A stretch of DNA of 64,000 nt. It comes from Verrucomicrobiales bacterium. GTDB taxonomy: Bacteria; Verrucomicrobiota; Verrucomicrobiia; Verrucomicrobiales; V1-33. The position numbers and the translations under genes are program-made. The stretch is taken from positions 628 through 64,627 of the forward strand of contig JAYVOP010000169.1 of NCBI GenBank assembly GCA_043757865.1. Reading direction: 5' to 3'. A model generated the notes under the pieces. The model saw only the letters and a list, made by a program, of their open reading frames with translations. It searched no databases and was not told where the DNA came from. Below, one piece after another: positions 1 through 64,000 of this stretch. How positions within the stretch are numbered: the first letter of the stretch is position 1; every line of letters begins with the position of its first letter.

Positions 1-1992
1 CGCAGCGGGGCACCACGGTTGCCGGGTTAGCTCGCACACCGCCGCCACCTCCAAGCGCGTGCGCACCTCGCGTCGCGCGGCCATGGCCTCGGTGGCTAAG
101 GTGCGGAATTGCCCCCGTGCCCAGTCTGCGGTGGCCGTCTCGGGCGGCTCTGGCGCGGCAAAACTCACGCTCACATGAGAGGAATACGACTTGGGCCATT
201 TCGTGAAATAGCGCCCCCGTTCAAACGACAGCACGCTGCCCCACAAGCCGTCTAGATGCACCGGAATCACGGGCGCATGACTGCGGCGGGCGATCAGCTC
301 GAAGCCTTTGCGGATCTCATTCATCACCCCCGTTCGTGTGATCTGCCCCTCTGGGAAAATGCACACCAGATCCCCGCCCGCCACGGCCTCCGCCACGCTG
401 AGGATGGCGTCCTTCGCCCGCGTGGGGCTTACCGCCACGACATCGAACAAGGTCAGGAAGGGGCCGATGAAGCGCATTTTATGAAACTGATCCGAGGCAA
501 TAAAACGCACCTTCCGCTCACACGCCGCCGAGACGATGAAGGCATCTAAATAGCTGACATGATTAGCAATAAGCAACGCCCCGCCCGTCTTGGGAATGCG
601 CTCACCGTGCTGCACCCGCACGCGGTAGAACAGCTTGATAAGTGCCAGACAAACGAAGCGCAGGAAATTCTGCGGAATGATGCGCACCACGTAAATGGCC
701 GTGGCTAAACAGAGCACCCCTAACAGCACAAACTGGAGCCGCACCCCGGCCCGCCCGGTCAGTCCTAACGAGAGGAAACCATATTGCACAATGATGCCGA
801 AGAACATCCCCAACGAGTCCATCAATCCCGATGCCGCCAACTGCCGCCCCCGCTTGGCAGGCTCCACAAGGTCTTGTAAATAAGCATTCAGCGGCACCAG
901 AAACACCGCACTGCTCACCCCCATCCAGAACATCAGCGCATTAAACACCCACCCGCCTAACGCGATAAAAGGCACCGCCACCGCCACCGATCCTAACGCC
1001 ATCCCCAGCCCGCCCAGCGGCACCAGCGCCAGTTCAATCCGGTTCGATGACACCAGCCCCACGAGCACGCTGCCCACCGCAATTCCCAACCCCACCCAGA
1101 CCATGAGAAAGCCGCTCAACTCCGCCTGCGCAGCGCGGTCATCCGTCATCGTTTGCGCCACTTGCACGAGCATCAACGCAGAGATGGTGGCGCTGAACCA
1201 GAAAAACGCCACCCCGAACGAGGTCAGCCGCAGCGTGCGATCTTTCAGCAGATCCTTCAGATAGAAAAAGTGTTCCCAGAGCAGGCTCCAGCGCATCTTT
1301 TCCTGACTATGGGAGGGCGTGCGCCTAACCCGCGTGGACAACAACACAGGCACCAAGGCCGCAAACGACAGGAACAACGCTGGCCAAAAGGCGGCTAGGT
1401 GCGGCGCATCCTGATGACTATGCGCCATCCATTTAAATAACGCCCCGCCGAACCACGGCCCCGCTACGATGGCCACCAGCCCCGTCGCCTGCACCCAGCT
1501 ATTCGCCCAGCTCAGTTGCTTTTCCCCTACCAACTCTTTCACGATGCCGCCTTTAGCCGTGCTAAAAAACGTGGCCTGCGTGGCCAACACAAAGAACACC
1601 CCCGTGGCCATCCAGAACCAGTTCATGTAAAAACTAAACGCGATAGCCGCCATGCCCGCACATTGCGCCACCGAGCACCAGAACAAGACGGACTGCTTGG
1701 AATAACGATCCGCCACCCAGCCTGCCAGCGGCATAAACAGGATCAGTGGCAGCGCTAGCAACATGGCTCCCACGTGCGCATACGCCTCCCGCTGGGAGTG
1801 ATTCAGTGCGGGAATCACCTGCGCTAGCCCTAGCAACACATACTGAGCGATCTTGTCATTCAGCGCATTCTGACACTGAATGGCCACCACCTTCCACAAC
1901 GAGGGGCGGCACGGGGCTTCCTCGTCATGGACGACCATGGGATCATTATATAAAGGAGGCACCTCGATAGGCGCGGAAGATTCCTGACTCAT
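1..1992 (-). CDS. MFS transporter fused to a PlsC-type acyltransferase (LplT/Aas-like lysophospholipid transporter-acyltransferase); the C-terminal end runs off the window
   Basis: This gene is absent from the ORF track because it has no in-window stop. Reverse translation from the ATG (rc of 1990-1992) gives MSQESSAPIEVPPLYNDP...NALNDKIAQYVLLGLAQ...ADRYSKQSVLFW, followed by hydrophobic MFS-like segments. At about 250-620 it reads ...GGALLIANHVSYLDAFIV...VCIFPEGQITRTG..., which carries the HX4D and FPEG acyltransferase motifs. The + strand ORFs at 256-1970 are antisense artefacts. Confidence 0.75.
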   Translation of the reverse strand, partial: MSQESSAPIEVPPLYNDPMVVHDEEAPCRPSLWKVVAIQCQNALNDKIAQYVLLGLAQVIPALNHSQREAYAHVGAMLLALPLILFMPLAGWVADRYSKQSVLFWCSVAQCAGMAAIAFSFYMNWFWMATGVFFVLATQATFFSTAKGGIVKELVGEKQLSWANSWVQATGLVAIVAGPWFGGALFKWMAHSHQDAPHLAAFWPALFLSFAALVPVLLSTRVRRTPSHSQEKMRWSLLWEHFFYLKDLLKDRTLRLTSFGVAFFWFSATISALMLVQVAQTMTDDRAAQAELSGFLMVWVGLGIAVGSVLVGLVSSNRIELALVPLGGLGMALGSVAVAVPFIALGGWVFNALMFWMGVSSAVFLVPLNAYLQDLVEPAKRGRQLAASGLMDSLGMFFGIIVQYGFLSLGLTGRAGVRLQFVLLGVLCLATAIYVVRIIPQNFLRFVCLALIKLFYRVRVQHGERIPKTGGALLIANHVSYLDAFIVSAACERKVRFIASDQFHKMRFIGPFLTLFDVVAVSPTRAKDAILSVAEAVAGGDLVCIFPEGQITRTGVMNEIRKGFELIARRSHAPVIPVHLDGLWGSVLSFERGRYFTKWPKSYSSHVSVSFAAPEPPETATADWARGQFRTLATEAMAARREVRTRLEVAAVCELTRQPWCPAA

Positions 1993-2162
1993 TGTGCGCA
2001 CCATAGGCGAGACCCGAGCAAAGTTTCAATCAGCAATTTCCTGCCTGCTGCCACCCGCTCTTTTTAAGAAAAATCTCCACACCGCGAAATAAACTGGAAA
2101 TTTCTCTCGTTTATCGTAACGTCATCCAGACATTTAATAAAAATTAACAAAACATCCCATCA

Positions 2163-2939
2163 ATGAAAGCCATTCTATTCTCCCTGCTAGCCATCTTCTT
2201 GCTAGCCACCGCCGCTCCCGTCCACGCCACGGGATTGATCTTGCCCATTTATGGGAACACCACCGCTCAATTCAACGCCGCCATCGAAGCCGCCAAGGTT
2301 GTGCCCGTCATCGCAGTGATTAATCCTGACGACGGTCCCGGCTGGAGGAAAGATAATTTCATCGCTGGCAAGGTGGCCGCCCTCAAGGCCGCCGGGGCGA
2401 AGATCGCAGGCTACATTGCCACGGAATACACTAGCCTTAGTCTCTCTGATGCCAAGGCGGCCATGGACAGCTATATCAAGTGGTATGGTGTCAATGGCTT
2501 CTTCCTCGACGAGATGTCTGACTCTCCTGGCAAGGTGAACTACTACCGCAGCATCAAGGGTTACGCCGCTGGCAAGGGCCGCAGCATCGTAGGCAACCCT
2601 GGCACCAAGGCCCCCGCCGCTCTAGCCAATGTCACAGATGTGGTCATCAACTATGAAGACCCCTACTCCCGTGGCTTCGGGGGCTTCGTCCAGCCATCGT
2701 GGGCGGCGGCAGTGCCAGCCACACGTTGTGGGGCCATCGTTTACAGCGCGGGGGGAAATCTCATGACCGCCATCATTGATCGCGCCATCACTCAGCGTTG
2801 CGGCTGGATCTACGTCACCGATAAAAATGAGCCCGATCCCTTTGGCTCCATGGCTTCCTATCTGGCTACGGAAGTGGCTTATTTAAAGTCGAAGAACACC
2901 CCAGTTCCCCCAGCTCCAGTCGTCGCTCCTGCGAAATAA
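2163..2939 (+). CDS. Secreted spherulation-specific family 4 (Sph3/GH135-like) protein
   Basis: The N-terminus is a signal peptide (MKAILFSLLAIFLLATAAPVHA). It is followed by LILPIYGN...VIAVINPDDGPG...GYIATEYTS...GVNGFFLDEM, the pattern I associate with spherulin-4 / GH135 (beta/alpha) barrel proteins. The upstream region is AT-rich and promoter-like. Confidence 0.6.
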   Translation: MKAILFSLLAIFLLATAAPVHATGLILPIYGNTTAQFNAAIEAAKVVPVIAVINPDDGPGWRKDNFIAGKVAALKAAGAKIAGYIATEYTSLSLSDAKAAMDSYIKWYGVNGFFLDEMSDSPGKVNYYRSIKGYAAGKGRSIVGNPGTKAPAALANVTDVVINYEDPYSRGFGGFVQPSWAAAVPATRCGAIVYSAGGNLMTAIIDRAITQRCGWIYVTDKNEPDPFGSMASYLATEVAYLKSKNTPVPPAPVVAPAK

Positions 2940-2946
2940 GGCCGTC

Positions 2947-4629
2947 CTAACGCTGCCGCTCGCGGATCTCTAACAGCCGCTTCATCACGTGCTGCAAGGT
3001 GCTCGTAACGCTGGTGCCCAGCGCATCGTGAAGCGAGAGATACAGCGTGTAAAGTTCTGCATAGACCGCAGCGTGCTGGGGGTTGGGCGTATAGACCCGC
3101 TCCCGCACGCTGCTGAGTTTGGCCTGCCCTGCCGCCACGTTAGGGTAATAGCCCGCCGCCACGGCGGCCATCAAGGCGGCTCCCAACGCACAGGTTTGCT
3201 CGCTGGTGGAGACTTTCATCGGACGATTTAGCACGTCTGCATAGATCTGCATCAGCGTGGCATTCTTCACGGCTAGCCCACCGGTGTTGACGACTTGCGC
3301 TACCTGCACCCCGTATTTTTCGAGCCGATTAATGATCGTCAGTGCCCCGAACGCCGTGGCCTCGATCAGCGCGCGGTAAATCTCATGCGCCTCCGTGTGC
3401 AGCGTTTGCCCGAGCAGCAAACCCGTTAGCCGTGTATCCACCAGCACCGTGCGATTCCCATTATTCCAGTCCAGCGCTAGCAATCCTGTAGCTCCAGGAT
3501 TCAGCGGTGCTAAAGCCTTTTCCATGGCGGTAAATTTGGCCTCCACACTGTCTCCGTAGCTAACGGGTACCAAGTGATTGACGAACCACAGGAAAATATC
3601 TCCCACCGCGCTCTGGCCCGCCTCCAGGCCGTAATAGCCGGGCATCACAGAGCCATCCACGATGCCGCAGAGGCCGGGAATGTCTGGCAGCGCAGTGGTG
3701 TTAGGAGCCACCATGAGATCACACGTGCTGGTCCCGAGAATTTTCACTAACGTGCCCGGCCCCACCCCCGCGCCCACGGCTCCCAAGTGCGCATCGAACG
3801 CGCCCACGGCCACCGTCACGCCCCCATGCAGCCCTAGCTTGGCGGCCCAGGCAGCGGTCAATTTCCCCGCTGGCACATTTGCCGTGTAGGCCACGTCGAA
3901 TAGCCGCCCACGCAACTCGGCCAACGCGGGATCTAGCTTGCCGAGAAATTCTGCGGCGGGCAGCCCCCCCCAACTCGCATGAAACATAGCCTTATGCCCG
4001 GCGGCACAGATGCTGCGCTTCACCAACTCTGGCCGCGTGGTGCCCGTGAGCACGGCGGGGATCCAGTCACAGTGCTCCACGAAACTATACGCGGCTGCGA
4101 AGACATCCGGGGCCACCCGCCGTAGCCGCAGAATCTTGCTCCACCACCATTCCGAAGAGTAAATGCCGCCGCATTTTGCCAAATATTCCGGATGCTCCCG
4201 CTCGGCTAGAGCCGTGATCTCCGCCGCCTCTGCATGGCCCGTATGGTCCTTCCACAGCCACACCTGGGCGTTTAGATTCCCCTGCCACTCCGGCAGTAAT
4301 CCTAGCGGTGTGCCCGCCGCATCCACGGGAATCGGCGTACTGCCCGTGGTATCGATCCCAATGCCCACCACTTGGCTAGGGGCAAAGTCCGCTCGCAACG
4401 CGTGGGCTTGGCCTAACACGGACGTAATCGTGGCCACCAAGCCGTCCAAATAGTCCTGCGGGTTCTGCCGAGCCACGTTAGGATCAGCCGGGTCTAGCAA
4501 GATCCCCATTTCCCCACTGGGGTAAGGGAAGACCTGCGCGGCCACCTCCTCACTGGTCGTTAAATCAACGAGGAGCGCGCGACAGGAGTTCGTGCCGTAA
4601 TCAAGACCGATGGCGTAAGTAGAATGCAT
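2947..4629 (-). CDS. araB: Ribulokinase (FGGY carbohydrate kinase family)
   Basis: The protein is 560 aa. The N-terminus YAIGLDYGTNSCRALLVDL is an FGGY motif. The length and overall pattern match AraB-type ribulokinases. Confidence 0.8.
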   Translation of the reverse strand: MHSTYAIGLDYGTNSCRALLVDLTTSEEVAAQVFPYPSGEMGILLDPADPNVARQNPQDYLDGLVATITSVLGQAHALRADFAPSQVVGIGIDTTGSTPIPVDAAGTPLGLLPEWQGNLNAQVWLWKDHTGHAEAAEITALAEREHPEYLAKCGGIYSSEWWWSKILRLRRVAPDVFAAAYSFVEHCDWIPAVLTGTTRPELVKRSICAAGHKAMFHASWGGLPAAEFLGKLDPALAELRGRLFDVAYTANVPAGKLTAAWAAKLGLHGGVTVAVGAFDAHLGAVGAGVGPGTLVKILGTSTCDLMVAPNTTALPDIPGLCGIVDGSVMPGYYGLEAGQSAVGDIFLWFVNHLVPVSYGDSVEAKFTAMEKALAPLNPGATGLLALDWNNGNRTVLVDTRLTGLLLGQTLHTEAHEIYRALIEATAFGALTIINRLEKYGVQVAQVVNTGGLAVKNATLMQIYADVLNRPMKVSTSEQTCALGAALMAAVAAGYYPNVAAGQAKLSSVRERVYTPNPQHAAVYAELYTLYLSLHDALGTSVTSTLQHVMKRLLEIRERQR

Positions 4630-4647
4630 AAGTTAGTAGGGGGGAAG

Positions 4648-5763
4648 TTAGCGTGGCCAGTCCGGTAGCTTGCTCAGGGCAGCCACCACCGCCGCCGCAG
4701 GAGCCACCACGGGCTGCAGGAGCGCATAGACACGCTTCCGCACCTCCGGCGGCACGGCTTGCCACGTGGGCGTGAGGAGCAGATAACTGCAAGGATATTT
4801 AAAGATCCGCGTCCGCAGATCGAACTCCCGCAGCACGTTAGGCACCGCTTGGAAATCGTGGATAAATGCCGCCTCTCCCACCACGCCAGCGGGCGGCAGC
4901 TTGGCCTCATTTTTAAAGAGAATGTAGTCCGCAAAATTTTGCGCCAGGGCGTCTAGCTTCGCCTCATCCGGCTCCCGCGCTTGGTAAATAGCTTCGACCA
5001 CACGATTGATGAACCCCACCTGATGTTCATGCACGAGTTGCGGCAGGATGTCGCTCGTCGGCAGCAGGTAGCGCTGGAGGTTGAAGAGCGCGCCCGGCGG
5101 ATTGGCCGTGTGCGTTAGCTTATCCCCCTCCAACGTGGACACCAGATTCGCGTGAGTGTTAGTCAAATGATGCCCGCCCGTCAAATGCCAGCCGCCAAAG
5201 CGTTGGTCCAGCGGTACCGTGTGGCCATTTTCCCCATGATGATAGGTGGAAAGCGGACCGCCGGAATGATTCACAGAAATAGACTCCACCACTAACCCTG
5301 GCAGGTTTTTGCTCGGCGTATCGGCATGGCAGTTCAGGCATTTATCCGAGCGAACATAACGCGGCAAGGCTCCTCCAGGGCTCAGGCGATCAAAGATGTA
5401 GTAAACCATCCCCGCCTCCGCATCCAGACTAGCCACCTCCAGCCGCCCGCCCGGAATGTAGCCCACGGAGGTCTCGCTATTATAATAAAGCGCGCGCGGA
5501 TTATGCGGATTGATGATCCCGCTCTGGAGACTGGTGGCACTGTAAACCAACATCTGCGTGGACACTGGGATCTCTAGCAACTTCAGCAAACTGCGCAGCA
5601 ACGGCAGCTCCCCGCTCACGTCCAGCTTCGGCCCCTCCGCCATGGCCTTAGCAAAGCGATCTTGCGGCATCCGCTGCCAATAATGATGCGGCTCAGCCGT
5701 GTAATCCAGGGGCGGCGGAGCCGCTCCGGCAATCACACGCAGAAGGCTGAAGAGCAGGAACAT
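4648..5763 (-). CDS. Secreted hypothetical protein with a single CXXCH heme-binding motif
   Basis: I trimmed the start to the ATG at 5763 (MFLLFSLLRVIAGAAPPP, signal-like). The longer 486-aa ORF would overlap the divergent aguB gene. The protein contains DKCLNCHAD (CXXCH). I did not recognise a family. Confidence 0.5.
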   Translation of the reverse strand: MFLLFSLLRVIAGAAPPPLDYTAEPHHYWQRMPQDRFAKAMAEGPKLDVSGELPLLRSLLKLLEIPVSTQMLVYSATSLQSGIINPHNPRALYYNSETSVGYIPGGRLEVASLDAEAGMVYYIFDRLSPGGALPRYVRSDKCLNCHADTPSKNLPGLVVESISVNHSGGPLSTYHHGENGHTVPLDQRFGGWHLTGGHHLTNTHANLVSTLEGDKLTHTANPPGALFNLQRYLLPTSDILPQLVHEHQVGFINRVVEAIYQAREPDEAKLDALAQNFADYILFKNEAKLPPAGVVGEAAFIHDFQAVPNVLREFDLRTRIFKYPCSYLLLTPTWQAVPPEVRKRVYALLQPVVAPAAAVVAALSKLPDWPR

Positions 5764-5904
5764 AAAACAAGAAAAAGGCCGGAACACGTGCCACCCAAGG
5801 CGAGTCTCCCCCACCCTGGCAAGCTGGAAAATGCGGCTCCTGGCCAGGAGCGCAGCCGTGCTATTGCGGCTTGCATGGACGGACGCACGGCGTTGAATGC
5901 AGAC

Positions 5905-6819
5905 ATGGCTCAGCATCCTCATTCCCCTCCTCATTCCCCACTCACGCAAATTAAACTCGGACTCGTGCAGACCGCCTGCACGGCTGACGTGGCGGCCAAC
6001 GTGGAGCAGACGGAAGCCCACATCCGCCACGCTGCGCAGCAAGGCGCTAACATCGTTTGTCTCCAAGAGTTGTTTGCCAGCCTCTACTTCTGTCAGGCAG
6101 AAAAGCACGACTACTTCGCGCTGGCGGAGCCCCTTTCCGGCCCTACCACGCAGCGGCTAGGCGCGCTGGCGGGAGAGTTAGGGATCGTGCTCATCATCCC
6201 CTTTTTTGAACGACGCGCGGCGGGGCTCTATCATAACTCGGTCGTCGTCTATGATGCGGATGGCTCCCAATTAGGCATTTATCGGAAGATGCATATTCCC
6301 GATGATCCACAGTTTATGGAGAAATTTTATTTCACCCCTGGGGATCTCGGTTTCCGGGCCTGGGACACGAAGTTCGGGCGCATTGGGGTGCTAATCTGCT
6401 GGGATCAATGGTTTCCCGAAGCCGCTAGACTAACCGCTATGCAAGGCGCGGAGATTTTATTTTATCCGACTGCCATCGGCTGGTTGCCAGCGGAAAAGGC
6501 CGAGCATGGTGAGCGGCAATACGCCTCCTGGGAAATCATCCAACGCAGCCACGCGGTGGCCAATGCCTGCTACGTGGCCAGCGTGAATCGCATTGGCTAT
6601 GAAACGCCGGAAGGAGAGCCGGGCATCGAATTCTGGGGCCGCAGTTTTGTGGCGGACCCCAGCGGAGCCTTGCTGGCCCAAGCCTCCACAGATCAACCCG
6701 AGGTGCTCCTCGTCACCGTGGACCGAGCCGCCGTGGAGGCCCAACGCCAAGTGTGGCCCTTCCTGCGGGACCGCCGCATTGATGCCTATGGCGATCTAAC
6801 GCGGCGGTATCTGGACTGA
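5905..6819 (+). CDS. aguB: N-carbamoylputrescine amidase (CN-hydrolase/nitrilase superfamily)
   Basis: The start is trimmed to the ATG at 5905 (MAQHPH...IKLGLVQ). The E-K-C catalytic contexts [28 protein letters not shown] and [13 protein letters not shown] are present, as is the C-terminal [12 protein letters not shown]. This is the typical AguB pattern. Confidence 0.85.
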
Positions 6820-6998
6820 GGCTGCGCATCGCGCTCGTCGTGGCTTTCGTGCTAGGCTTAGCCCATTTGCCGCCGCCGCATTTTCCGCAGTTGCGCAGTG
6901 GCAGCCGCTCTCTAGTAATCCCGCCTTCGCTACCGACCCCTGGGAAACGGACCGCACCTTTCTTATTTATCCCCCCCACTAACCTTCCCCAAAAATTT

Positions 6999-8978
6999 AT
7001 GAATCACACCATCCTGCAAAAAGCCGCTAACGAAGCCCGTGGACTCGCCATGGATGCCGTTCACAAATGTTCCTCTGGCCACCTGGGCTTGCCGTTAGGC
7101 TCTGCGGAGATCGGAGCAGTGCTCTTTGGCAGCGCGTTGAACTTTGATCCTGCCACGCCTCGGTGGCTGAACCGGGATCGCTTCATTCTCAGCGCGGGTC
7201 ATGGTTCGATGTTTATTTATAGCTGGCTGCACCTCGCAGGCTATAACCTTAGCCTTAAGGAATTGGAAAATTTCCGGGTGCTCCATAGCAAAACGCCGGG
7301 GCATCCTGAGTTCCATGAGACCGAAGGCGTGGAATGCACCACTGGCCCGCTGGGTCAAGGCGTGGGCAATGCCGTGGGCTTCGCGCTCTCTGGCAAGATG
7401 GCCGCTGCTAAATATAACACGGCGGACCACAAAATTTTCGCTAATCACATCGTCGTGCTGGCGGGTGATGGCTGCCTGCAAGAAGGCGTCGCGCGGGAGG
7501 CCGTGGCCTTTGCTGCGCATAACAAACTGGACAATCTGATCCTCATTTACGATTCCAATGACGTGACTCTGGATGCCATGGCGAACCTGACCCAGAGTGG
7601 CGATACCGCTGCGCAATACACCGCGTTAGGCTGGGACGTCATCACCATCAACGGCCATGATCTGGACGCCATTGCCCAAGCCATGGCCCACGCCAAATCG
7701 AGCGCTAACGGCCAGCCGAAACTCATCATCGCCAAGACTATTATCGGCAAAGGCATCCCCGAAGTCGCAGGCACCGCCAAGGGCCATGGCGAAGGTGGGG
7801 CGAAGTTTGTGGATGCGGCTAAGAAAAATCTGGGCATCCCCGAGGGCACCCATTTTCATGTTAGCGATGACGTGCGCGCTTACTTCACCGAGCGCAAGGC
7901 CGCCCATGCCAGTGCTCATGCGGCGTGGGAAACTTCCTTTAAAGCATGGTCCGCTGCGAACCCTAAATTGGCCGCAGAACTAACCGCCGCACAGAGCGGG
8001 AAATTAGAGGCCAACGAGCTGCTAAAGCTGATTCCCGAGTTTGCCCCTGACAGCAAAGCCGCCACGCGCAACAGCGGTGGCGACATCCTGAACCTCATTG
8101 CCAAGGCCGTGCCCCACCTCGTTACCGGCAGCGCGGACTTGTTCGGCTCTACGAAAAACTACCTCAAGGACGGGGGAGATTTTTCTGCCACCAACCACAC
8201 GGGCCGGAACATCTGGTTCGGCATTCGGGAGCACGCCATGGGTGCCATTTGCAACGGCATCGCTTATGATGGGCTGTTCCTAGGCAGCGGGGCCACGTTC
8301 CTGGTCTTCGCGGATTACGCTCGTCCCAGCATCCGCCTCGCAGCCCTAGCCAAACTCCCCGTCACCTACATTTTCACTCACGACAGCGTGGGCGTAGGCG
8401 AGGACGGCCCCACCCATCAACCCGTGGAAACCGTGAGCGGTCTGCGCGTCATTCCCAACTTGGACGTGATCCGCCCGGGTGACTCCGAGGAATGTGCCGC
8501 CGCCTTTGCCGCCGCCTTCAGCCGGGCGGATGGCCCCACGTTGCTGGCCCTCAGCCGCCAAGATTTACCGAACCAAGGAGCCACACCTGCCACTGTCCGG
8601 CGTGAAGGCACACTCAAAGGCGGCTACGTGCTAGTGAAAGAAACGGGCGCGCTGAAGACTATCCTCCTGGCCACGGGCTCTGAACTCCAGCACGCCGTGC
8701 TAGCCGCCGCTAAGTTAGGCGAGGGCGTCCGCGTCGTTTCCCTGCCCTGCTTCGAGCGCTTCGATCGTCAATCCGCTGATTACCGGGAGTCTGTCCTCCC
8801 CGCCGCCTGCACGAACCGTCTGGCCATTGAAGCGGGCGTCAGCGCCCTCTGGTGGAAATACGTCGGCACTGCTGGTCAGGTGTTAGGCATCGACCGTTTT
8901 GGCATCAGCGCCCCTGGCAATCAAGTCATGGCCGAACTGGGCATGACTCCCGAGCACATCGTCAAGGCGCTGAGCTAA
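6999..8978 (+). CDS. tkt: Transketolase
   Basis: The start is trimmed to the ATG at 6999 ([21 protein letters not shown]). The motifs [23 protein letters not shown] and [16 protein letters not shown] (TPP-binding and transketolase signatures) are present. The product is 659 aa. Confidence 0.92.
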
Positions 8979-9024
8979 ACTTTAGTTTACAAAAGCCTCC
9001 AGGCCGTGCGGAGAAATGCCCTCG

Positions 9025-11103
9025 TCATGGCTGGTGGCCTTTGCGTTCCCATTCCTTGATTAACACTGCTTTCGTTTCCTCTTTAAGGGGCGTTTTCAAC
9101 AGGGCGGGCAGCACCTTGTTCAACAGCTCCGGCGAAGCATTCAGCGACCAGATGACCAGATCCTTTTCATCCTCATGGCAGAGATCCAAGGCCGCCATTT
9201 TCAAGGCTTCATTGCCCACTCTGCTATTGTAAATGGCGGCCTCCACCACTTCCCGGTGGCCCCAATCTTTTCCAGGGGCTAAGCGGCCCATGACCACGGA
9301 CCGTTGCAGCCCATCTTGCCATAGCGCTTTCGTTAATTCTGGTTTGATCGGTGCCCAACCATAGGCTTGGCGCATGGGAACCTCCACGTGGAGCGGGGCC
9401 AGCTTTCGTTGATAGCCGAACTCCTCTTCTGCTTGGTCATATTTGTCCGTGTAATTTAGTGCTAGGTAGCCTTGGAAAAAGTGGAGGTCTGCGGCTAGCG
9501 GGCTGATTTGCAGTGCTTGATCCAGCAAGCCCATAGCCGTTTCCAGCTTGTCCTCCGCTTCCGCCGGGGGATTCGGCTGCACCTTGCGGTCTGCCGTATC
9601 TTCCGCATAAAGCCGATGCGCTGCACTGAGCAAAGCAGCGGGTCTGGCGATGGGATTATTTCCCGGAGCCGATAAATGGACCACTGCGCAGACCAGTCCA
9701 ATGATGCCGCAGCCGCGCCAGAGGCTCGTCGCCAGCTTCGTGGGCAAGCGCGGATGAGTGCCCATGCGCAAGGTGATACCCAACAAGAAAAGTCCCGCCA
9801 GCACGATGCCAAAACGATGCCCTGGCACATCGATCAAGCCATGCACCACCACGATTCCCGCCGCCACGATGCCATTCCACCGCAGCACCCAACTGTGATG
9901 ATACCGCGCCTGCCGCCATCCCCATAGCAGTAAGCCCGCAACGCCTGCGGCCAGCACCAAGGCTGCTCCCAGGCCTTGCTCAGCGGCTAGCATCAACCAA
10001 TCACTCTCTGGATGCACACACAATGCAGCGGAAGCAGAGGCCTGACGATACTGAGGAAAAACGAAGCCAAACATCCCCATGCCCACGCCCGTTAGCGGCT
10101 CCTGCTTAATCATGGTCCAGGCGTCTTTAAAGACGAGCTGACGGAAGTCCAGCGTGGTATCACTAGTGGTAATTTGCTGCGTGGTGGCGCTCGGATCATT
10201 GCTCATGACGACGTTGACCCGCTCCGCCGTTTTCGTAACCCGATGCAACAACTCCCCGCCCATCCAGAGAAACATCGCCCCGGCTAGGGCGACTAAACCT
10301 AACACGGTAAACGCTAGCTTCTTAGACCAGTAGCGTTTCCCCAAACCGCCCAGCCAGACCACCCCTCCGAGGCCGATCAAACCCAGCACGGAGCGACTAG
10401 TGCAAAAACCTAACGCTGCACCTAGGCAAACACAGAGCGTGAGCGAGGACAGCCCGGAGAGCCCATATTGCTTGGCCCGGAGCGCTTGGAGCAAGCAGCC
10501 TAACGCCGTCACCACGCCCAGCGCTAACACCGTGGCCGTGTGATTCCGATTCGGATAAAAACCAAAGCTGGGGTCGTCATCCCCCGGCCACTGCCAGCCA
10601 TTCACTTGCGCCAAAATAGCTAGTCCCGCCATGATCGCCACGGCCAATGAGAACATCCACGCCAAGCGTAAATGCCATTTCTCCGTGACCCGATGCCCCA
10701 ACAGAAACAACCCACTGAGCACCGCCGCCGCCAGCATCCACCATTGCCACCACGACTGTTCAGGATGAGCAGTCACTTGGCTGCCAGTGGCTAATCCGGC
10801 GGCCTCCAGCCCCTGCCGCCAAGCCGGAATGGTGAACCAACTTTTCGGCAGAAAGGCCCCTGCGGAAAGCGCCAGGAATAGCCCCGCCAGCACATAGATC
10901 CAACGTGGTAGCCCAATCTCTGGCGGGCGCACGATCATCAGGATGCTCAAGACTAACAAGCCGATGCCGGGGAAATTCAACTGCGGAGCCTCTGGGAAAA
11001 GGAATCCCGCTAGCAAGAGCGCCCACGCCGTGAAGAAGACGCAGTTCGATGAAGGGCGAGAGGCTTCCGGGACATCTGGAGCCGAGGTAGAGGTATGAGG
11101 CAT
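9025..11103 (-). CDS. O-antigen ligase (Wzy_C) family membrane protein with a C-terminal TPR-like extension
   Basis: The protein has about 12 hydrophobic segments. It carries YPNRNHTATVLALG and HPESDWLMLAAEQGLGAALVL, a Wzy_C-type loop motif. The C-terminal soluble helical region contains ALQISPLAADLHFFQGYLAL. The start is the ATG at 11103. Confidence 0.65.
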   Translation of the reverse strand: MPHTSTSAPDVPEASRPSSNCVFFTAWALLLAGFLFPEAPQLNFPGIGLLVLSILMIVRPPEIGLPRWIYVLAGLFLALSAGAFLPKSWFTIPAWRQGLEAAGLATGSQVTAHPEQSWWQWWMLAAAVLSGLFLLGHRVTEKWHLRLAWMFSLAVAIMAGLAILAQVNGWQWPGDDDPSFGFYPNRNHTATVLALGVVTALGCLLQALRAKQYGLSGLSSLTLCVCLGAALGFCTSRSVLGLIGLGGVVWLGGLGKRYWSKKLAFTVLGLVALAGAMFLWMGGELLHRVTKTAERVNVVMSNDPSATTQQITTSDTTLDFRQLVFKDAWTMIKQEPLTGVGMGMFGFVFPQYRQASASAALCVHPESDWLMLAAEQGLGAALVLAAGVAGLLLWGWRQARYHHSWVLRWNGIVAAGIVVVHGLIDVPGHRFGIVLAGLFLLGITLRMGTHPRLPTKLATSLWRGCGIIGLVCAVVHLSAPGNNPIARPAALLSAAHRLYAEDTADRKVQPNPPAEAEDKLETAMGLLDQALQISPLAADLHFFQGYLALNYTDKYDQAEEEFGYQRKLAPLHVEVPMRQAYGWAPIKPELTKALWQDGLQRSVVMGRLAPGKDWGHREVVEAAIYNSRVGNEALKMAALDLCHEDEKDLVIWSLNASPELLNKVLPALLKTPLKEETKAVLIKEWERKGHQP

Positions 11104-11142
11104 GGTAGTGAATGTGTATGAATTTCCCGTAAGTTGGCCAGC

Positions 11143-11170
11143 AAAAAAAACACCAACCAAAAGGTCGGTG
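11143..11170 (-). terminator. Rho-independent terminator downstream of the GT4 gene
   Basis: The minus-strand RNA reads caccgacc-uuuu-gguuggug followed by U8. That is an 8-bp stem including one G.U pair, a tetraloop, and a U tract (A8 at 11143-11150 on the + strand). Confidence 0.75.
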
Positions 11171-11215
11171 TGAGCACGGAGCGCGGAGTTGAATCTTATA
11201 CCCTAGCTGGACGAA

Positions 11216-12439
11216 CTAAAGTCCCCGCTGCGGGCTACAAAGCCCCGCCATCTGCGGGATGAGCACAGCGGGGTTCAGGTGGGCTTGGGCGTAGGCTTCG
11301 TTCACGGCGCCTACCCGCTGCCAATGCGCTGCGCCTGCGGCGTGGAACGAGCGGAGTTGATCCGCTAAATTGTCCGCATTCCCCGTGGCCACGCGCAGAT
11401 TCCCTGGGCAGGCGTCCATGAGATCCGTGACGTGGCTAGGGCTAGGGCCAATGTAAACGAATGGCCTGCCGATGAACATAGCACCATAGACTTTATTCGG
11501 ATGCGTGTGGCCCACTTGCCCATCGCCCATAATGACGACATGGAGGTCAGCCGAACCTAACGAGTGATGAATGACTTCCCGTGGTTGGTAGGGGAGCTGC
11601 ACGATGTTGGGTAAATCATGCGTGGATTTGAACTCCGTAACATCCCGCGTGCGCACGCCGCCGCCGATGAACACGAACAGGAATCGATCATCCTCCCGCA
11701 GCCGCAGCGCAGCCTGCAACAAGGTATCCAGCGGATGCACCACGGCGTGATTCCCCGAATACATGATGACGAATTTATCCCCAAAGCCCTGGGCGATGCG
11801 GAATGGATTGTCTAGCCGCGGCCCGTGCCAGACTTGGCTCATCACCGGCCACACGGGCAGCACGCGCACGGTGTCTGGCCGGGCACCACGTTGGGCAATG
11901 TGGGTGCCCATGAAATGATCCAGGGCAATGATGCGGTCCGAGCGCCTGAAAACAAAGTTGCCCATGAACTCCAACGCCTTGGCTGCCAGAGAACCTCGCT
12001 TCACCATTCCCGCTTCAATGGCCAACTCCGGCTGCAAATCCATGGCCCAATACGCAAAGCGCCAACCCTTCCACCCAGCCACCCAGGCTGCTAGAAACGA
12101 TACCAACGGCGGAGAGGTCATGCCTAACACCACGTCCGTTTTCCCCGCGCCACGAAAAATCAATCGCCCTAGCAACGCCAAATTAAACGTACCAAAATCC
12201 ATCAGCCGTTTCCAAATAGCGCCCTTCCCAAACCCCGTGTGCCGCAGCCGCTGGATCACCACGCCCTCATGCGTTTCCTCAGCCACATAAGTCGTGGTTG
12301 GATGCTCATACGCATGACGACTCGCCAGCACCGTGACCTGGTGCCCATCCAACACCAACTGCCGCCCTAGGTCCACCAAATGCTGAGCCGTAGAAGCCGT
12401 GTCCGGCCAATAGACTTGGGAAAGAATAAGAATGCGCAT
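11216..12439 (-). CDS. Glycosyltransferase family 4 (WcaI-like)
   Basis: The N-terminus MRILILSQVYWPDTASTAQHLVDLGRQLVLDGHQVTVL is characteristic of GT4. The protein is 407 aa with a GT-B architecture. Confidence 0.8.
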   Translation of the reverse strand: MRILILSQVYWPDTASTAQHLVDLGRQLVLDGHQVTVLASRHAYEHPTTTYVAEETHEGVVIQRLRHTGFGKGAIWKRLMDFGTFNLALLGRLIFRGAGKTDVVLGMTSPPLVSFLAAWVAGWKGWRFAYWAMDLQPELAIEAGMVKRGSLAAKALEFMGNFVFRRSDRIIALDHFMGTHIAQRGARPDTVRVLPVWPVMSQVWHGPRLDNPFRIAQGFGDKFVIMYSGNHAVVHPLDTLLQAALRLREDDRFLFVFIGGGVRTRDVTEFKSTHDLPNIVQLPYQPREVIHHSLGSADLHVVIMGDGQVGHTHPNKVYGAMFIGRPFVYIGPSPSHVTDLMDACPGNLRVATGNADNLADQLRSFHAAGAAHWQRVGAVNEAYAQAHLNPAVLIPQMAGLCSPQRGL

Positions 12440-12538
12440 CGTGAAATAGCGCGTGAAAAGAAAGGCCGCGCCTGCAAGGTGAAATCACTGCTCCACGGCA
12501 GGAGCATCAGCCCAGATCTGGGCCATCTCTAGTTTGTT

Positions 12539-13111
12539 TTACAAAGGCAACCCTGACCACAGGGCAGCTAAATCAATGTGTAAATGAGGAACCGCCGAGC
12601 TGGTTAATACGCCATGAGCGGGAACAGTGGTAAGCTCGGTATAGCTTCCATGGATCGGCTTGCAAAAGATCTCCACTTGCTGCCCAGGCGCGTTGAAAAG
12701 CCAATATTCTGCCACGTTAGCCGCAGCGTATATCCTAGCCATGGCGCGGTCCTCGGCCACGGTGCTGACGGAGATTTCCACAACGAGCAACGCGGTTGTA
12801 GGATTGACATCATGAGAATCTTCCGAGCCCTGGACAAGCGAAATGTCTGGCTCTGGCTCCGAGTCCTTGGTGGTGATGGGAGACTCTTGGCGTAGCCAGA
12901 AATCAGGAGTGAGGCATTCATAAAACGCCTTCATAGTGCGGCTGAGGAGGCGAGTATGGAGGATCGATTTGGACATTTTTTCAACAATGACGCCTTCTAG
13001 CAGTTCTGCTCGTTTAGGCGCAAGCCCCTGTGCTATCATCATATGCCACGCTGCGACGGAGAGTGGCCGCGCGCGGTTTTGAATACCAGGAAATTCGAGT
13101 AGGAGTGACAT
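12539..13111 (-). CDS. Uma2 family (DUF820) putative endonuclease
   Basis: The pattern ELLEGVIVEKMS...EPDISLV...LVVEISVST...KARIYAAANVAEYWLFN is the PD-(D/E)XK-like pattern typical of the Uma2 family. Confidence 0.65.
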   Translation of the reverse strand: MSLLLEFPGIQNRARPLSVAAWHMMIAQGLAPKRAELLEGVIVEKMSKSILHTRLLSRTMKAFYECLTPDFWLRQESPITTKDSEPEPDISLVQGSEDSHDVNPTTALLVVEISVSTVAEDRAMARIYAAANVAEYWLFNAPGQQVEIFCKPIHGSYTELTTVPAHGVLTSSAVPHLHIDLAALWSGLPL

Positions 13112-13146
13112 GTCATTTGTTTAGTTCATTTCAGTATCCATCGCAA

Positions 13147-14925
13147 CTAGATTGCCGTGCGATCCACCCGCTTCCGAAACTCCTCCGGCCAGTTAAGCGC
13201 GTGGCGGTCCAAGAGCACATTTCCTAGCACGAGCACGTCCATGTCGGTGCGCAGGAAGCAGGCGATGGCCTCGGCGGGGGTGCGGACGACGGGTTCGTTT
13301 TCGTTGAGGGAAGTGTTGAGAATGATGGGCACTCCGGTGCGGACGTGGAACTCGCTGATGAGGGCGTGGTAGCGCGGGTTGGTGGCCTTGGAGACGGATT
13401 GCAGGCGGCCACTGCCGTCCACGTGGGTGACGGCGGGGATGATGGCGTGCTTCTCTGCGCGGATGGGCAGAACCTTTTCCATGTAGGGCGCGGCTTCGTC
13501 GATCTCAAACCAGTTGGCCACTTCTTCTTCTAGGATGCTAGGAGCAAAGGGGCGGAACTTTTCCCGGTATTTGATGCGCAGGTTGATGATGTCTCGCATG
13601 TCGGTGCGGCGGGGGTCGGCTATGAGGGAGCGATTCCCTAATGCCCGTGCTCCGAACTCCATCCGGCCTTGGAACCAGCCGATGACGCGTCCCTCTTCGA
13701 TGAGGTCCACGGTGCGTTTTACCAGGGCGGCTTCATCGTGCTGCTCGTAGGGGAGGCCAGCGGTTTGGGCGGCGGTGGCGCAGGTGGCGTCATCGAATGC
13801 GCAGCCCCAGTAGGCGTGGTTTTGCACAAAGGTGCGGGGATTGCCTAACAAGCGATTATGCACATAGAACGCAGCACCAAATGAAGTGCCATTATCGGCG
13901 GCTCCGGCGGGGACATAGACGTTTTCAAAGGGCGTCTGGCGGGTGATTTTACCGTTAGCCACGGAGTTCATGGCCACGCCGCCAGTCATGCAGAGGTTGG
14001 GCGTTTTGGTCTTGGCGTGGAGTTTATTTAAAAGATGAACGATGATTTCCTCTGTGACGGTCTGGAGGGATTTGGCCATGTTTTCATGGCGCTTGGTCAG
14101 CGGTTCGTCCTTTTGCCGACGGGGGCCTAGCTCTTTTTCTAGCAGGTCACTAAAGAACGGTTCCACGATGGGCGCGCCATCATTCCAAGCCATTTTCACG
14201 CCCTTCTTATGATGGGTAAAATAGTCGAGATTTAGCTCGAAGAGGTCGCCTTTGGGACGGATCATTTTGCGGAAGAAATCGACGAATTCGTTCTCTCCAT
14301 AAGGTGCTAGTCCCATGACTTTATATTCGTCGCCATAGTAAGGGAAGCCCAGATACATGGTGATGCAGTTATACAGAAAGCCGACGGAGTGTGGGTAAAA
14401 CACACGATCCAAGTCCTGCCATTGGGTGCCGCAGCCCATGGCGGTGAGTGTGCTAGTGAAATCGCCCATGCCGTCGATGGAGAGCACGGCGGCTTCTTCA
14501 AATGGGCTGATGAGAAAGCCTGCGGCCACATGGGTTTGGTGGTGTTCGATGCGGTGGAATTTTGCTTTCACTTGCTCCACGGGCAATCCCACGGCGGCGG
14601 CAAATTGGTCTTCCAGGCCCAGCGTTTTGCCCTGGCGTTTCAAGCGATCCAGGATGGCGGACATGGATGGGCGGTTCTTGACGACGAAGCCCAGGCGCTT
14701 GAAGAAGTTGGCCCGAGGATCAAAGGAAATGGCCACGTGGTCGAGGTCTGCGGCGTTTATATTGGCGACTTCTAGGCAATAGCGGATGGATTCCGCAGGA
14801 AAGCCCGCCCAGTGTTTCACGCGGTTAAAGCGTTCTTCTTCGACAGCAGCTATGAGCTGGCCGTCGATGACAAGAGCAGCAGAGGCATCGCCATGGTAGG
14901 CGTTGAGTCCGAGAATGGTGGGCAT
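13147..14925 (-). CDS. Carbamoyltransferase (NodU/CmcH family)
   Basis: The N-terminus is MPTILGLNAYHGDASAALVIDGQLIAAVEEERFNRVKHWAGFP. The protein is 592 aa, with a C-terminal region containing THVDGSGRLQ. Confidence 0.85.
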   Translation of the reverse strand: MPTILGLNAYHGDASAALVIDGQLIAAVEEERFNRVKHWAGFPAESIRYCLEVANINAADLDHVAISFDPRANFFKRLGFVVKNRPSMSAILDRLKRQGKTLGLEDQFAAAVGLPVEQVKAKFHRIEHHQTHVAAGFLISPFEEAAVLSIDGMGDFTSTLTAMGCGTQWQDLDRVFYPHSVGFLYNCITMYLGFPYYGDEYKVMGLAPYGENEFVDFFRKMIRPKGDLFELNLDYFTHHKKGVKMAWNDGAPIVEPFFSDLLEKELGPRRQKDEPLTKRHENMAKSLQTVTEEIIVHLLNKLHAKTKTPNLCMTGGVAMNSVANGKITRQTPFENVYVPAGAADNGTSFGAAFYVHNRLLGNPRTFVQNHAYWGCAFDDATCATAAQTAGLPYEQHDEAALVKRTVDLIEEGRVIGWFQGRMEFGARALGNRSLIADPRRTDMRDIINLRIKYREKFRPFAPSILEEEVANWFEIDEAAPYMEKVLPIRAEKHAIIPAVTHVDGSGRLQSVSKATNPRYHALISEFHVRTGVPIILNTSLNENEPVVRTPAEAIACFLRTDMDVLVLGNVLLDRHALNWPEEFRKRVDRTAI

Positions 14926-15009
14926 AGGTGTGGTGTGGAGGAAAAATGATGATTCGGGTAAAGCGCGACGCTTCTATTGGAGCAGCGTCCATGATTTGCT
15001 ATAAAAACT

Positions 15010-16278
15010 TTACCTCGTCGTGGTGCCTTGGAGACTGCCTAGCACTTGCTTTGCGCCCACTGGGTCTAACCTCCGCCATGCATTCTGGGCTTCTTGCCTC
15101 GTTCTCTCTCGCAGTTGCTCGTCCTTAATTTTTGCTACCCAGATGAAGGCAGATTCTGGGTCATTCTTCACGACAGAGGCTACTAAAGTGGCCACAACGG
15201 CGTCTATCCAAGGTTGATCGAGATGGGATTTTACCCACTGGCTAGCCGCAATGGGATTTAAATCTAGCCAAGAATCTATACCCGAACCCAGGACTAAAAG
15301 AGGGGAGCGCCCAATGTGTAAATCTTCTTTAACCAGCCCTAACGTGTCATCTAGCAACCCCTCAAAATCGTCCCTTGTCATCGTCACCCGTGGTTTGGCA
15401 AACAACGCCTGCATCGCCTCGCAGGACCATTCTTCTCTCTCGGACACTTGCTCTGGAGGATGATCCTTCATCCACTGAAGGGATTCTTTGAAGTCGTGCC
15501 GCAACCATTGCTTGAGCACGCAGAGGTGCGTATTCTGCTCATCTGCGGTGGCTGCTAACGCCTGCGCCCAGCCCTGATTTTGTTTTGCCCAAGCAACGAT
15601 GGCTTGCTCCCGTGCTTCGGTTGGTTCTTTCAGTGCGACCTTGGAATCAGCTAGCGCTTCCACCAAGCTGGCTGGCACGGGCGGATGCTGTGTCGCCTCT
15701 TTTACTATCCTAGCGAATATTTTCGGAATGCTAGAAAAGGCATGATCTGGTTTGGGGAAGCAGCGGTCAAACCACTGTTGCGCAGTGGCTGCATCCCGCT
15801 GGGCCCAGTAGGTGAGCAGGGCATGCAACGTCGCATGGATGGCTTTCGGAGGAAGGTCTGGAGCCATGCGCAGGGCTTGATCTGGTTCCAAGGTGGCTAG
15901 CTGGTCAAACAATGCGGACAGTAACGGCAGGCATCGTTCTGAGTGCGGTGGTTCCAGCTTGGAGGCCTCTAGCAACATGGCGATTTCTGGAGTGGTGAAT
16001 GTTCCTAACGCGCTCATGGTCTCGGTCGTGGGATACCGCGAGATTCCATCAATTTCCTCTGTTAAATTTTTCGACATGGTATGCCAAATCAATTCCAGAC
16101 CTGCTGCGGCATCCAACATTCTTGTCGGCTGTGCTAGATTTTGCCCTGGCAGAGTGGGCATTGTTTCGCACGTAGGATCGGTGCTCTTGCGGCTAGCGAT
16201 CTCTGCGCCTAAGCGATGCCACCAAAATGCGAATACCAGGGTCGCGAATAGACATGCTAGGAAAAAAGGCCTATTCAT
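15010..16278 (-). CDS. Membrane-anchored helical-repeat hypothetical protein, translationally coupled to the upstream ECF sigma fusion
   Basis: The start is trimmed to the ATG at 16278 (MNRPFFLACLFATLVFAFWW, an N-terminal TM anchor). Its ATG overlaps the upstream stop as ATGA (16275-16278). The rest is alpha-helical and W/D/P-rich. Confidence 0.5.
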   Translation of the reverse strand: MNRPFFLACLFATLVFAFWWHRLGAEIASRKSTDPTCETMPTLPGQNLAQPTRMLDAAAGLELIWHTMSKNLTEEIDGISRYPTTETMSALGTFTTPEIAMLLEASKLEPPHSERCLPLLSALFDQLATLEPDQALRMAPDLPPKAIHATLHALLTYWAQRDAATAQQWFDRCFPKPDHAFSSIPKIFARIVKEATQHPPVPASLVEALADSKVALKEPTEAREQAIVAWAKQNQGWAQALAATADEQNTHLCVLKQWLRHDFKESLQWMKDHPPEQVSEREEWSCEAMQALFAKPRVTMTRDDFEGLLDDTLGLVKEDLHIGRSPLLVLGSGIDSWLDLNPIAASQWVKSHLDQPWIDAVVATLVASVVKNDPESAFIWVAKIKDEQLRERTRQEAQNAWRRLDPVGAKQVLGSLQGTTTR

Positions 16279-18353
16279 GGCGCTAGCATTTCCTCCAAAT
16301 CTTGGTGATGATTTGCATATTTCTCCAACTCTGCGGACCGCCAAATCTGATACGCTGCGGGGTCGAACTTCTTCAGAACACCAATGCGCTGCGCGAATTC
16401 TTTTCCGCGTGGATCTTTGCCAAAGGTAGCTACATTCCAGCCGAACTCGCTGGCGATACTGCCCCAGAAGGCGCTGGCTTGCTGCTGGCCGACTTGTTGC
16501 GCATGCCAACGGATAGCCCAATCTGGATCAAAGAAGTCCCAATATCTAGCCGTTCGCTCTATGGCTTGATTTCGCTCGGCTGGTTCCGCGATACCAAGCA
16601 ACCAATCGGCCAGCGGTTTTAGCTCTTCTCGAACGATCCCATGCCCATGCTTGTCCATGCTGTAGCTGTCGGGTATCGCCAAGGCGGTGGCTAGTTGCCA
16701 GCGTTTGTCGGGATTTGTGATCGACTGGACGTAATTTTTTGCTGTGGGTAGATCGACATTACCTAATCGACGGATGATTGAATCCTCCATCTTATATCGA
16801 TGCGCGGGTGATTCCAATGTTGGCACTAGGGTCATCAGCTTGGTCAGCAAAGTGACGTCACTCACCTTCCCACCAGCACTGTCTAGCCAGTTAAATCCAT
16901 GTTCGTTCACCAGATCTATGAGATTGGAAACTGCGGTCAAATCACCCGAATTTAAAGCCATTCTCGTTAGCCAATCGATGCCGCGCATGACCATGCTTTG
17001 AACCCGATCCGGGTAGTTAGTCGAGTCCTTCTTCAATACCTCCAGGCACCATTTGACTGTGGCTGCGCTCTGCTGTGTGTCCTCTTCGTTGAGATACGAA
17101 ACACTGCTCCACACGATGCTGATCAGATCCATGCCATCGGCTGATTCCAGAGAATTGGTATGCTCACGTTCATCAAAGTTCATTACGAACTGGAGCGCAG
17201 CCACAGCATCCTGCCTCACCCAGGGAATGAAAAAATCACCTGCCAAGGATCTCTTAAGAAAGGCGTGCCAACCGCCAGGACTGACCATGGTATGCAGTTT
17301 CTGAATTGCTTCGGGATATTGATTCACGGTGAGTTGGTCTTGCAGGAAACGAAGCCGTTCTCTTGCCTCGCTAAAGTCCGGGCCCTCGGCCATGGCCGCC
17401 ATCTGACGAACGACCTCGGCAACGCTCATGCCTGGGTGCAATGGGCGTTGCTGCGGGAAGGCGGGAAATACCGGAGCACTCGCGGGCTTCGCTGCGATCA
17501 AGTTTCCAGGAGCATCCTGTCCGCTGATCTCAGCAAGCCGCTGACTTTGCAGCCGCATTCCAATGGGCCAGGCCCAGACACAGCATGCGGCACTGGCTCC
17601 TAACGTAGCGGCTTTGACTTTGGGCAGTAGCTTTGCCCATGGGGACAAGGGGCCAGCTTTGGCAAGAGCGTTGGTGGCTAGGGGTTTTGCCAGCACTGCG
17701 GCGGAAGCCGCCTGGGCGTGATCTGACGCTAATCCTACTGCGACCAAGGTGAGGGTGGCTGCGGGGAAACGGTGTGTTAGAAGCCTGCGCAGTTTCTCTA
17801 GCGAACGATGGACCCGTTTCCTAGCAGCCTCGACGGAGCATCCCATCGCTTGGGCCACGGTGGCTAGATCATGGCCTTCCGCAAAGCGCATCAGCACGGC
17901 CGTGCGGTCGGCTACGGAAAGGCGATCCAGGGATGCATCCACTTCCGACTGACACTCCCGCCAACCTTGCGTTTGGCTCGGAGCCGTATGATCGGATAAA
18001 TTCCAAATCATGGCGGCGGCTTGTGACTCCCGCAGCGTGCGACGACTTTCCGCTTTCATCACGTCGGCCGCCGCAAAACGACTGCGTGCGTGGAGCCAGC
18101 CACCCAAGGTAGCATCTGGCTTGAGGCTGGGTGCCCTGCGGGCGAGATCGATGAACGTGAGTTGCACCGCCTCCTCTGCCAGGATGTGGTTTCCCCCTGT
18201 CCGCCGCAGGGCCGCTGCCATTACCAAGGGCAGGTAATGGCGGACTAGATTTTCGAATGCCGTCTGATCTCCGGCCAGATACTGGCGGAGCCATTGGCCA
18301 GCAGCTAGGCCCGAGTCCAGGCCTCCATGCGTGGGTGGTGAGAGCGATGTCAT
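16275..18353 (-). CDS. ECF-type sigma-70 family factor fused to a hydrophobic segment and a ~450-aa C-terminal domain
   Basis: Sigma region 2 is FENLVRHYLPLVMAAALRRTGGNHILAEEAVQLTFIDLARRA. Sigma region 4 is LSVADRTAVLMRFAEGHDLATVAQAMGCSVEAARKRVHRSLEKLRRLL. Hydrophobic stretches follow (AATLTLVAVGLA, ATLGASAACCVWAWPIGM), then a long non-sigma domain. The track start at 18389 is TTG. I prefer the ATG at 18353. Confidence 0.7.
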   Translation of the reverse strand: MTSLSPPTHGGLDSGLAAGQWLRQYLAGDQTAFENLVRHYLPLVMAAALRRTGGNHILAEEAVQLTFIDLARRAPSLKPDATLGGWLHARSRFAAADVMKAESRRTLRESQAAAMIWNLSDHTAPSQTQGWRECQSEVDASLDRLSVADRTAVLMRFAEGHDLATVAQAMGCSVEAARKRVHRSLEKLRRLLTHRFPAATLTLVAVGLASDHAQAASAAVLAKPLATNALAKAGPLSPWAKLLPKVKAATLGASAACCVWAWPIGMRLQSQRLAEISGQDAPGNLIAAKPASAPVFPAFPQQRPLHPGMSVAEVVRQMAAMAEGPDFSEARERLRFLQDQLTVNQYPEAIQKLHTMVSPGGWHAFLKRSLAGDFFIPWVRQDAVAALQFVMNFDEREHTNSLESADGMDLISIVWSSVSYLNEEDTQQSAATVKWCLEVLKKDSTNYPDRVQSMVMRGIDWLTRMALNSGDLTAVSNLIDLVNEHGFNWLDSAGGKVSDVTLLTKLMTLVPTLESPAHRYKMEDSIIRRLGNVDLPTAKNYVQSITNPDKRWQLATALAIPDSYSMDKHGHGIVREELKPLADWLLGIAEPAERNQAIERTARYWDFFDPDWAIRWHAQQVGQQQASAFWGSIASEFGWNVATFGKDPRGKEFAQRIGVLKKFDPAAYQIWRSAELEKYANHHQDLEEMLAP

Positions 18354-18549
18354 ACCATCATACAGACGCCAGTCGGCTGGAGCGGACAAATTTTTTTGGC
18401 GGGTTTACCCTCAGAGCCCGCTACGATCCCTGCCGGGATCGAGGCCATTGGGGGCAAATACCCGGAGTGTCGCTTCGCTCAACTTCGGGCTAATGGCTGT
18501 GATGCCTTTGGCCTCTCGGTGGCATGGTGACATGGTGCCAGCAACCTCG

Positions 18550-19317
18550 CTACCGCATCACCTTGCGGTCCAGCAGCTCTAGCGAGAGCAGGAGTTCTGC
18601 GTAGGTGCGTTGCAGGGAATAGTAGAGGCCTGGCCAGCCGTCGAAGATAAGTCCTTTTCCTAGCAGGGTGAAAAAGAAGGCGGCGGGTGCGGCTGGCCAG
18701 ATCATGAGGCGGAGGCGGTCGGCTAGGCCCGTGGGGCCAGTGGCGGGCTCGCAGAGGTGGGCGGCCTCTAGGGCAGCATAGTTCTGCTGAGAGGTGAGCC
18801 AACGGCGGAGGGATTTGCGGTCGTCGTGGAGGATCTTGTGAGTTAGGCTAGCGTGCGGTCCATTGACCTGGAGGAGTTGGGTGTGGCCGTCAGGGATGTA
18901 GGTGCAGCGGGCTTTCTGAAATAAGGCTGCACGGGGCGGATAGAGGGTGCCGCGCAGAGGACTACCGTTGAGGCAATAGACGAAAGAAATGTAGTAAGCT
19001 GCAAGGTCGGCTGGGGGCTGGCTGGCGGTGAGTTCGGCAATCAGCTCTGGAGTTAGGATATAGTCGGCATCCAGGCTGAGGATCCAGTCGGTGGCGGCGT
19101 GCTGGCAGCCGTAGTTCCACTGGGCGGTGTGGTTATCAAATGGGCGCGTAAGGACTTTGGCATTGGGAAAGGTGGCGATGATCTCTAACGTGCGATCCGT
19201 GCTGCCACTGTCCACGATGATTACTTGAGCGGCCCAGGTGAGCTGTTGCAAACAGCGGGCAATGTTGGCCTCTTCGTTGTAGGTGAGAACGACGGGGGTG
19301 AGGTGTGGCAAGTGCAT
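18550..19317 (-). CDS. Glycosyltransferase family 2
   Basis: The pattern VVLTYNEEANIARCLQQLTWAAQVIIVDSGSTDRT...LSLDADY is a GT2 DXD-type pattern. The start is the ATG at 19317. Confidence 0.8.
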   Translation of the reverse strand: MHLPHLTPVVLTYNEEANIARCLQQLTWAAQVIIVDSGSTDRTLEIIATFPNAKVLTRPFDNHTAQWNYGCQHAATDWILSLDADYILTPELIAELTASQPPADLAAYYISFVYCLNGSPLRGTLYPPRAALFQKARCTYIPDGHTQLLQVNGPHASLTHKILHDDRKSLRRWLTSQQNYAALEAAHLCEPATGPTGLADRLRLMIWPAAPAAFFFTLLGKGLIFDGWPGLYYSLQRTYAELLLSLELLDRKVMR

Positions 19318-19330
19318 CAAGCCAATGGGG

Positions 19331-20452
19331 CTAATCGTTCAGGAGCGAACGGTAAGTGCGCAGCATGTGCGCGGCTATGGTGGGCCAAGTGTAGCGTTCT
19401 TCAATGAGTTCCCGGCCCCGTTTTCCCATGTAGTCTAGCTCGTCCATAGGTAGCTCGATGGCTTGGCGCAGGGCGGTTTCCAAGCTGGCGGCCCCGGTGG
19501 GGATCCACCATCCGCAGTGGGCGGTTTCTAGCTCTTCCCAGGGAGTGGCATGGGTGGTGATGACGGGCGTGCCAGCAGCTAGGGATTCGGCAACTACGAG
19601 GCCGAAATTTTCACTATAACTGGGGAGGACAAAGAGGTCTGCGTCCGCATAGGCTTGCCATTTGGCTCCGCCTGCGAGGCCGGGATCAATCGTGATCTGG
19701 GAGGTGAGGCCTGCGGCACTGATGGCGGTCTGCACTTCTGCGCGATGGTTTTGCTCATCCGGTCCCACGATGCGGATGTGCCAGTCGGGATCGCGAATGC
19801 CCTTCCAGGCGGCTACTAAGTCGAGCAGGCCTTTCTTCGGATGGAGGCGGGAAAGAAAGAGGATGGTGCGACGCTGGCTGGGCTTGGAGCGGCGTTGCAG
19901 ACTTTCTGGGGGGAGCGTGATGCCGTTAGCTGCGATGGTGATGGCGGGCTCTAATCCTAACTTACGGAAATTTTCGGACTCGGCCACGGAGGTAGCGTGG
20001 AGGAGTTGCGCGGCCTGGAGGTCTTGCTTCTGATAGAGTTTCCAAGCCAGCTTTTTCTTCCAAGAACGATAGTTCAAGGCCCAGGGCTCTAACATGCCGC
20101 GGGGGCTGACGACGCGTGGCACTCCAGCGGCCTGGGCCGCCTGGGCCACTTTGTGATTCCACGGCAACCACACACCATGGTCATGGAGGATGACTTGGGA
20201 GTCGGCTTTTTTGACTTTAGCTAGCTCATTGGCCAACTCGGAGGGTGGCACCCTACGGGTGGAGAGCTTGGCGGGCGGGAGGATGGTTTCATCGTGAGTC
20301 CATAATTCCACAGCTACACCCTCTGCTTGTAGCGCTAGGCACAGTGCGGGCACGGAGTAGGAGGGTCCGCCGTCGGACGTGCGGATGGAATTGATGGTGT
20401 GGATGAGTTTCAGAAGCAGCGGGGGTGCAGGGGCGGGGAGCCTGTGAAGCAT
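19331..20452 (-). CDS. Glycosyltransferase family 4
   Basis: The start is trimmed to the ATG at 20452 to avoid overlap with asnB. The C-terminal motif VLPSYSENFGLVVAESLAAGTPVI is an EX7E-type GT4 motif. Confidence 0.8.
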   Translation of the reverse strand: MLHRLPAPAPPLLLKLIHTINSIRTSDGGPSYSVPALCLALQAEGVAVELWTHDETILPPAKLSTRRVPPSELANELAKVKKADSQVILHDHGVWLPWNHKVAQAAQAAGVPRVVSPRGMLEPWALNYRSWKKKLAWKLYQKQDLQAAQLLHATSVAESENFRKLGLEPAITIAANGITLPPESLQRRSKPSQRRTILFLSRLHPKKGLLDLVAAWKGIRDPDWHIRIVGPDEQNHRAEVQTAISAAGLTSQITIDPGLAGGAKWQAYADADLFVLPSYSENFGLVVAESLAAGTPVITTHATPWEELETAHCGWWIPTGAASLETALRQAIELPMDELDYMGKRGRELIEERYTWPTIAAHMLRTYRSLLND

Positions 20453-20468
20453 ACGGGGCGAGGGAGCG

Positions 20469-22304
20469 CTACGATTGATGGCTGTTATGAGGATGCGCAA
20501 GTGGCATCTCCCAGTCCACTCCGATGGACCGGCACCAGTGGGCGAAGACGAAGACCGTCCATTGCTGATACCATTGATGGGTGGCCACGGGCAGGCCAGT
20601 GGAGGCCGCCCGGAATTGATCTCCGAAGCCACTCGCCAGCCATTGTTCAAAGGGAAAACTGAAGCCCCGCTTGGGAGCACAGGCGATCTCCTGCGGGATC
20701 TCTGGCACCGCAGCTAGCAGTAGTTGCTTACCCTGGGCCAGCCGCAAATCTGGGGCGATGACTGCGAGGGCATCGAATAACGTCGCATCTACAAAGGGCA
20801 CGCGCAGTTCCAAGCCATGAGCCATGCTCATGACATCGCTGTCGCGCAGCAGTTGCTTGCGCATGTAGCGGGTGAGTTCCAGTGCGCTAACGGCATCTAG
20901 CGGGTGTGTTGGGAGGGCCTCTGAGGCAGGCGTGGCGGATCCTCTGCGACCGCAGAAATGTTGCGCTAACCGCAGGGCATCCTCTGCGCAGAAGACGCCG
21001 CGCGTGGCCATGTAGGCTCGTTCCAGCGTGGGCGGGCCTTGCAGGAACGTGCCTAGCCGTTGCAGTTTGGAGGACTTTCCGCAACGCGTCAGGAGTTTCC
21101 CGGCCCAACGCGTGAGCGGCCCGCCCAGCGCGGCCCATTTCCCTAACCGCCAAAGATGCGGCACCTGCGTAAAGGTGACATATCCCGCTAGCAACTCATC
21201 TCCACCCAGCCCCGAGAGCACGACCTTCATGCCTTCAGACTGTGCGAAACGGGAGACCATCCACGTGTTGAAGCCATCCACGGACGGCACGTCCATGGCT
21301 TGCAAATACGCTGGAAACGCCGCCGCTGCGGACGTGGCGTCCAGTTTGAATTCATGATGCTCCGTGCCGAAATGAGCAGCAGTGCGCGCGGCTGCGCTGG
21401 CTTCATCTAGCAGCGGATCGTCCACGGAAACGGAGAAAGTTTTCACAATGCCCGCAGGCTGGGCTTGCCGCATCAGTGCTAGCAAGGCCGTGGAATCCAC
21501 GCCACCACTCAAGAAGATGCCCACGGGCACATCACTCACGAGGTGCGCGCGGATGCTGTCCTCCAGGGCCGCCCGGGCGGTGCGCACGGCGGTGGGGAGA
21601 TCTGAGATGCTAGGCGCGGGGAACTCCACTTGCCAGTAGCGGCTGAGTTTCGTCTGGCCCTCATGCCATTCCAGCACATGGCCTGGCAAGAGCGAGGACA
21701 CGCCTTGCAGGAGCGTTTCCGGCCCGCCCATGGAGCCCGTGGCGAAGTAGTGTGCCACCGCCACGGGGTTCAACGTGGGGGTGATGAGTCCGCTGGCTAA
21801 CAACGCGCGCAGCTCGGAGGCAAAGCAAAATTGCCCCGCCGCTTCTGCATAGTAGAGCGGCTTGATGCCGAAAGGATCTCTCGCGAGCAGGGCCGTCTGT
21901 GTGGCCGAATCCCAATAGCAAAAGGCGAACATGCCGCGCAAGCGAGCCACGAAAGCGGCTCCATGGCGTTGGCAGCCGAGCAGCAGCACCTCCGTATCGG
22001 ACTCCGTGTGAAAGACGTCGCCCGTAGCGGTTAGCTCCGTGCGCAACTCGCGAAAGTTATAGATTTCCCCATTGAAAATGATCGTCGCACCACCCGCAGT
22101 TAGGGTCATAGGCTGATGGCCTGCGGGGCTTAGGTCTAGGATGGCTAGCCGCACGTGCGCCAGATAGGCTTGGCCCGTGGCATCGCTCCATTCGCCTGCA
22201 TCATCCGGGCCTCGATGCGGCATGGCTGCACGCATTCGCTGCCCTGCGGCCACCGCAGCCGGAGAGCTAGGAGAGTTGGAAATTAGACCAGCGATACCAC
22301 ACAT
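20469..22304 (-). CDS. asnB: Asparagine synthase (glutamine-hydrolysing) family amidotransferase
   Basis: The MCGIAG N-terminal nucleophile is present. The SGGVDS PP-loop appears as FLSGGVDSTALLAL. The protein is 611 aa. Confidence 0.9.
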   Translation of the reverse strand: MCGIAGLISNSPSSPAAVAAGQRMRAAMPHRGPDDAGEWSDATGQAYLAHVRLAILDLSPAGHQPMTLTAGGATIIFNGEIYNFRELRTELTATGDVFHTESDTEVLLLGCQRHGAAFVARLRGMFAFCYWDSATQTALLARDPFGIKPLYYAEAAGQFCFASELRALLASGLITPTLNPVAVAHYFATGSMGGPETLLQGVSSLLPGHVLEWHEGQTKLSRYWQVEFPAPSISDLPTAVRTARAALEDSIRAHLVSDVPVGIFLSGGVDSTALLALMRQAQPAGIVKTFSVSVDDPLLDEASAAARTAAHFGTEHHEFKLDATSAAAAFPAYLQAMDVPSVDGFNTWMVSRFAQSEGMKVVLSGLGGDELLAGYVTFTQVPHLWRLGKWAALGGPLTRWAGKLLTRCGKSSKLQRLGTFLQGPPTLERAYMATRGVFCAEDALRLAQHFCGRRGSATPASEALPTHPLDAVSALELTRYMRKQLLRDSDVMSMAHGLELRVPFVDATLFDALAVIAPDLRLAQGKQLLLAAVPEIPQEIACAPKRGFSFPFEQWLASGFGDQFRAASTGLPVATHQWYQQWTVFVFAHWCRSIGVDWEMPLAHPHNSHQS

Positions 22305-22333
22305 AAGAAAAGAATTAAGTTAGTAGAATCCTA

Positions 22334-23464
22334 CTAACGTGCGGGGAGAAGATTAGAAATGACACGCTTTGTCACATGACAAAAATGTGGGAATCCATAG
22401 TGTTCTAGCACTTGAGCACGCAGGCCCGCAGGATCAGAAAGGATGGGCAGCGGATACTGTCGCGTGAGCACGTCATGCAGCGCTTCAGTTAAAGCAGAAA
22501 GATTCAGGGGATCGATCAAGACGCCCAGGCGCCCATCCCGCAAGGGATCCACAGAGCCATCTTGGTTCCCGGCAATGACGGGTTTCCCGCAGGCCAGCGC
22601 TTCTAAAAAGACGATGCCGAAGCCCTCCTTGCGGCTCGGCATGGCAAAGACATCACAGAGGTTATAGCAATCGTTCAACTCCGTCTCGGGGATGAAGCCC
22701 GCGAGGGTCACACATGTTTCCAGTCCTAATGCTTGGACGAGAGCGGCCATGCGCGCGGCATCATCGCCCTGGCCACCCAGGATATAATGCACGTTAGGAA
22801 GCCGCAGGCGCAGGGCTGGCAGCGCGCGGAGGATTTGCTCGTAGCCTTTATAGCCTTCGTTAGCCACGAGACGGGAAACCGTGAGGATGATGGGCTGCGC
22901 TAAATCTAGTTGGTATCGTTTTAACAAATAAGCGGGCTTTGGTCCCAGTTGGAAGGCGGCGGCAGAAACGGTGTTGGGGAGCAACTGCACTTGCGCAGCA
23001 GGCAAGGCCAATTCTCGCACCAGACAATCCCGCGTGAAGCGGCTGACGGCTAGCACGCCAGCAGCCTCCCGTAAGGCCCGGATCACCCGTGGGTTCGTCA
23101 ATCCCCACGCTTCCACGCCATGCGCCACGGCGGCAAACGGAATGCCCCACCAGCGCTGGCAAAGGCGGGCCAGTGGGGTGAAGTGAATGTGGGTGGAGAG
23201 GATCAACACGGGCCGCTCCGCCCAGGCGGCCCAGAGTAATAGGACGGTGAAATGGAGCAAGCGCAGAGGCTGCGGCCAATGTCCTGAGCCCCGCAAGCGA
23301 CGGCCCGGCTCGCTGCCATCATGCTTGGCCAACACGCGCCATTCAATGTCCGGGAACTCCTGCGTTAGGGCCACGATCAGACTGCGGCTGAACTGCTGAA
23401 TGCCGCCTACACTGGCGGCATAGCTAGGCACCCAAACATGAGCGATGGGACGGACGGCGTTCAC
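22334..23464 (-). CDS. Glycosyltransferase family 4
   Basis: The motif AMPSRKEGFGIVFLEALACGKPVI is present. The track start at 23539 is TTG and overlaps the upstream gene by 79 nt. The GTG at 23464 forms a GTGA start/stop overlap, and I prefer it. Confidence 0.75.
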   Translation of the reverse strand: MNAVRPIAHVWVPSYAASVGGIQQFSRSLIVALTQEFPDIEWRVLAKHDGSEPGRRLRGSGHWPQPLRLLHFTVLLLWAAWAERPVLILSTHIHFTPLARLCQRWWGIPFAAVAHGVEAWGLTNPRVIRALREAAGVLAVSRFTRDCLVRELALPAAQVQLLPNTVSAAAFQLGPKPAYLLKRYQLDLAQPIILTVSRLVANEGYKGYEQILRALPALRLRLPNVHYILGGQGDDAARMAALVQALGLETCVTLAGFIPETELNDCYNLCDVFAMPSRKEGFGIVFLEALACGKPVIAGNQDGSVDPLRDGRLGVLIDPLNLSALTEALHDVLTRQYPLPILSDPAGLRAQVLEHYGFPHFCHVTKRVISNLLPAR

Positions 23465-24531
23465 GGCAGGCGGGCTAAGGTAGCGATCATTTCCACACAG
23501 GCTGTGAAGACCTCCGCTGGCGTCACTTGGCGCAGGCAAAGCACCTCATGCGGGCACGTCACAGCGCGGCACCCCGCGCATTCCGTATGGGAGCGGAAGA
23601 CCCGATGCGCGGCCTTGGCCACGGGCAACGGATGCCAGCGCCCAGGCCAATCTTGGGCAGAGAAAATGGCGATGCACGGCGTGCCTACGGCAGCGGCTAG
23701 GTGCATGGCTCCAGTGTCATTACCCAAGTAAAATTGCGCGGATGCGAACAAGGCCGCCGACTCCCGCACCCGCAGCGCCCCTGCTGCGGAATGCCCGCAT
23801 CCCCAGTGCGCGATGAGTTCTGCCGCAGCTGTTTGATCTTCTTTCCCGCCCACCACGACAGGCACCAGCCCATGCTCGGTAATGAGCCGCTGCCCCACCT
23901 CCCGGTAATACTCCAGCGGCCATAACTTAGAGGGCCATTTAGCGCCCGGGCAGATCGCAAACCAGCGCACGGTTTCTAACGCGTGTTGAGCTAGCCACGT
24001 TTGAGCGGCGGTTATTTCCTCCGTCGTGAGAGCCAATGAAAGGGCATGCTGCGGGGCGGCAATGTGATCGTGCTGGAGGCGGGCGAGGAGCGCATCCGTT
24101 TCTGAGGGCACGGGCTGCAAATGCCCTTCCAATGTGCGTGGAAAGGCTTTTGTGGGGAAACCGTGCAGGCCCAGGAGGTTGGTAAAACCAGATAATTTAA
24201 AGACTAAAAAATCCCGCAGACGTTGCCTCCGGGAACGGGTAGAGGGCACGAGATAGATCAACGCGCGCACGTCCTCCCGGGCGAGTTTCCGCAGCGTTTT
24301 AAAAGCGGCTAGGCCCCCGTGCCACGAGCGCAGCGTGGGATAGGTGCGGAATTCGTCCACGAGGCCCGTGCCCTCCAGCACGGTGGACGGCGGCAGGTGG
24401 GATTCCGCCGGCGTCTCGCTCAGTAAGATCACGCGGTGCCCGGGGTAGTGCTCGCGCACAGCGGCTAGCGCAGGTATGGCAACAATGGTATCGCCTAACT
24501 GGCCGAAACGGTAGATAACAATGGTGTCCAT
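23461..24531 (-). CDS. Glycosyltransferase family 9 (heptosyltransferase-like)
   Basis: The N-terminus MDTIVIYRFGQLGDTIVAIPALAAVREHYPGHRVILLS and the downstream GNDTGAMHLAAAVGTP are GT9 hallmarks. The start is the ATG at 24531. Confidence 0.8.
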   Translation of the reverse strand: MDTIVIYRFGQLGDTIVAIPALAAVREHYPGHRVILLSETPAESHLPPSTVLEGTGLVDEFRTYPTLRSWHGGLAAFKTLRKLAREDVRALIYLVPSTRSRRQRLRDFLVFKLSGFTNLLGLHGFPTKAFPRTLEGHLQPVPSETDALLARLQHDHIAAPQHALSLALTTEEITAAQTWLAQHALETVRWFAICPGAKWPSKLWPLEYYREVGQRLITEHGLVPVVVGGKEDQTAAAELIAHWGCGHSAAGALRVRESAALFASAQFYLGNDTGAMHLAAAVGTPCIAIFSAQDWPGRWHPLPVAKAAHRVFRSHTECAGCRAVTCPHEVLCLRQVTPAEVFTACVEMIATLARLP

Positions 24532-24538
24532 GCCCGCG

Positions 24539-26050
24539 TTAGATGTGTTTAGCCGCAGGCGCATCCGCCCCACGCAAGCAGTTGCCACTGCGCGTCTCCG
24601 CCTTGATTAACCAAGCCCACAGCCCACGGCCAAAAAATTTAGCAGCAATCGCGAGGCCGAGAAAACCGACGATCATGCCGCCGAACATTTTAATGTTGGA
24701 GGTCTCGATCAGCATGGCATTTTGCAGCACCAGCGCAGTGCCCATGGCCATGCCCAGCAGCGCCCGGGGGGCATGTTTACGCAGCCAGTGGTAACACAAG
24801 CCCACGAAAGCCCCCCAGCTGAGAATGGGCAGGAACATGCCCCAGGGCCCAAAGTCGATGTAGCTCTCTCCCACAAAACCGATGCCGATGGACGTGCCCT
24901 CGTCCGCCCCGGTCACGGAAATGCCGCAGTAGGCATTCGTGCGCGCAGAGTCATCTAACGCCGCCTTGTTAGGGAAAAAGATCCGTGGCATCAAAGTGTG
25001 TTGCACCGCCTCGCCCCACAACTGTCCTCCTGTGAAGGGCACCACTGCGGGCACGTTCTTGATCGCATAGCCAAAGTAATCCACATAGCTCATACGCTTC
25101 AAGCCTTCTTGCCAGCCTTGTTCCAGGTGCTCCATGCTCACCAAGCGGACCGCTTCTCCCATCCATTTCACACGGTCGGAAAGGCTGACGGTAATAATCT
25201 GCGCGCGTTCCCCATCGCTCATATAGTTGCGATAGTAGCCTTTCACCACCTGCCAGAAACCGAAGAACAAGAGCATGATGATACCCATCAAGATCAGTAC
25301 AAAGACCCGCAGCGGAGTCAATCGCACCGTGCCCGTGCCGGCAATAATAAGTGCAAAGAACACCGTCTTAAACGTACTGAAAAAGCCCGTCAGTCCGATC
25401 AAACTTTCTAACACCAACAACCCTAGCGCCATCGCCATGCCCTTACCCGTGGCCGTCCAGCGGTAAAAGATCAGCAGCACCACCGCCCATTTCATCATTT
25501 CCACCGCCGAAAATGCCTGCGTGATCGGTGCATACATGCGTCCGCCGATCAGCACCACTGCCGTCGCCAGCGTGCAAACAAACCACGCTACTAGCAGCCT
25601 ATTCCCATTTAGATGGATCAGCCCGCGCGCCATTTCCGTGAGGTTCCGCGCATCTGATTTCCGGCTAATGAGCCATGTCCCCAGGGCCAGCACGGCCACG
25701 CTCGCGAGACTGAGCCAGATCGCTTGCTCAAACTCTGGCACCCCCATCATATCCGCATACGGCACGCCCTCGATGAGGCTTTGCAGTACTGGCCCGAACG
25801 CTTGCAGCCACTGGAACATGATGATGAAAAACAGCGTCTGCGGCTGCCCAGGACGCCACAGCAGCTTGGCGCAGAACCAGAGGACCAACACTCCTGGTAG
25901 GCCGATGTCTCGGTCTGGGCTGAACGCTGCGCACACCACAAAAAAGGCAAGCATGATCCACATGCCAATGGGCAAGCCCGGCTTCGCCTCTGGTTGACGT
26001 TTGGCAAGAGGCCGCCGCAGCGGGATGGTAGGATAAGTGGTGGTGGTCAT
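24539..26050 (-). CDS. Polytopic membrane protein, possible Wzy-like polysaccharide polymerase
   Basis: The protein is 503 aa with at least 10 hydrophobic segments and one larger loop. The context is a polysaccharide locus. I recognised no diagnostic motif. The start overlaps the downstream gene as ATGA (26047-26050). Confidence 0.4.
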   Translation of the reverse strand: MTTTTYPTIPLRRPLAKRQPEAKPGLPIGMWIMLAFFVVCAAFSPDRDIGLPGVLVLWFCAKLLWRPGQPQTLFFIIMFQWLQAFGPVLQSLIEGVPYADMMGVPEFEQAIWLSLASVAVLALGTWLISRKSDARNLTEMARGLIHLNGNRLLVAWFVCTLATAVVLIGGRMYAPITQAFSAVEMMKWAVVLLIFYRWTATGKGMAMALGLLVLESLIGLTGFFSTFKTVFFALIIAGTGTVRLTPLRVFVLILMGIIMLLFFGFWQVVKGYYRNYMSDGERAQIITVSLSDRVKWMGEAVRLVSMEHLEQGWQEGLKRMSYVDYFGYAIKNVPAVVPFTGGQLWGEAVQHTLMPRIFFPNKAALDDSARTNAYCGISVTGADEGTSIGIGFVGESYIDFGPWGMFLPILSWGAFVGLCYHWLRKHAPRALLGMAMGTALVLQNAMLIETSNIKMFGGMIVGFLGLAIAAKFFGRGLWAWLIKAETRSGNCLRGADAPAAKHI

Positions 26051-27213
26051 GACACGAGGAAGTGAAGTGCGCGCAGCGTTCCCTGCGTGCAGGTAGTAAC
26101 AGAGTAATGCGAAAGTTTAGCCGCTAAGGCGGGCCGCCAATCATGGCCCGCTTGGTATGCAGCGGCAAATTGCCGCAGACACTCCGTCAGCGCGGAAACA
26201 TCCCCCAACGGAAAACTATAACCCGTGCGCCCAGACTCGATCAAGTCCGGCTCACAGCCACACGCCTGTGAAACAATCGCTGGCGTGCCGCAGGCCATCG
26301 CTTCATTGACCACGAGACCCCATGTTTCACTAATTGAAGTGATTCCGAGCACATCCGCTGCAGAATAGTAAGCGGGCAGCTCACTCTGATTTTTGAAGCC
26401 CGCAAAAGTCACGTTTATGCCTAACGCAGACGCTTGTGCGCGACACTGCATTTCTAATGGACCGGATCCTACTAGGATTAGGCGATACAAATTAGCGTGA
26501 CTGCACTCGACCGCAGCAATGCCGTCTAGCAAGGTAGGCAAGCCCTTCTCTGGGATAAATTTCCCCACAAAGAGCAATGCAATTTGATCTGGCCCTACAT
26601 CCCAACCTGCCCGCAGCGCTACTCGTTCTGGTGCGGCTTGCACAGCGCGCTGGGCAAAGTCTGCATTGTCAATAAAATGAGGCGCGTGGAAAATTTTGTT
26701 ACACGACACCCCGTAATGTTGGAGATACTCTCGGTTGCGCTGACCTACCGTTAAAAAGCCATCAAAGCTCTTGAGCATAAGCCGATAAGCGAACTCTTTA
26801 GCCAGCGCCTTGAGCTTAGAGCGCGGTGTGGCCAGTTGCGAGTCCCCGCGCACTAACACCGGGATGCCCAGCTTCCGAGCCGCCCGGATCGCTTGCCAGT
26901 AACATTTCAAATACCACCCCGTCACGATCAAGGCCGCATAGCCGCCCTCGGCCAAACGCTGGGCAATCTCGGGCGTATCACATCCGCCATAATGATCCGA
27001 ACTGGGCGGCTCCGCTACGTTCACCAAGAACTGATGCGGATAGCCAGAAAGCAGATCCACATCCCAAGCAAACGCGGTACCGAATCCCGCACCCTGCTGC
27101 TGGGCATTCGGCTGGTAGGCAAAGTAAATCATCAACTCACACTCCTGCGCCAACGCTCGGAACCAGGGCGCTTGATACTGAATTGGATGACTTGTTAGAA
27201 TGGCGATTTTCAT
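26047..27213 (-). CDS. Glycosyltransferase family 4
   Basis: The N-terminus is MKIAILTSHPIQYQAPWFRAL. The motif ITSISETWGLVVNEAMACGTPAIV (GT4) is present. Confidence 0.75.
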   Translation of the reverse strand: MKIAILTSHPIQYQAPWFRALAQECELMIYFAYQPNAQQQGAGFGTAFAWDVDLLSGYPHQFLVNVAEPPSSDHYGGCDTPEIAQRLAEGGYAALIVTGWYLKCYWQAIRAARKLGIPVLVRGDSQLATPRSKLKALAKEFAYRLMLKSFDGFLTVGQRNREYLQHYGVSCNKIFHAPHFIDNADFAQRAVQAAPERVALRAGWDVGPDQIALLFVGKFIPEKGLPTLLDGIAAVECSHANLYRLILVGSGPLEMQCRAQASALGINVTFAGFKNQSELPAYYSAADVLGITSISETWGLVVNEAMACGTPAIVSQACGCEPDLIESGRTGYSFPLGDVSALTECLRQFAAAYQAGHDWRPALAAKLSHYSVTTCTQGTLRALHFLVS

Positions 27214-27225
27214 CGACTAAAAATG

Positions 27226-27357
27226 GGCTTTTAAATTGCGAATGAACGGCTTGCAAATTGCGAATGAACGGTCTGCGAATTGCGAATTACAGGCTTACAA
27301 ATTGCGAATAAACGGCTTGTAAATCGCGAATGAATGGCTTGCACATTGCGAATTTTG
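27226..27357. repeat. Six head-to-tail copies of a 22-bp direct repeat (consensus GGCTTGCAAATTGCGAATGAAC)
   Basis: The units are 27226-27247, 27248-27269, 27270-27291, 27292-27313, 27314-27335 and 27336-27357. There are no spacers between them. The core ATTGCGAAT is kept in 5 of 6 units. The array fills the divergent intergenic region between the GT4 gene start (27213) and the ATPase gene start (27373). Confidence 0.95.
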
Positions 27358-27372
27358 AGCATAAAATTTGCC

Positions 27373-28587
27373 ATGATTGAACGGGAAGCTAGTCAGTTGA
27401 TGAGTGAATTACTCCAGCAGTTTCCTGCTGTGGGGTTAGTGGGATCGCGCCAATGTGGGAAGACCACGTTGGCCAAGTCCTTTGGGAAATACTATTTCGA
27501 CATCGAAAGCGTAGCTGAACGAGGCCGCTTGGACGTTCAGTGGGATCACATTATGGCCGAGGATGAAATCGCAGTGTTTGATGAAGCCCAATGCTGGCCT
27601 GAACTTTTTGCGCGGTTGCGCGGGGCGATTGATGCCCGTCGCAAAGTGAAGGGGCGCTTTATTCTTCTGGGCTCTATTTCTCCTGAACTGATGAAACAAG
27701 TAGGACAGTCACTGGCTGGCCGCATGGGCCTCATGGAACTCACTCCGTTCCATGTGTCTGAGTTACCTGTGACTTCGGATGCTTTGCTGTGGCGTTACGG
27801 TGGCTACCCAGAAGGCGGCGTCTTAGAGGAGGGCGGTGGCTATCCCCGGTGGCAGAGTAGCTATTTGAAATTGATGTCTAAAAGGGATCTTCCTCAGTGG
27901 GGCTTGCCTGCTAAGCCAGAGCTTACGGAGCGGCTGTTCCGCCTGCTGGCGGGGATGCATGGCCAAGCTCAAAATGCTTCTGAGTTAGGGGCCGTGCTAG
28001 GCCTAACGCATACCACGATTCAAACTTACCTGGACTACCTAGAAGGCGCATTTCTAATTCGTCGGCTCCCGGCGTATCATGCCAAAGTAGCTAAGCGCAT
28101 AGTGCGCACACCCAAGGTTTATTGGAGGGACACCGGTTTGCTGCATCAACTGCTAGGCCTCACGGCTCAGGGGGAGCTATTGAATGCCCCGTGGGTTGGA
28201 GCCAGTTGGGAAAGCTGGGTCATTGAACAAATTCTGGCCCATCGCGCTGCCCAAGGGATCGACACCGCCGCTAGCTACTTCCGCACCAACGACGGTTGGG
28301 AATGTGACTTAGTGCTCGAAAGCGAAGGGAAACGCGAACTCATCGAGATCAGACTAACCACCGCTCCGGCCACTGAGGACTTGGCTAAACTGCGTAAAAT
28401 CCAAGCCCTTATAGGCGCAGATCGTTTGGTATTGCTAACGCGTTGTAGAGATCAACTAACAGAAGGCCATACTTGGATGACGGACTTGCGCGGCTACTTG
28501 GCGGCTAGTTCACCAGGAGCCGTGCCCGCTGTCAGCAGCCCTCGGAAAAAGTCAGCAAAGCACAGAGCCGAGGCGGCGGCGGTGTAG
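27373..28587 (+). CDS. AAA-family ATPase with a DUF4143-like C-terminal domain
   Basis: The Walker A motif is GLVGSRQCGKTTLAK. The Walker B-like motif is IAVFDEAQ. The C-terminal region follows the DUF4143 pattern (YHAKVAKRIVRTPKVYWRDTGLL). The start is the ATG at 27373. The 3' end overlaps the convergent GT gene by 94 nt. Confidence 0.8.
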   Translation: MIEREASQLMSELLQQFPAVGLVGSRQCGKTTLAKSFGKYYFDIESVAERGRLDVQWDHIMAEDEIAVFDEAQCWPELFARLRGAIDARRKVKGRFILLGSISPELMKQVGQSLAGRMGLMELTPFHVSELPVTSDALLWRYGGYPEGGVLEEGGGYPRWQSSYLKLMSKRDLPQWGLPAKPELTERLFRLLAGMHGQAQNASELGAVLGLTHTTIQTYLDYLEGAFLIRRLPAYHAKVAKRIVRTPKVYWRDTGLLHQLLGLTAQGELLNAPWVGASWESWVIEQILAHRAAQGIDTAASYFRTNDGWECDLVLESEGKRELIEIRLTTAPATEDLAKLRKIQALIGADRLVLLTRCRDQLTEGHTWMTDLRGYLAASSPGAVPAVSSPRKKSAKHRAEAAAV

Positions 28588-29813
28588 GGCTGGAAGGCCG
28601 TGGCGTTTAGCGGTAAACGCTGCGCATACTGCTGCTCATGGAGCCATGCAGCAGCGATGCGCTCCGCCAAGGTGGCCTCGCTTTCCTCGTTAGTAAAGGG
28701 AACGCACGCACCGCCGCCGACTTGCGCCAGCAAGGAAACTACGGAACTAGCCGCGTGAAACACCGTCAGCAACGGACGCCCCGCTAGCAGATAGGGGTAA
28801 ATTTTGGAAGCCGTGTAACCGGGATCATCGGACCCGAAAACTAACAGCGCTGAGGCATCTCGCAGGCAGGCTAGCACTTCTGAATACGGGAGGCGTTGGG
28901 TGCGTTCGTTGACCAAATGCGCTAGACCATATTCTGCGGCTATCGGCAGCACACCCGGCGGCACATCCGCTCCGCCGCCATAGCGCGTGCCTAGAAAATG
29001 GAGCCGCAGTTTCTGCAAAAGTTCCGCTGGTGCATGATCCCGCAGCGCTCGAAAGAAAGCCCGGAAAGTAGCCTCCATGGCTGGAATGACCACGCCCGCA
29101 TAGACCCAATGAATGGTGTCAGCAGACGGTGTAAAGATTGTCTGCGCAAGCCGCTGGTCAACCACGCGAGCGAAATCCCTAGCATCTCCCGGAAACGGCT
29201 GCACCAACGCTGGCAGGCGAGCCGCCCACGGATAACGCGCCACGATCTGCTGCGGGTAGGCCGGAGAAACGGCAGTAATGCCGCTGCATTCCTTGAGCAC
29301 CGCAGGCTCCATGCGACGGTGCAGGTAGTCCATGATGCCATGCTTCAAACGCCCTCCAGGGGGCACGATCTCGGGGTGCTCCCGGTAGTAATCATTGACC
29401 CATGGGTCTTGGTAATCCATGGCGAAGGGCACCCCGAAGCGCTTTTTCCAACGCACCCCTAACGGATGAATGGCAAACACCGTGGTGGAGAAATAGACTA
29501 AATCAAAGCGGCCACCAGCCAGCAGCTCATCCCCTTTCCGCGCCAGCGCTCCCCGCGCCCGAAACGCCAGCGAACCCAAGCCCGGCAGCCGACTCCATCG
29601 CCGCCCTAACGCTTTCACGCGATGCACAGGCACATCCTTCGGCAGGCCATCCGCCAGCCATGGGTCTTCGCTAAAGCCCGTCTCCGCAGGCTCCACCGCC
29701 AGCACCTCCACCGCCACACCTAGCCCAGCCCAATACGGCACCAGCAGCCGCACGCGATGCAGATCCGCCGCGTTCGTCGGCGGGAAATGTGGGGAAATGA
29801 TGAGCAGTCGCAT
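28494..29813 (-). CDS. Glycosyltransferase (GT-B fold, GT4-like)
   Basis: The N-terminus MRLLIISPHFPPTNAADLHRVRLLVPYWAGLGVAVEVLAV is typical of a GT-B N-terminus. The C-terminal motif is weaker. Confidence 0.6.
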   Translation of the reverse strand: MRLLIISPHFPPTNAADLHRVRLLVPYWAGLGVAVEVLAVEPAETGFSEDPWLADGLPKDVPVHRVKALGRRWSRLPGLGSLAFRARGALARKGDELLAGGRFDLVYFSTTVFAIHPLGVRWKKRFGVPFAMDYQDPWVNDYYREHPEIVPPGGRLKHGIMDYLHRRMEPAVLKECSGITAVSPAYPQQIVARYPWAARLPALVQPFPGDARDFARVVDQRLAQTIFTPSADTIHWVYAGVVIPAMEATFRAFFRALRDHAPAELLQKLRLHFLGTRYGGGADVPPGVLPIAAEYGLAHLVNERTQRLPYSEVLACLRDASALLVFGSDDPGYTASKIYPYLLAGRPLLTVFHAASSVVSLLAQVGGGACVPFTNEESEATLAERIAAAWLHEQQYAQRLPLNATAFQPYTAAASALCFADFFRGLLTAGTAPGELAAK

Positions 29814-29827
29814 GGGGCTATCGAGTG

Positions 29828-29884
29828 AGCCGACTTAGGAGGCAGGAATGTGCTGAGTCATGACGCTAGCCTCCAAAGTCGGCT
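29828..29884. repeat. Long imperfect inverted repeat (16-bp stem with 1 mismatch and a 25-nt loop) between the FkbM and GT genes
   Basis: The left arm agccgacttaggaggc (29828-29843) pairs with the right arm gcctccaaagtcggct (29869-29884). No U tract follows on the minus strand, so it is not a classical terminator. Confidence 0.7.
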
Positions 29885-29907
29885 GCTACTAGAAGTTACA
29901 ACCGTGA

Positions 29908-30738
29908 CTACCCCGGCACCGCACGTAGATGGCAGACGGCGGGCTCCGTTTGATAGTCTGGGGCGCGGCCCGTTTGCAGGACGGTGATCTGGTAGCCGTG
30001 GCCTTGGAGAAATTCTGTGCACTGCCGTGCAAGGTCGTGGGAATGCGCTTCGATGTAGAAGCTAGGATGATGCTGCGTGATGAGTTGCTGCGCGCCTTGC
30101 AGCACCAGGAACTCCGCGCCCTCCACATCGATCTTTAAAAGCTGCGCAGGCTGGATTTTCCCCGCCGCTATGAGGCCGTCCAGCGTCTCTAGCTGCACGC
30201 GGATACTGCCCGCAGCGGCATCGCCACTATCAAATGTGCTGTGACCTAGCTTGCCCATGCTAGACTCTGGCATCACGGTAAAAGTCGTCTCGCCAGCGGC
30301 ATCCGCTAGGGCATAAGGAAAGAGCGTGATCGGCAAGTTAGGGTTCAGCGCTATCATCTTGCGGATCTGTGCTTGGTTATCTGGCAGGGGCTCGAAGACG
30401 GCCACGGCAGCGGCTTGCTGGCAGGCCATGACACCGGAAAAGAAGCCCCGGTAGCCGCCAATGTCATAGCAGACAGCACCCGGCGTGACGGCAGCGGCTA
30501 ACGTCTCGGAGAACGATTGCTCATAGTTGCCTAGCCAAATTTGTTTATCCTGCGGCAGTTCCACGGGATAGACCAATCCACCCGCCGGGCCACCCTTGAT
30601 ACGGTGGTCAAACGCCGCCCCGTCCATGTGCTTGGCCATGAGGTGTTGCTGGAATTGTTTGAGGCCAGGAATGTATTTGATCCAGCTCCGAAGACGATAC
30701 GGGATTAGGCTTGCTGCGGATTGAAGAAGTTGGCTCAT
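29908..30738 (-). CDS. FkbM family methyltransferase
   Basis: The motifs YDIGGYRGFFSGV, VFEPLPDN and LLKIDVEGAEFLVLQGA...HHPSFYIEAH are FkbM motifs. Confidence 0.8.
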   Translation of the reverse strand: MSQLLQSAASLIPYRLRSWIKYIPGLKQFQQHLMAKHMDGAAFDHRIKGGPAGGLVYPVELPQDKQIWLGNYEQSFSETLAAAVTPGAVCYDIGGYRGFFSGVMACQQAAAVAVFEPLPDNQAQIRKMIALNPNLPITLFPYALADAAGETTFTVMPESSMGKLGHSTFDSGDAAAGSIRVQLETLDGLIAAGKIQPAQLLKIDVEGAEFLVLQGAQQLITQHHPSFYIEAHSHDLARQCTEFLQGHGYQITVLQTGRAPDYQTEPAVCHLRAVPG

Positions 30739-31961
30739 GGAAATGGGAGGAGGGTGGAAAGATGGATTTTAAAACGGTCCATTTGGGTCTCCCGATTCCC
30801 TTCCTGGAGGGCGTAGATGCGGGCGTTGGTGCGTAGTTGTTGGAGGAGGGCGGGGTTATCATTGAGGTGAATAATCTGTGCTTTCAAGGAAGCGGCGGAA
30901 CCTGGGGTAAAAAGCAAACCTGCTTGGCTTTTCGTCACCACCTCGTGGAGGCCTGGGAGGTCACTGGAGAGCACGGCTAGGCCAGCCATCATGTAGTCAA
31001 ACATTTTATTCGAAACGGTCAATTCGTGGTTTCGGTTTCCATCCCGCTCTAGGCATAGGCCGATGGTGTGGCCCGCCGCAGCTAGCACGGCCTGATCAGG
31101 GGCGTGCGGGGGCAGAATGTGGACGCGATGCTCCAACCTGCGTTGCGCGATCTCTGCCTTGAGTCGGACGCCGTTATCGAATCCGAGGCGGCCTTGGAGA
31201 TGGAGGGTAATCTCTTCTGGGAGATCCACGAGCGCATCCAATGCTTCGGCTAGGCCCCGTTGGCTGACGCCCAGGACGGAGTTGCGCCAGTAGAGTTTGA
31301 TTGGCGCGGGGGGTGAGAGGGTGAGCTCGGCTAACTGGCTAGGGCAGTTGTAGAGGGAAAGGAACTGAGTGCAGCCATAGGCTTGCTGGTAGGCGGCGGA
31401 GACTTGCGGGCTACTCGTGGTCAGCAGCGCGCACTGGGGCAGTCCTTGGCTTTCCAATTTCCGGATAGCCACACGCAAGGTGGAGGCCTGCCCTTCACCC
31501 ATATCAGAGTAGAATTCCATGCAATCGAAAATGAGCTGCCCTCCCTTGGGTAGAGCGAGCATGGCTGGCAGTAGCATTTCGGTGTTATGGGCATGGATCA
31601 CATCGGGCTGTAATGTGCGGAGGCGTTGAGTTAGTCCGACAACATTTGGGGAGAAGAGGGCTGGCAAAAGTTTGCCAGTAGCCTGGAAAATGAGCTGGGC
31701 GAGATGACTGGAAAGTTTGTTTCGCACTAACTTTAGGAGCCCACTGGTTTTGGTGGGATAGGCGTGGCTAAGCCACTGGAGATTAGGTAAATCCCCTAAA
31801 ACGGGGGTGGGGATGCGTTTGAAGTTTAGCGGGGAGCAGTCGAGGAAGGTGACCTCACAATCTGGGCGAAGTTCAGCTAGAGCTCGGGCATGGCGCGGGC
31901 CCCGTGGTTCTGCATCCGCCCGGTAGGGGGTGCAGACACAGATCCTCAGTTTACGCGGCAT
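30735..31961 (-). CDS. Glycosyltransferase family 4
   Basis: The pattern is GT-B. The stop overlaps the next gene's start as ATGA (30735-30738). The track start at 31976 is TTG. I prefer the ATG at 31961 (MPRKLRICVCTPY). Confidence 0.7.
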   Translation of the reverse strand: MPRKLRICVCTPYRADAEPRGPRHARALAELRPDCEVTFLDCSPLNFKRIPTPVLGDLPNLQWLSHAYPTKTSGLLKLVRNKLSSHLAQLIFQATGKLLPALFSPNVVGLTQRLRTLQPDVIHAHNTEMLLPAMLALPKGGQLIFDCMEFYSDMGEGQASTLRVAIRKLESQGLPQCALLTTSSPQVSAAYQQAYGCTQFLSLYNCPSQLAELTLSPPAPIKLYWRNSVLGVSQRGLAEALDALVDLPEEITLHLQGRLGFDNGVRLKAEIAQRRLEHRVHILPPHAPDQAVLAAAGHTIGLCLERDGNRNHELTVSNKMFDYMMAGLAVLSSDLPGLHEVVTKSQAGLLFTPGSAASLKAQIIHLNDNPALLQQLRTNARIYALQEGNRETQMDRFKIHLSTLLPFP

Positions 31962-33108
31962 TACATTCACGCTCAAGGATGGTGACGATCTGAGCAGCCG
32001 CGTCCCCCTTGCCGTAGGGATTGGCTAACTGACAGCGGCGGCGGTATTCGGCTGGATCTTGAAGCAGTTGATTAGTGGCTTGGCAGATGGTGTTAGGATC
32101 AGTACCCACTAAGACACAAGTGCCTGCGATTACGCCCTCCGGACGTTCCGTCGTTTCGCGCATGACGAGGACGGGTTTGCCGAGGCTGGGGGCTTCTTCT
32201 TGGACTCCGCCGCTATCACTCAGGATGAAATGGCAGCGGTCCATGAGCCAGATGAAGTCTTCGTAGGCGGCGGGCTCAGCTAGGCAGATGCAGGGGTGTT
32301 CGCCAAGCAGGCGCTGAACTGGTTCGCGGACATTGGGATTCAGATGCACTGGATAAAGAATGCCGAGGTCCGGGTGCTCTCTGGAGATGCGACTGAGGGC
32401 GGTGCAGATGTCCTCGAATCCTTGCCCGAAGGACTCTCTACGATGGCCGGTGACGAGTAGCCAACGGCTCTCAGGCCGCTCCAGATACTGGGCGCGGAAG
32501 TGGTCTGCAATCCCCATCCTAGCAGCTATCTGAACCGCATCTCCAGGGATCTGCCGCAATTTCTCCCGGACCCAAAGGAGTGAATCGATGACCGTATTCC
32601 CGGTCACATGAATGCTCTGCGGCGGGTGGTTTTCCCGGAGTAAATTTTGCCGACTCAACTCCGTGGGCGCGAAATGCCAGCGGCAGAGCGGTGATGCGAG
32701 GCGGCGGTTCATTTCTTCTGGGAAGGGGGACTGCATGTCGCCTGTGCGCAGGCCAGCTTCGACATGGCCAACGGGAATGTGATGATAAAATGCCGCCAAA
32801 CTGGCTGCCAGCACGGTGGTCGTGTCGCCCTGCACGAGCACGGCGGCGGGCGCAATGGTGCGGAGGTAGTGTGAGATTTTTAGTAAAGCTTTGGCGTTGA
32901 GTTCGACGAGGGTTTGCCCGGGGGTCATAAGGTTGAGATCATGGTCCGGGGTGATGCTAAAGACGTCGAAGGTCTGCCGTAGCATTTCCCGGTGTTGTCC
33001 GGTGCTTAGAAGCACCGGGGTCAAGGTTGTGGAAGCTTGGAGCGCGCGATAGATTGGCGCAATTTTGATGGCTTCAGGGCGAGTGCCTACGATGAGAAGG
33101 ATGTTCAC
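31951..33108 (-). CDS. wecB: UDP-N-acetylglucosamine 2-epimerase (non-hydrolysing)
   Basis: The motifs NILLIVGTRPEAIKIAPI, HVEAGLRTGD and ILSDSGGVQEEAPSLGKPVLVMRETTERPEG are present. The start codon is GTG at 33108. Confidence 0.9.
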   Translation of the reverse strand: MNILLIVGTRPEAIKIAPIYRALQASTTLTPVLLSTGQHREMLRQTFDVFSITPDHDLNLMTPGQTLVELNAKALLKISHYLRTIAPAAVLVQGDTTTVLAASLAAFYHHIPVGHVEAGLRTGDMQSPFPEEMNRRLASPLCRWHFAPTELSRQNLLRENHPPQSIHVTGNTVIDSLLWVREKLRQIPGDAVQIAARMGIADHFRAQYLERPESRWLLVTGHRRESFGQGFEDICTALSRISREHPDLGILYPVHLNPNVREPVQRLLGEHPCICLAEPAAYEDFIWLMDRCHFILSDSGGVQEEAPSLGKPVLVMRETTERPEGVIAGTCVLVGTDPNTICQATNQLLQDPAEYRRRCQLANPYGKGDAAAQIVTILERECNAA

Positions 33109-33191
33109 GGGATAGAGGGGACGGGCGGGTGCCGGAGATCAGGTTGAGGTTAGCTCCCCCGCTGAGGTTTGCGACCTCTGGAAGCGAGCCA

Positions 33192-33470
33192 CTAAAGTAG
33201 GACTATCGATACCGACAAGGTTTTCCACCTAGTAACCGAAGTGTTCCAGAAAGGAAATAAGATCATTATTACGGAAACCCACGGTCGTTGTAAATCTTCG
33301 TACGCCTCAATCACAAGCAACGGGCGATGATTCGCAAGCAGATCTCCAACCCCTCTTAACGCCAGTTACTCGGCCTCTTCGATGTCGATCTGGATGGCCC
33401 GAACCCTCTCCAACTGCGGGTGGTGAGGATTTCGCTGAGGCTGCTTAGCGGCACTTTCATTGTGGTTGGG
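33192..33470 (-). pseudogene. Remnant of an FkbM-family methyltransferase gene (C-terminal fragment with an in-frame stop)
   Basis: My minus-strand translation reads ...PQLERVRAIQIDIEEAE*LALRGVGDLLANHRPLLVIEAYEDL.... This parallels LLKIDVEGAEFLVLQGAQQLITQHHPSFYIEAHSHDL in the intact FkbM gene at 29908-30738. The in-frame TAA lies at 33365-33367, and the N-terminal two thirds are absent. Confidence 0.55.
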
Positions 33471-33540
33471 GTGGGAGACAAGCTTTAATCCACCTCCGTA
33501 AGCGCTGGCAATGGGTAGGCACACCCATGTTTATAAGCTG

Positions 33541-34689
33541 CTAGCGGATGCTTTTGGAGGGATTGGAGACAACTGAGGAGGACTCACATGGGCTGATGGA
33601 AGTGGAAATGAATTTATCTGATCCTCGGGGTAGCTTCTGGAGCAACGGCCGTTCCAGGCAGACGTGGGCGAGCAGGCCTGCTAGCAACGTGATGGTGATG
33701 ATGATCGGCGTGATGAGGTGGGTGCCATAACGCGTTAGTAATTGTTGACTCCCGGCCACTTTATACAACACCGAGAGCACGGGGCCATGCACGAGATAGA
33801 GCGAATAAGAGGCATCTCCCAGCAACGCCATTCCGCGATACGGCCCGCTGCGGGCAATGGCTAGGCCGCCTTGGCGATCCAACATGGTGGAGGCAACGAT
33901 GATCACAAATGACAGGCTGCCGTAGAGCAGGACGTGCTCGCTGCGAGCGAGTTCGTAAATGGGGCCGGGAAATAATCCGGTGCTGAGGAATGCCACTAAT
34001 CCCATGACTAGCAGCACGATGCACGCACCCCGTGGCAGGCGGCTAGTCGGCATTCGCGCCACCAACCATGCGGCTAGGCAGCCGATCAGGAACTCGAAAT
34101 TCTGCGGCCACCACAGCAGGTGTATCACCGGATTTTCAAAACGATGCGGCCCACCTAACGACATGATGACACTGCCGATGACGCCCACGATCCACACGCC
34201 GATGATGGGCCTCGCATAGCGGGGACGGAGGCCGATGAGGAGTGCGAACCACAGGTAAAATAACATTTCATGGCGCAAGGACCAACCCGCCACCAGAATG
34301 GGCGAGCGGGTCATGGGCAGTAGCAGCAAGGAGCCTGCAATAATGCTTGGCTGCGTTTCATCCCCCTGGCCGTAATGCGCCACGATGAAGTAAACGGGCA
34401 GGATCAGCAGGGTGACTAACCAGTAGATGGGAAAGATGCGCACGACGCGTTTCCGCAAATAAGTGGCTAGGCGATGGGGCTGGGCGAAGTCGCCTTGGTG
34501 AATGTAGAAGATGAGGAATCCGCTGAGGACAAAGAAGAAATCCACGCCTGCATTTCCCATGGCAAAGAAGCTGCCGAGGAATGGCTGGCCGTGTTGATCC
34601 GCTGTGATGCCCGTAGCATGGACTAGCACCACTAACACGGCGGCCCAGCCACGGAAGATCTGGAGCAGGCTGAAATTTACTTTATTCAT
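33541..34689 (-). CDS. Acyltransferase family 3 (membrane O-acyltransferase)
   Basis: The start is trimmed to the ATG at 34689 (MNKVNFSLLQIFRGWAAVLVVLVHA). The motifs GVDFFFVLSGFLI and SYSLYLVHGPV are present, with about 10 TM segments. Confidence 0.8.
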   Translation of the reverse strand: MNKVNFSLLQIFRGWAAVLVVLVHATGITADQHGQPFLGSFFAMGNAGVDFFFVLSGFLIFYIHQGDFAQPHRLATYLRKRVVRIFPIYWLVTLLILPVYFIVAHYGQGDETQPSIIAGSLLLLPMTRSPILVAGWSLRHEMLFYLWFALLIGLRPRYARPIIGVWIVGVIGSVIMSLGGPHRFENPVIHLLWWPQNFEFLIGCLAAWLVARMPTSRLPRGACIVLLVMGLVAFLSTGLFPGPIYELARSEHVLLYGSLSFVIIVASTMLDRQGGLAIARSGPYRGMALLGDASYSLYLVHGPVLSVLYKVAGSQQLLTRYGTHLITPIIITITLLAGLLAHVCLERPLLQKLPRGSDKFISTSISPCESSSVVSNPSKSIR

Positions 34690-34703
34690 CGGTCCAATTT
34701 GTC

Positions 34704-36182
34704 TCAGACCGGATGCGGCAGCAGGAGCAGCCGCCGGGCGACCTTCTGCATGGGCACATAGTTCAACCAATGGTGCAGGCGGTTGCGGAAACAGACGCGC
34801 AATACCAGCACGTAGCCGATGCAGAAGCCGAGGCTGGCCAGGATGCAGGGGACCAGGGCGGTGGTGCCGGATTGGCCGCAGATTTGCAGGATTCGCATGG
34901 TGCCTAACGCGGAGAGCCAAGCAGCGGCGGCTCCGGTGGCCACGGGCATCAGCCAGCCTGCTAGGGTGATGCCTTCAGCTTGGCGCAGCCAGCGGGTAAC
35001 GGCTAGGAAGACGCTGACCTGCACGCCGATCATGGCTTGTAAATAGCGGTCGAGGCCATGCGGCAGCGCCCAGTAGAGAGCGGCGGCGGTGCCCACGAGG
35101 TTGGCCATATCAGCATAGAAACATTCCCGTTGGCGGCTGCGGGCGATCAGCAAATTATACACGGCTAGGTAAAGGGAAAAGGCGATGCCCCAGCCCATGG
35201 CCCACGGGATAAGCGGGATAATGGCCGCCCATTTCCTTCCATACACTAACATGACTAGCGGAGTCGCGGAAATCACAAAGGCCACTCCGGTGGGGATGGC
35301 CATCCAAACGATGGTCTGCACCACGAGGCTGCCCACCCTAGCCGGATGTCCGGCACCTCCGTCCACGCGGGCGAGGATAGGGTAAAGGGAACTGAGCAAC
35401 TGCGCAGCGATGTTGATACAGAACATTTGCGCCAGCCCTAACGAGCGATTGAGCACGCCCAGGACATCGAAACTGAGCATCCCGCCGACCACCATGGAGA
35501 TTAGCATTTGCCGCCCGTAGAAAGCCATGCCGCTGCCCATGCGGCCTACCGCAAAGCGCGCGGTGGGCGCATACCGCGCCCAGGACCACTGCCAATTAGG
35601 ACGCCAGTGGGCTTTGACCCACAGATCATAAGCGAAGGGCAGGGTGGTGCAGAGGCCAGGCACTAACAGAGAATAGGTGCCGCAGCCCGCCCAGGCCATG
35701 ATGATGGCTAGCAAGGTGCTGGCCAACATGCCGATGCCGTGGAGGATGCGCAGGCGTTTCCAATTGAAGCTGCGTTCCAGCATTTTCAGGCGGAATTCTT
35801 TGGGCACGCCGAGGATAAAGGTGGCGGACATCACATGCACGAACGGGGCTAGCTCGCGCCAGCCCGGCAGCCACCAAAAAACGATGCCGATGATGTTGAT
35901 GACCACGAACATGGCGAGATTTAACACCACGGAGGCGGTGAAATGATCTTGCCAGGGGACTTCCTCGTGTTCTTTGAGCTGTAAGCTGTGGACCACGAAG
36001 TTGGTCATGGCGAAGATGTTAATAAAGCTAACTAAATCCCCGATGAAGCTCATGTGACCATAAGCGCTCTGCGGCAACAGCCGAGCCAGAATGCTCGTGG
36101 TCACGAACTGGAGCGCCATGCTGAGGATATTGAATCCAGCATTCCAGATGACCGATGAGCGTGCGGAGGAGGCGAGGGACAT
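34704..36182 (-). CDS. Polysaccharide flippase (Wzx/MOP superfamily)
   Basis: The protein is 492 aa with about 12-14 TM segments. The N-terminus SSVIWNAGFNILSMALQFVTTSILARLL is typical of polysaccharide biosynthesis (Wzx-type) proteins. Confidence 0.65.
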   Translation of the reverse strand: MSLASSARSSVIWNAGFNILSMALQFVTTSILARLLPQSAYGHMSFIGDLVSFINIFAMTNFVVHSLQLKEHEEVPWQDHFTASVVLNLAMFVVINIIGIVFWWLPGWRELAPFVHVMSATFILGVPKEFRLKMLERSFNWKRLRILHGIGMLASTLLAIIMAWAGCGTYSLLVPGLCTTLPFAYDLWVKAHWRPNWQWSWARYAPTARFAVGRMGSGMAFYGRQMLISMVVGGMLSFDVLGVLNRSLGLAQMFCINIAAQLLSSLYPILARVDGGAGHPARVGSLVVQTIVWMAIPTGVAFVISATPLVMLVYGRKWAAIIPLIPWAMGWGIAFSLYLAVYNLLIARSRQRECFYADMANLVGTAAALYWALPHGLDRYLQAMIGVQVSVFLAVTRWLRQAEGITLAGWLMPVATGAAAAWLSALGTMRILQICGQSGTTALVPCILASLGFCIGYVLVLRVCFRNRLHHWLNYVPMQKVARRLLLLPHPV

Positions 36183-36192
36183 AGCGTGCTTG

Positions 36193-37284
36193 CTAGGGCG
36201 CTGCGGCGGCCCAGCGCTTGCGGAACTGCAAGAACGGGCGTTCGACGAGGTAGTAGGAGGCCGTGGCGGTTAGGAAAACGGGCAGCAGCCAAGTGGAGAA
36301 ATATTGCCACAAGGGACGGTTCCAGCCGAAATCTGCGGGATCAGCGCAGAAGAATTGTTGCCAGATATAAAGCGAGTAAGACAAGCGCCCGACCCAAGCA
36401 ACCAGGGGGATATTTAACAATCGGAAGAGGCTTATCTGTGGGCATGCTATGCTGATAGAGAGGAGCACGCTGAAGCCAAGGGCTTCCATCAGTGGCCGGA
36501 AGGGCTTGGTAATGAAACCTGCCTTAAGATTATGCTCTAGCACATACGGAATGAGTATGAGGGCGGCGGCGGCTAGGTAGATCCAGGTCGGGCGAGAGAC
36601 ACGCCATCGAGCCTGCAAGGCGGGATGGAGGAATGCCAGGAGGCAGCCGATGGCGAGGCTATCCAGCACATTTCCCAGGGAATACATGGAGAAAAGGGGA
36701 TTGCTAGGAAAGAGTTTGAGATAGGTAACAACGCGCCAGAGCGGGCTGAGCACCAGCGGCACGCAGAGGATAATCCACGCGCGTTTCGGGCGCAGGCACA
36801 GGCCACCGAACACGAGGAGGGGGGGCCAGAGAAAGTAAAATTGTTCCTCACAAGAAAGGCTCCATAAGTGACCGATGAGCCAGGGCCGCGTGGGCATGAA
36901 ATTTACTGTGAATGTAAGTAAGTGCGCCCAGGTGGTGGCCGTTTGCTGGGCCGTGGAGAACCATTGCAATGCGGCTACGAAGAGCAGGAACGCGCCATAC
37001 ACGGGCAGGAGGCGCAGGGCGCGTCGGAGATAGAAGGCCCGCAGGCTCACGCGACCATACTGGGCGTGCTCCCGCAGCATGAGGGTGGTGATGAGGAAGC
37101 CGCTGATAAGGAAAAAGATGCGCACGCCCAGACCACCATCGAAGAGCCACGTCACGTTATGCTCGTAGCTAGCCGCTAGCCCCGGCACCATGATGCTGTG
37201 GTTTCCTAGCACCAGGAGGATGCTGAGGGCGCGCCAGCCATCTAGCGATGGCAGGTGGCCTTTTCCGTAGGAAAGTGGGGGCAT
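36193..37284 (-). CDS. Acyltransferase family 3
   Basis: The motifs LDGWRALSILLVLGNH, GVRIFFLISGFLIT and SYSLYIWQ are present. The ATG at 37284 shares one base with the upstream TAA (TAATG). Confidence 0.8.
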   Translation of the reverse strand: MPPLSYGKGHLPSLDGWRALSILLVLGNHSIMVPGLAASYEHNVTWLFDGGLGVRIFFLISGFLITTLMLREHAQYGRVSLRAFYLRRALRLLPVYGAFLLFVAALQWFSTAQQTATTWAHLLTFTVNFMPTRPWLIGHLWSLSCEEQFYFLWPPLLVFGGLCLRPKRAWIILCVPLVLSPLWRVVTYLKLFPSNPLFSMYSLGNVLDSLAIGCLLAFLHPALQARWRVSRPTWIYLAAAALILIPYVLEHNLKAGFITKPFRPLMEALGFSVLLSISIACPQISLFRLLNIPLVAWVGRLSYSLYIWQQFFCADPADFGWNRPLWQYFSTWLLPVFLTATASYYLVERPFLQFRKRWAAAAP

Positions 37285-38273
37285 TAGAAATCTGTGCGGT
37301 AACGCAGGCGGGAGGACCAACGCTGGGCGGGCATTTCCACCCAGCGATAAAAGGCCCACGCGGCGAGCAGGGAAACAATGAGGGCGAGGCCAGTGACGAG
37401 CATTTGTGCGCCTATGGTTTCCAGCGGATAGCGTTTGGCGAGGTTAATCACCCGGCCACCGATGGGCACGTGCAGCAGATACAGCGAATAAGAAATGGTA
37501 CCGGGCCACGTTAGCCAGCCAGGAAGGCCGCAGCGGACGCAGCTAATAGCCACGGCGGTAAGGGTGCCCATAAGCATTTCGGGGCAACCGAGGGAACGAA
37601 CACCGATCACTGCGGCCACCGCCAGCGCGAGGGCGAACTGCCCGCAGTTGATTTTACTTTGGTGATACAGCAGCATCAGGAGGCCTTGGACAAAGAGGGG
37701 TAGGTAGCGGATGATCCACACGGTAGGCACGGGCAGACAGGCCAGCGCGAGGAGCGCGCCTAGTAAGCAAAGGAAACGCGCACGGGCACCATTGAGCCCG
37801 CCCATGAGCAGCGCGATGAGGAGGTAAAACTGCAACTCTATGGCCAAGGTCCAATACACGGGCTGCAGCCATTCAGAGCCGCAGATGCTTACCAGGAGCA
37901 ACGGATGCAGGAGGAACTGCACGACGCTGTAGTCCGGTGGCTGACCCTGGAAACTAGCCGCTAGGGTGGACAGTTTTCCTAGCGCCACCACCACGATGAT
38001 GCTGGCTAGGAAGGGGATGTGGAGGCGGATCAGGCGCTTTTGCAAGAAACGCAAGCCGTGCTCCCGAATCCGATAGTCTAACCGACACAGCGAGTACGGA
38101 ATGACGAATCCACTGATCACAAAGAAGCAATCCACGCCCAGCCGACCTTGATTACAGATTTGTTGAAAGACTGTGGGGGCCAGCGCATTGGTGAAATGAA
38201 ACAACGCCACAGCTACCGCCGCAAATCCCCTCAGGGCATCCAGGATGTGGAGTCGGGTGGGAGCGGTGGGCAT
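37284..38273 (-). CDS. Acyltransferase family 3
   Basis: The motifs LDALRGFAAVAVALFHF, GVDCFFVISGFVI and SYSLYLLHVPIG are present. Confidence 0.8.
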   Translation of the reverse strand: MPTAPTRLHILDALRGFAAVAVALFHFTNALAPTVFQQICNQGRLGVDCFFVISGFVIPYSLCRLDYRIREHGLRFLQKRLIRLHIPFLASIIVVVALGKLSTLAASFQGQPPDYSVVQFLLHPLLLVSICGSEWLQPVYWTLAIELQFYLLIALLMGGLNGARARFLCLLGALLALACLPVPTVWIIRYLPLFVQGLLMLLYHQSKINCGQFALALAVAAVIGVRSLGCPEMLMGTLTAVAISCVRCGLPGWLTWPGTISYSLYLLHVPIGGRVINLAKRYPLETIGAQMLVTGLALIVSLLAAWAFYRWVEMPAQRWSSRLRYRTDF

Positions 38274-38310
38274 GTTGAGTGCGTGATAAATAAAATTTAA
38301 CCATAAGAAT

Positions 38311-38373
38311 CACAAAGATTACAGCGACTAAGCAAAGCGCTTTGTTAAGTCTTGGATCCTTGTAATCTTTGTG
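38311..38373 (-). repeat. Nested inverted repeat: perfect 13-bp arms enclosing a 12-bp palindrome. It may be a terminator or structured RNA downstream of the four-helix-bundle gene
   Basis: The arm cacaaagattaca (38311-38323) pairs with tgtaatctttgtg (38361-38373). The inner palindrome caaagcgctttg lies at 38333-38344. The flanks are AT-rich. Confidence 0.6.
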
Positions 38374-38380
38374 TTTAAAC

Positions 38381-38788
38381 TCATTTCATCGCGTCGTTTG
38401 AGCGCTGGCTCATGCGTCGCACGATGCTGGTCATGATGGCGATGAGTTCACTGCTTTCTTGCTCTAGCGCACTGGTGAGTTCCGGTGCGAGGAAGCAATC
38501 TTCCCGTAGGAGTTCGAGGAGAAGTTGGGTGCTATCCGCCGATTGGAGGGCGGTGGAGAGTTCATCGATAAAGTCCTCGTCCGTGCGCGCCCGCGAGGCG
38601 ATGCGCACTTGCGCGGCCATGCTGGTGGCTGCCTCCAGGAGTTGCTGCCCGCACACTTGGATGTCCGCACGCTCTGCTGGCAGTTCCGCATAGAGACGGA
38701 TCACACCGCCTGCGAACCGCTTGGAGCGGGTGCGGAATTCTTCATTGAGGCGGCCAGGACGATCCATGGGGGTAATTTTATTTTGCAT
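38381..38788 (-). CDS. Four-helix-bundle protein (family formerly called 23S rRNA intervening-sequence protein)
   Basis: The pattern EEFRTRSKRFAGGVIRLYAELP...QLLEAATSMAAQVRIASRARTDEDFIDELSTALQSADSTQLLLELL is typical of this family. The track start at 38803 is TTG. ATG codons at 38788 and 38767 are alternatives. Confidence 0.7.
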   Translation of the reverse strand: MQNKITPMDRPGRLNEEFRTRSKRFAGGVIRLYAELPAERADIQVCGQQLLEAATSMAAQVRIASRARTDEDFIDELSTALQSADSTQLLLELLREDCFLAPELTSALEQESSELIAIMTSIVRRMSQRSNDAMK

Positions 38789-38820
38789 AACTAACCTAGG
38801 CAAGCATGAACAAGTGCTAG

Positions 38821-39402
38821 TTAATTAAGGAGCCAATAACTGATGTAACCGATAACTTCTCGGGGGAGGGAATAGAGGTCTCGGTAATTAAAATAATGCG
38901 CTGGGGCAGAGTAGATACTAGTGATGCCAGCCTGTTTTAGGGCTAGGCGGGAGCGAGGGACGTGGAAATATTGAGTCACCACCAAAACACTGTTCCAGCC
39001 GCGGGCTGTCAGTGTGGAGGCGATGTTTTGGGCGCTGGCTTGCGTAGTCCACCCTTGACTGTCGAGGATGATATTAGCGGCGGGTATTCTTTGGGAAAGG
39101 AGGTAGTCCTGCATGACGACTGCTTCGTCGAAGCCCTCTTTTCCCAGGCCGCCAGAGACCATAATGCGCGGAAACCATCCATCCCGATACAGTCCGACAG
39201 TGCGGTCCAGTCTGGCTTTGAGGCTTAATGAAGGTTTGCCAGTGGGCGTGACTTTGGCACCTAGAACCAGTGCGACATCCGCCTTCCCCAAGTGATCTTG
39301 GAGCCCCGCGATTCCAATGACTAAGCAGGCGAGGATGTAGGCAGTGGCGAGGCCTAGGAAGATGCGCCAAGAGCGAAAATATTGGGCAATAAACGGTTTC
39401 AA
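38821..39402 (-). CDS. DUF218 (SanA/YdcF-like) membrane-anchored protein
   Basis: An N-terminal TM segment is followed by ADVALVLGAKV...GKPSLSLKARLDRTVGLYRDGWFPRIMVSGG...DSQGWTTQASA. The start codon is TTG. Confidence 0.65.
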   Translation of the reverse strand: MKPFIAQYFRSWRIFLGLATAYILACLVIGIAGLQDHLGKADVALVLGAKVTPTGKPSLSLKARLDRTVGLYRDGWFPRIMVSGGLGKEGFDEAVVMQDYLLSQRIPAANIILDSQGWTTQASAQNIASTLTARGWNSVLVVTQYFHVPRSRLALKQAGITSIYSAPAHYFNYRDLYSLPREVIGYISYWLLN

Positions 39403-39503
39403 AATTGCAGGTAAAAGAACGGAAATTGAGGGGGCACAATTGGTCTGGATGCCGAATCCAACCGTGGCGCCAAGTTGAAAAATTTACCCAGCCGAATCGA
39501 TAT

Positions 39504-39650
39504 TTAAGCCCTGATGGGCCGTCGTCCGAGCACGATTTCATTGACCACCCGGGGCGAGACTCCGAGCCCCCTGGCAAGCGCGTTTTGCAACAAGCCGTGG
39601 AACTGGGGGGATTCTTCCAGAAGGATTTCACCAAGGATTATTGTTTTCAT
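39504..39650 (-). pseudogene. HigA-like HTH antitoxin gene cut short by an in-frame stop
   Basis: My translation reads [48 protein letters not shown], with the TAA at 39504-39506. The same frame continues ISIRLGKFFNLAPR..., which resembles the remaining HigA helix (A.RLakfFgtspefW). No higB-like partner is visible. The ATG overlaps the upstream TGA (ATGA). Confidence 0.55.
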
Positions 39651-40127
39651 AGGTTGGGTTTCCAGCCACCATACGGATGCTGAGCTAGATTTGAATTGAA
39701 GTAGCGAGGAAGATGGGAAACCTCCGCTCCGAGCCAGAATGGCTAGATAAATGGAGTGTGTTCGGTCTCCAATTCGATTTCCGCTAGATTTAGTCCGTGG
39801 TTGGCTCCGTGAAATTCATCGATTTCCCAAATATGGTTCTCGAGGTGGATTGTGTAACAAGTCTTTTCGATGCAAGGAGGAGGCAGCGGACGAGAATTTC
39901 TTCAGCGTGAGCGACAGGGATGGGGTATTCAAATTCTGGGCGGCTGATTCCAATGGTGCGACCCTTGATGGTGAGGCAGGCAGATGAGCCCCGAGTCGGA
40001 TACGGACGATTCGCTCTGGGTCACGAGAAAGATAGCCTTGCTTAATGACAGTGCCTGCGGGCTCAGCGACAAAGCAGCGCCAAGAGTCGTTGGCTAAGAG
40101 AAATTTACGTTCTATCTCGGCAGGCAT
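39647..40127 (-). pseudogene. CYTH-domain (CyaB/ThTPase-like) gene inactivated by two frameshifts and one in-frame stop
   Basis: Frame A reads MPAEIERKFLL...VIKQGYLSRDPERIVRIRLGAH. Frame B reads SACLTIKGRTIGISRPEFEYPIPVAHAEEIL. Frame C reads [66 protein letters not shown], with the TAG at 39743-39745. Joined together, the three frames give a complete CYTH domain. Confidence 0.75.
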
Positions 40128-40159
40128 GTAGTCGTGAGTCGGCCTCCGTTTGAACACCA

Positions 40160-40861
40160 TTAATATTTCCAATGATAGAAAGCGGATTTGATGACCTCGT
40201 TCTGAAAGGCGATGAGGCCTTCTTCGTGCGTCCACCAATCATCGGCGGTGTATTCGCGGGCGGGGATGCTGATGACGTGGGGATCTGCGGCGGGGCCTAG
40301 GTTGTGTTGGAAAATCCAACGCACACGGCGGGTGTAGAATAGCTCTGTGGGCAGCAAGAGCACTGCGGGAGCACTGGTGGCCGGCTGGTGGGAGAGCCAT
40401 TCTTTAACCGCGAGGGATTCCTCGTAGGTACTGGAAACTTTGGTACCAATGAGGGTAATGGCCTCCGCTGGGACGCCTTCGTGGATGAGGACATCTCGCA
40501 CGATGTCGCTGTCATTGCGGATCATCCCTAACTGCTCCGTGGGGCTGGCTTTGACGACGGGAATGAGGATAATGGGGGCGAGGCCGACATGGTAAAGTTT
40601 AGCGGCGGCAAAGGGTCGGGTATCTCGCCCGCCGCCGAGCACAACAATGGCGGTGGCAGGTGCTGGCGCGCTATCAATGATCCACCACGCAGCCGCTTGG
40701 CGGAGGAGCGGAGCGCGGCAGGCGTAAGCTAGCATTAACAGCAGGAGGGTGCCTAGCAGCCAGCGATGCCAACGACGTTGATTCCAGTTTGCTTTCAAAT
40801 GGGGCGGTGGCAGAGCCGGGTGGAGCGAGGCTGCGTCTGAGCGCTTCGTGACCAGGGACAT
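40160..40861 (-). CDS. DUF218 (YdcF/ElyC-like) protein
   Basis: An N-terminal TM segment is followed by ATAIVVLGGGRDTRPFAAAKLYHVGLAPIILI...SSTYEESLAVKEWL. Confidence 0.65.
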   Translation of the reverse strand: MSLVTKRSDAASLHPALPPPHLKANWNQRRWHRWLLGTLLLLMLAYACRAPLLRQAAAWWIIDSAPAPATAIVVLGGGRDTRPFAAAKLYHVGLAPIILIPVVKASPTEQLGMIRNDSDIVRDVLIHEGVPAEAITLIGTKVSSTYEESLAVKEWLSHQPATSAPAVLLLPTELFYTRRVRWIFQHNLGPAADPHVISIPAREYTADDWWTHEEGLIAFQNEVIKSAFYHWKY

Positions 40862-40991
40862 CTCCTGTTAAGCTCCCGCCCTTGGTCGTTGACGTGCAGT
40901 CAGACCAATCCTTCCGGGTAGAGCATAGGGTGTGGCCATGGGCACGTGGAGCTAACGTGAGGAGAATGGCAAGGTAGGAACCGCTCCTGTT

Positions 40992-42470
40992 TCAGCGTCC
41001 ACCGATTCTGCCGATCAGCACGTAGAAGGTTTTCAAGACGATGCTGCAATCAAGGATGATTGAGGAGTGCGCAAGATAAAAAAGGTCGAAGGAGAGCTTG
41101 TTTCGGGCGTCTTCCACGCCTTCTCCGTATGGGTAATTCACCTGTGCCCAGCCTGTGATGCCGGGCTTTACCAGATGGCGGAGATGGTAGCAGGGGAGGA
41201 TCTGTTCGTAGTGGGCCACGCAGACGGTCCACTCTGGACGTGGGCCCACGATGCTCATGTCTCCTTTGATGACGTTGATGAGCTGGGGGATCTCATCGAA
41301 GCGCACCTTGCGCAGGAAATGTCCTAACCGGGTGATGCGCGCGTCCCCTTTCACCGTAGTAGTGCCAGCCTGCTCGGCATTGAGCGTCATGGTGCGGAAT
41401 TTATAAATGGTAAATTCCTTCCCCCGCAGACCCACGCGCGATTGTTTGAAAATGGCGGCCCCGGGGCTGTCCAGACGGATGGCGATGGCCGTGAGGAGCA
41501 AAATCGGCACCGATAAAATGAGCGCCAAGGTGCCGAACACGACGTCGGAGAATCGCTTCAAGTGAGAAAACGCGGAGCTTTCCGCCAAGCGGAAATCCCG
41601 CTCGAAGAACCACTCGGGAGAATCGATTCCGGAGTCCAGAGTCTTCACCCGTTGGCTCCAAAATGCGGACCACGTGTAAACGGGCACGGTGGACGCGTGC
41701 AGCGCCACGAGAAAGGGACTGAGCTGATTCAGCTCCGCCGCTGCGCTGGGCGCAATGACTACGGTGTCTGGGCTGTGGGTCTCGGAAACTTGGTCTTGGT
41801 GCGGATTCCGCAGCAGGCTTTCGAGCCCTCCTGACACTGCGACGTCTGAGGGTATAGCCACCACGTGCAGATCACGATTGGTCAGCCGAAGAGATTTTTC
41901 TAACCGTTGCGCTTCCTCGTTAGTGCCGACTACAATGACGCGAAGTTCTGCCATCTCCCGCGCGCCCATGGCCCATGCCAAGCGGCGGACGGTGAGGCAA
42001 CCGATGGCACTGAGTAGCGGGGTGCTAAGCAGGAAAAAACGGCTCGTCTGTAAGTTCTGTCCATACGTGGCGAACAAGGCCGCCGCCCCCGCTCCTACCA
42101 GCGTGGCGAGCACGCTGGCGATCAAGAACTCTGAAGCAAAGCGCAGGCTCGCAAAGTCCGCATCCCGGTCATACGCCCCCACCAACCACTCCGCAAACAA
42201 CAGACACCCGAACGGGATGGCGACCACACTGTGATTCGGAAACTCCGTCCCATGTGCGAAGAAATTTAAAATCTGCAATGTCAGTCCGGAGGCCAGCGCG
42301 CACACTGCCACGTCTCCGAGAAACCACAGGAAACGCCACAGCGCAGTGGAGAGCCGCGCACGCGCGGGCTCGCCCACGGGATCGGCGGTTTGCCATTTAG
42401 TTAGGGCACTGCGGAAGGATTTCACAAGCAAAGGCTTTCCTATAAAGGGATCGCTGGCAATAGCTTTCAT
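40992..42470 (-). CDS. Polyprenyl-phosphate sugar-phosphate transferase (WbaP/exopolysaccharide initiating transferase family)
   Basis: The C-terminal bacterial sugar transferase domain reads KRFSDVVFGTLALILSVPILLL...DSPGAAIFKQSRVGLRGKEFTIYKFRTM...DEIPQLINVIKGDMSIVGPRPE. The N-terminal region has TM segments. The start is the ATG at 42470, since the track start is TTG. Confidence 0.85.
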   Translation of the reverse strand: MKAIASDPFIGKPLLVKSFRSALTKWQTADPVGEPARARLSTALWRFLWFLGDVAVCALASGLTLQILNFFAHGTEFPNHSVVAIPFGCLLFAEWLVGAYDRDADFASLRFASEFLIASVLATLVGAGAAALFATYGQNLQTSRFFLLSTPLLSAIGCLTVRRLAWAMGAREMAELRVIVVGTNEEAQRLEKSLRLTNRDLHVVAIPSDVAVSGGLESLLRNPHQDQVSETHSPDTVVIAPSAAAELNQLSPFLVALHASTVPVYTWSAFWSQRVKTLDSGIDSPEWFFERDFRLAESSAFSHLKRFSDVVFGTLALILSVPILLLTAIAIRLDSPGAAIFKQSRVGLRGKEFTIYKFRTMTLNAEQAGTTTVKGDARITRLGHFLRKVRFDEIPQLINVIKGDMSIVGPRPEWTVCVAHYEQILPCYHLRHLVKPGITGWAQVNYPYGEGVEDARNKLSFDLFYLAHSSIILDCSIVLKTFYVLIGRIGGR

Positions 42471-42956
42471 TGAGGATGGGGAGGGACAAGAGGAGAGGAA
42501 GGTCGATACGGACCCGTGTTTCTGACACAACGAGCTTGGCCTGGATAGATATTTTTTGGAAAATCATGGCCCTTCCACAGCCGCGCCTTTGCTCTGCAAG
42601 GCACCTAAACGTCACGGATCCGCCCATCGAAGCGGAGCCAACTCGGACCGCCTTCGAATCAAAAAAATTGCTGGTCCCCATGAACCCCGCCCATCTTTTC
42701 AGTGGGAGTCCTGCCCCAAAGCTCGGGCTCACGCATGAAATAGACCGCTGGCTATGGAGCTTCTTGTCCTACTGTTGGCGAGCAGGTCAACAGCCTGAAC
42801 CAGACTAGCCCGGGGCCAGGCTCTGGGCGCATCAGCTAAAAATTCCCTAGCCCCAACCGGGCGAGATAATTCCCGCTAGACTCGAAGTTGACGGAGACCA
42901 AAGCGCGGAAATAACGCGGATGGTGCAAGCGAGGGCCGCCAGCAACGGAACGCGCA

Positions 42957-45900
42957 TTACTGCGGCTTGATCGCCTCGCTGGCCTCGCTGGCCTCCTTGG
43001 CTTCGCGGGCGCGGCGTTTGCGTTCTTCTTCGTCGGGGTCCTCATCACGGTTGCTACCGCCGTAGCCAGTGATTTCAACAGTGACTAACGAGACGGGAAC
43101 TTCTGCTGTTGGCGCGGTAGTTTTGGGAGTGTCAGTCGTGCTCGGGCCGGGGGCGGGAGCGGGGGGCGGCGGCGGGGGCGCGGCAGCTATGCTAGGCGAA
43201 GATGGGGCGGCTACAGCGGGCGCTCCTGAGGCGGCTCCGCTAGCGGCTATATTTCCAGCATTGGCAATAACTGGCGCGGCTAAATTTAACGTGCCTGCGG
43301 AGCGGATGCCTGCATCGCCAGCGTCGATCTTTCCAGCCACAGCTATGAGATCCACGCTGCCGGGGGCCAGACCAGCCACGGTGTTCAATACACCGATGCC
43401 GCCACCAGTGGCCAAGCCTGCAAGGTCCACTTTCACATCGCCCGATTGCGGATCAATGATGACGCGCGTGGGCGGAGCACTGGCCACGGTCTTGCTAGAG
43501 GAACCAGCGGCAATATCGCCAGTGCTACTCCAGATGATTTCGTTGCCACCACGCAGCGTGAAAATCCGAGAGATGCCGAGGTCCACATTGCCATCGGTAA
43601 AGATCGAAATGTTACCACCGCTCTCTGTAATGATGCCCGGAGGTGCTAACGGCGTGCCGATGACGCTGGTGGCTAAGCTCAATTTCCCGCCAGGGGCGAA
43701 GATGGAAATGTCGCCCCCACTCTTCGTGCGGATGTCGCGGCTTTGGGTGTTAATATCGCCCACGTAAGTCCCCGTGCCAAACAGCGAGGCGATGGCCGCC
43801 AAGCCTGAGGTATAGGTTCCAGCGTTAAGACCTCCTGCTAAATTATGCTCCCGACCAGAGTCCCGCAGCAGCCGATAGAACACCTCCAGCGCGATGCGAT
43901 GCTGTTCCTCCCTCGGCAGCGCGGTGAAATTCCCACTCGTGAGACCGGGGAAACTAGCCGCTAGCTCCGTCTGATATTTTGAGAGATTAGCCGCCGTGAC
44001 ATAAGTGGTGATAAACGCCTCAAAGTTCAGCGAAGCACTCTCCAGTCCTAGCGCGCCCCCCACCCCAGCGCCCACGATCAGGCTACTACTAGCAAACGTC
44101 AGATTCGGATTCCGCGCATTGCCAATACTAGTGATACCCGTGCCCGTGCCGTCTTGCAGACTGGCTCCCGAGCCTAAATCAAGATTGCGCCCCGCCAACA
44201 CTTCCAGCGTGCCGGGACCATTGATTTGCAAATCACCTAACAACGGCTTCTCACCCGTGGCCAAGCTATTGCCCGCGCTCTGCGCAGTGATGCGCAGCGG
44301 AGCCGTAGCATCATAAGGCGTAATGTCGCGCCCAGCACTCACGAGCGACACATCACTCGCAGTGAGATTTTGCAGATAGAACGAAATGTCCCGGATGTCG
44401 TTACCCGCAATGACACGGGCGGATTTACCAGCGAACAAATTCAGCCCAGAAATATCGCCTGTGCCCGCATAGAGGTGGAGCGGCTGCGTGTCGCCTATGT
44501 GCAAGGGTCCAGGCGCATGGAGGTTCTGTTTATCCGAGAGTGCTTGATTGACCGAGCCGCTTTCAGCGAAATGTTGATTCACGAAATCCAGCAAATTGTT
44601 CGGTGTTTCGCGTGCTCGCGTGGCCACAGAAATATTGGTCAGCAGGCTTTGGAAGGCGAATGGCGTGCGCACGCCGGGGAGCGCGTCGGGGTTGGAATCG
44701 GAAAGATTGATGATGCTGGCAGACCAGACGTTGCCGTTCAGATCCGCATTGTAGCCCACGGCTTGCAGCCCATTGATCGCCCCGCTCGCCACCAAATCAA
44801 TCGTGCCCCTAGCCGCTGGAGCCAAGGTGAGACTTCCTTGCAAATTAATATTTCCCGCCATGGCGGTGGCCTTCAGCGTGCCCGGCATGATGCTGCTAGT
44901 CACGCCGAAGGGCGTCACGCTGGCCTCATCTAAGCGCAACCAAGGTTGGTAACGAGAAACGGAATTGTCCGTTAGTAAATTGATGTTTTGCAGCCACGTC
45001 TGCAAGATCGGTGTGGCCGTGGTGCTGCCCGCAGCCGCCACTGCGGTGCGCAGTGTGACATTGCCAGTTAAAGACGAAAGCGATACCGCCGTGCTAGCGT
45101 TGTAGGTATTAAAATACGTTTTATACCAATAAGTGTTACTATAACCCTGCGGCAGCCAGAACGGATTGGCCACGGGACCGAGCAGCAAATCTTTCCGTGC
45201 CCGGACATCGAAGCTGCCTTTGCCAACGAAGAGGGCCGTCGGCAACCACGTCTTGCTGTCCAGCGGAGCCGCATTGATGATGCTGCCCAGTGATGGCGTG
45301 CGTGTAGCATTGGTCTTGATTTCCCCACCTGCATTCAGCGTTCCCTGACCACGCTCCACGTAGTAAGCCCCACCATCAATGTTGGCCCCCGCATTCACCA
45401 TCACATTGCCACCACCCAGTTCCACCAGTGTGGATGCAGCGGCGGCACCCTTGGTCAGACGGGCGTTTGTGGGTGCCACGGCATCCACATTCCGCACGTC
45501 TCCGCCAGCAGTTAGGCTCACATTGCCACCACCTAACGCGCCCACGCCTTCAAAGAAATTGCTGTAGTCGATCCACCAACTAGTAGAGGCAATTTCGTTG
45601 TTTCTAGAGAGCGCGAAGTTCCCATTCGCATCCAACGCCCCACGGCGGTAGAGCCAGTTGAATGGTAATTCGCGACTGCTGTCGTCGATCAATGCGCCCG
45701 CTGTGTTCTTCGTTAGATGCCTAATGTCGCCTTGGGCAAAAATGTTCACGTTGCCGCCTGCCAGCGTATATTGCGCGGCGTATCCAGGCGATTGTTGGAC
45801 CGCGCCCAACGCACCTTGGGTGCCTGTGAGACTGAGCACGGGCACGGCAAACTGCCCGCCTAGCGTGGCGTCCGTGACCTTGGTGCCAGCGGTATAAATG

Positions 45901-48900
45901 GTGCTGAATTGGTTCAGCAACTGCACATCACGCGCAGCCGCTACGTTGATATTGCCACTGCCCGTGCGGATGACTTGATACAGTTTCCCACCCGTGCCGA
46001 TGCCAGTGGAAGTCACTGCCGTGGTCCCTGGCGAGGTGGAAAGATTCAACCCGCCATTTTTCCCTAACTGTAACAAGCCGCTCGTAGCACTCAGGCCGGA
46101 GGGCGCACGCACCTGATTCCCATTGGCCGCTGTGAAGTCCGCGCCAGCAGTTAGGGTGTAGCTGTAGCTCTGTTGATTGGCTCCCAGTAAAGGATTCTGA
46201 TCCAGCAGCAGGGAGGTGTAAGCCCCCGTCACAAAGCCATCGTTCAGTGAATTGAAGAACGTCAGATTGCCACCAGCCCGCAGCGTTAAATCACCCGGCA
46301 CGCTGAGCGGGCCGAATCGATTTCCTGCGAGATTCCAGTCCGCCGTGTTCGTAGAACTCGTAGTTCCCAAGATTAGATCGCCCGTGCGATTGATCACTTC
46401 TGCGCCCGGCTGAACCCGCAGCACGCTCTGTAGGGCTGCATTACTCAAGGTTAAACGCGCTAACATGGCATTGTAACCAGCAGAAGCCACGCCTGCATCG
46501 CCTACGAACATGATCCCATTATTCCGCACATTGTTCTGCACCGTCGTCGTGATCGTGCTGCCACTAGCATTGGTGAGGTCGAAGATTTTATACCCCTCCG
46601 CGATGATCGAAGACGCGCCCGTGATCGTGCCCTCAATCGAACTCAGTTCCAAGTCAGAGCTGCTAGCATTCTGCGGAGCACGCAAATGCAGCGTGCCAGT
46701 GAATTGTCCTTCCCCACTGGCGTCCGTCACGCCTAGCTTGATTTGTGAACCAGCACTCAGCGTCAGCAAGCCGCCAGCAGTCCCACGCGTGGCTAGGAAA
46801 ATATCGCCCCCTTTACCAGCGCTATTGAAGTGCAGACCAGAGGCATCCAGAACCGCAGTGGAACTAAGAATTAGTGACTTACTAGCATCCAGCGCGATGC
46901 TGCCACCTTGGTTACCAGCGGCATTGATCTGGCCCGTGATAGTCAGTTTCCCCGCATCCACCGCTAAGCGGAAATTCTGCGCATTACTCACTCCGCCCAG
47001 CGTGACATCACCCGTGCGGATACGGAAATTTCGCACTGCGGTAAAGCCTGTGCTATTCAGCGTGGCGTTGGTTCCATCCAAATCAGGAATGGTAGCCGCA
47101 TCTAGCGAGAACTCGCCTGCGCGGCCTCCCAGGCCGTTTTGACCCGCCATACTGCCGTCGAGCACGAACTGTCCTAACGGAGCACTGATACTCACGCCAC
47201 CAGCATTTCCCCCACCAGCAGCCGCCGCTACCCTGACCACACTGCCGCTGCCAATGGTCACATTTCCTATGTCCGCAGTCAGCTTCACTTGGCCACCATC
47301 ACTATACTTCGTGAGATCCTGGATTACGTGTCCAGTGCCTGCTAAATCAAGATTTCCAATGATATTCAAATTGCCGCTGGTGGCCCGCAACGTCAACAAT
47401 CCGCTCGGCAAAAGAATGTCGCTGCCTTGGGTAAGACTCGCACCGCTCAGCGTTAGGCTGGCACCGCGCCCACCCGTAATCGCTGCCGTGCCTCCACCAG
47501 CGGGCTTCTGCACGGTCAGCGCACCACCAGCGGACAGCACTTGGCTAGAGCCCGCCACCCCTGCGATTACAGGCGTGGTGAGGAAAAGATTGCCCTCCAC
47601 TTTCAGGCTCCCACTGCTTTCATTGATAATGCCTGCACTGGCCTGCAACTGCACGTTGGCATATTGATCGATGTTCAACGCGCCTTGCCCCACATGAATC
47701 GTACCGCCTTCCAGCACTAAGGTGCCGCTAGCTGCGGCAATGATGCCCGGGGCGCTGCGGCCAGGGCTGTTGTCCAAATAGATGTTCTGCCCCATCAACC
47801 TGGCCGTGCCGCCGCCCGTGTTGAAGCCCCGAATCTCCGCCGCGTGCAGCGCCAACTGATTCAGACTAGCAGTGCCGACTTGCCCCGTACCGTAGATGTC
47901 GATAGACGAATAACTCAAGAAATTCAGTGCAGACGCCGATTGTAAATTTGTCAATGCCGCGCCTGCTAAAACAAGGCCTGTGCTTGGTTGCAGCGCGCCC
48001 GCATGGTTCAGTATCAGACTAATTTGACCGCTATTTAAATTCACCGTTTGCCCCAGCAAACTCGCATTAGGACTCAGCGAGGTGGCCGATGTGGAGTCCA
48101 ACGTCACACTCCCTCCTGATAAGCTCACGCCAGCCCCCACGGTCATCATTGGCACCGTAGAAGCGGTTACACCCGTGCGCACCACTTGCGCGTTAGGATC
48201 GCTGCTCACGCGCACTAGCAACCCATCGCCATTGAGGGAAATTTTATCCGCCCCCCCGCTGGTGCCGCCATTCTGCGTGATCTGCGCGCTTGCCGCTAAG
48301 GTCAGTGCTTGATTGGCAACAAGCACAATGTCTGGTCCAGTCAGCGGCGTGCTGGCATTATCCAATGTTAGATGATTCGTTTTCACGATCACGCTGGTGC
48401 CGTTAGCGCCCATTTTGCGAACCCCACCGATCAACAAACTTGCCGCCCCAAAGCCATTCAACTGGCCAGCATCCAAGACCAAACTCCCCGGCACGGGTGC
48501 GCCACCGCTGGTGTTGATGAGAATGTCCACCGGGCTGGAAATGTCCACCAAGCCACCGCGTCCGCCAGAGGTCGTCGCTAGCACGCTGCCATTTACGGCC
48601 ATGGCCGTAGTGGCCGCTAGCACTAGTTGGCCGGCATCAATCGGCAAGCGCGGCACTGTGGCATCGCGCTTGGTCGCGCTTTCGGTGAACCACGCATTAG
48701 CGAAGTAGTCTTGATACTCCGAGCGTTGCCGCACCACACTAGCTGGTGCCACTTCCCAGCGACTGAAAATTTCCAGCACCTCGCGCGAGCCATTGAGACT
48801 GTTGAAACGATACCCAGACACGAGACTAGCACCATCCGACTTCAAGACCGTGCCCAGCGGAATGCCGGACTGCGGCGTGACGAGCACGGCTCCCGGCAGC

Positions 48901-51900
48901 AACGCATAGCGCGCTGGTAACAACGTGTAAGTCCCCGCCCGCAAAGCTTCGCTGGCTCCCAGATATACTTGATCGCCAGCCTTCAGGCCGCCGTTTATAT
49001 AGCCTGGATCGCCTCCCAGGTTGCCAGCATTGCTGCTGTTATTGAATGCCCCGAAAGGCGCAAAGTTAGCGTTGTAACTCGGCATGACCGCAAAGCTAGT
49101 GGTCGAGGCCAAGATGTCTTTCGAGCCACCGATGCCTTGAATCCAACGATACGCATAGAGATCGCCCCCGCCGCTGATGTCGATCACCGAGCCTTGCTGC
49201 GTGTTCACTGCTAGACCAGCAATGTTGATCGCCTTCACTGGCGGCCCCGCCGTGGTGATGTCCGTGCCCGCTGGATCAATCCACGATGTGCCATTTTGCA
49301 GAATGCCATACGGAAATGTGAGACCACCACCAGAAATGGAAGTGAGGCTGCTAGGCAAGAGATTCACTGTTTTCGTAGAGCCTACTGCCAAGCCAGAAAA
49401 CGCATCCAGCGGAGCCGTGCCCGTGCCATCCCAGCCCAAATTTATAATGCCCAGCGGAGCGCGCAGGATGCCTCCCTGATTGATCACGCTAGCATAGACA
49501 TTGAGCGTCCCACCCGCCTCAAGCGGTAGATCTCGCCCGCCCGAGGGATTGATGGTGATGGTGCCGGACTGCGTGATGCCACTGATTTTATAGTCAGCCA
49601 CATTTAAAGTAAACAACGTAGCTGCCGCAGGATAAATTTGCGCAGCCGTTAAGTTTAGATGTCCGGCCATGTTCAGCGAGCCATCGCCACGAATGTCACC
49701 ATTCCTAGCCGTAAGATTGGCCAGCCCAATGCCTTGCAGCGAGAGATTCCCCATGTCGATATGATCCGCCGTGACGTTGAGAATGCCCGTGCCGTAAGTT
49801 GGTTTTGCGTCCGCCACCTTCGGCAAGACATCCAGTGCGTTGCTGGGCAGCAAGAACGCCTGACCCAGCGCCACGTAAGGCGCGGAGAGATTCACGGGGT
49901 CCTGCGTTTTGAGAAAACCAGAGTTAGCCACCAACAAACTACCACGCGCAGCAATGTCCACATTGCCCTTAAACTCCACCGCTCCAGATCCGCCTAACGT
50001 CAACGAATCGAAGCCTCCACTCAAAAAAGTATCCGCTGCAAAATAGCCCATACCAGGAGTAGCGTTTCCTCCCCCATTCCGCACGGCAGTGCCGATGCCT
50101 GCGAATCCAGCGGGCAGCGTGAGCCCGCTTTGTTTCACTAGCAACGAAGTGTCCAGCGGGGTCGGTGTATCCAGCGGATCATAATAACGACCCGACGTGA
50201 CGATCAAACTGCCGCCCAAGGCAGTAGCACCACCAGCAAATCCTTTGATCGTGGAATCCACAAACAGCTCTTGCGCACCACGCAGAATTACCGTGCCGCC
50301 ATTGCTATCAACGCGGGTGGCGGTGTTCAGGAAACGATACAGTGGAGAGGTAAGGCCGCTGGAAGTGAGCACCAGTGGAGTCGTTTCTGAGCCAAGGTAA
50401 TTCGGATGCAAGTCCAGCACACCGTTCGTCCCGGACACGTCGATCATGGAGCCAGCTTCAGCCACGATATTTCCTGACAACGTGACCGTGCCACCGGGCA
50501 ACACGCTGCCGACCCGACGCCCATAAGCATCTGGCTGCAAGACTACCATGCCAGCGGCCGACAACGAGCTGCGAGGCCCTAGATAGACCGTCGGCAGCGC
50601 TTGAGTGGCCGTTAGGTTCGAGGGAAATTTATTGGCTCCGGTGAGCGTGATGTTTCCACCCGGAGCAATCACAGAGCCGAGTAAGGCGATGGTATCCGCC
50701 TTGAAATTCACGGTGCTCAAGGGTGGGGTCCGCACGATGGCACCTTCGCCAAACGTCAAATCTCCGCGCACTTTGATGGCCGCATTGTAGTCATCCACGA
50801 CTGGCAACGAGCCAAAATTCAGCGTGAGCGCAGGCCGCATGGATTCGGGATACAGCACATGCGTGGTGGCAAAGGTCTCGCTGTTTGAAGGATACGGGAT
50901 CGCCAACAGACTGACCACTTGGGGAATGATAATCGTTTTTGGAGCCACGATTAAGCCCGGAATAAACTTGTCAGGATCTTCCGTCGCGCTACCAATGCCG
51001 TTGAGCGTAAACGTCGTGAACCCGCCCTCGTTAAAGAACTCCGGCTGTAAGATCGTGGTCCCGCGATAAGCCGAACGTCCGCCAATCTGGAGCAACAACG
51101 CCTGCAACGTCAGCGCTCCGCCTTTGGCATTCACTCCTGCATATCCCTTCAACGTCGCGCCTAATTCCAAGGTGCCACCGATTATGCCGGGCTTCGTGAC
51201 ATCGCGCCCCGTGTTGATAATGAGGCTGCCGCCATTGCCATAAGCCCTACTGCCCGTGGCTCCTAACGCCACGCCGCCAGAGACATCCAGCACCGCTCCC
51301 CGTTGCAGATTGGCGCTGAAACTATTGATCGTAATCGTGCCGCCATTCGTCAGCAATGGCAACGCCAGCGGATCGGGCGCGCTCAAGCGATCATCCACTA
51401 GCAAACCCGCCGTGCTCACGTTCGCCCCTGGAGCAATGGTCACATTACCACGTCCGACATTCGGCGGAGGCGACGCCGTGAGGAATGGCACCGCCCCGGG
51501 CGATAAATTGTAGGCGGTCAATTTCACAGTGCCACCTGGCAAAATAATGTTGCCCTGCACGTTAATGTTGGCTCCAGCCAAAGTCAGGCTACCGCTCGCA
51601 GGCCCCGTTAAATCAATGCCACGCGGCACTAGAATGTTCCCATCAGGATTGCTCACCCCAAAATTTCCAAAGCCAAATTCGCTAAGCCAAGTGGGGGGCA
51701 GCACCGTCTGCGCCACGCGCTCTGGCCGCAGCGCCAAGGGATTGCCACTGGCATCCACCGTGAATGGACCTGCGGCTGGCAAATGAGCATCGCCAAAGGA
51801 AACGCTGGGCGGTGTGGGAGAGAAATCGATCGGTACAGTGCCATTCAATTTCTGCGCAGTGAAATTTAGCTCTAGCGTGGACGCTTTCGCTAGCACGCTG

Positions 51901-54026
51901 CGTTGGCGCTCGCCATTGAGCGTATTGCCAAAGAAATCTCCATCCAGCGCCATCGCTGGCGAGGTGATCGCAAGTCGCCCACCATCCGCACCAAAGATGT
52001 AGCCAGGATCATAGTGGCTGTTCAACATCCACGGCACGGTATAGGTTTCACTAACGCCCCAGTGCGGATGATTCACTTTGAACAAACCATCGAAAATCCC
52101 TTGATACACCAAGTCTGGCGTCGCGTTGGCAATGTCTATCAGATGCCCATTCGCCCACACCCGGCTGGTCTGCACGAAGCCACCTTCAAAGTTTGTCCAG
52201 CCTGCGGAAACATCAATCTTGGCACCTTGCTGCACCACGACGGAACTGCCTGCATTCAGTTTCACAGAGCCCCCTGCAGTAGTTAGTTCACTCACGGAGC
52301 GCTGCACCACATTGAGGAATCCCGTGAGATCACCTAACGGCGTGCCGACCCACACTTGGCCGTTATAAACCCCCGTCTGCCGTAGATCCACGACCAGATT
52401 CACGCCCCGCAAGGCCCCCAGTCGTTGCAGCGGACTATCCGCTAATTCCGAGCCGCGTAACTGCACCACGATGATGTTTTCTGAAATGGGGGCAACGGCA
52501 TCCGTAGTGCCTGCCACATTGATCGTAGTGCCTGGCTCCAGATAAACTTGGCCACCAGAGAACAGCATACTGGAGTCAGGAGTAGCTCCAGAGATGTAAT
52601 TCCAAACCCCTGCGCTGATGGTCACGTTGGCATTCGGTGCCAGCAAGATGGCATCCGAATCTAGATGGATGGTCTTGCCAGAAATTTCCACTTTGCTAGG
52701 CAACGCGAGCTTGGTGCCGGACACCTTATCCGTGCTACTCCATTCCGGCAGGAGTTCCATGGCACTACCTTTACCTATTTCCACATGGCCGCTGGTGCGA
52801 TTCAGAAATCGCAGCGCAGTGTTGTCGGCGGAATTACTAACCGCATCGTAGTTGGCAGAAAGAATGATGCTGCCATTTAAAGAAACCGTAGTGCTAGAGC
52901 GCAGGCCGCCGAGCTGCTCCACGCGTTTCCCTGCCATGGTGATATTCCCGCGCATAGCTTCAATGTAACCGCTGTTGCGGGCAATGCCCACGATGCTAGC
53001 AACCGTCGGTGCGCCCGTCACGGCTCCAATGAACGTATCCAGACCTCGCACGCTAGGGTCTTCCGTGCGATGCGCCGTAAAGCCGACTTGCAAGCCAGCA
53101 GCCAAAATGGTCTGGCCATCCGGTGTTAGAATGCTGCCAGCGTTATGCACGTTAGGCCCCACTAGCGCGATGCGCCCGCCCACATGATCCGCTGAGGTGG
53201 GACTCGAAAGGATGGCTCCTACCTGCACGGTCACATCGCCAATCTTGCCCGCAGGCGGGAGCGGTGGCACGAAGGCAGAGGTCACTTTGCCAGCAGGCAG
53301 GTTCAGCGCGGAGAAAAGAAATTGTGAATCTGGATTATTCAGCAGACCGCGATTGATCAGGTTATCATTGATTGGCAATGACGAAGCCACCAACGTGTGG
53401 ACGTTCACTTGGCTGCCACTGCCAAAGATGATGCCATTTTGATTGATGATGTAAACTTGGCCCTGGGCGCTAATGGAACCCAGAATCTGCGAGGGCGACC
53501 CCGTGGGATCAGTCACGCGGTTAAAGGCTATCCACTGGCTGACGTTGGCTCCGCCTGCGCTTTGATCGAAATTTAAATGAGTGTCACGCCCCACATTAAA
53601 CGTGTTCCAGTTAATGAGCGCTTGCTGGCTCGTTTGCTTAATATTGACACTAGTGATAGCCCCATTTTGCGACTGCGTGGGAGCCTGCGCACCAATCGCA
53701 CTAGCGAAATGCAGCCCGCCTGGAGCTAGTCCATTGGGGATATTGAGAAGTTGTTGTCCTGGGTGATTGGGGTCCGCCCCCGCGTTGTTAGGCCCACTGC
53801 GGGCGGCAGCCTGCGCGGCGGCTTGTAAATTTTTGACCGCTTGGATTGACGAACTCGTGCGCGCTAAGGCATCACGCGCATTCGCGCGGGCTTGGGTGGC
53901 GGTAGCGGCGGTGGCGGCGGAGCTTCCAGAAGCGTTCGGGACATTGGCCGCCGTGCCTCCGCGCAGGATGTCGCCAGCCTGGAGCGACGTCGCGAGCGCC
54001 AGAAAAATGGAGCACAATGGTTTCAT
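42957..54026 (-). CDS. Giant TpsA-type exoprotein (filamentous-haemagglutinin family, N-terminal TPS domain, beta-helical repeats, DUF3739-like C-terminal region)
   Basis: The protein is 3689 aa with a signal peptide (MKPLCSIFLALATSLQA). The TPS domain reads NIKQTSQQALINWNTFNVGRDTHLNFDQ...NRVTDPTGSPSQILGSISAQGQVYIINQNGIIFG. Thousands of residues of G/A/T/S/N/L-rich beta-helix-like repeats follow. The C-terminal block reads GGDISIFAPGG...GGNISIFTDG...WSSTGDIAAGSSSKT...IDAGDAGIRS. After that comes PPPPPPAPAP and a charged tail, DEDPDEEERKRRAREAKEASEASEAIKPQ. Confidence 0.9.
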   Translation of the reverse strand: MKPLCSIFLALATSLQAGDILRGGTAANVPNASGSSAATAATATQARANARDALARTSSSIQAVKNLQAAAQAAARSGPNNAGADPNHPGQQLLNIPNGLAPGGLHFASAIGAQAPTQSQNGAITSVNIKQTSQQALINWNTFNVGRDTHLNFDQSAGGANVSQWIAFNRVTDPTGSPSQILGSISAQGQVYIINQNGIIFGSGSQVNVHTLVASSLPINDNLINRGLLNNPDSQFLFSALNLPAGKVTSAFVPPLPPAGKIGDVTVQVGAILSSPTSADHVGGRIALVGPNVHNAGSILTPDGQTILAAGLQVGFTAHRTEDPSVRGLDTFIGAVTGAPTVASIVGIARNSGYIEAMRGNITMAGKRVEQLGGLRSSTTVSLNGSIILSANYDAVSNSADNTALRFLNRTSGHVEIGKGSAMELLPEWSSTDKVSGTKLALPSKVEISGKTIHLDSDAILLAPNANVTISAGVWNYISGATPDSSMLFSGGQVYLEPGTTINVAGTTDAVAPISENIIVVQLRGSELADSPLQRLGALRGVNLVVDLRQTGVYNGQVWVGTPLGDLTGFLNVVQRSVSELTTAGGSVKLNAGSSVVVQQGAKIDVSAGWTNFEGGFVQTSRVWANGHLIDIANATPDLVYQGIFDGLFKVNHPHWGVSETYTVPWMLNSHYDPGYIFGADGGRLAITSPAMALDGDFFGNTLNGERQRSVLAKASTLELNFTAQKLNGTVPIDFSPTPPSVSFGDAHLPAAGPFTVDASGNPLALRPERVAQTVLPPTWLSEFGFGNFGVSNPDGNILVPRGIDLTGPASGSLTLAGANINVQGNIILPGGTVKLTAYNLSPGAVPFLTASPPPNVGRGNVTIAPGANVSTAGLLVDDRLSAPDPLALPLLTNGGTITINSFSANLQRGAVLDVSGGVALGATGSRAYGNGGSLIINTGRDVTKPGIIGGTLELGATLKGYAGVNAKGGALTLQALLLQIGGRSAYRGTTILQPEFFNEGGFTTFTLNGIGSATEDPDKFIPGLIVAPKTIIIPQVVSLLAIPYPSNSETFATTHVLYPESMRPALTLNFGSLPVVDDYNAAIKVRGDLTFGEGAIVRTPPLSTVNFKADTIALLGSVIAPGGNITLTGANKFPSNLTATQALPTVYLGPRSSLSAAGMVVLQPDAYGRRVGSVLPGGTVTLSGNIVAEAGSMIDVSGTNGVLDLHPNYLGSETTPLVLTSSGLTSPLYRFLNTATRVDSNGGTVILRGAQELFVDSTIKGFAGGATALGGSLIVTSGRYYDPLDTPTPLDTSLLVKQSGLTLPAGFAGIGTAVRNGGGNATPGMGYFAADTFLSGGFDSLTLGGSGAVEFKGNVDIAARGSLLVANSGFLKTQDPVNLSAPYVALGQAFLLPSNALDVLPKVADAKPTYGTGILNVTADHIDMGNLSLQGIGLANLTARNGDIRGDGSLNMAGHLNLTAAQIYPAAATLFTLNVADYKISGITQSGTITINPSGGRDLPLEAGGTLNVYASVINQGGILRAPLGIINLGWDGTGTAPLDAFSGLAVGSTKTVNLLPSSLTSISGGGLTFPYGILQNGTSWIDPAGTDITTAGPPVKAINIAGLAVNTQQGSVIDISGGGDLYAYRWIQGIGGSKDILASTTSFAVMPSYNANFAPFGAFNNSSNAGNLGGDPGYINGGLKAGDQVYLGASEALRAGTYTLLPARYALLPGAVLVTPQSGIPLGTVLKSDGASLVSGYRFNSLNGSREVLEIFSRWEVAPASVVRQRSEYQDYFANAWFTESATKRDATVPRLPIDAGQLVLAATTAMAVNGSVLATTSGGRGGLVDISSPVDILINTSGGAPVPGSLVLDAGQLNGFGAASLLIGGVRKMGANGTSVIVKTNHLTLDNASTPLTGPDIVLVANQALTLAASAQITQNGGTSGGADKISLNGDGLLVRVSSDPNAQVVRTGVTASTVPMMTVGAGVSLSGGSVTLDSTSATSLSPNASLLGQTVNLNSGQISLILNHAGALQPSTGLVLAGAALTNLQSASALNFLSYSSIDIYGTGQVGTASLNQLALHAAEIRGFNTGGGTARLMGQNIYLDNSPGRSAPGIIAAASGTLVLEGGTIHVGQGALNIDQYANVQLQASAGIINESSGSLKVEGNLFLTTPVIAGVAGSSQVLSAGGALTVQKPAGGGTAAITGGRGASLTLSGASLTQGSDILLPSGLLTLRATSGNLNIIGNLDLAGTGHVIQDLTKYSDGGQVKLTADIGNVTIGSGSVVRVAAAAGGGNAGGVSISAPLGQFVLDGSMAGQNGLGGRAGEFSLDAATIPDLDGTNATLNSTGFTAVRNFRIRTGDVTLGGVSNAQNFRLAVDAGKLTITGQINAAGNQGGSIALDASKSLILSSTAVLDASGLHFNSAGKGGDIFLATRGTAGGLLTLSAGSQIKLGVTDASGEGQFTGTLHLRAPQNASSSDLELSSIEGTITGASSIIAEGYKIFDLTNASGSTITTTVQNNVRNNGIMFVGDAGVASAGYNAMLARLTLSNAALQSVLRVQPGAEVINRTGDLILGTTSSTNTADWNLAGNRFGPLSVPGDLTLRAGGNLTFFNSLNDGFVTGAYTSLLLDQNPLLGANQQSYSYTLTAGADFTAANGNQVRAPSGLSATSGLLQLGKNGGLNLSTSPGTTAVTSTGIGTGGKLYQVIRTGSGNINVAAARDVQLLNQFSTIYTAGTKVTDATLGGQFAVPVLSLTGTQGALGAVQQSPGYAAQYTLAGGNVNIFAQGDIRHLTKNTAGALIDDSSRELPFNWLYRRGALDANGNFALSRNNEIASTSWWIDYSNFFEGVGALGGGNVSLTAGGDVRNVDAVAPTNARLTKGAAAASTLVELGGGNVMVNAGANIDGGAYYVERGQGTLNAGGEIKTNATRTPSLGSIINAAPLDSKTWLPTALFVGKGSFDVRARKDLLLGPVANPFWLPQGYSNTYWYKTYFNTYNASTAVSLSSLTGNVTLRTAVAAAGSTTATPILQTWLQNINLLTDNSVSRYQPWLRLDEASVTPFGVTSSIMPGTLKATAMAGNINLQGSLTLAPAARGTIDLVASGAINGLQAVGYNADLNGNVWSASIINLSDSNPDALPGVRTPFAFQSLLTNISVATRARETPNNLLDFVNQHFAESGSVNQALSDKQNLHAPGPLHIGDTQPLHLYAGTGDISGLNLFAGKSARVIAGNDIRDISFYLQNLTASDVSLVSAGRDITPYDATAPLRITAQSAGNSLATGEKPLLGDLQINGPGTLEVLAGRNLDLGSGASLQDGTGTGITSIGNARNPNLTFASSSLIVGAGVGGALGLESASLNFEAFITTYVTAANLSKYQTELAASFPGLTSGNFTALPREEQHRIALEVFYRLLRDSGREHNLAGGLNAGTYTSGLAAIASLFGTGTYVGDINTQSRDIRTKSGGDISIFAPGGKLSLATSVIGTPLAPPGIITESGGNISIFTDGNVDLGISRIFTLRGGNEIIWSSTGDIAAGSSSKTVASAPPTRVIIDPQSGDVKVDLAGLATGGGIGVLNTVAGLAPGSVDLIAVAGKIDAGDAGIRSAGTLNLAAPVIANAGNIAASGAASGAPAVAAPSSPSIAAAPPPPPPAPAPGPSTTDTPKTTAPTAEVPVSLVTVEITGYGGSNRDEDPDEEERKRRAREAKEASEASEAIKPQ

Positions 54027-54028
54027 AG

Positions 54029-54892
54029 CTAAGGCGCGGATTGTTTGAGTGCTTGCGCTAGGGTGAGTTCGTTGATGGACAAAGGATTTTCTTGCAGCAA
54101 CTTGGCCAGGACCTCCTTGGTGTTGATCTTAATTTTATCAGAGCGCATTTGCTGACGCAGTTGGGCGCGCACTTCATCTAGCAAAGGAGTGTAGGGTGCT
54201 TTGCTATCAAGCACCCTCACCACATGCCAGCCATCTTCCATTTTAATGGGCTCAGAAATGGCATTCAACGTGAGCTTGGGCAACAATGTGCGAATCTCTG
54301 GCTGCACATCAGTGTCCGCCACCCAACCAATCTCACCGCCCTTGCTAGCGCTGGCAGTTTCATCGCTGAACTCGTTGGCGAGGGAACTGAAGTCTGGTTT
54401 CCTGCCAGCCAAGGCCTTGCGCAGCGCTTCCAGCTTCGTCTTGGCGTTGGCGTTGGTAAGGTAGATCTGTGCGAGGCGATATTTCTTCGACTGCTGCAAC
54501 GCGGCCTTGCTCTCATTGTAAAATAGCTCCAATTCCGCATCGTTCGGAAAGGACTCCATCGGCTCGGCTTGCTTCTGTAAATAGGATTCCACCAGCGTCG
54601 TCTGTCGCACGCGCTCAAGCTGCGCCTTCACTTCTGGCTGCTCGTCGTATTTGGCCTCGGCCACTTTGCTCAACACTAATTTCTGCACTAGGACGGAGCG
54701 CACCAGTTGATTGAGCAAAGCCGGATTGTCGGCCAACGACGCCAGATCCTTCTGCGGTAAGTTGCCGAGCGACTCCTTGAGTTCTGGCAATTTCAATTCC
54801 GCCGGGCCGATCTTTGCAAGCACGCCCAAGCCCGTGGACTGTGCTAGCGCGCAGCTTGCGGAAAGGAGCACTATGGAACAAATGTGCTTCAT
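54029..54892 (-). CDS. Secreted parvulin-type peptidyl-prolyl isomerase (SurA/PpiD-like chaperone)
   Basis: The protein has a signal peptide. The PPIC rotamase domain reads FSSLANEFSDETASASKGGEIGWVA...EPIKMEDGWHVVRVLD. The stop lies 2 nt before the tpsA ATG. Confidence 0.75.
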   Translation of the reverse strand: MKHICSIVLLSASCALAQSTGLGVLAKIGPAELKLPELKESLGNLPQKDLASLADNPALLNQLVRSVLVQKLVLSKVAEAKYDEQPEVKAQLERVRQTTLVESYLQKQAEPMESFPNDAELELFYNESKAALQQSKKYRLAQIYLTNANAKTKLEALRKALAGRKPDFSSLANEFSDETASASKGGEIGWVADTDVQPEIRTLLPKLTLNAISEPIKMEDGWHVVRVLDSKAPYTPLLDEVRAQLRQQMRSDKIKINTKEVLAKLLQENPLSINELTLAQALKQSAP

Positions 54893-55560
54893 GGAACAGT
54901 TGGTTGACTAGGGGCCGTAGGCTTGGGCTTGGCTTGGGCATCATTTGGTTTCACCTTGGCGTCTTGCAGCTTGTCCTTGTAGTCCTGCACTAAAGTCTCC
55001 AGCTTCACCTTACTCAGCCCGGTGAATGGCTCCTTGGAGAGCAATGCCCGGCCTAATCCATAGTTCTCGTAACGTGTCAGAATTTCTTTTCCTAACTGAT
55101 ACAATTCCAGATTCTTGTTCTCCCGATCGAGCGCCTTCCGGTCCAGTTTGATGACTTCATCTGCCAACCGAGCGCGGTCATTTTCCTTCCCTTGCGCAGT
55201 GCTTTCCATCTTCTTGAAGGCGTCTTGCCACTGCTTTAGGGACTCATTGGCTTTCACCAAACGAGCCTCTTGGTCGGCAATCTTAGCTTTGGCATCGGCA
55301 CTATCCTTGTCTGTCCTCGCCTTGTCATCGGCACTGTTTTTCAGGGCCTGTTCCAGCTTCGCTTTCAAGTCCTTGTTGGCCGCTTCCGCCTCGTCCTTGG
55401 CGGCTTGCAACGTAGCCGCATCGCCTTGGGCAGTGCGCAGTTGCAGCATGGTGGTCTTTAATTGCTCGCGCATTTTGGCGATGGCCGGATCTGGTCCGGC
55501 GGCGGGTTCGGCGTGCGTAAAGGCCGTGAGTAAACTCAAAATGAGGAAAATTCGTTTCAT
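54889..55560 (-). CDS. Secreted coiled-coil protein of unknown function
   Basis: The start is the ATG at 55560 (MKRIFLILSLLTAFTHA signal). Long K/E/A/D/L heptad-like stretches follow. The stop overlaps the PPIase start as ATGA. Confidence 0.6.
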   Translation of the reverse strand: MKRIFLILSLLTAFTHAEPAAGPDPAIAKMREQLKTTMLQLRTAQGDAATLQAAKDEAEAANKDLKAKLEQALKNSADDKARTDKDSADAKAKIADQEARLVKANESLKQWQDAFKKMESTAQGKENDRARLADEVIKLDRKALDRENKNLELYQLGKEILTRYENYGLGRALLSKEPFTGLSKVKLETLVQDYKDKLQDAKVKPNDAQAKPKPTAPSQPTVP

Positions 55561-55561
55561 G

Positions 55562-57466
55562 TTAGAATTTGGTGCTGATGTCGATAAAGAAGACGTCGCT
55601 CTTGAGCGGCGGTCCGGCAATTTCTTGGGCACTCATCCATTGGAAGCCCACCTTGGTGCGCTTGGAGAGGGCCATGGAGGCTCCCAGGACAAAGCCTTTA
55701 GCATTGGTGCCACCGCCTGCAAATTCAGAATCAGTGAAGCCGTCGATGACTGCATCCGATTCCACATAGCGATAACCCACGAACGCATTCCAGTCATAGC
55801 GCTTAGCCAGCGCGGCCTTGCCCAGTTGCAGTTGCAGCATCCACGCGGTGTCACCACCTTCGTATTTTCCGATCTCTGTCGGCGTGGTGCGCGGCGTGGT
55901 GTCCGCCGTCGTGGTCGTAGTGGTTTTACCATCGGCCCCAGTGGTGGTGACATCGATCGTAGGCGGAGCGGGGTTCGGACCACGATTATTTACCGCTACT
56001 TTTTCGATGTCGCCCTGACGGAAAGCGAGGTTTTTCAGATACTCCCCTTTCAGCGATAACTGATAGGGTTCCCAATTATTGAAATCAATTTTCCCCGTGA
56101 GAGCCAGCACTTGGAAGGGCGTAGCATAGCCGAAATATTGATATTGATTGGTCGTGCCGAAGTTGTTCAACGGGCCTGGGACAATGTTTCTCAGTGCCAT
56201 GTAAGTATTCCCGCGTTGGGCAAAGGCGGGCCGTGTGGTGTCGGTGTTGCCCGCATCGGAGGCGCTAAGCGGCGTATAGGGATCAGACAATTTACCCTCG
56301 GCTCCTTTGAAATAATAGTAAGCCACGCCCACTTTGGCATCAATCTTCTTAGTCACTTGCCAATCAAAACCTACTTGGCCTGCGATGAGCCATTTGTCGG
56401 TACTATTATACTTGCTAGGTTGATTGCTACTGAAGTTTAGATCCGTGTTGTAGAAGGGCGAGAACGTGGCGTTTACAAACGGCGTGAAGCCTGGGACGAT
56501 CTCATATTTCCCCTGCAAGGCGATGCCGTCCATCCCCACGTCTTCATCAAAGAGCACGTCAGAACAGAAGAATGGATTATCAAAACGACCGAACGTGAGT
56601 GCGAGTTCCTTGCCTGGAATATCCCCCAGTTCCCATTTCATAAAGGCGCGGTCTAACCAGATGGCATACTTACTGAAATTACCACCTTGGCCACTGCCAG
56701 ATGCACCCAAACTTTGGTTAGTGGTCACTGGGCTGTTGCTTTCCCCAGTGCCAATGCGCAGCCCCCCCGTGAAGCCGTCACCAAGGTCTAACTCCGTGCC
56801 AATCCGAGCACGCAGTCTCATGCGAGAACGATTTGCATCAGTATTATATTGAGGGGAAAAATTCGTGCCGCTGGTATCAAATGGCGAGCCCGTGTTAATC
56901 GCGTTGAAGTTAGGAAAAGCACCCGTGTTATCATTTCCCTGCGGATAATTATCGACTTCAAAACGTAGCCGAATATCGCCAAAGGGCTTCCAACGGGAAA
57001 TCCATTCCGGCGTCTGGCCAGCGCCTGTCCACTTCTCCGTCTTAGCAGTGGCCATGACTTCGTCTTTGATTTCATCGCGAATTTTAGCACGTACGGTTTC
57101 GGGAATGTAGGGCACGCGCATGTCGTTATCACCCAACGGATCAGCCGTGGAGGCGGCACGAGCGTCTGCGGCGTCTTGCTCAGCTTGAGCGATCAGCGCT
57201 TGGCTTTCACCTTGAGTCAGAGCGCCTTTTTTCTCCAAAATGCGCAGCAGATTCACCATTGCATTTTGAGAGGGGGGATTGGCCGCAGCTTGCGGAGTTA
57301 CTAAATCACCCGCAGGCGGCAGCGCAGGAGCCTCCGGTGCTTCATTAGGTAAGGATGGCTCTGCAGGTGCAGCTTCTGGAGTTTGCGCAAACAGATTGGA
57401 TACACAAAGCGTAGAGGCTAGGAACAATGGCCAGGGACGGCCAACAAGACGGTAACGTTTTTTCAT
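55562..57466 (-). CDS. Outer-membrane beta-barrel protein (putative porin-like family)
   Basis: The protein has a signal peptide and a Pro/Ala-rich linker. Alternating beta-strand patterns run throughout. The C-terminus reads ...DVFFIDISTKF, and the terminal aromatic residue is an OMP beta-signal. The protein is 634 aa. Confidence 0.6.
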   Translation of the reverse strand: MKKRYRLVGRPWPLFLASTLCVSNLFAQTPEAAPAEPSLPNEAPEAPALPPAGDLVTPQAAANPPSQNAMVNLLRILEKKGALTQGESQALIAQAEQDAADARAASTADPLGDNDMRVPYIPETVRAKIRDEIKDEVMATAKTEKWTGAGQTPEWISRWKPFGDIRLRFEVDNYPQGNDNTGAFPNFNAINTGSPFDTSGTNFSPQYNTDANRSRMRLRARIGTELDLGDGFTGGLRIGTGESNSPVTTNQSLGASGSGQGGNFSKYAIWLDRAFMKWELGDIPGKELALTFGRFDNPFFCSDVLFDEDVGMDGIALQGKYEIVPGFTPFVNATFSPFYNTDLNFSSNQPSKYNSTDKWLIAGQVGFDWQVTKKIDAKVGVAYYYFKGAEGKLSDPYTPLSASDAGNTDTTRPAFAQRGNTYMALRNIVPGPLNNFGTTNQYQYFGYATPFQVLALTGKIDFNNWEPYQLSLKGEYLKNLAFRQGDIEKVAVNNRGPNPAPPTIDVTTTGADGKTTTTTTADTTPRTTPTEIGKYEGGDTAWMLQLQLGKAALAKRYDWNAFVGYRYVESDAVIDGFTDSEFAGGGTNAKGFVLGASMALSKRTKVGFQWMSAQEIAGPPLKSDVFFIDISTKF

Positions 57467-57493
57467 AGATGGGTTGAGAAAGGAAGCGAACGG

Positions 57494-58174
57494 CTAGTTC
57501 GGTCGCGCGATGTTGATGCGCATGTTGATCGGCATCGGCATGCCGTTAGGGGGAGGCTCGGGGAGCTGGAGGCCCTGTAACACATTGGCATCCAGCGACT
57601 GGGCAGTGTTTTGATCGCCACTGACATTGCGCAGCACAGCCTTGGTCACGCGGCCCGTGGAGTCCGTCCAGAGGCTGGCTTCGCAACGGAGCGCGGCGGT
57701 TTTGGTGAAGGAATTTCTCGTGATGGCACTAACAAGCGCCTTTTGTGTGGATAGCACAAAGCCATCATATTTGCCTTTCTTATGACCCCCGCCAATGCTC
57801 GCCACGCGACGGGGCCCACCGGGCAAGACGCCCCCTGGAGCGACTGGCGCATCATTAGAAGGCGCAGCATCGGCGGGGGAGTCAGGAGGGGTATCGGGTT
57901 CATCCACTACTTTCTCTTGCACTACTTCTTTGACCTCCACGGGCGGCGGTGGTGGTGGCGGCGGCAGCGGGGGAGGTGGCGGCGGGAGGGTGATGCTGAC
58001 AACGTGTTCCACTTTAGAGACGCGCATTTTCTCTACGGGTGGACGGGTGGCTAAATAAGCGGCAACACCTCCGAATGCACCTAACATCGCCAAGAAGGCG
58101 AGTGGATTGCGCTTGTAGAGGGGGCGTTCGTCGAACTCATCGAACTCGTCTTCAGGTAGGTTTTGCTTTGCCAT
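57494..58174 (-). CDS. TonB-like energy-transducer protein
   Basis: An N-terminal TM anchor (FLAMLGAFGGVAAYLA) is followed by the proline-rich rod PPPPPPLPPPPPPPPVEVKEV and a ~90-aa C-terminal domain. I prefer the ATG at 58174 because the track start at 58204 is TTG. Confidence 0.7.
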   Translation of the reverse strand: MAKQNLPEDEFDEFDERPLYKRNPLAFLAMLGAFGGVAAYLATRPPVEKMRVSKVEHVVSITLPPPPPPLPPPPPPPPVEVKEVVQEKVVDEPDTPPDSPADAAPSNDAPVAPGGVLPGGPRRVASIGGGHKKGKYDGFVLSTQKALVSAITRNSFTKTAALRCEASLWTDSTGRVTKAVLRNVSGDQNTAQSLDANVLQGLQLPEPPPNGMPMPINMRINIARPN

Positions 58175-58187
58175 AAAATGAGATGGT

Positions 58188-58583
58188 TTACTTTTCGCTA
58201 GCAAGATTAATTTGAGTGATGCCCATTTTGTTGAGCGTGTCTAACACGGGCCAGAGCATGTTGTATTGCGCTAGTCCATCGCCTCGGATAATGACTGGGG
58301 AGTCAGGAAATTTCCCCCGCCAGACAGAGATGCGCCCTTCCAGATCGCCCAAGGGGGTAGGGCTGGTGGATTTATCTACCATGACGCCACCTTGGGCGTT
58401 GATGGTGATCGAGAGCGGCTTTTTCTCCGTCAACGTGGCTGCACTGCTGCTTTTGGGTAGGTTCACTTTCAAGCCTTGTACGCTGGCGGTGGTCATGATG
58501 ATGAAGATCAGCAGGAGCACTAAATAAAGGTCCACCATCGGCGTGACGTTGATGTCGTCGTAGGATTTATCGTCGGCATTCAT
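58188..58583 (-). CDS. exbD: ExbD/TolR family protein
   Basis: The motif DINVTPMVDLYLVLLLIFIIMTT is followed by a periplasmic domain containing VIIRGDGLAQYNMLWPVLDTLNKMGI. The protein is 131 aa. Confidence 0.85.
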   Translation of the reverse strand: MNADDKSYDDINVTPMVDLYLVLLLIFIIMTTASVQGLKVNLPKSSSAATLTEKKPLSITINAQGGVMVDKSTSPTPLGDLEGRISVWRGKFPDSPVIIRGDGLAQYNMLWPVLDTLNKMGITQINLASEK

Positions 58584-58589
58584 GGCTAA

Positions 58590-60428
58590 TTATTCGTTGG
58601 CGGTGGGATAGGCCTCAGCAATCCGGGCGACGAATTCATCAATAAAGATTTCCATGCCATTGATGGTGTCTTTAATACGCGCATTTAAATAGCTGTATAA
58701 AAACAACGCCGGAATAGCGACCGCCAGCCCCGCCACTGTGGCCAGCAGCGCACCTGCGATACCCGGAGCGATTGAATTGATCTCCACCTGCCCGCTTTGA
58801 GCGATCACAGCAAAGGTCATCATCACCCCAATGACCGTGCCCAGCAGCCCTAGGTAAGGACCACCTGCAATGCCAATGGTGAGGAACACTAACTTGCTCT
58901 GCAAACGCTGCACTTCCCGTACGTGGCCACCATCCAGCGTGGCGCGGATGGCTTCGATCGAGCGCCCGGAGAGCCCGGAAAATTTCTCTTTATCCGCATC
59001 GATTCGCTTCTGGATTTCTTGTGATCCAATATGATAAATGTGAAACAACGGAGACTGCCGCATGAGCCGCTGTTCTCCGCCGGAGGCTGCTCCCAGCCCC
59101 GCCTTGCCGTCTTCGTTGGCGTGATCCAACGCGGTCAGATCACCAGAAATGTCTTTCCAGCGACGGAGGAATGCTTTGGTAGCAGCGGAAATTTTATTCA
59201 AATAGAGGAATTTCTGCACACCCACCATCCAGCCCACGATGGCCAACAAAACGCAGCCGATGATCACAATTTTGCCATCGAAAGTGAGGTCTTTACCAAT
59301 GTTGCGGAACATCTTCACCTGCGAAATAAACTCGCTTTCCTTTTCCGCTTCTTCAGCCGCTTCCACCACGCTTTGCGTAATCATCTTGGCGGCCTCTGGG
59401 CCAGTACCTTGGCTGATCGCAGCGAGCTTGATACTGCCTGGTTCGCGCGCTATTTTGGAGATTTCTAACTCATCAATTTCTCCGCTAAATGAAGTATCGC
59501 CCGGAGTGTCGGTTTTCCCCAAAATGCTGGGGCCACTCAGTGCCGGAAGGCCCACGGAAATGGTGCCCGCTGCCGTGCCATTGAGATAGAGAGTGATGCT
59601 AGGCCCATTGGCGATGACCGCCAGATGCGCCCACGCATTGACGATCAATGACGTGGTGCCCGTGGCGACTTGTTTATTGCCACCTGTGGTAATCTCTACA
59701 TAAGGCAGCCCCTTATTTTCACCCACCACAAATCCGTTATCGCCCTCCTGACGACTAAAGATCATGGCCTTTTCCCGCAGCGCACTGGGCTTGACCCACA
59801 GCGACCAAGTGAGCCCGCCATTGGCATTCCATTGCATGGCTGGATTGTCCATTTTAATGGGCTTGGGAGCAGGTAAGCGCAAGCCGTTGCCAATGATAGC
59901 CCCGTAAGCCACCGCACCTGAGGCATCCGGGAGAATGGAGTTAGGACCGGAGTCCAAGGCGGCGGCATTGTTTTCCGCGAAGTGATACACTAAGATCGTA
60001 TCCGCATCATAAGTAGCCTTAGGTTCAAATGATTTCGTGGCCTTACTATTGCCATAGTAGAGCCAAATTTTGGTAGCTGCTTCTGGCTGTAAGCTGGGAA
60101 GTTTCACCCACACCGCCGCCTCTCCGATGGAGGCATCCCACTGCTCAATGTGATACGAAAGCAGTGTCTTATCATCATCCGCCAAGAAACGTAAATCGGA
60201 CGCATCATCCAACGTGCCGGAAGGGAAATTCGCATCTTTTAAACGGATCAACACGGCCGTAGTGCCAATGGGATTACCGATGGCAAAACCTTTCTCAGAA
60301 GTATCAATGGTGATCTTCTTACGCGACGTCCAATCCTTATTCCACCAGTCTCCTGCGTGCGAGAATGCGACGGTGCCCAGCAAGATACTGGATGTGTAAA
60401 TAAGAGAGCGAAGGGAGGAACAAAGCAT
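58590..60428 (-). CDS. MotA/TolQ/ExbB proton-channel protein with a large N-terminal periplasmic DUF2341-like and LamG/ConA-like extension
   Basis: The protein is 612 aa. The N-terminus has a signal or TM segment followed by GDWWNKDWTSRKKITIDTS (a DUF2341-type start). Next comes LTWSLWVKPS...AWAHLAVIANGPSITLYLNGTAAG (LamG-like). The C-terminal 230 aa form the ExbB core (GGPYLGLLGTVIGVMMTF...GIAGALLATVAGLAVAIPALFLY). Confidence 0.8.
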   Translation of the reverse strand: MLCSSLRSLIYTSSILLGTVAFSHAGDWWNKDWTSRKKITIDTSEKGFAIGNPIGTTAVLIRLKDANFPSGTLDDASDLRFLADDDKTLLSYHIEQWDASIGEAAVWVKLPSLQPEAATKIWLYYGNSKATKSFEPKATYDADTILVYHFAENNAAALDSGPNSILPDASGAVAYGAIIGNGLRLPAPKPIKMDNPAMQWNANGGLTWSLWVKPSALREKAMIFSRQEGDNGFVVGENKGLPYVEITTGGNKQVATGTTSLIVNAWAHLAVIANGPSITLYLNGTAAGTISVGLPALSGPSILGKTDTPGDTSFSGEIDELEISKIAREPGSIKLAAISQGTGPEAAKMITQSVVEAAEEAEKESEFISQVKMFRNIGKDLTFDGKIVIIGCVLLAIVGWMVGVQKFLYLNKISAATKAFLRRWKDISGDLTALDHANEDGKAGLGAASGGEQRLMRQSPLFHIYHIGSQEIQKRIDADKEKFSGLSGRSIEAIRATLDGGHVREVQRLQSKLVFLTIGIAGGPYLGLLGTVIGVMMTFAVIAQSGQVEINSIAPGIAGALLATVAGLAVAIPALFLYSYLNARIKDTINGMEIFIDEFVARIAEAYPTANE

Positions 60429-60490
60429 GAGAAGATAAGAAAATGGAGTGGAGAAATGCTGTGGTATCTATGTCATCAGACGGGTGACAC

Positions 60491-60522
60491 TCACAAGTTG
60501 TGCTGTGTGACGTTGTTGTTTC
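60491..60522 (-). promoter_or_regulatory. Conserved ~32-bp element upstream of exbB (copy A), containing the inverted half-sites GTCACA-N10-TGTGAC
   Basis: The + strand reads tcacaagttgtgctgtgtgacgttgttgtttc. It matches copy B (62324-62355) at 29 of 32 positions. The proximal edge is 63 nt upstream of the exbB ATG at 60428. Confidence 0.7.
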
Positions 60523-60564
60523 AGTGGCGTGTTGGCTGCGTGGCTAAGCTGTGGCGGGAGTTGG

Positions 60565-62265
60565 CTAAAAATCAGTAGATACTTTAAACGACAACAACAC
60601 CTCGCCCACCTTGGCGTTCGTTTGATTGATCAACGGCCAGCCTGCATCCAGTGAGCCGTGGAAATGATTCTTTAATTTCACCCGCGTGCCGACTCCGACG
60701 CTCATGAGTTTGAAGGTATCCTTTTGGTCGGGAAGTGGATCCACGATGGAGAGTCTCGCACCGTCCCAGAAGCCGTAGATGCGCCATTCATTGGCGGGAT
60801 CGCGGGTGGCTTCGCTTTCCTTTTCTGGCTGAGGGTTCATGCGCCCTAATAAGGATGGAGTGCGGAGTTCTAACGTGACGGCTAGGCCGTTATCACCTAG
60901 CTGGGTGGACTCTAGGTAGCCCCGCACGGTGCCCATGCCCCCAGCGGAAAATTGCTCGCTGTTAATGAGAGAATTGGCGGTGCCTTGCGTGGAAATTTTA
61001 CCGAACACCTGCGCGCCTAACGGCAAGTCTTGGGTATGCGAGGCATCAGCCCTAATGTGGAAGAAAGCCGCGCTGGCTTGGTAGCGTTTGTTGTCGTATT
61101 CCAATTCATCGCTGCCGCCTAGGCCACGCAGGCTGAAGGTGGCGGTGGAATTAAATTCCGTAAATGAATGTTTCCCTGACCAGTTCGCGCCATAGCTAGC
61201 ACTGATGGGGAAATAGGTGATCGGCGTGGCGATTTCACTTGTCCCAACGAGCACGTTCTCTTTGAAATGCTTGTAGTCCACACCGAGGCTAGCGGTCTGG
61301 TAGAACTCCGCTTCCGTTGGTAAATTAATCAGCGCCCGCACGCCAAAAATCTCGCCCCGACCAGTCACAGCGGCTCCTCCCAATGTGGAAACATTGCTGT
61401 CCTGCTTGGTGGCATTTAGCATCAAGCTGACGTTGTCCAACGAATCGAATTTTGCCAAATAGTAGGCGGCATAAACGGAGGCATCCTTGGGGCTTTCAGG
61501 CGCTACTTGATAGCTGATGCCGGCCGCGTGGCCTTTTTGCCAAAGATTCGAATAGTTCAAAGCTGCATTCACCCGCAACGGAGCGGTGTCCGCAGTGTAG
61601 CGGTTATTCAATTCAAGGCTGCCATGCAGCGGAGATTTATCTTTCACTTCCAGATCAATATCCACCGTGCCAGGCTCTACGCCTGGATTCACGGACGGCT
61701 TCACTTGCAGGTCTGGCGCGGAATTCAACGCGATGATCTCCTTGGTGACTTCATTGAAATCTACCACCTTTCCCTCGGCTAGGGAGGGCACGCGCTGCTT
61801 GATTTGATCCAACGTGAAGTATCGCGAATTCCGCACCCGCAGTCGGCCCACAGTATTCTCCGTCACCAGCATTTTGATAACCCCGCGTCTGGGCACTTGT
61901 GGCGGCACTTCCACGACGACGGTTTTATATCCTTTGTCTTGAAACGCCTTTTCCAAAGCCGCTCGCGCGCCCTCTACGTCCTTGGTCGTGCGGCTCGGGC
62001 CGAGAAACGGATACACTGCTTTTTCCACCTCCGGCAGCGTCAAATGTTGCACTCCCGTGACACGATATTCGCGCACGTACAGACTATCCTCGGGACCGTC
62101 CGAGGGAGCCTCTGGCGCGGGCTCATTATCAGGAAATGCCGCATCGGAACGCGGTGACATCGTCGAGGCCGTTTCCGCTAGAGCATTTCCTAACCCCAGC
62201 AGCACGCCGCAGACCACGGCTAGAGGGGCGCGCGCGGCGGGCGGGGTAGTGGAAAATGATCGCAT
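60565..62265 (-). CDS. TpsB outer-membrane transporter (ShlB/FhaC/HecB family, POTRA domains plus beta-barrel)
   Basis: The POTRA region reads YVREYRVTGVQHLTLPEVEKAVYPFLGP...DVEGARAALEKAFQDKGYKTVVVEVPPQ. It is followed by a 16-strand-like barrel with C-terminus ...LLSFKVSTDF. I favour the ATG at 62265 (MRSFSTTPPAARAPLAVVCGVLLGLGNALA) over 62301. That choice places the conserved upstream element at the same distance as in exbB. Confidence 0.85.
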   Translation of the reverse strand: MRSFSTTPPAARAPLAVVCGVLLGLGNALAETASTMSPRSDAAFPDNEPAPEAPSDGPEDSLYVREYRVTGVQHLTLPEVEKAVYPFLGPSRTTKDVEGARAALEKAFQDKGYKTVVVEVPPQVPRRGVIKMLVTENTVGRLRVRNSRYFTLDQIKQRVPSLAEGKVVDFNEVTKEIIALNSAPDLQVKPSVNPGVEPGTVDIDLEVKDKSPLHGSLELNNRYTADTAPLRVNAALNYSNLWQKGHAAGISYQVAPESPKDASVYAAYYLAKFDSLDNVSLMLNATKQDSNVSTLGGAAVTGRGEIFGVRALINLPTEAEFYQTASLGVDYKHFKENVLVGTSEIATPITYFPISASYGANWSGKHSFTEFNSTATFSLRGLGGSDELEYDNKRYQASAAFFHIRADASHTQDLPLGAQVFGKISTQGTANSLINSEQFSAGGMGTVRGYLESTQLGDNGLAVTLELRTPSLLGRMNPQPEKESEATRDPANEWRIYGFWDGARLSIVDPLPDQKDTFKLMSVGVGTRVKLKNHFHGSLDAGWPLINQTNAKVGEVLLSFKVSTDF

Positions 62266-62323
62266 GGTGGTATGATTGAAGCTGGGGGAATTAGGGCTCA
62301 CTTATTTCAATCGCACGGGCTGG

Positions 62324-62355
62324 TCACAAGTTACGCTGTGTGACATTGTTGTTTC
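62324..62355 (-). promoter_or_regulatory. Conserved ~32-bp element upstream of tpsB (copy B)
   Basis: The + strand reads tcacaagttacgctgtgtgacattgttgtttc. The proximal edge is 59 nt upstream of the ATG at 62265. On the minus strand both copies read GAAACAACAAYGTCACACAGCRYAACTTGTGA. Confidence 0.7.
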
Positions 62356-62412
62356 CGATGGTGCGGCCAAGTGCCACAAGTCCGTGGCCCTGTCTTCTTG
62401 CAGTGCGGTCAT

Positions 62413-63618
62413 TTAATAATCGTTGGTGATGGTGCCACCATCAATGGGGCGGCTCACATTGAGGCTACTGATGCGCAGGGTGGCATCAGTAGAGAGCAGT
62501 TTATTTCCTAGCAGATTAGCGATCGCGTAATTCTGAACTGCCGACAGATTAGCGCGATAGAGCAGGTGCTCATAGGCCCAAATAGAGTAGGCTCCATTGG
62601 CCACATTTTCCGGCGTATAGGGCACTCCATTATAAGCTAGGTAATGTGCTCCAGCAGCCACGGCATTGGCCGCATCCAACGTAGGCAGATAGGAAACATA
62701 GTATCCACCCAGCGTGGCGAGGGTGCTTTTTGGAAGCACGACTGTAGCCAGATTACCATTGCTGGGATTGCCATCGCTACCTTCTAGGAAATCAATGCCG
62801 TTCCGCGTTACGGCTGGATATGGCACGTGACTGATGATGGAGTTTGCCAAAGCTCCGGTGCCAATGGTGGGCTTGTATTGCACGAGGTTTGCATTTCCAC
62901 CAATACCTGTTTCTACAAGGGTTACAAGACGCGCGCCAGACTCAGGATCACGTCCTGTGGCATAGACATAAGCGGGTTCGTTGGTGGCTGGGAGCACGGC
63001 GGTGCGGTCCGAATCCTGCCCCGTAAATACGGCTAGTGGCAACCGTCCCACGCCATATAAGGCCTGCGCCTGTTGCGTGGAAATGTTGTTGAAACGCACG
63101 GGCGCATCTTTACTAGCAACAAAGACGTAGGCTCCTGCGCCTACCTTCAGGTCCGTCAGCACGGGAGTGCGATAGACCGTGGTGTTCTGAAAGGTATCCA
63201 CCGCTGCAACGTCGGCCACGAGGGACTCTACAGCCGCTCCGGTATTCAGCGCTGATGGCGTGCCCGCAGAGCTTTGAAGCGTGGTGGTCTTAAGGAAACT
63301 GATCTGCTCATTGGTGGTCACGACGCGCACGCCAGCAGTGGAACCATTCCATGAAGTGCGGAAATAAATGGTGTCCGTGCCGCCCGTAGGTAGGGCGATG
63401 GTGCCGGTCCAAATACTTTGCTGTGCTTTATTGATGTCCGTGCCAGTATAGGCATAGGTAAATGAGCTACCGGTGTCAGTTAGGACATGCAAGATGGCGC
63501 GGTGCACGGCATCGCCAAAGGCTTGGGCACCCGTGATGCGGATGTCAATGGCGGCGGGCGCAGTGGACAATGTGACTAATGAGAATAGCGTGGATAACAG
63601 ATAATTAGATTTTTTCAT
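62413..63618 (-). CDS. Secreted protein, possibly with a periplasmic-binding-protein (PstS/PBP-like) fold
   Basis: The protein has a signal peptide (MKKSNYLLSTLFSLVTLSTAPA). The stretches IRITGAQAFGDAVHRAI and ...NNISTQQAQALYGVGRLPLAVFTG... resemble type-2 PBP-like domains. The family assignment is weak. Confidence 0.35.
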   Translation of the reverse strand: MKKSNYLLSTLFSLVTLSTAPAAIDIRITGAQAFGDAVHRAILHVLTDTGSSFTYAYTGTDINKAQQSIWTGTIALPTGGTDTIYFRTSWNGSTAGVRVVTTNEQISFLKTTTLQSSAGTPSALNTGAAVESLVADVAAVDTFQNTTVYRTPVLTDLKVGAGAYVFVASKDAPVRFNNISTQQAQALYGVGRLPLAVFTGQDSDRTAVLPATNEPAYVYATGRDPESGARLVTLVETGIGGNANLVQYKPTIGTGALANSIISHVPYPAVTRNGIDFLEGSDGNPSNGNLATVVLPKSTLATLGGYYVSYLPTLDAANAVAAGAHYLAYNGVPYTPENVANGAYSIWAYEHLLYRANLSAVQNYAIANLLGNKLLSTDATLRISSLNVSRPIDGGTITNDY

Positions 63619-63651
63619 ATTGTATATAGTTTTTAAAATTGAGAGGGTAGA

Positions 63652-64000
63652 TTATGGGAAAACGAGACGATAAAATGCTTTGTCAGCTGGGGGATTGGGA
63701 TCAGTGAAATTGATTGCCCCATCAAGTGCTGCGGGCACGGTGGCTAGGGTGAACCAGTCCTGCAGGCTCTGGCTGCGCTGGATGCGATAGGTGGTCCCAG
63801 GATCGCCTCCGAAGCTTATGGAAACATAGCTACCGTAATGCGTGAGGCTGCTGGCAAGGGGTGGCGAGGACCGATATTTTGTAAACGCTACCCCCCCCCC
63901 CCGTGTTAATATTGAAGGTGCCCAGAAGTTCCGCCGGACTGCCGATGCTGGCACCTGTGGCAGGCGTGATGCGGTAGAGATCCAACGCGGCAGCGATGGC
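63652..64000 (-). CDS. 3' part of a secreted-protein gene whose reading frame changes at a G12 tract (possible phase-variable gene, pseudogene or sequencing error); it runs off the window
   Basis: The downstream frame reads ...VAFTKYRSSPPLASSLTHYGSYVSISFGGDPGTTYRIQRSQSLQDWFTLATVPAALDGAINFTDPNPPADKAFYRLVFP*, which looks like a real C-terminal domain. Upstream of the tract a different frame looks more coding-like: AIAAALDLYRITPATGASIGSPAELLGTFNINTGGGG, with GC-rich third positions. Confidence 0.5.
   Translation of the reverse strand, partial: PSLPRWISTASRLPQVPASAVRRNFWAPSILTRGGGVAFTKYRSSPPLASSLTHYGSYVSISFGGDPGTTYRIQRSQSLQDWFTLATVPAALDGAINFTDPNPPADKAFYRLVFP
63891..63902. repeat. Homopolymer C12 (G12 on the coding strand)
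   Basis: I counted the run directly as 63891-63902. It lies inside the coding sequence at the point where the plausible reading frame changes. Confidence 0.95.

Follow-up and report, generated by a model that had tools for sequence, protein, structure and literature searches.

A type Vb secretion operon with its own proton-motive-force motor in Verrucomicrobiota, a counterpart of the Pseudomonas pdt locus

The window analysed here, a stretch of 64,000 nt from a Verrucomicrobiales bacterium, carries an operon in which a type Vb secretion pair (TpsB and TpsA) is combined with its own proton-motive-force motor, a TonB/TolA-like protein, a Porin_5 barrel, a coiled-coil protein and a parvulin (PPIase). 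This composition is well supported, as is the view that the locus corresponds, in Verrucomicrobiota, to the pdt locus of Pseudomonas.

Composition of the operon

Window ORFs and their translations confirmed eight minus-strand genes. An earlier note, made from the sequence of the window, had given these genes with their domains and spacing, and ORF and domain searches reproduced all of them. A further ORF, beyond the coordinates covered by that note, precedes tpsB. The features are as follows, with E values for domain matches in brackets.

62413-63618, minus strand: predicted PstS-like ORF, 401 aa, possible accessory first gene
60565-62265, minus strand: tpsB (ShlB 1.7e-13, POTRA_2 1e-11)
58590-60428, minus strand: exbB fusion (DUF2341 1.2e-18, Laminin_G_3 1.7e-20, MotA_ExbB 3.1e-27)
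58188-58583, minus strand: exbD (ExbD 1.4e-25)
57494-58174, minus strand: tonB-like gene, with poly-Pro spacer (TonB_2 weak)
55562-57466, minus strand: Porin_5 barrel, 634 aa (Porin_5 3.1e-183)
57092-57124, minus strand: candidate TonB-box-like strand of the porin, 'DMRVPYIPETV', translation verified
54889-55560, minus strand: coiled-coil protein with signal peptide
54029-54892, minus strand: parvulin PPIase (Rotamase 1.5e-17; also Rotamase_3 and Rotamase_2)
42957-54026, minus strand: tpsA, 3689 aa (TPS 2.7e-16, adhes_NPXG 1.8e-18, DUF3739 3.7e-26)
43056-43091, minus strand: TpsA C-terminal tail motif SLVTVEITGYGG, translation verified

From tpsB to tpsA the coordinates give intergenic distances of 136, 6, 13, 27 and 1 nt, a 4-nt ATGA overlap and 2 nt; the longest ORF of tpsB extends to 62301 (alternative GTG start). 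TpsB is an Omp85-type outer-membrane transporter of two-partner secretion (TPS), and the loop-6 'VRGY' motif is present in its translation. TpsA is a beta-helical exoprotein that is secreted and belongs to the PdtA-like DUF3739 subfamily; the TPS domain spans aa 121-248 (nt 53283-53666), and DUF3739 covers aa 3493-3603 (nt 43218-43550). It has a single Cys, no VENN motif was found in it, and it is 40-50% identical lengthwise to the TpsA proteins of related loci.

The exbB fusion product is, by its domains, an ExbB/TolQ-like proton-channel subunit, and the exbD product is an ExbD/TolR-like motor subunit. A 370-aa N-terminal periplasmic extension of the fusion comprises a signal-anchor, DUF2341 and a LamG/ConA-like domain, and the orthologs from Methylosinus and P. 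fluorescens share the three-domain architecture. The transmembrane Asp of ExbD ('TPMVDL') is near-invariant in 69 orthologs, so the motor looks functional. The TonB/TolA-like protein has an acidic cytoplasmic N-terminus, one transmembrane helix, a poly-proline spacer and a conserved C-terminal domain (CTD) of ∼90 aa (nt 57497-57820), the consensus of which is kept in 65 loci. The window's own copy misses the Pfam cut-off for TonB_2, with E 0.0095 over the full protein and E 0.0011 when only the CTD is searched. Orthologous CTDs match the same family in 32 out of 33 cases (best E 6.7e-11), and the proteobacterial orthologs carry the PGAP label 'energy transducer TonB'.

The coiled-coil protein, with a signal peptide and no lipobox Cys, is periplasmic. 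It has no match to any Pfam family and is 27% identical (E 3e-22) to the positionally equivalent Methylosinus gene product. The parvulin combines a signal peptide with a SurA/PrsA-like N-terminal part. The 401-aa PstS-like protein, also secreted by virtue of a signal peptide, has no match on its own in Pfam or NCBIfam; a profile of 16 orthologs matches the phosphate-binding structures 4ecf (E 9e-7) and 4exl (E 2e-6), which points to a divergent periplasmic phosphate-binding-protein-like protein.

Conservation and relation to the pdt locus

In 80 Verrucomicrobiota loci the order is, almost without exception, TpsB, DUF2341-LamG-ExbB, ExbD, TonB-like, Porin_5, coiled-coil, (PPIase), TpsA. The neighbours, counted at loci with a long enough contig, keep their order and strand: we found the coiled-coil gene in 74/75 loci, ExbD in 63/64, the C-terminal and N-terminal parts of ExbB in 58/59 and 56/57, respectively, TpsB in 50/52, the TpsA N-terminus in 57/61 and the TonB-like gene in 59/71, the last count being held down by the sensitivity of tblastn. 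The PPIase, found in just 19 of 65 loci, is thus an optional member, and it was found in the proteobacterial loci examined. Since neighbours, order and strand are kept in related loci, the block is more than a chance adjacency.

The same order is seen in Alpha-, Beta- and Gammaproteobacteria, frequently on plasmids. It is matched in a Methylosinus plasmid, a Klebsiella plasmid and P. fluorescens R124, all components being orthologous, and all 12 plasmid records bearing the porin also carry a DUF3739-type TpsA, 4-28 kb away. The Ton genes are tightly linked to this TpsA/TpsB subfamily in the neighbourhood survey, and no TonB-dependent receptor that the TonB-like protein might serve was found within the window. 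The view that the genes form one functional unit is upheld by this synteny, which covers about 80 Verrucomicrobiota species and the three proteobacterial classes, together with the published co-transcription of the Pseudomonas counterpart.

That counterpart is pdtA/pdtB-exbB2-exbD2-tonB4-PA0696-PA0699 of P. aeruginosa (PA0690-PA0699), in which PA0697 corresponds to the coiled-coil protein and PA0699 to the parvulin. The earlier note had named the pdt-exbB2-exbD2 linkage; it is documented (PMC2729926, PMC4971064, PMC7035377) and the region is homologous. In P. aeruginosa phdA-pdtB-exbB2D2-tonB4-PA0696-PA0701 is a single transcription unit dependent on PhoB and sigma-VreI (PMC4971064), and PdtA, PA0696 and PA0698 rank among the proteins most induced under phosphate limitation (PMC9769906). 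The association is not new: Llamas et al. 2009 reported that of TPS, ExbBD and PA0696 as conserved in several Proteobacteria, and the names exbB2, exbD2 and tonB4 were already in place. The kind of cassette is therefore known, while its mechanism in the pdt locus is still unexplained; the Ton and porin genes there are still termed uncharacterised, as the note had supposed.

Its guess at a PVC-group genome was right, because the closest relatives of the porin are all from Verrucomicrobiota. Its description of the system as ancient did not hold up as well. Identities across phyla (to Methylosinus: porin 41%, TpsB 44% with E 7e-145, ExbB fusion 47% over the full length) are about the same as those within the phylum. 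Together with the plasmid location, this makes spread by horizontal transfer no less likely than vertical inheritance from an ancient ancestor.

Candidate handles for the motor

The note had suggested looking for a TonB-box-like strand at the N-termini of TpsB and the barrel. The sequence ahead of the POTRA domain of TpsB is without conservation in 56 orthologs and holds no conserved strand of this kind; better candidates, by conservation, are the N-terminus of Porin_5 and the C-terminal tail of TpsA.

The tail motif of TpsA has the consensus S-[IL]-I-[TS]-V-E-V-[LI]-G-Y-G-G; a strict pattern is matched by 112 of 120 homologous C-termini, and the motif is identical or near-identical in the TpsA of Methylosinus, Cupriavidus and the Klebsiella plasmid. 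Upstream lies a variable low-complexity linker and downstream a short acidic/basic helix. In the AlphaFold model (pLDDT 77) the motif falls inside a disordered stretch (315-372) and is not packed on the beta-helix. We regard it as a candidate TonB-box-like strand and motor handle, near-invariant across phyla. The PDZ domain found near the C-terminus of some TpsA variants speaks for this handle, PDZ domains in bacteria being typically periplasmic. The motif could instead be a recognition site for the POTRA domains, the chaperone or a protease.

In the porin, the 'DMRVPYIPETV' strand lies in a periplasmic N-terminal extension and is followed by a conserved helix. V118, Y120, P122 and V125 are invariant across 25 Verrucomicrobiota porins, and the segment GDVRVPYIPETVRDQIRDEVK is kept in Alpha-, Beta- and Gammaproteobacteria. 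The RVxYIPE segment is missing in two divergent Porin_5 paralogs without Ton or TPS neighbours. This strand is a second candidate handle.

The TonB-like CTD has a relative in the regulator VreA. The VreA-like CTD aligns with it at an hhalign probability of 98% (E 2e-13), against only E 0.25 for a canonical TonB_C from the same plasmid, and is its specific paralog, implying that this CTD subtype has a ligand of its own. No VreAIR was found near the Verrucomicrobiota loci.

Proposed mechanism and alternatives

Coupling of the motor to the filament is the likeliest reading of these sequences, and we advance tentatively, at somewhat less than even confidence, a model in which the TonB-like domain would pass the force of the motor, once export is over, to the outer-membrane complex or to the tail of TpsA. 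TpsB would export TpsA with its N-terminus leading and the beta-helix would fold extracellularly, as in other TPS systems, while in the periplasm the parvulin would preserve the competence of the very long unfolded chain. The last ∼75 residues of TpsA (flexible linker, invariant S-I-I-T-V-E-V-L-G-Y-G-G strand and charged helix) would stay periplasmic, or re-enter through Porin_5, and either this tail or the RVxYIPE strand of the porin extension would serve as the TonB-like box. Proton flow via ExbB/ExbD would be converted to a pull on the outer-membrane complex, so that the motor would govern what happens to the filament once it is across (its retention, tensioning or release) and not polypeptide export through TpsB. 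In Proteobacteria the operon is part of the phosphate-starvation response, and the periplasmic sensor VreA reuses a domain of the same CTD subtype, which would signal to the sigma factor VreI what state the machine is in.

Several observations count against this model. In the transmembrane helix of the TonB-like protein the His expected from the canonical SHLS motif is not conserved, no tpsA was found within 10 kb of the module in P. fluorescens, and the AlphaFold model of Porin_5 is of modest confidence (mean pLDDT 63). When reconstituted, TPS systems carry out secretion with no external energy supply (review PMC5422565). P. aeruginosa transposon mutants in PA0695 (the tonB homologue) and PA0696 were unchanged in zebrafish virulence, and the literature covered does not describe PdtA secretion for these mutants.

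A role in uptake, which we consider unlikely but the foremost alternative, would agree just as well with the Pho regulation and the neighbouring PstS-like gene. Here, on the precedent of HxuA, a TpsA partnered by the TonB-dependent HxuC, the filament, perhaps with the secreted PstS-like protein, would capture a scarce phosphorus-containing substrate extracellularly; the TonB-like protein would open Porin_5 by pulling its RVxYIPE latch, so that the Ton module would energise import and not the filament. PhoB control and strong induction of pdt under phosphate limitation fit such a role, as do the neighbours: in P. aeruginosa an Hxc-type T2SS by which alkaline phosphatases are secreted, in Cupriavidus a T2SS together with a nuclease and a PBP_like_2 protein, and the PstS-like gene, which lies 5' of tpsB and co-oriented with it in the window and 15 of 49 related loci. 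The exbB-exbD-tonB-porin genes are invariably contiguous. The modelled barrel resembles 16-18-strand porins (OmpM1, AlgE, OprB, OmpF, DcaP), among them the substrate-specific channels AlgE and OprB. It is, however, unlike the 22-strand TonB-dependent transporters, a Pfam search found no Plug domain in it, and we know of no TonB-gated porin-type barrel. Uptake also leaves unexplained the place of tpsB directly 5' of exbB and the invariant tail motif of the TpsA subfamily, the PstS-like gene is limited to roughly one locus in three, and no substrate is indicated.

That same place of tpsB, seen in the loci examined from both phyla, would suit the strongest form of the note's idea, a Ton-like motor powering TpsA translocation or its initiation through TpsB, with Porin_5, coiled-coil protein and PPIase as assembly helpers. 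The length of TpsA (3689-4128 aa across the window and a proteobacterial locus) and the acknowledged open question of TPS energetics also favour it. We judge it improbable: TpsB offers no conserved periplasmic strand for the TonB-like domain to grasp, a TonB-type pull points inward, the wrong way to push a chain out, and FhaB and CdiA, which are just as long, leave the cell without the help of a motor of this kind.

Least probable is a Tol-Pal-like bridge of TolQ/TolR-like motor, TolA-like protein, stalked porin and coiled-coil protein that does not act on TpsA and stabilises the outer membrane round the secretion site, or only monitors the state of the envelope (in Proteobacteria by way of VreA): the motor subunits match TolQ and TolR best (TolQ heads the NCBIfam and PDB matches of the ExbB fusion), the porin fold is like OmpM1 and DcaP, which bear periplasmic stalks, and the VreA CTD is paralogous, but scores fall well short of the equivalog cut-offs for TolQ and TolR, the block was found to hold no homologues of TolB, Pal or CpoB, VreAIR is not near the Verrucomicrobiota loci, and such a bridge gives no reason why the genes strictly co-occur with a single TpsA subfamily and its tail motif.

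What is newly described, beyond the known cassette, is the TonB-box-like tail strand of TpsA conserved across phyla, the conserved periplasmic N-terminal porin extension with a second candidate strand, the CTD subtype shared by the regulator VreA and the TonB-like protein of the locus, and the divergent PstS-like gene often found upstream of tpsB.

Gene content and conservation of the locus

The locus consists of eight co-directional minus-strand genes, which the ORF list placed at the positions proposed in an earlier note based on the sequence alone. Profile searches matched every gene and domain assignment of that note, and its intergenic distances were reproduced from the coordinates (136, 6, 13, 27 and 1 nt, a 4-nt overlap and 2 nt).

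Genes of the block in their order on the minus strand, with candidate strand peptides
tpsB, (-): ShlB (PF03865, E 1.7e-13) and POTRA_2 (PF08479, E 1e-11); loop-6 VRGY in the translation
exbB fusion, (-): 612-aa protein of the ExbB/TolQ family; MotA_ExbB (3.1e-27), with DUF2341 and LamG/ConA-like domains within the first 370 residues
exbD, (-): ExbD (1.4e-25); transmembrane (TM) Asp present
tonB-like gene, (-): TM helix, poly-proline run and a weak TonB_2 match
Porin_5 barrel, (-): 634 aa; Porin_5 (E 3e-183)
coiled-coil protein, (-): 223 aa; signal peptide
parvulin PPIase, (-): between the coiled-coil gene and tpsA
tpsA, (-): 3689 aa; TPS domain (PF05860, E 2.7e-16, aa 121-248), TIGR01901 (E 1.8e-18) and DUF3739 near the C-terminus
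Candidate strand peptides: PSIITVEVLGYGG and GDVRVPYIPETV

A scan for promoters and terminators inside the block, by a method not validated for Verrucomicrobiota, gave counts that did not differ from those of shuffled controls.

Relatives of the porin number in the thousands, the closest being all from Verrucomicrobiota. A scan with the porin alignment, limited to one genome per species, detected more than 538 loci; the best 80 of these were then searched with the window's proteins. Among these best 80, the flanking genes of the porin keep their order and strand wherever the contig is long enough: the coiled-coil protein was found in 74/75 loci, ExbD in 63/64, TpsB in 50/52, the TpsA N-terminus in 57/61, and the C-terminal and N-terminal parts of ExbB in 58/59 and 56/57, respectively. 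The TonB-like gene was found less often (59/71) because only its C-terminal domain (CTD) is well conserved, and the PPIase, present in 19 of 65, is therefore an optional member. Seven further genes are kept between tpsB and tpsA in Verrucomicrobiota loci. This conserved block gives good support to the view, put forward in the earlier note, that the genes form one functional unit.

The single clear exception to synteny is locus L048, with three tandem Porin_5 paralogs and no Ton or TPS genes. Two divergent copies keep the first helix of the N-terminal extension without its RVxYIPE segment, while the third, 55% identical to the window's porin, retains RVxYIPE. The tandem genes (L048 5542-11524) adjoin Pup-ligase and proteasomal-ATPase genes. 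Four further loci (L011, L072, L042 and L067) come from bins named 'Enterobacteriaceae' or 'Akkermansia (muciniphila)' and hold a Verrucomicrobiales/Chthoniobacterales-like locus, with a porin 50-53% identical; these bin labels look unreliable. Two copies of the cassette occur in one Haloferula MAG (L051 and L078).

Directly downstream of tpsA lies a large, mostly minus-strand polysaccharide-biosynthesis cluster (window 9025-42530), encoding a Wzy_C ligase-like protein, several GT4/GT1 glycosyltransferases, a carbamoyltransferase, an asparagine synthase, three Acyl_transf_3 proteins, a Polysacc_synt_3 flippase, a UDP-GlcNAc 2-epimerase, an FkbM methyltransferase, a DUF218 protein and a Bac_transf priming transferase. 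Glycosyltransferases also flank the locus in Methylosinus. The cluster is split by an AAA_14/DUF4143 ATPase gene on the opposite strand (27334-28587 (+)). The first 200 residues of a 704-aa ORF (16275-18389 (-)) contain sigma-70 regions 2 and 4 of ECF type; the remaining ~500 aa have no family match, and the ORF may be two merged genes.

The Pseudomonas pdt locus and spread among Proteobacteria

The corresponding arrangement in Pseudomonas aeruginosa is PA0690-PA0701 (PAO1 gene list from PMC7035377), in which pdtA (PA0690), phdA, pdtB (PA0692), exbB2, exbD2, tonB4 (PA0695), PA0696 (a putative porin), PA0697, PA0698 (YbjN) and PA0699 (PpiC PPIase) are under the control of PhoB and of PUMA3 VreA/VreI/VreR. 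Llamas et al. (2009) identified tpsA, tpsB, exbB2, exbD2 and PA0696-PA0699 as sigma-VreI targets, reported that TPS, exbBD and PA0696 homologues co-travel with PUMA3 in several Proteobacteria, and found zebrafish virulence unchanged by transposon mutants in tpsA, tpsB, PA0695 and PA0696 (PMC2729926). The phdA promoter drives phdA, pdtB, exbB2D2, tonB4 and PA0696-PA0701 (PMC4971064), and some of the strongest inductions under phosphate limitation are those of PdtA, PA0696 and PA0698 (PMC9769906). The linkage is not new, having been in the Pseudomonas literature since 2009. No role has been assigned to the accessory genes since that year, and no mechanistic study was found in the literature to mid-2026 on PA0693-PA0699, tonB4, DUF2341, DUF3739 or Porin_5. 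Ton genes are absent from the 'additions to the core' of a 2017 TPS review (PMC5422565), and DUF2341 figures as an unexplained appendage in a 2025 survey of MotAB relatives.

TpsB, ExbB, ExbD, the TonB-like protein, the porin, a small secreted protein and the PPIase are shared, in this order, between the pdt locus and the window, together with a giant DUF3739-type TpsA; orthology rests on the P. fluorescens R124, Klebsiella-plasmid and Methylosinus versions, PAO1 being compared via its published gene list. The order from tpsB to the PPIase, with a DUF3739 TpsA, is the same in the Methylosinus plasmid pMSC49a, R124, the Klebsiella plasmid and the window, and a DUF2341/LamG extension was recognised on ExbB from P. 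fluorescens, from Methylosinus and from the window. By contrast with pdt, the Verrucomicrobiota version includes tpsA as the 3'-terminal gene of the operon, lacks YbjN, phdA, the LysR gene and a nearby VreAIR-type regulator, has an optional PPIase, and often carries a divergent PstS-like gene upstream. No homolog of YbjN (PA0698) was detected in the window or in the best 80 Verrucomicrobiota loci, nor of the VreAIR-type STN, sigma and FecR proteins in the window, which extends just 1.7 kb upstream of tpsB, or in the same loci (±10 kb). A VreA query against the window and the Verrucomicrobiota loci matched the CTD of the TonB-like protein only. The locus is securely identified as a TPS cassette of Pdt type that has its own Ton/Tol-like motor.

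In Methylosinus sp. C49, an STN-domain protein, a sigma factor and a FecR-domain protein precede the pMSC49a block, whose genes are annotated as ShlB-family, a 605-aa MotA/TolQ/ExbB protein, ExbD, TonB and a putative porin, followed by a hypothetical protein, a PPIase, YbjN and a 4128-aa filamentous haemagglutinin. Window and Methylosinus proteins are 41% identical for the porin, 44% for TpsB (E 7e-145), 47% over the full length of the ExbB fusion, with three domains common to both (E 1e-171), and 27% for the coiled-coil protein (E 3e-22). The Klebsiella plasmid and P. fluorescens R124 encode TpsB, DUF2341-LamG-ExbB, ExbD, TonB_2, Porin_5, a ~210-aa protein, YbjN, a rotamase and LysR. A translated search of the plasmid collection detected the porin in 12 proteobacterial records, all 12 of which also carry a DUF3739-type TpsA, 4-28 kb off; in five further records a DUF3739-type TpsA occurs by itself, preceded by an STN/sigma/FecR set of its own. 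Chance adjacency is ruled out by the synteny counts together with this 12/12 co-occurrence.

Identities between phyla are about as high as those within Verrucomicrobiota and the cassette is often plasmid-borne, which suggests that horizontal spread is at least as likely as ancient inheritance; the antiquity suggested in the earlier note is not demonstrated. G+C is 0.525-0.54 at window 54000-62000 (the accessory genes and tpsB), 0.56-0.57 over tpsA and 0.58-0.60 over much of the rest, a mild dip compatible with acquisition by transfer.

Motor components and candidate contact sites

The TM Asp of ExbD ('TPMVDL') is near-invariant in 69 orthologs, for which reason the ExbB/ExbD motor looks functional. 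The best NCBIfam matches of the motor are TolQ (120 bits, equivalog cut-off 221) and TolR (89 bits, cut-off 127). The CTD of the TonB-like protein (~90 residues, window 57497-57820 (-)) is strongly conserved; TonB_2 was detected in 32/33 orthologous CTDs (best E 6.7e-11), the window protein alone reaching 19.5 bits against a Pfam cut-off of 22. No conserved His was found in its TM segment among 57 orthologs, a His or Arg often standing just ahead. PDB sequence searches with the single porin, TonB-like and coiled-coil proteins gave no significant match, and the CTD profile retrieved HasB only (E 0.81).

In common with known Ton systems (FhuA, BtuB and FepA; HasB-HasR), the locus has a 5:2-type MotA/ExbB-ExbD motor with a TM Asp, a TonB-like protein with a TM helix, Pro-rich spacer and TonB_2 CTD, and short conserved candidate beta-strands beside disordered linkers. 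It differs in that the partner barrel is of porin type, without a plug, rather than a 22-strand transporter, in the large periplasmic DUF2341-LamG extension of ExbB, in the apparent lack of a conserved TM His, and in the location of one candidate box at the C-terminus of the secreted TpsA. The AlphaFold model of the porin, of modest confidence (pLDDT 63), comprises a barrel and three N-terminal helices; the barrel matches 16-18-strand porins (OmpM1, AlgE, OprB, OmpF and DcaP). The porin has no plug domain and is therefore not a TonB-dependent transporter. No TonB_dep_Rec or Plug domain was found in the window ORFs scanned, and a TonB-like protein serving a nearby TonB-dependent receptor was ruled out, no such receptor occurring in the window or the conserved block. 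The N-terminal extension of the porin is conserved across phyla, its helix 'NLIRLLVKQGVLT..' being joined to 'GDVRVPYIPETVRDQIRDEVK' by a variable linker rich in Ala.

TpsB shares with the canonical TPS systems (FhaB/FhaC, ShlA/ShlB and CdiA/CdiB) the Omp85-type fold, the POTRA domain and loop-6 VRGY, as TpsA shares the N-terminal TPS domain with its NxNG motif and the beta-helical passenger. Unlike canonical TpsB, it has no conserved plug-helix sequence: no conserved sequence corresponding to the FhaC H1 plug helix was evident in its N-terminus among 56 orthologs. Rich in Pro and Glu, the mature N-terminus (window 60565-62301 (-), first ~60 codons) shows no conservation in these orthologs. 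A TonB box on TpsB was ruled out, the pre-POTRA region being unconserved.

After DUF3739, TpsA continues with a variable A/S/T/P-rich linker, the near-invariant motif S-[IL]-I-[TS]-V-E-V-[LI]-G-Y-G-G and a short acidic/basic tail. The strict pattern was found in 112/120 homologous C-termini, with four near variants and two visibly frameshifted sequences. 'PSIITVEVLGYGG' is identical in the TpsA of Methylosinus sp. C49, and close variants occur in M. trichosporium, Cupriavidus and the Klebsiella plasmid, including TpsA genes remote from any Ton module. Modelled with AlphaFold (last 399 residues, pLDDT 77), TpsA forms a beta-helix in the DUF3739 region, and residues 315-372, motif included, are disordered, with no packing against the helix. 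A conserved motif in such a stretch is predicted to be a short linear strand in a flexible tail, one that we take to resemble TonB boxes such as DTITVTA. A fold search with the C-terminal model returned generic beta-helices only, none significant.

Four metagenomic TpsA fragments (P0189, P0226, P0227 and P0232) keep the tail motif and have a PDZ domain 135-200 residues upstream of DUF3739, assigned by Pfam scan in three and by precomputed annotation in P0227; its presence hints that the region near DUF3739 may be periplasmic. In three of the four proteobacterial tails examined, a second element, roughly [VF]-Q-[IFV]-[VL]-G-[VA]-G...L-[ST]-x-E-[EQ]-R, follows the shared strand (L083 20760-21119, L084 20709-21068 and L082 2133-3272). 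The tails of Verrucomicrobiota and of Methylosinus sp. C49 lack this element. The gene downstream of tpsA, in the position of the immunity gene of a CDI locus, encodes a sugar transferase; a CDI toxin was ruled out, TpsA having no VENN motif and a C-terminus that is conserved rather than polymorphic.

The CTD of VreA, the regulator of the pdt locus, was modelled as TolA/TonB-like by Llamas et al. To this we add that its subtype is the one found in the TonB-like protein of the operon. The CTD of the Methylosinus VreA-like protein (L081, 7662-8393) matched the TonB-like CTD profile with 98% probability (E 2e-13, hhalign), against E 0.25 for the canonical TonB_C encoded beside it. A common subtype suggests that VreA and the TonB-like protein may bind the same dedicated ligand.

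A link to phosphate also appears upstream of tpsB, where a 401-aa secreted protein is encoded directly adjacent (window 62413-63618 (-)). Alone it has no family match; a profile of 16 orthologs matches the phosphate-binding structures 4ecf (E 9e-7) and 4exl (E 2e-6). In 15/49 loci a homolog precedes tpsB on the same strand, and this PstS-like gene may be the first of the operon. In Cupriavidus, as in P. aeruginosa, genes for a PBP_like_2 protein, T2SS, a nuclease and phd adjoin TpsA. BLASTP found no similarity between the 401-aa protein and the proteobacterial PBP_like_2 neighbour, so that the PstS link is made via the profile only.

Possible roles of the motor

Group A colicins enter by threading a disordered domain through OmpF to reach TolB/TolA, and the giant adhesin LapA is retained in its outer-membrane channel, kept or released by a periplasmic handle in response to phosphate. 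FhaB and CdiA keep their C-terminal part periplasmic for a time, FhaB having a proline-rich region and a conserved extreme C-terminus. Colicins and LapA have no sequence relationship to the cassette; the likeness would lie in the shared logic of a disordered segment with a short epitope that crosses a porin-type barrel and is held or pulled by a Tol/Ton protein linked to the PMF, or of a giant adhesin governed by a periplasmic handle. Canonical TPS systems have no dedicated inner-membrane energy module, second barrel or coiled-coil partner (PMC5422565), and the window's TpsA has no toxin or VENN module.

We tentatively favour a role after translocation, in which the motor would handle the filament and the TonB-like domain would bind the porin strand or the TpsA tail. 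This is preferred because tpsB is always joined to the motor genes, because the TpsA subfamily and the module co-occur, and because cross-phylum conservation is seen in both candidate strands, with no such strand in TpsB. A more specific proposal, PMF-coupled type V secretion, is speculative and rather doubtful as it stands: the TpsA tail would either stay in the periplasm or return there through Porin_5, the TonB-like protein would grip its strand, and ExbB/ExbD would pull, so that the surface filament might be tensioned, retracted or released on demand. In Proteobacteria, the paralogous domain of VreA would read the same strand and thereby regulate the operon.

Ton-energised uptake through Porin_5 of something that the filament captures would suit the phosphate context equally well, and we regard it as possible if unlikely. 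In the HxuA/HxuB/HxuC system of Haemophilus influenzae, TpsA and TpsB are likewise encoded with a TonB-related outer-membrane uptake component (PMC5422565); HxuC, by contrast, is a classical TonB-dependent transporter on the housekeeping TonB, while the window has a Porin_5 barrel and the operon's own motor. Direct energising of TpsA export through TpsB is improbable, because TpsB has no conserved handle and a TonB pull has the wrong direction. A Tol-like tether or pure sensor is very improbable: the motor is TolQ/TolR-like, as in Tol-Pal, but scores far below the equivalog cut-offs, and no TolB or Pal gene was found in the block or its orthologous loci.

Type V secretion is conventionally presented as a self-sufficient process that needs no energy source. 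The present TPS subfamily keeps a dedicated PMF-driven motor along with a second barrel and a coiled-coil partner, with TpsA sometimes encoded apart from the module, and the cassette is spread over most Verrucomicrobiota lineages sampled and many Proteobacteria, P. aeruginosa included. Three conserved elements are defined here, namely the TpsA tail strand, the porin N-terminal strand and the shared TonB4/VreA domain subtype; with these strands and the VreA/TonB-like paralogy, the role of the motor becomes experimentally tractable in Pseudomonas. An action of the motor on the filament would make the system the first energised surface machine derived from type V secretion, and an action on the porin would make Porin_5 the first porin-type channel gated by TonB.

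Follow-up and report, generated by a model that had tools for sequence, protein, structure and literature searches.

Canonical ExbB and TolQ proteins have their N-terminus in the periplasm. Vibrio TonB2 systems, which energise TonB-dependent transporters for iron uptake, include an extended ExbB-like protein (TtpC) and, in the same operon, a coiled-coil accessory protein (TtpB; DUF3450). Two-partner secretion (type Vb) is generally regarded as proceeding at the outer membrane without a source of energy. In the 5:2 motors TolQ–TolR and ExbB–ExbD of Escherichia coli (PDB 8odt and 5sv0), a three-helix core with threonines in TM2 and TM3 is paired with a partner subunit carrying a transmembrane aspartate, and a proline-rich transducer is encoded next door. 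A precedent for a signal-peptide-bearing ExbB is the 'long' ExbB of Serratia marcescens (PDB 6ye4 and 7ajq), whose short, unstructured and Ala/Pro-rich periplasmic N-terminal extension (approximately 50 residues, with a range from a few to 150) binds HasB, a TonB paralogue, at its C-terminal domain (PMC9008036). In Haemophilus influenzae, the two-partner pair HxuA/HxuB is encoded with the Ton-dependent outer-membrane component HxuC (PMC5422565).

The closest described system is ExbB2–ExbD2–TonB4 of Pseudomonas aeruginosa (PA0693–PA0695). Its gene cluster is switched on when phosphate is scarce, by way of PhoB and the sigma factor VreI, adjoins the Hxc secretion system and the alkaline phosphatase LapA (PMC7035377 and PMC2729926), and contains exbB2-exbD2-tonB4 genes described as "still uncharacterized" (PMC7035377); when PA0690, PA0692, PA0695 or PA0696 was disrupted by a transposon, no virulence phenotype appeared in zebrafish (PMC2729926). 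The literature that we searched contained only a passing mention of a DUF2341 appendage on ExbB, in which DUF3450 and DUF2341 are named together as appendages of ExbB-type subunits (PMC12505986), no functional study on Porin_5 (PF16930), ExbB combined with LamG, proton-driven two-partner secretion or tonB4, and no experiment tying ExbB2, ExbD2 or TonB4 to secretion of PdtA. The fusion class is thus already known but functionally unexplained. Here we analyse a member of this class in a 64,000-nucleotide stretch of DNA from a Verrucomicrobiales bacterium (GCA_043757865.1, JAYVOP010000169.1:628-64627; hereafter, the window).

Domain architecture of the ExbB2-type protein

The gene encodes the following features:

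58590–60428, minus strand: ExbB2-type subunit, 612 aa (signal peptide, DUF2341, Laminin_G_3, linker helix and TolQ/ExbB core)
60354–60428, minus strand: signal peptide, residues 1–25, read by eye, with predicted cleavage between SHA and GDWW
59934–60353, minus strand: DUF2341 beta-sandwich, residues 26–165 (Pfam match and model; pLDDT mostly 86–96)
59424–59933, minus strand: LamG/concanavalin-like jelly-roll, residues 166–335 (Pfam Laminin_G_3 and model; pLDDT 89–98)
59274–59423, minus strand: variable linker leading into a predicted helix that continues to TM1, residues 336–385 (model and identity profile)
58590–59273, minus strand: TolQ/ExbB proton-channel core, residues 386–612 (TM1, cytoplasmic loop, TM2 and TM3)

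The reading frame runs uninterrupted from an ATG start over 612 aa and matches three Pfam families well above their cut-offs: DUF2341 (PF10102; residues 75–160, E = 1.2e-18, 67.7 bits against a cut-off of 23.4), Laminin_G_3 (PF13385; residues 200–333, E = 1.7e-20, 74.1 bits against 27.6) and MotA_ExbB (PF01618; residues 487–593, E = 3.1e-27, 95.3 bits against 22.9). Profile and PDB-chain alignments place the TolQ/ExbB-like core at residues 386–603, aligning to residues 24–200 of ExbB and 108–217 of TolQ, and a hydropathy scan locates its helices at approximately 387–405, 515–543 and 559–583. An earlier note on this DNA, made from the sequence by a model, had proposed that the ExbB core occupies only the last ~230 aa, behind a signal/TM segment and a periplasmic extension with DUF2341- and LamG-like domains; Pfam, the PDB alignments and hydropathy bear out the position of the core, the HMM annotation confirms both domain calls, and hydropathy and sequence agree with the proposed topology.

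The same note had raised the concern that two separate genes might have been joined artificially. Searches with the 612-aa fusion returned 2,696 and 2,004 homologues, and among the homologues listed, 240 of 240 carry PF10102, PF13385 and PF01618 together. The carriers include isolate genomes, some of them complete, of Brevifollis, Pseudomonas, Achromobacter, Bordetella and Serratia, and the identical 612-aa protein is present on two independent assemblies. With an intact frame and the same architecture across these genomes, an assembly or annotation artefact is refuted and retains practically no probability.

Fold and conservation of the periplasmic extension

The signal-like segment (residues 1–25) ends in AFSHA, followed by GDWW, and the junction of A-x-A with WW is kept at the end of the signal peptide in the family alignment. 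Given this segment and the N-out topology of canonical ExbB and TolQ, the extension (~360 aa when mature) is assigned to the periplasm. AlphaFold2 modelled residues 26–385 as two beta-sandwiches and a C-terminal helix (protein residues 358–381, model residues 333–356) with a mean pLDDT of 90.1 and a pTM of 0.87; the N-terminal region, for which the earlier note had asked whether it might be disordered, is thus confidently predicted to be folded. For the LamG half, Foldseek matched the lectin domain of trans-sialidase, pentraxins, domain 4 of AbnA and Hc-N domains of neurotoxins (E ~1e-9), with a probability of 1.00 to LamG/ConA-type domains. These matches are to generic ConA/LamG jelly-rolls only, and such a fold does not by itself establish the lectin role or direct cargo binding suggested in the earlier note. 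A search of the PDB by sequence with the periplasmic part found nothing beyond a marginal S-layer LamG match (E = 0.016).

Between phyla, sequence identity is highest in TM2 and TM3 (62%), and the next best-conserved region is DUF2341 (42%, 33 of 140 residues invariant), followed by LamG (31%), the cytoplasmic loop (25%), TM1 (22%) and the linker (14%). Twelve residues are conserved in at least 91% of 152 fusion-type proteins and in at most 35% of 540 generic DUF2341–LamG copies; most of the fusion-specific invariant residues lie in DUF2341 (R62, N67, F68, R80, D86, D98, A104, W122 and F150). Because DUF2341 is better conserved than TM1 or the loop and because the twelve residues are specific to the fusion, the extension is, as judged from sequence conservation, under selection. 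The generic copies occur as tandem cassettes (3 to 24 copies) in giant secreted proteins that contain no membrane motor. They have the same didomain at ~28% identity and share a structural core (W28, R36, D78, W107, H149, D159, W211, W266, D319 and E320), whereas fusion-type copies have invariant residues of their own, R62, N67, F68, R80, D86 and D98 among them.

The appended domains also set the protein apart from other extended motor subunits. Relative to the E. coli motors, it has a cleavable signal peptide and ~360 additional residues that fold in the periplasm; in S. marcescens, the shorter extension has neither of the two beta-sandwiches found here; and the domain appended to Vibrio TtpC differs from DUF2341–LamG. 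Cleavage of the signal peptide would leave the folded didomain in the periplasm, and if the protein forms a pentamer, as other ExbB/TolQ proteins do, five didomains would form a crown over the motor.

Operon content and orthology to the P. aeruginosa cluster

The genes and motifs around the ExbB2-type gene are as follows:

60565–62301, minus strand: TpsB (PdtB orthologue), with POTRA_2 and a ShlB barrel (Pfam), 40% identity to the P. aeruginosa protein
58188–58583, minus strand: ExbD/TolR-type partner, 131 aa (Pfam ExbD, E = 1.4e-25)
57494–58174, minus strand: TonB-like transducer (TonB4 orthologue) with a TM helix, a poly-proline rod and a C-terminal domain
55562–57466, minus strand: Porin_5 barrel (PA0696 orthologue; Pfam Porin_5, E = 3e-183)
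57089–57121, minus strand: conserved strand-like Porin_5 motif MRVPYIPETVR, located between two of the periplasmic helices, where model confidence is low
54889–55560, minus strand: secreted coiled-coil protein of 223 aa, orthologous to PA0697 of P. aeruginosa at 29% identity
54029–54892, minus strand: periplasmic PpiC/parvulin-type prolyl isomerase (PA0699 orthologue; Pfam Rotamase families)
42957–54026, minus strand: TpsA of the PdtA type, 3,689 aa (TPS domain at residues 121–248, DUF3739 at 3493–3603)
43059–43091, minus strand: TpsA C-terminal motif SLVTVEITGYG, 33 residues before the stop

From the ExbB2-type gene on, the intergenic gaps are 6, −17 and 27 nt; the Porin_5 and coiled-coil genes overlap or abut, depending on the start codon chosen, and the gaps after this junction are −4 and 2 nt. 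This spacing indicates one operon. It contains a type Vb pair, with POTRA and ShlB domains in TpsB and an N-terminal TPS domain in TpsA. Upstream of tpsB, a 401-aa secreted protein without a family match shows a faint likeness to PBP_like_2 (23% over 62 aa, pairwise E = 8e-5).

Gene for gene, the operon corresponds to PA0692–PA0699 plus pdtA in the same order (TpsB, ExbB, ExbD, TonB-like protein, Porin_5, a helical secreted protein of ~220 aa and PpiC), except that YbjN (PA0698) is absent. In P. aeruginosa, the ExbB2 gene lies between pdtB and exbD2-tonB4-PA0696..PA0699, and the encoded protein (PA0693) has the same three domains and is 34% identical to the window protein over its full length (E = 2e-102). 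The P. aeruginosa PdtA (PA0690), which is paired with PdtB (PA0692), is likewise a TpsA with TPS and DUF3739 domains and the same C-terminal motif. On the basis of the shared architecture, full-length alignment and multi-gene synteny, the window gene is an orthologue of exbB2 rather than a new architecture; the earlier note had missed this relationship to a named gene and a cluster described in 2009. The two loci differ in that the window lacks YbjN, PA0700, LysR/AraC and vreAIR genes, places tpsA last in the operon instead of ahead of tpsB, and encodes an extra insert in the cytoplasmic loop of ExbB2.

The Porin_5 protein was modelled by AlphaFold2 (pLDDT 75.5) as a barrel of ~18 strands that lacks a plug domain and is preceded, at the N-terminus, by three periplasmic helices. 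Its best Foldseek matches are OmpM1, AlgE, DcaP and OprB; a sequence search against the PDB found nothing. The coiled-coil protein matches no Pfam family even at E = 10, and its Methylomagnum orthologue has a weak, sub-threshold match to DUF3450 (E = 0.008), so that the likeness to Vibrio TtpB stays below threshold and is confined to one orthologue.

A predicted TolQ/ExbB-type proton-driven motor

The proton-path residues are conserved: T531 (TM2) and T564 (TM3) show no variation among 13 sequences drawn from two phyla, and the transmembrane aspartate in INxTPxxD of the ExbD partner is invariant in 7 orthologues. Our best reading is that ExbB2 and ExbD2 form a proton-driven motor, of which the ExbB2-type protein would be the channel-forming subunit. 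The TonB-like proteins share a conserved C-terminal pattern (SGD...PP...RP), and TonB_2 is matched weakly in the window protein (16.5 bits; cut-off, 22) and with 25.6 bits in the P. aeruginosa orthologue. The E. coli motors differ in their transducer: the SHLS motif with its transmembrane histidine couples the Ton transducer to the motor (PMC12204202), whereas no conserved histidine is present in the TM helix of six orthologues of the window transducer. The outer-membrane partners differ too, with TpsB and a plug-less porin in place of a TonB-dependent transporter or TolB–Pal; neither TolB nor Pal is encoded in the operon, nor is a 22-strand plugged transporter with a TonB box that could be the outer-membrane client.

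The core scores higher with the TolQ model (TIGR02796, 120.5 bits on residues 386–603) than with the ExbB model (TIGR02797, 68.3 bits), and the partner higher with TolR (89.4 bits) than with ExbD (56.3 bits). The tolQRA-tolB-pal-cpoB order of Tol–Pal genes also resembles the succession here of Q-, R- and A-like genes, an outer-membrane protein and a coiled-coil protein. The motor, rod, stalked porin and coiled-coil protein could thus form a Tol–Pal-like tether between the inner and outer membranes that braces the envelope at the anchoring site of the ~3,700-aa surface fibre, with the crown binding peptidoglycan or the porin stalk; LamG-type domains are commonly glycan binders, and OmpM1, the best structural match of Porin_5, is an attachment porin with a periplasmic stalk. 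We nevertheless consider a tether unlikely: the TolQ and TolR scores are far under the equivalog cut-offs (221 for TolQ; the ExbB score is likewise under its cut-off of 206.2), profile searches detected no peptidoglycan-binding domain in any component, and the parvulin and the conserved TpsA C-terminal motif would be left unexplained.

Linkage of the module across genomes

We compared ~90 related loci, retrieved by similarity to the window ExbB2 at ≥37% identity; more distant DUF2341–ExbB fusions may have other contexts. TpsB lies directly upstream of the fusion gene in 71 of 72 loci, and ExbD (85 of 86), the TonB-like gene (57 of 57), Porin_5 (46 of 46) and the coiled-coil protein gene (41 of 41) are nearly invariant, with a PpiC/parvulin gene in 21 of 33. 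TpsA, for which the window and Methylosinus proteins served as tblastn queries, is located no more than 10 kb away in 17 of 20 loci and is not found at this distance in the other 3. Synteny thus strongly backs the relation that the earlier note had drawn between the extension and the neighbouring two-partner secretion pair. In a set of 72,556 plasmids, 12 records contain the fusion gene, and full-length Porin_5 is found in exactly these 12. The module, which extends from Verrucomicrobiota to Pseudomonas, Bordetella, Achromobacter and Klebsiella plasmids, can be split or lose its two-partner secretion genes: its parts are dispersed on a Methylomagnum plasmid, and on a Klebsiella plasmid TpsA and TpsB are partial tblastn matches that correspond to no listed genes in the (incomplete) PLSDB table.

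These comparisons bear on the polysaccharide of an adjacent ~33-kb locus, which the earlier note had named as a candidate cargo; in such a reading, the LamG domain would bind the polysaccharide and the motor would help to export it. The locus downstream of tpsA is genuine (Bac_transf, a flippase, acyltransferases, glycosyltransferases and a 2-epimerase), Porin_5 resembles AlgE, and glycosyltransferase genes lie upstream of the module on Methylosinus and Methylomagnum plasmids. However, the annotated copies of the module in P. aeruginosa, Cupriavidus and Klebsiella have no locus of this kind at their flanks; the invariant neighbours are the TPS and Porin_5 genes, and in the window the 11-kb tpsA separates the polysaccharide genes from the operon. 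A polysaccharide cargo is highly improbable because the locus is not conserved beside the module in these proteobacterial copies.

The gene neighbourhoods also bear on cell-surface signalling, in which the motor would power a relay from surface TpsA or the porin through VreA and VreR to the sigma factor VreI, with the crown as a scaffold for VreA. VreA has a signalling domain and a TonB-like C-terminal domain. Genes of the vreA, sigma and FecR types flank the module in Methylosinus (locus L011) and several metagenome loci, PUMA3 was remarked in 2009 to be associated with homologues of TPS, exbBD and PA0696, and the ExbB extension of S. marcescens influences Has signalling (PMC9008036). Yet only 4 of 20 loci have sigma and FecR genes at a distance of up to 10 kb, and these genes are missing from the window and from most loci in Verrucomicrobia. 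This excludes signalling as the core function, and we regard an energiser of this kind as very unlikely.

Proposed function of the extension

With moderate confidence, we propose that the motor is dedicated to the secretion/porin module and that the periplasmic domain is a docking adaptor. ExbB2, ExbD2 and the proline-rich TonB4-like transducer would together energise one envelope module, composed of the PdtB/PdtA-type secretion pair for a giant adhesin, the plug-less stalked Porin_5, the secreted coiled-coil protein and the parvulin chaperone. The crown would hold a periplasmic partner against the motor, for which the binding of HasB by the S. marcescens extension is a precedent. Proton flow would then drive the secretion/porin apparatus in the outer membrane, and in our preferred reading this work would serve the biogenesis, gating or release of the giant TpsA. 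Candidate partners of the crown are the C-terminal domain of TonB4, the Porin_5 stalk, the coiled-coil protein and a periplasm-retained TpsA C-terminus. The TonB-like protein, the Porin_5 barrel and the parvulin, which the earlier note had overlooked, are alternative partners for the extension. The presence of a parvulin in the operon suggests a role in the periplasmic handling of TpsA.

Two strand-like motifs are candidate handles for such a motor. TpsA has a proline-rich linker and the conserved C-terminal motif, a regular expression for which had 11 matches in 2.5 million six-frame residues, all 11 located 6–50 residues before the stop of a module-linked TpsA. In Porin_5, R117, V118, Y120, P122, E123 and V125 of the MRVPYIPETVR motif are at least 90% conserved (n = 60 sequences); the motif was found in 39 sources, lies in a stretch of low model confidence (pLDDT < 50 at residues 107–118) and is a candidate TonB-box-like site. 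In a more specific form of the proposal, the operon would encode the first type Vb system known to be coupled to energy, a two-partner secretion machine powered by protons: TpsA would keep its C-terminus in the periplasm, the TonB4 C-terminal domain and the DUF2341–LamG crown of ExbB2 would grip the SxxxVEVxGYG strand of TpsA and/or the VRVxYIPE box of the Porin_5 stalk, and the fibre would be pulled, gated or released. The prevailing view of two-partner secretion as energy-free counts against the proposal as a whole, as do the zebrafish result for the transposon mutants and the loci in which the module is split or has lost its TPS genes; the more specific form is tentative and less likely than not.

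Phosphate scavenging is a further possibility, in which TpsA would capture at the surface, Porin_5 would provide TonB-gated entry and the crown would receive a phosphorylated glycan or polymer. This would fit the induction by PhoB and VreI and the Hxc and LapA neighbours of the P. aeruginosa cluster (PMC7035377 and PMC2729926). On the Methylomagnum plasmid, the fusion gene lies by an alkaline phosphatase and PhoX, Porin_5 by phoU and TpsB by a PBP_like_2 protein, and the Cupriavidus cluster has genes for type II secretion and for a secreted nuclease as neighbours. The Porin_5 fold is porin/AlgE/OprB-like, and haem capture by HxuABC provides a precedent for a TpsA working with a TonB-dependent uptake protein (PMC5422565), although HxuC is a classical TonB-dependent transporter served by the housekeeping Ton complex, whereas the window operon encodes its own motor and a plug-less porin. 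No plugged TonB-dependent transporter is present, neither Pho genes nor vreAIR can be recognised in the 64-kb window, which shows only the faint PBP-like likeness upstream, and the parvulin, together with the YbjN-type gene in Proteobacteria, suits biogenesis better than uptake. Moreover, phosphate regulation indicates when the proteins are produced, not what they do. We consider scavenging rather unlikely.

Implications

Were the module an uptake or tethering device instead of a docked secretion motor, it would still be a non-canonical Ton/Tol system without a plug-type transporter. Our proposal, if true, would provide a function for exbB2-exbD2-tonB4 of P. aeruginosa, which belong to a phosphate-starvation virulence regulon, and the twelve fusion-specific residues and the strand-like motifs of TpsA and Porin_5 offer handles in a genetically tractable model organism. 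One widespread subfamily of TpsA/TpsB pairs, the PdtA/PdtB type, is almost invariably encoded alongside a proton-driven motor of its own; if this motor acts on the secretion pair or the porin, the view of type V secretion would change.

Domain architecture and fold of the fusion protein

An intact 612-aa ORF runs over 58590..60428 (-), and three Pfam domains score above their curated cut-offs in its product:

residues 75-160, DUF2341 (E 1.2e-18)
residues 200-333, Laminin_G_3 (E 1.7e-20)
residues 487-593, MotA_ExbB (E 3.1e-27)

Residues 386-603 align with TolQ and ExbB in NCBIfam and PDB sequence searches. Given scores far below both NCBIfam cut-offs (120.5 versus 221 for the TolQ model and 68.3 versus 206 for the ExbB model), this core is a member of the superfamily and an orthologue of neither TolQ nor ExbB. 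A hydropathy scan placed its helices at residues 387-405, 515-543 and 559-583. As read from the sequence, residues 1-25 (ending in SHA, before GDWW) resemble a signal peptide, and an A-x-A/WW junction is kept at its end across the family alignment. The N-terminus of ExbB and TolQ is periplasmic, and the ~360 mature N-terminal residues of the fusion protein are therefore periplasmic as well. Modelled with AlphaFold2 from 64 sequences, residues 26-385 (pLDDT 90.1, pTM 0.87) form two beta-sandwiches, with a helix after them that runs into TM1. Foldseek searches of the PDB with this model returned only generic concanavalin/LamG jelly-rolls (E ~1e-9 over ~220 columns), among them clostridial neurotoxin Hc-N, AbnA domain 4, pentraxins and the trans-sialidase lectin domain. 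Domain matches, model and topology thus bear out the earlier note's reading of an ExbB with a DUF2341-like and LamG-like periplasmic extension, which is annotated in both halves and modelled as folded rather than disordered.

Distribution and relation to the exbB2 cluster

The fusion is not rare. At E≤1e-5 the scored candidates include 2,696 homologues. The best 120 of the 2,696 all share the three-domain Pfam architecture; they are named 'DUF2341 domain-containing protein' or 'biopolymer transporter ExbB' and come from Brevifollis, Prosthecobacter and Chthoniobacter. Seeding a second search with the copy from a Klebsiella plasmid added at least 120 homologues (Pseudomonas, Achromobacter, Bordetella, Serratia, Halopseudomonas and Alloalcanivorax), and one P. 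aeruginosa cluster of the protein has 904 member sequences. An artefactual joining of two genes, a possibility that the earlier note had raised, is ruled out by the intact ORF, the architecture shared with homologues and an identical protein on two independent assemblies.

The P. aeruginosa orthologue (P0303, 615 aa) is 34% identical to the fusion protein over its full length (E 2e-102). It is preceded on its contig by genes for a 4,180-aa TPS+DUF3739 protein, a DUF772 protein and a POTRA_2/ShlB protein, and followed by genes for ExbD, a weak TonB_2 protein, Porin_5, a 220-aa protein, YbjN and a PpiC rotamase, beyond which lie a 141-aa protein and LysR and AraC regulators. This locus is the published pdtA-phdA-pdtB-exbB2-exbD2-tonB4-PA0696-PA0697-PA0698-PA0699... 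cluster, which belongs to the sigma-VreI/PhoB regulon (PMC2729926; PMC7035377). All proteins of the window operon match P. aeruginosa counterparts in the same order (28-40% identity); YbjN, PA0700 and vreAIR were not found within the 64-kb window.

Genes of the window operon
60565-62301 (-), tpsB
58590..60428 (-), fusion gene
58188-58583 (-), exbD
57494-58174 (-), tonB-like gene
55562-57466 (-), Porin_5 gene
54889-55560 (-), coiled-coil gene
54029-54892 (-), ppiC
42957-54026 (-), tpsA

With the window gene, a family that is known but functionally unexplained gains a new and phylogenetically distant member. The fusion itself is already recorded in Pfam and NCBI names, and in a 2025 survey DUF2341 and DUF3450 appear as appendages of unknown function at the N-terminus of ExbB/TolQ-type subunits (PMC12505986). 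The P. aeruginosa cluster and its association, in other bacteria, with homologues of TPS, exbBD and PA0696 were described in 2009 (PMC2729926). The literature searched, outside which most subscription journals lie, contained no later functional work on the exbB2-type system and, in what it has on exbB2, no discussion of the periplasmic extension.

Genetic linkage across loci

The spacing of the operon genes points to a single transcription unit: intergenic gaps of 6, -17 and 27 nt are followed by an overlap or abutment of the Porin_5 and coiled-coil genes (depending on the start) and by gaps of -4 and 2 nt. The mechanically called coiled-coil ORF (54889-55632 (-), 247 aa) has a GTG start and a 71-nt overlap with Porin_5; the ATG at 55560 gives 223 aa with a clean signal peptide, in agreement with public assembly gene calls. 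For Porin_5, a 634-aa ORF with MKKRYRLVGRPWPLFLASTLCVSNLFA is more plausible than the public annotation (P0390, 565 aa), which starts 69 codons downstream and loses the signal peptide.

We measured linkage in 7 genome loci, 80 metagenome loci (37-53% identity) and annotated plasmid and contig copies—all relatives retrievable by similarity to the window fusion protein—using window, P. aeruginosa and Methylosinus proteins as neighbour queries (window and Methylosinus queries for TpsA) and counting loci with enough flank. TpsB lay directly upstream on the same strand in 71 of 72 loci. The fusion gene was followed by ExbD in 85/86 (the single miss being a 9-nt overlap of tblastn matches that failed the non-negative-gap filter) and by the TonB-like gene in 57/57, with Porin_5 (46/46) and the coiled-coil gene (41/41) downstream. 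TpsA was within 10 kb in 17/20 loci; PpiC occurred in 21/33 and YbjN in 7/33. Genetic coupling of the fusion to the TPS pair, stalked porin, coiled-coil protein and TonB-like rod is therefore near-obligate. Sigma and FecR genes were present within 10 kb in 4/20 loci; that the motor energizes VreA-VreR-VreI signalling is very unlikely, as the regulators accompany only a minority of loci.

Among 72,556 plasmids, 12 encode the fusion protein, and exactly the same 12 encode full-length Porin_5. On Methylomagnum ishizawai plasmid pRS11DPr1 (loci L095 and L096) the module is dispersed: a fusion-ExbD-TonB-coiled-coil block adjoins alkaline phosphatase and PhoX genes, Porin_5 is next to phoU ~38 kb from that block, and the ShlB (TpsB) gene adjoins a gene for a PBP_like_2 protein of substrate-binding type. 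The window encodes, upstream of tpsB, a 401-aa secreted protein (62413-63618 (-)) with no family match and faint local similarity (23% over 62 aa) to this PBP_like_2 protein. Phosphatase, PhoU or nuclease genes neighbour the module in Methylomagnum and Cupriavidus, and together with Pho regulation of the P. aeruginosa cluster (PMC7035377) they point to a phosphate-scavenging uptake device, a role that we consider rather unlikely. On a Klebsiella pneumoniae IncFIB/IncHI1B plasmid (L012), TpsA and TpsB matches were partial and not among the listed genes, and IS elements flank the module; it is also present on NZ_CP084804.1, and the Klebsiella plasmids carrying it are clinical and environmental.

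The earlier note had proposed the TpsA passenger or the polysaccharide of the adjacent locus as cargo. This interpretation is supported in part: linkage to the TPS pair holds at the level of the module. The polysaccharide is disfavoured: the biosynthesis locus downstream of tpsA is genuine, but no such locus lies beside the module in P. aeruginosa, Cupriavidus or Klebsiella. In the window it spans ~28500-42530 (-) and encodes a Bac_transf priming transferase, a Polysacc_synt_3 flippase, three Acyl_transf_3 proteins, glycosyltransferases, an FkbM methyltransferase and a UDP-GlcNAc 2-epimerase.

Partner proteins and conserved motifs

The fusion protein is a proton-channel subunit whose proton path is intact and whose periplasmic didomain is conserved: channel residues T531 and T564 are invariant in the family alignment, and the transmembrane Asp of ExbD is kept in 7/7 orthologues compared. 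In the TonB-like protein, a transmembrane helix and a poly-proline rod precede a conserved C-terminal domain. The conserved His of the TonB/TolA SHLS motif (PMC12204202) is missing from this helix in 6/6 orthologues, and coupling of the protein to the motor may for this reason differ from that of TonB and TolA. The Porin_5 model (pLDDT 75.5) is a barrel of ~18 strands with three periplasmic helices ahead and no plug domain; the operon thus contains no classical TonB-dependent transporter. Its best structural matches were OmpM1, AlgE, DcaP and OprB. The likeness to OmpM1, and a core nearer to TolQ/TolR, would suit a Tol-Pal-like tether, which we regard as improbable. In the alignment, PdtB-type TpsB proteins have only a short stretch (~13-31 aa), variable and rich in proline, from the signal peptide to POTRA1, and this subfamily may be without the FhaC-type N-terminal plug helix.

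Window TpsA has a TPS domain (121-248) and DUF3739 (3493-3603), beyond which come a linker of low complexity and the motif S-(V/I)-x-x-V-(E/Q)-(V/I)-x-G-(Y/F)-G (SLVTVEITGYG; SVITVQVLGFG in PdtA). The corresponding regular expression found 11 sites among 2.5 million six-frame residues (window 43059-43091 (-); loci L014, L012, L041, L053, L059, L064, L073, L080, L085 and L090), each lying 6-50 residues ahead of the stop of a module-linked TpsA; L084 has a looser variant outside the expression (AISVQVEGFG). A conserved Porin_5 motif, (V/K)RVxY(I/V)PExV(K/R), falls in a low-confidence segment between two periplasmic helices of the model (window, MRVPYIPETVR at 57089-57121 (-)), and its type was seen in 39 sources. 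Each motif is a strand-like island with disordered sequence around it. TonB/TolA C-terminal domains bind such elements by strand addition, and the two motifs may be targets of a domain of this type; that of Porin_5 may be a TonB-box-like site.

Between verrucomicrobial and proteobacterial fusion proteins, identity is 42% in DUF2341 (33/140 invariant), 31% in LamG, 14% in the linker, 22% in TM1, 25% in the cytoplasmic loop and 62% in TM2-TM3. The window didomain matched 24,566 library proteins at E≤1e-3. Elsewhere it occurs as 3-24 tandem copies (~28% identity) in giant proteins (P0121-P0269) of 1,000-7,800 aa (up to 7,867); those scanned are made up of DUF2341 and Laminin_G_3 and, in some cases, a few further domains of surface type. 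Most fusion-invariant residues are also present in the generic copies, which marks them as structural. Twelve (R62, N67, F68, R80, D86, D98, A104, W122, F150, G236, P242 and P295) are fusion-specific: their conservation is 91% or more across 152 fusion-type proteins, but they occur in at most 35% of 540 generic copies. Nine of these lie in DUF2341, making it likely that the functional surface is there rather than on the lectin-like half.

Proposed role

The periplasmic crown, presumably pentameric, would serve as an adaptor through which a periplasmic element of the module docks to the motor. The role that we prefer is handling of the giant TpsA, in its biogenesis, gating or release, because the operon has a parvulin chaperone, TpsA has a conserved C-terminal handle and a far shorter Serratia ExbB extension binds its dedicated TonB paralogue (PMC9008036). 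Our confidence is high in the identity of the fusion and its module-dedicated role, and low in the specific partner of the crown and the work done by the motor. To what was known of this family the analysis adds orthology, linkage quantified across phyla, a plug-less porin and a transducer without its His, together with residue-level and motif-level handles for experiments.

Follow-up and report, generated by a model that had tools for sequence, protein, structure and literature searches.

The window, a 64-kb stretch of DNA from a Verrucomicrobiales bacterium, contains on its minus strand an operon with the gene order tpsB-exbB-exbD-tonB-porin-X-PPIase-tpsA. The first gene, tpsB (60565..62265), encodes an ShlB/FhaC-type outer-membrane transporter (Pfam POTRA_2 and ShlB) that has over 3000 homologues, with the top-ranking ones in Verrucomicrobiota. 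Among the homologues are those of Roseimicrobium gellanilyticum and Luteolibacter flavescens, two cultured carriers of the operon. The tpsB gene is followed by that of an ExbB/TolQ-type proton-channel protein (58590..60428; Pfam DUF2341, Laminin_G_3, and MotA_ExbB). This ExbB-like protein has an N-terminal DUF2341 and LamG extension, and its NCBIfam TolQ/ExbB matches are under the curated cut-offs. Both open reading frames start with plausible signal peptides and their lengths agree with those of orthologues. The next genes encode ExbD (58583..58188, assigned by Pfam), a TonB-like protein of 236 aa (58204..57494; Pfam TonB_2, weak, E = 0.0095), a Porin_5 protein (57466..55562, Pfam), X, a 247-aa protein with no assigned function (55632..54889), and a PpiC-type PPIase (54892..54029, Pfam). 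From exbD to the PPIase these genes span 54029..58583, and their order is the same in the orthologous loci L003-L008. The last gene of the block encodes a giant TpsA-type exoprotein of 3689 aa (42957..54026), in which Pfam recognises a TPS secretion domain (residues 121-248) and a DUF3739 of the FHA family (residues 3493-3603).

Two copies of a 32-nt element are found on the minus strand. Copy B (62355..62324) is located before tpsB and reads GAAACAACAATGTCACACAGCGTAACTTGTGA, and copy A (60522..60491) is located before the ExbB-like gene and reads GAAACAACAACGTCACACAGCACAACTTGTGA. As the initial annotation had reported, the two copies are identical at 29 of 32 positions, and their proximal edges are 59 nt from the tpsB ATG (62265) and 63 nt from the exbB ATG (60428). 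A repeat search also recovered them, as family D18 with 91% identity. No third copy had been recognised by eye, and the search agreed: a degenerate 32-mer, 3 mismatches being allowed, matched only these two sites in the 64 kb and none in 100 shuffles. The flanks, which had been described as unrelated, are not wholly so, since a TGA-nATA(A)G block recurs in each of them, 17-18 nt 3′ of the 32-mer.

Conserved blocks upstream of tpsB in Verrucomicrobiota

The upstream regions of tpsB were compared among about 70 orthologous loci of Verrucomicrobiota, with 68 distinct loci in the enrichment count. These regions are otherwise diverged and conserve only three blocks. The first is an 18-bp site with a 7-4-7 layout and the consensus TGTSACA-N4-TGTSACA, which lies 82-95 nt before the tpsB ATG in the orthologous loci. 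The second is a -35-like TTGAGR hexamer 9 nt 3′ of the site, and the third is a -10 region, TGn followed by nATnnn, 17-18 nt beyond the hexamer; the 18-bp site ends 33-34 nt before this -10-like block. Counted from the start of the site, the cTTGAG block occupies +28 to +33, columns that were not used in picking the sites, and the -10-like block reads nATnnT at +52 to +57 in distant loci and TGAnATAG in close relatives. The 7-4-7 layout is present in both window copies and in about 30 orthologous sites. Across loci the left repeat reads either TGTGACA or TGTCACA, and thus a tandem reading of the site is allowed. When one mismatch to the consensus is allowed, sites occur at 1.46/kb in the 180 nt before tpsB vs 0.010/kb in the remaining 481 kb of the same loci, and with up to 2 mismatches a site is found within 180 nt before tpsB in 30 of the 68 distinct loci. 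Conservation before orthologous tpsB and exbB genes had been proposed as a check on the element; the motif is indeed kept before tpsB, but it is absent from the tpsB-exbB gap of relatives.

In copy B, the site reads GGAAACA-ACAA-TGTCACA (62339..62356) and is the positional homologue of TGTGACA-N4-TGTCACA, found 82-91 nt before the tpsB ATG in the orthologous loci; its left repeat is degenerate, while its right repeat equals the consensus at 7/7 positions. The site of copy A, TGAAACA-ACAA-CGTCACA (60506..60523), lies in the tpsB-exbB intergenic region, with a right repeat that matches at 6/7. The left repeats of the window clade (TGAAACA/GGAAACA) match TGTSACA at 4-5 of 7 positions. The hexamer position, which holds TTGAGA or TTGAGT in relatives, reads TTGTGA in both copies (62324..62329 in copy B; 60491..60496 in copy A), where it makes up the final 6 bp of the 32-mer, at the same place relative to the site. 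Beyond it, copy B has an extended -10-like TGA+AATAAG after a 17-nt spacer (62301..62309), which corresponds to the TGAnATAG block of close relatives, and copy A has TGA+CATAGA after an 18-nt spacer (60467..60475), which aligns with TGAnATAG of orthologous tpsB promoters. To rank all 22-mers of the 64-kb window on both strands, a PWM was trained on sites from outside the clade only. Copy A ranked first and copy B ninth, with scores (10.1 and 2.5 bits, respectively) that are far under the 14.7-35 bits of the training sites.

TTGTGA matches 4 of the 6 positions of the -35 consensus and is followed, 17-18 nt later, by TGn-AATAAG or TGn-CATAGA, and the two blocks keep their positions from locus to locus. 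No promoter was reported at copy A or copy B by a strict sigma-70 consensus scan, a result that is compatible with activator dependence without being positive evidence for it. The proposal of a regulator site adjoining a promoter holds in outline. Two other promoter features were rejected. A second, proximal Pho box over the -35 region does not fit, since the conserved CTTGAG does not fall in register with the 11-nt repeat period. TGGCAC-N5, located 5′ of copy B (~62370-62385), was considered as part of a sigma-54 promoter and dropped because the -12 TTGC is absent by eye.

Phosphate genes, candidate regulator, and alternative readings

In other Verrucomicrobiota, the motif is found before pstS in three loci: before pstS-pstC-pstA in L143, before pstS in L198, and before a PstS-type gene in L018, where tpsB and a divergent Porin_O_P gene also have one site in common. 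It is located before a PHO4/PiT transporter gene in Akkermansia (L123) and adjoins btaA/btaB in L105. L143, L198, L123, and L105 are four of the five Verrucomicrobiota loci among the matches listed in an unbiased scan of genome contigs; the query was the bare 14-base palindrome and most listed matches are from other phyla, so the scan is a sample and not a regulon census. In L211-L213 the motif precedes phoB-phoR, 66 nt from the ATG, as the sole site with up to 2 mismatches in 20 kb and with the same geometry (site, N9, hexamer, N18, TAnnnT). The position before pstS, PiT, and phoBR genes suggests that the motif marks the phosphate-starvation regulon of these genomes. No phoB, phoR, or pst gene was found within the 64-kb window itself. 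A PhoX-like identity for a 527-aa protein in L014 was dropped, as it had no Pfam support.

In about 10 loci, the gene of a 227-aa response regulator of the OmpR/PhoB family is divergent from tpsB, and the intergenic region between the two has additional sites. The best NCBIfam match of this regulator is PhoB, at 199-241 bits and thus below the cut-off of 296, and PhoB is also the JGI name for its homologues. These tpsB-adjacent regulators are 70-80% identical to those of the motif-bearing phoB-phoR operons. Because the same site is found before pstS, PiT, and phoB-phoR genes and a PhoB-like regulator is divergent from tpsB, the element is most likely a Pho box with an activator-dependent promoter.

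Each copy would then be the upstream half of such a promoter. Its first 18 bp would form a Pho-box-type site, a pair of 7-bp repeats with a period of 11 bp, to which a dimer of PhoB, a response regulator of the OmpR/PhoB family, would bind under phosphate scarcity. The predicted transcription starts lie about 30 nt 5′ of the two start codons, with the centre of the site near -54. This would be two helical turns 5′ of where the Pho box sits in E. coli, and thus on the same face of the helix. PhoB~P at the site may recruit or stabilise RNA polymerase on an otherwise weak promoter. The explanation as a whole, a PhoB-dependent promoter that is ancestral at copy B and was duplicated as copy A, is in our judgement a probable one. 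The initial annotation had proposed that the element co-controls the two genes; tpsB and the downstream block would indeed be under the same regulation, but not within a small private regulon, since the motif is found before pstS, PiT, and phoBR elsewhere.

The same 18-bp site and promoter might instead serve a different regulator, either an OmpR-family paralogue dedicated to this operon or a clade regulator that recognises the TGAAACAACAA arm. The left arm and spacer are kept as TGAAACAACAA in five clade sequences even though they depart from the phylum consensus, no PhoR-like kinase gene comes after those of the tpsB-adjacent response regulators in the flanking DNA retrieved, and the scores of these regulators are under the PhoB equivalog cut-off. 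Furthermore, OmpR-family paralogues can share a motif type: the identical 18-mer, TGTGACA-N4-TGTCACA, serves BceA-type ABC modules in Firmicutes, where it is found before BceA-like ATPase genes in 16 loci and where we take it to be the site of BceR-type response regulators. These sites belong to another phylum, other target genes, and another signal, and a motif type that is common to Firmicutes OmpR-family systems is not by itself diagnostic of PhoB. On the other hand, the identity of the tpsB-adjacent regulators to those of the phoB-phoR operons and the motif before phosphate genes both speak for PhoB, and the window agrees with the phylum-wide site in its right repeat, spacing, and downstream promoter geometry. 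A different regulator is unlikely. Within the window clade, the entire 22-nt block including the spacer is conserved, which exceeds the needs of a Pho box and could reflect an additional or altered protein contact; the TGAAACAACAA arm is possibly a sign that PhoB specificity has changed in this clade or that a co-regulator takes part.

The initial annotation had itself read the element as the site of a symmetric dimeric regulator on GTCACA-N10-TGTGAC, defining a small regulon of its own. Copy B has the inverted repeat without a mismatch, and copy A, which reads TGTGAG, matches at 5/6 positions. Two distant lineages (L020 and L060/L061) also have TTGTGAC(A) at the -35 position. However, the second arm of this palindrome is the -35-like hexamer, and in the closest relatives (L006, L007, L008, and L003) it reads TTGAGAG or TTGAGTG, so that the symmetry is lost while the rest is conserved. 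The half-site centres are 16 bp apart and would thus be on opposite faces of the helix, and the conserved partner of GTCACA is upstream of it, not downstream. A window-wide search for the dyad with up to 1 mismatch gave one extra match, at 26251, which is unrelated. The dyad is not the conserved unit, which is instead the upstream 18 bp, TG(A/T)(A/G)ACA-N4-(T/C)GTCACA, and a regulator that binds the dyad symmetrically is very unlikely.

A CRP/FNR-family activator is an extremely improbable occupant of the site. The phylum consensus TGTGACA-N4-TGTCACA does hold the TGTGA and TCACA arms of a CRP-type palindrome, but they are 8 nt apart, whereas the arms of CRP-type sites are 6 nt apart. Moreover, L042, L050, and L087 have perfect direct repeats (GTCACA-N5-GTCACA), a misfit for a symmetric CRP dimer; the neighbouring regulator is a response regulator and not a CRP-family protein, and the targets are phosphate genes.

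Scarcely credible as well is an ECF-sigma promoter, which the initial annotation had rightly doubted, or an RNA-level or REP-like repeat: TGAAAC resembles ECF -35 boxes (its T is present in 4/5 clade sequences) and read-through from tpsB would transcribe copy A, but there is no conserved CGT-type -10 at 16-17 nt downstream, the position reads TGTGAC/GTGAC and not GAAC in most of the phylum, Rfam gave no match, the predicted folds are no stabler than shuffled sequence (z = +1.85 and +0.79), and a dispersed repeat fits neither the count of two in 64 kb nor the constant distance to start codons, which is 82-95 nt for the orthologous copies.

The copy between tpsB and exbB

The Pho-box promoter appears to be ancestral only at copy B. 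The gap between tpsB and exbB is 136 nt in the window vs a median of 26 nt (range 3-40) in relatives, where it has no site, and about 39 distinct orthologous loci have no equivalent of copy A. Some loci seemed to have a large tpsB-exbB gap, but there the ExbB start had been mis-estimated, as a conserved ATG is located about 20 nt past the tpsB stop. The two copies do not represent two ancestral sites. TTGTGA, in place of TTGAGA, is a derived state common to copies A and B, and each copy has private changes.

Copy B would be the ancestral promoter of the tpsB..tpsA operon, and copy A is probably a lineage-specific duplicate of it that was placed between tpsB and exbB. Copy A may give the Ton-like motor, porin, PPIase, and giant TpsA a second start point under the same phosphate signal. 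This resembles internal promoters that arise from a duplicated operon regulatory region: a full site/-35/-10 module, a putative promoter, stands between genes that are contiguous in relatives. The window is a clean natural example of a predicted internal promoter copied from the operon's own regulatory module.

Comparison with known Pho systems

A PHO box has two 7-nt repeats with a 4-nt separation, an 11-nt period, and a TGTCA core, and the consensus repeat in E. coli is CTGTCAT (PMC4415409). Similarly, the window and phylum site is 18 bp long, with 4 less conserved and often A/T-rich spacer nucleotides and the TGTCA core in the right repeat. The phylum motif is located before pstS, phoBR (autoregulation), phosphate porin, and lipid-remodelling genes, and the candidate cognate is a response regulator of the OmpR/PhoB family paired with a PAS-HisKA kinase. 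There are also differences. The left repeat of the phylum is usually TGTGACA, so the site looks palindromic, and in the window clade it has decayed to TGAAACA. While the E. coli Pho box overlaps or replaces the -35 region, the Verrucomicrobiota site is about 22 bp further upstream and the TTGAGR hexamer is retained.

No account of a Verrucomicrobiota Pho box turned up in a literature search. The site is most likely of an ordinary regulatory kind, and its interest lies mainly in the phylum, which has been little studied and whose Pho box it would define; current concepts are unchanged and known ones are extended to a new phylum. The comparison provides a testable consensus, TGTSACA-N4-TGTSACA with TTGAGR 9 nt later, which permits prediction of the phosphate-starvation regulon from genomes and MAGs, including those of Akkermansia. 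It also places a widespread, uncharacterised TPS/Ton/porin/giant-exoprotein operon in the predicted phosphate regulon.

The P. aeruginosa cluster PA0690-PA0699 encodes pdtA, phdA, pdtB, exbB2, exbD2, tonB4, the porin PA0696, PA0697, PA0698, and the PpiC PPIase PA0699, and it is induced by phosphate starvation via PhoB and sigma-VreI (PMC7035377). The window operon resembles this cluster in encoding TpsB, ExbB, ExbD, TonB, a porin, protein without assigned function, and a PpiC PPIase in addition to a giant TpsA, a match made by Pfam content and gene order only. Control by phosphate limitation, which has been shown in P. aeruginosa, would be a further likeness, and pdtAB-exbB2-exbD2-tonB4 is likewise without known function. 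It is conceivable, though we rather doubt it, that TpsB-ExbBD-TonB-porin-PPIase-TpsA is an ancient machine whose phosphate-starvation control was kept from Pseudomonadota to Verrucomicrobiota. If so, it would take a direct part in acquiring phosphorus, for instance by Ton-energised handling of the giant exoprotein, and the duplicated promoter would reflect selection to raise or uncouple the expression of the motor and TpsA. The two systems also differ. In the window tpsA is downstream, whereas in P. aeruginosa it is upstream, and the window ExbB bears the DUF2341-LamG extension. Moreover, the window has no vreAIR (ECF sigma) genes, and thus control of its operon is apparently by PhoB directly.

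The operon and its two copies of the element

The window is part of a Verrucomicrobiota MAG, with TpsB homologues in Roseimicrobium, Luteolibacter, and Chthoniobacter. On the minus strand, a gene for a 401-aa protein of no assigned function is followed by copy B of the element, tpsB (POTRA_2 and ShlB), copy A, and then genes for an ExbB/TolQ-type protein with a DUF2341-LamG N-terminus, ExbD, a weakly TonB-like protein (236 aa), a Porin_5 protein, a 247-aa protein of no assigned function, a PpiC-type PPIase, and lastly TpsA (3689 aa, TPS domain and DUF3739). The order of genes in the TPS operon was identical in all close relatives fetched. No Shine-Dalgarno sequence was recognisable before the ATG of tpsB (62266-62285) or of the ExbB-like gene (60429-60445). 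Directly upstream of tpsB lies a protein family of ~360-450 aa (window 62413-63618; relatives L003 6583-8881 and L010 2275-4844). Eighteen loci have this family, frequently as a tandem pair of paralogues; it had no match in Pfam or NCBIfam and may belong to the TPS system.

Copy A (60522..60491, minus strand, GAAACAACAACGTCACACAGCACAACTTGTGA) and copy B (62355..62324, minus strand, GAAACAACAATGTCACACAGCGTAACTTGTGA) are identical at 29 of 32 positions, and the coordinates, strand, and identity reported in the initial annotation were borne out by the sequence. It had also seen no further copy, and we found no third occurrence of the 32-nt pattern in the window at ≤3 mismatches and none in 100 shuffles. 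The repeated element is real and non-random. Elsewhere in the window, a polysaccharide-biosynthesis cluster contains an array of about seven 22-bp units in tandem (GGCTTGCAAATTGCGAATGAAC, 27204-27379), between genes for a GT4 glycosyltransferase (26047..27213, minus) and an AAA_14-DUF4143 ATPase (27334..28587, plus); the array resembles a set of iterons or operators.

Conservation upstream of tpsB

The initial annotation read the element as a dyad, GTCACA-N10-TGTGAC, that would suit a dimeric regulator. This inverted repeat is perfect in copy B only, copy A having TGTGAG. The closest relatives, whose TpsB is 61-73% identical, also carry the element ahead of tpsB, minus the second arm: L006 and L007 read ...TGTCACACAGCACATCTTGAGAG, L003 reads TGCGACGATATTGTCACA...TTGAGAG, and L008 has ...TTGAGTG at the position of that arm. 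Three blocks are kept in the otherwise diverged upstream DNA of these relatives, namely (T)GAAACAACAATGTCACA, TTGNGA 9 nt on, and TGAnATAG 15 nt further. In 80 distant metagenomic loci (TpsB ~50% identical), the first block is a clear 18-bp motif, TGTGACA-N4-(T/C)GTCACA, starting 82-91 nt ahead of the tpsB ATG, and the motif-anchored alignment also showed cTTGAG at +28..+33 and nATnnT at +52..+57, in columns that had no part in the anchoring. With ≤1 mismatch, motif density was 1.46/kb in the 180 nt upstream of tpsB versus 0.010/kb in the other 481 kb, and 30 of 68 distinct loci had the motif in these 180 nt at ≤2 mismatches. The motif is strongly associated with the position upstream of tpsB.

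Left repeats occur as TGTGACA or TGTCACA, and thus the site can be read as the tandem repeat that PhoB requires. Read in order, the 32-mer comprises the left repeat, which is degenerate, a spacer of 4 nt, the right repeat, which matches the consensus, a further 9 nt, and a -35-like hexamer. On these alignments, the palindrome is the right repeat in chance pairing with a TTGTGA variant of the -35 box.

When all 22-mers of the 64-kb window were ranked with a PWM trained solely on sites outside the window clade, copy A came first (10.1 bits) and copy B ninth (2.5 bits). Both score well below the training sites because their left repeat is TGAAACA or GGAAACA, which is kept with its spacer throughout the clade. 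The second-best match (62043-62064, plus strand, AATGTTGCACTCCCGTGACACG, 8.7 bits) falls within tpsB, where the conserved REYRVxGV region is encoded, and is probably incidental to the coding sequence. Two sites precede tpsB in L008 (2331-2348 and 2427-2444). At -82 it has the clade-type TGAAACAACAATGTCACA, and at -178 it has TGCGACGATATTGGCACA, whose left half and spacer are those of the single site in L003. This is a hint that the ancestor had both sites and that the L008 and L003 lineages resolved the pair in different ways.

A promoter model and the origin of copy A

In copy B, a -35-like TTGTGA (62329..62324, minus) would be followed after 17 nt by an extended -10-like TGA + AATAAG (62309..62301, minus); in copy A, TTGTGA (60496..60491, minus) would be followed after 18 nt by TGA + CATAGA (60475..60467, minus). 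A strict consensus promoter scan found no promoter at either copy and the boxes are weak by consensus, as expected of activator-dependent promoters. Transcription is predicted to start ~30 nt ahead of each ATG, which would centre the 7-4-7 site (two 7-bp repeats, 4-nt spacer) near -54, ~22 bp or two helical turns upstream of the Pho-box position in E. coli. The broad reading of the initial annotation, in which a regulator site adjoins a promoter, holds. A short G+C-rich hairpin (62373-62388, GCCACGGACTTGTGGC on the minus strand) lies between copy B and the stop codon of the 401-aa gene. It lacks a coding-strand T-run and could act as a weak terminator or insulator between the upstream gene and the putative Pho promoter.

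The gap between tpsB and exbB is 136 nt in the window versus a median of 26 nt in 39 distinct loci, and seemingly large gaps in some loci were mis-called starts. No site was found in this gap in any of these loci. Copy A is a duplicate of the operon's own putative promoter, a history that the initial annotation misread. Both copies share the derived TTGTGA (TTGAGA in relatives). Copy A kept the ancestral T at position 1 and CAGCAC, which B lost, while copy B kept TGTCACA, which A lost. The spacer that separates the -35 box from the -10 box (17-18 nt) is much more diverged between the copies than the 33-nt block, which argues that both copies are under selection.

Candidate regulator, other genes with the motif, and known systems

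ORF clustering upstream of tpsB identified a ~228-aa response regulator, divergent from tpsB, in about 10 loci, and the intergenic region common to both genes often holds extra motif copies. Its best NCBIfam match was PhoB, at 199-241 bits and thus short of the cut-off of 296 bits, and homologues of 227 aa (69-80% identical) carry the JGI name PhoB. In L211-L213, the regulator gene and a following PAS-HisKA-HATPase kinase gene overlap stop to start, a phoB-phoR arrangement. Each of these 20-kb loci has a single site at ≤2 mismatches, 66 nt ahead of the phoB ATG, and the spacing found there (site, N9, hexamer, N18, TAnnnT) is that seen upstream of tpsB. PHO boxes are defined by the 7-4-7 form with an 11-nt period, and the E. 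coli repeat is CTGTCAT, with a TGTCA core (PMC4415409). Since the neighbouring regulator, the Pho genes that carry the motif, and this form, period, and core combine, PhoB is the best candidate to bind the site. Altered specificity or a co-regulator is a less likely reading for the window clade, raised mainly because the clade-wide keeping of TGAAACA/GGAAACA and the spacer exceeds the strict need of a Pho box. An ECF promoter, already doubted in the initial annotation, was rejected (no -10 at the right spacing; GAAAC not conserved phylum-wide), as were a CRP-type site (arm spacing N8, not N6), an RNA element (no Rfam match; folding z-scores +1.85 and +0.79), and, within the window, the REP-like repeat that the annotation had wanted checked (two copies only, each tied to a gene start).

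The small regulon first proposed did not stand, as the motif also precedes pstS, a PHO4/PiT transporter gene, and phoB in other Verrucomicrobiota. When 185,579 species genomes were scanned with the bare palindrome, the matches listed were mostly from other phyla, with at least five from Verrucomicrobiota. The five examined were at pstS-pstC-pstA (L143), pstS (L198), the PHO4/PiT gene (L123, Akkermansia), btaA/btaB (L105), and, with no gene assigned, in L092. L018 has a perfect site upstream of a PstS-type gene (PBP_like_2, 135 bits), and its tpsB site is common to a divergent Porin_O_P gene. Genes for DUF3419 and a methyltransferase, which we take to be the BtaA/BtaB pair for a phosphorus-free betaine lipid, directly follow a PhoB-like response regulator in L044 (1396-3442) and adjoin a perfect Pho-box-like site in L105 (421-2545), which suggests phosphate-controlled betaine-lipid remodelling in Verrucomicrobiota. 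In at least 16 Firmicutes loci (L118, L120, L122, L130, L135, L146, L160, L176, L186, L193, L196, L202, L206, and others), an identical TGTGACA-N4-TGTCACA is found a short way ahead of a gene for a BceA-like ABC-transporter ATPase, and there it is presumably the site of BceR-type OmpR-family regulators. Thus, this type of motif is common to response-regulator paralogues across phyla.

The element is best classed as a Pho-box promoter that was duplicated inside its own operon, a reading that is testable; the motif was undescribed in the literature matched by a full-text search for 'Pho box' and Verrucomicrobia. In P. aeruginosa, PA0690-PA0699 encode pdtA, phdA, pdtB, exbB2, exbD2, tonB4, a putative porin, two uncharacterised proteins, and a PpiC PPIase, and their expression depends on phosphate starvation, PhoB, and sigma-VreI (PMC7035377). 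The Verrucomicrobiota operon has the same gene series and looks like a counterpart of PA0690-PA0699 under direct PhoB control.
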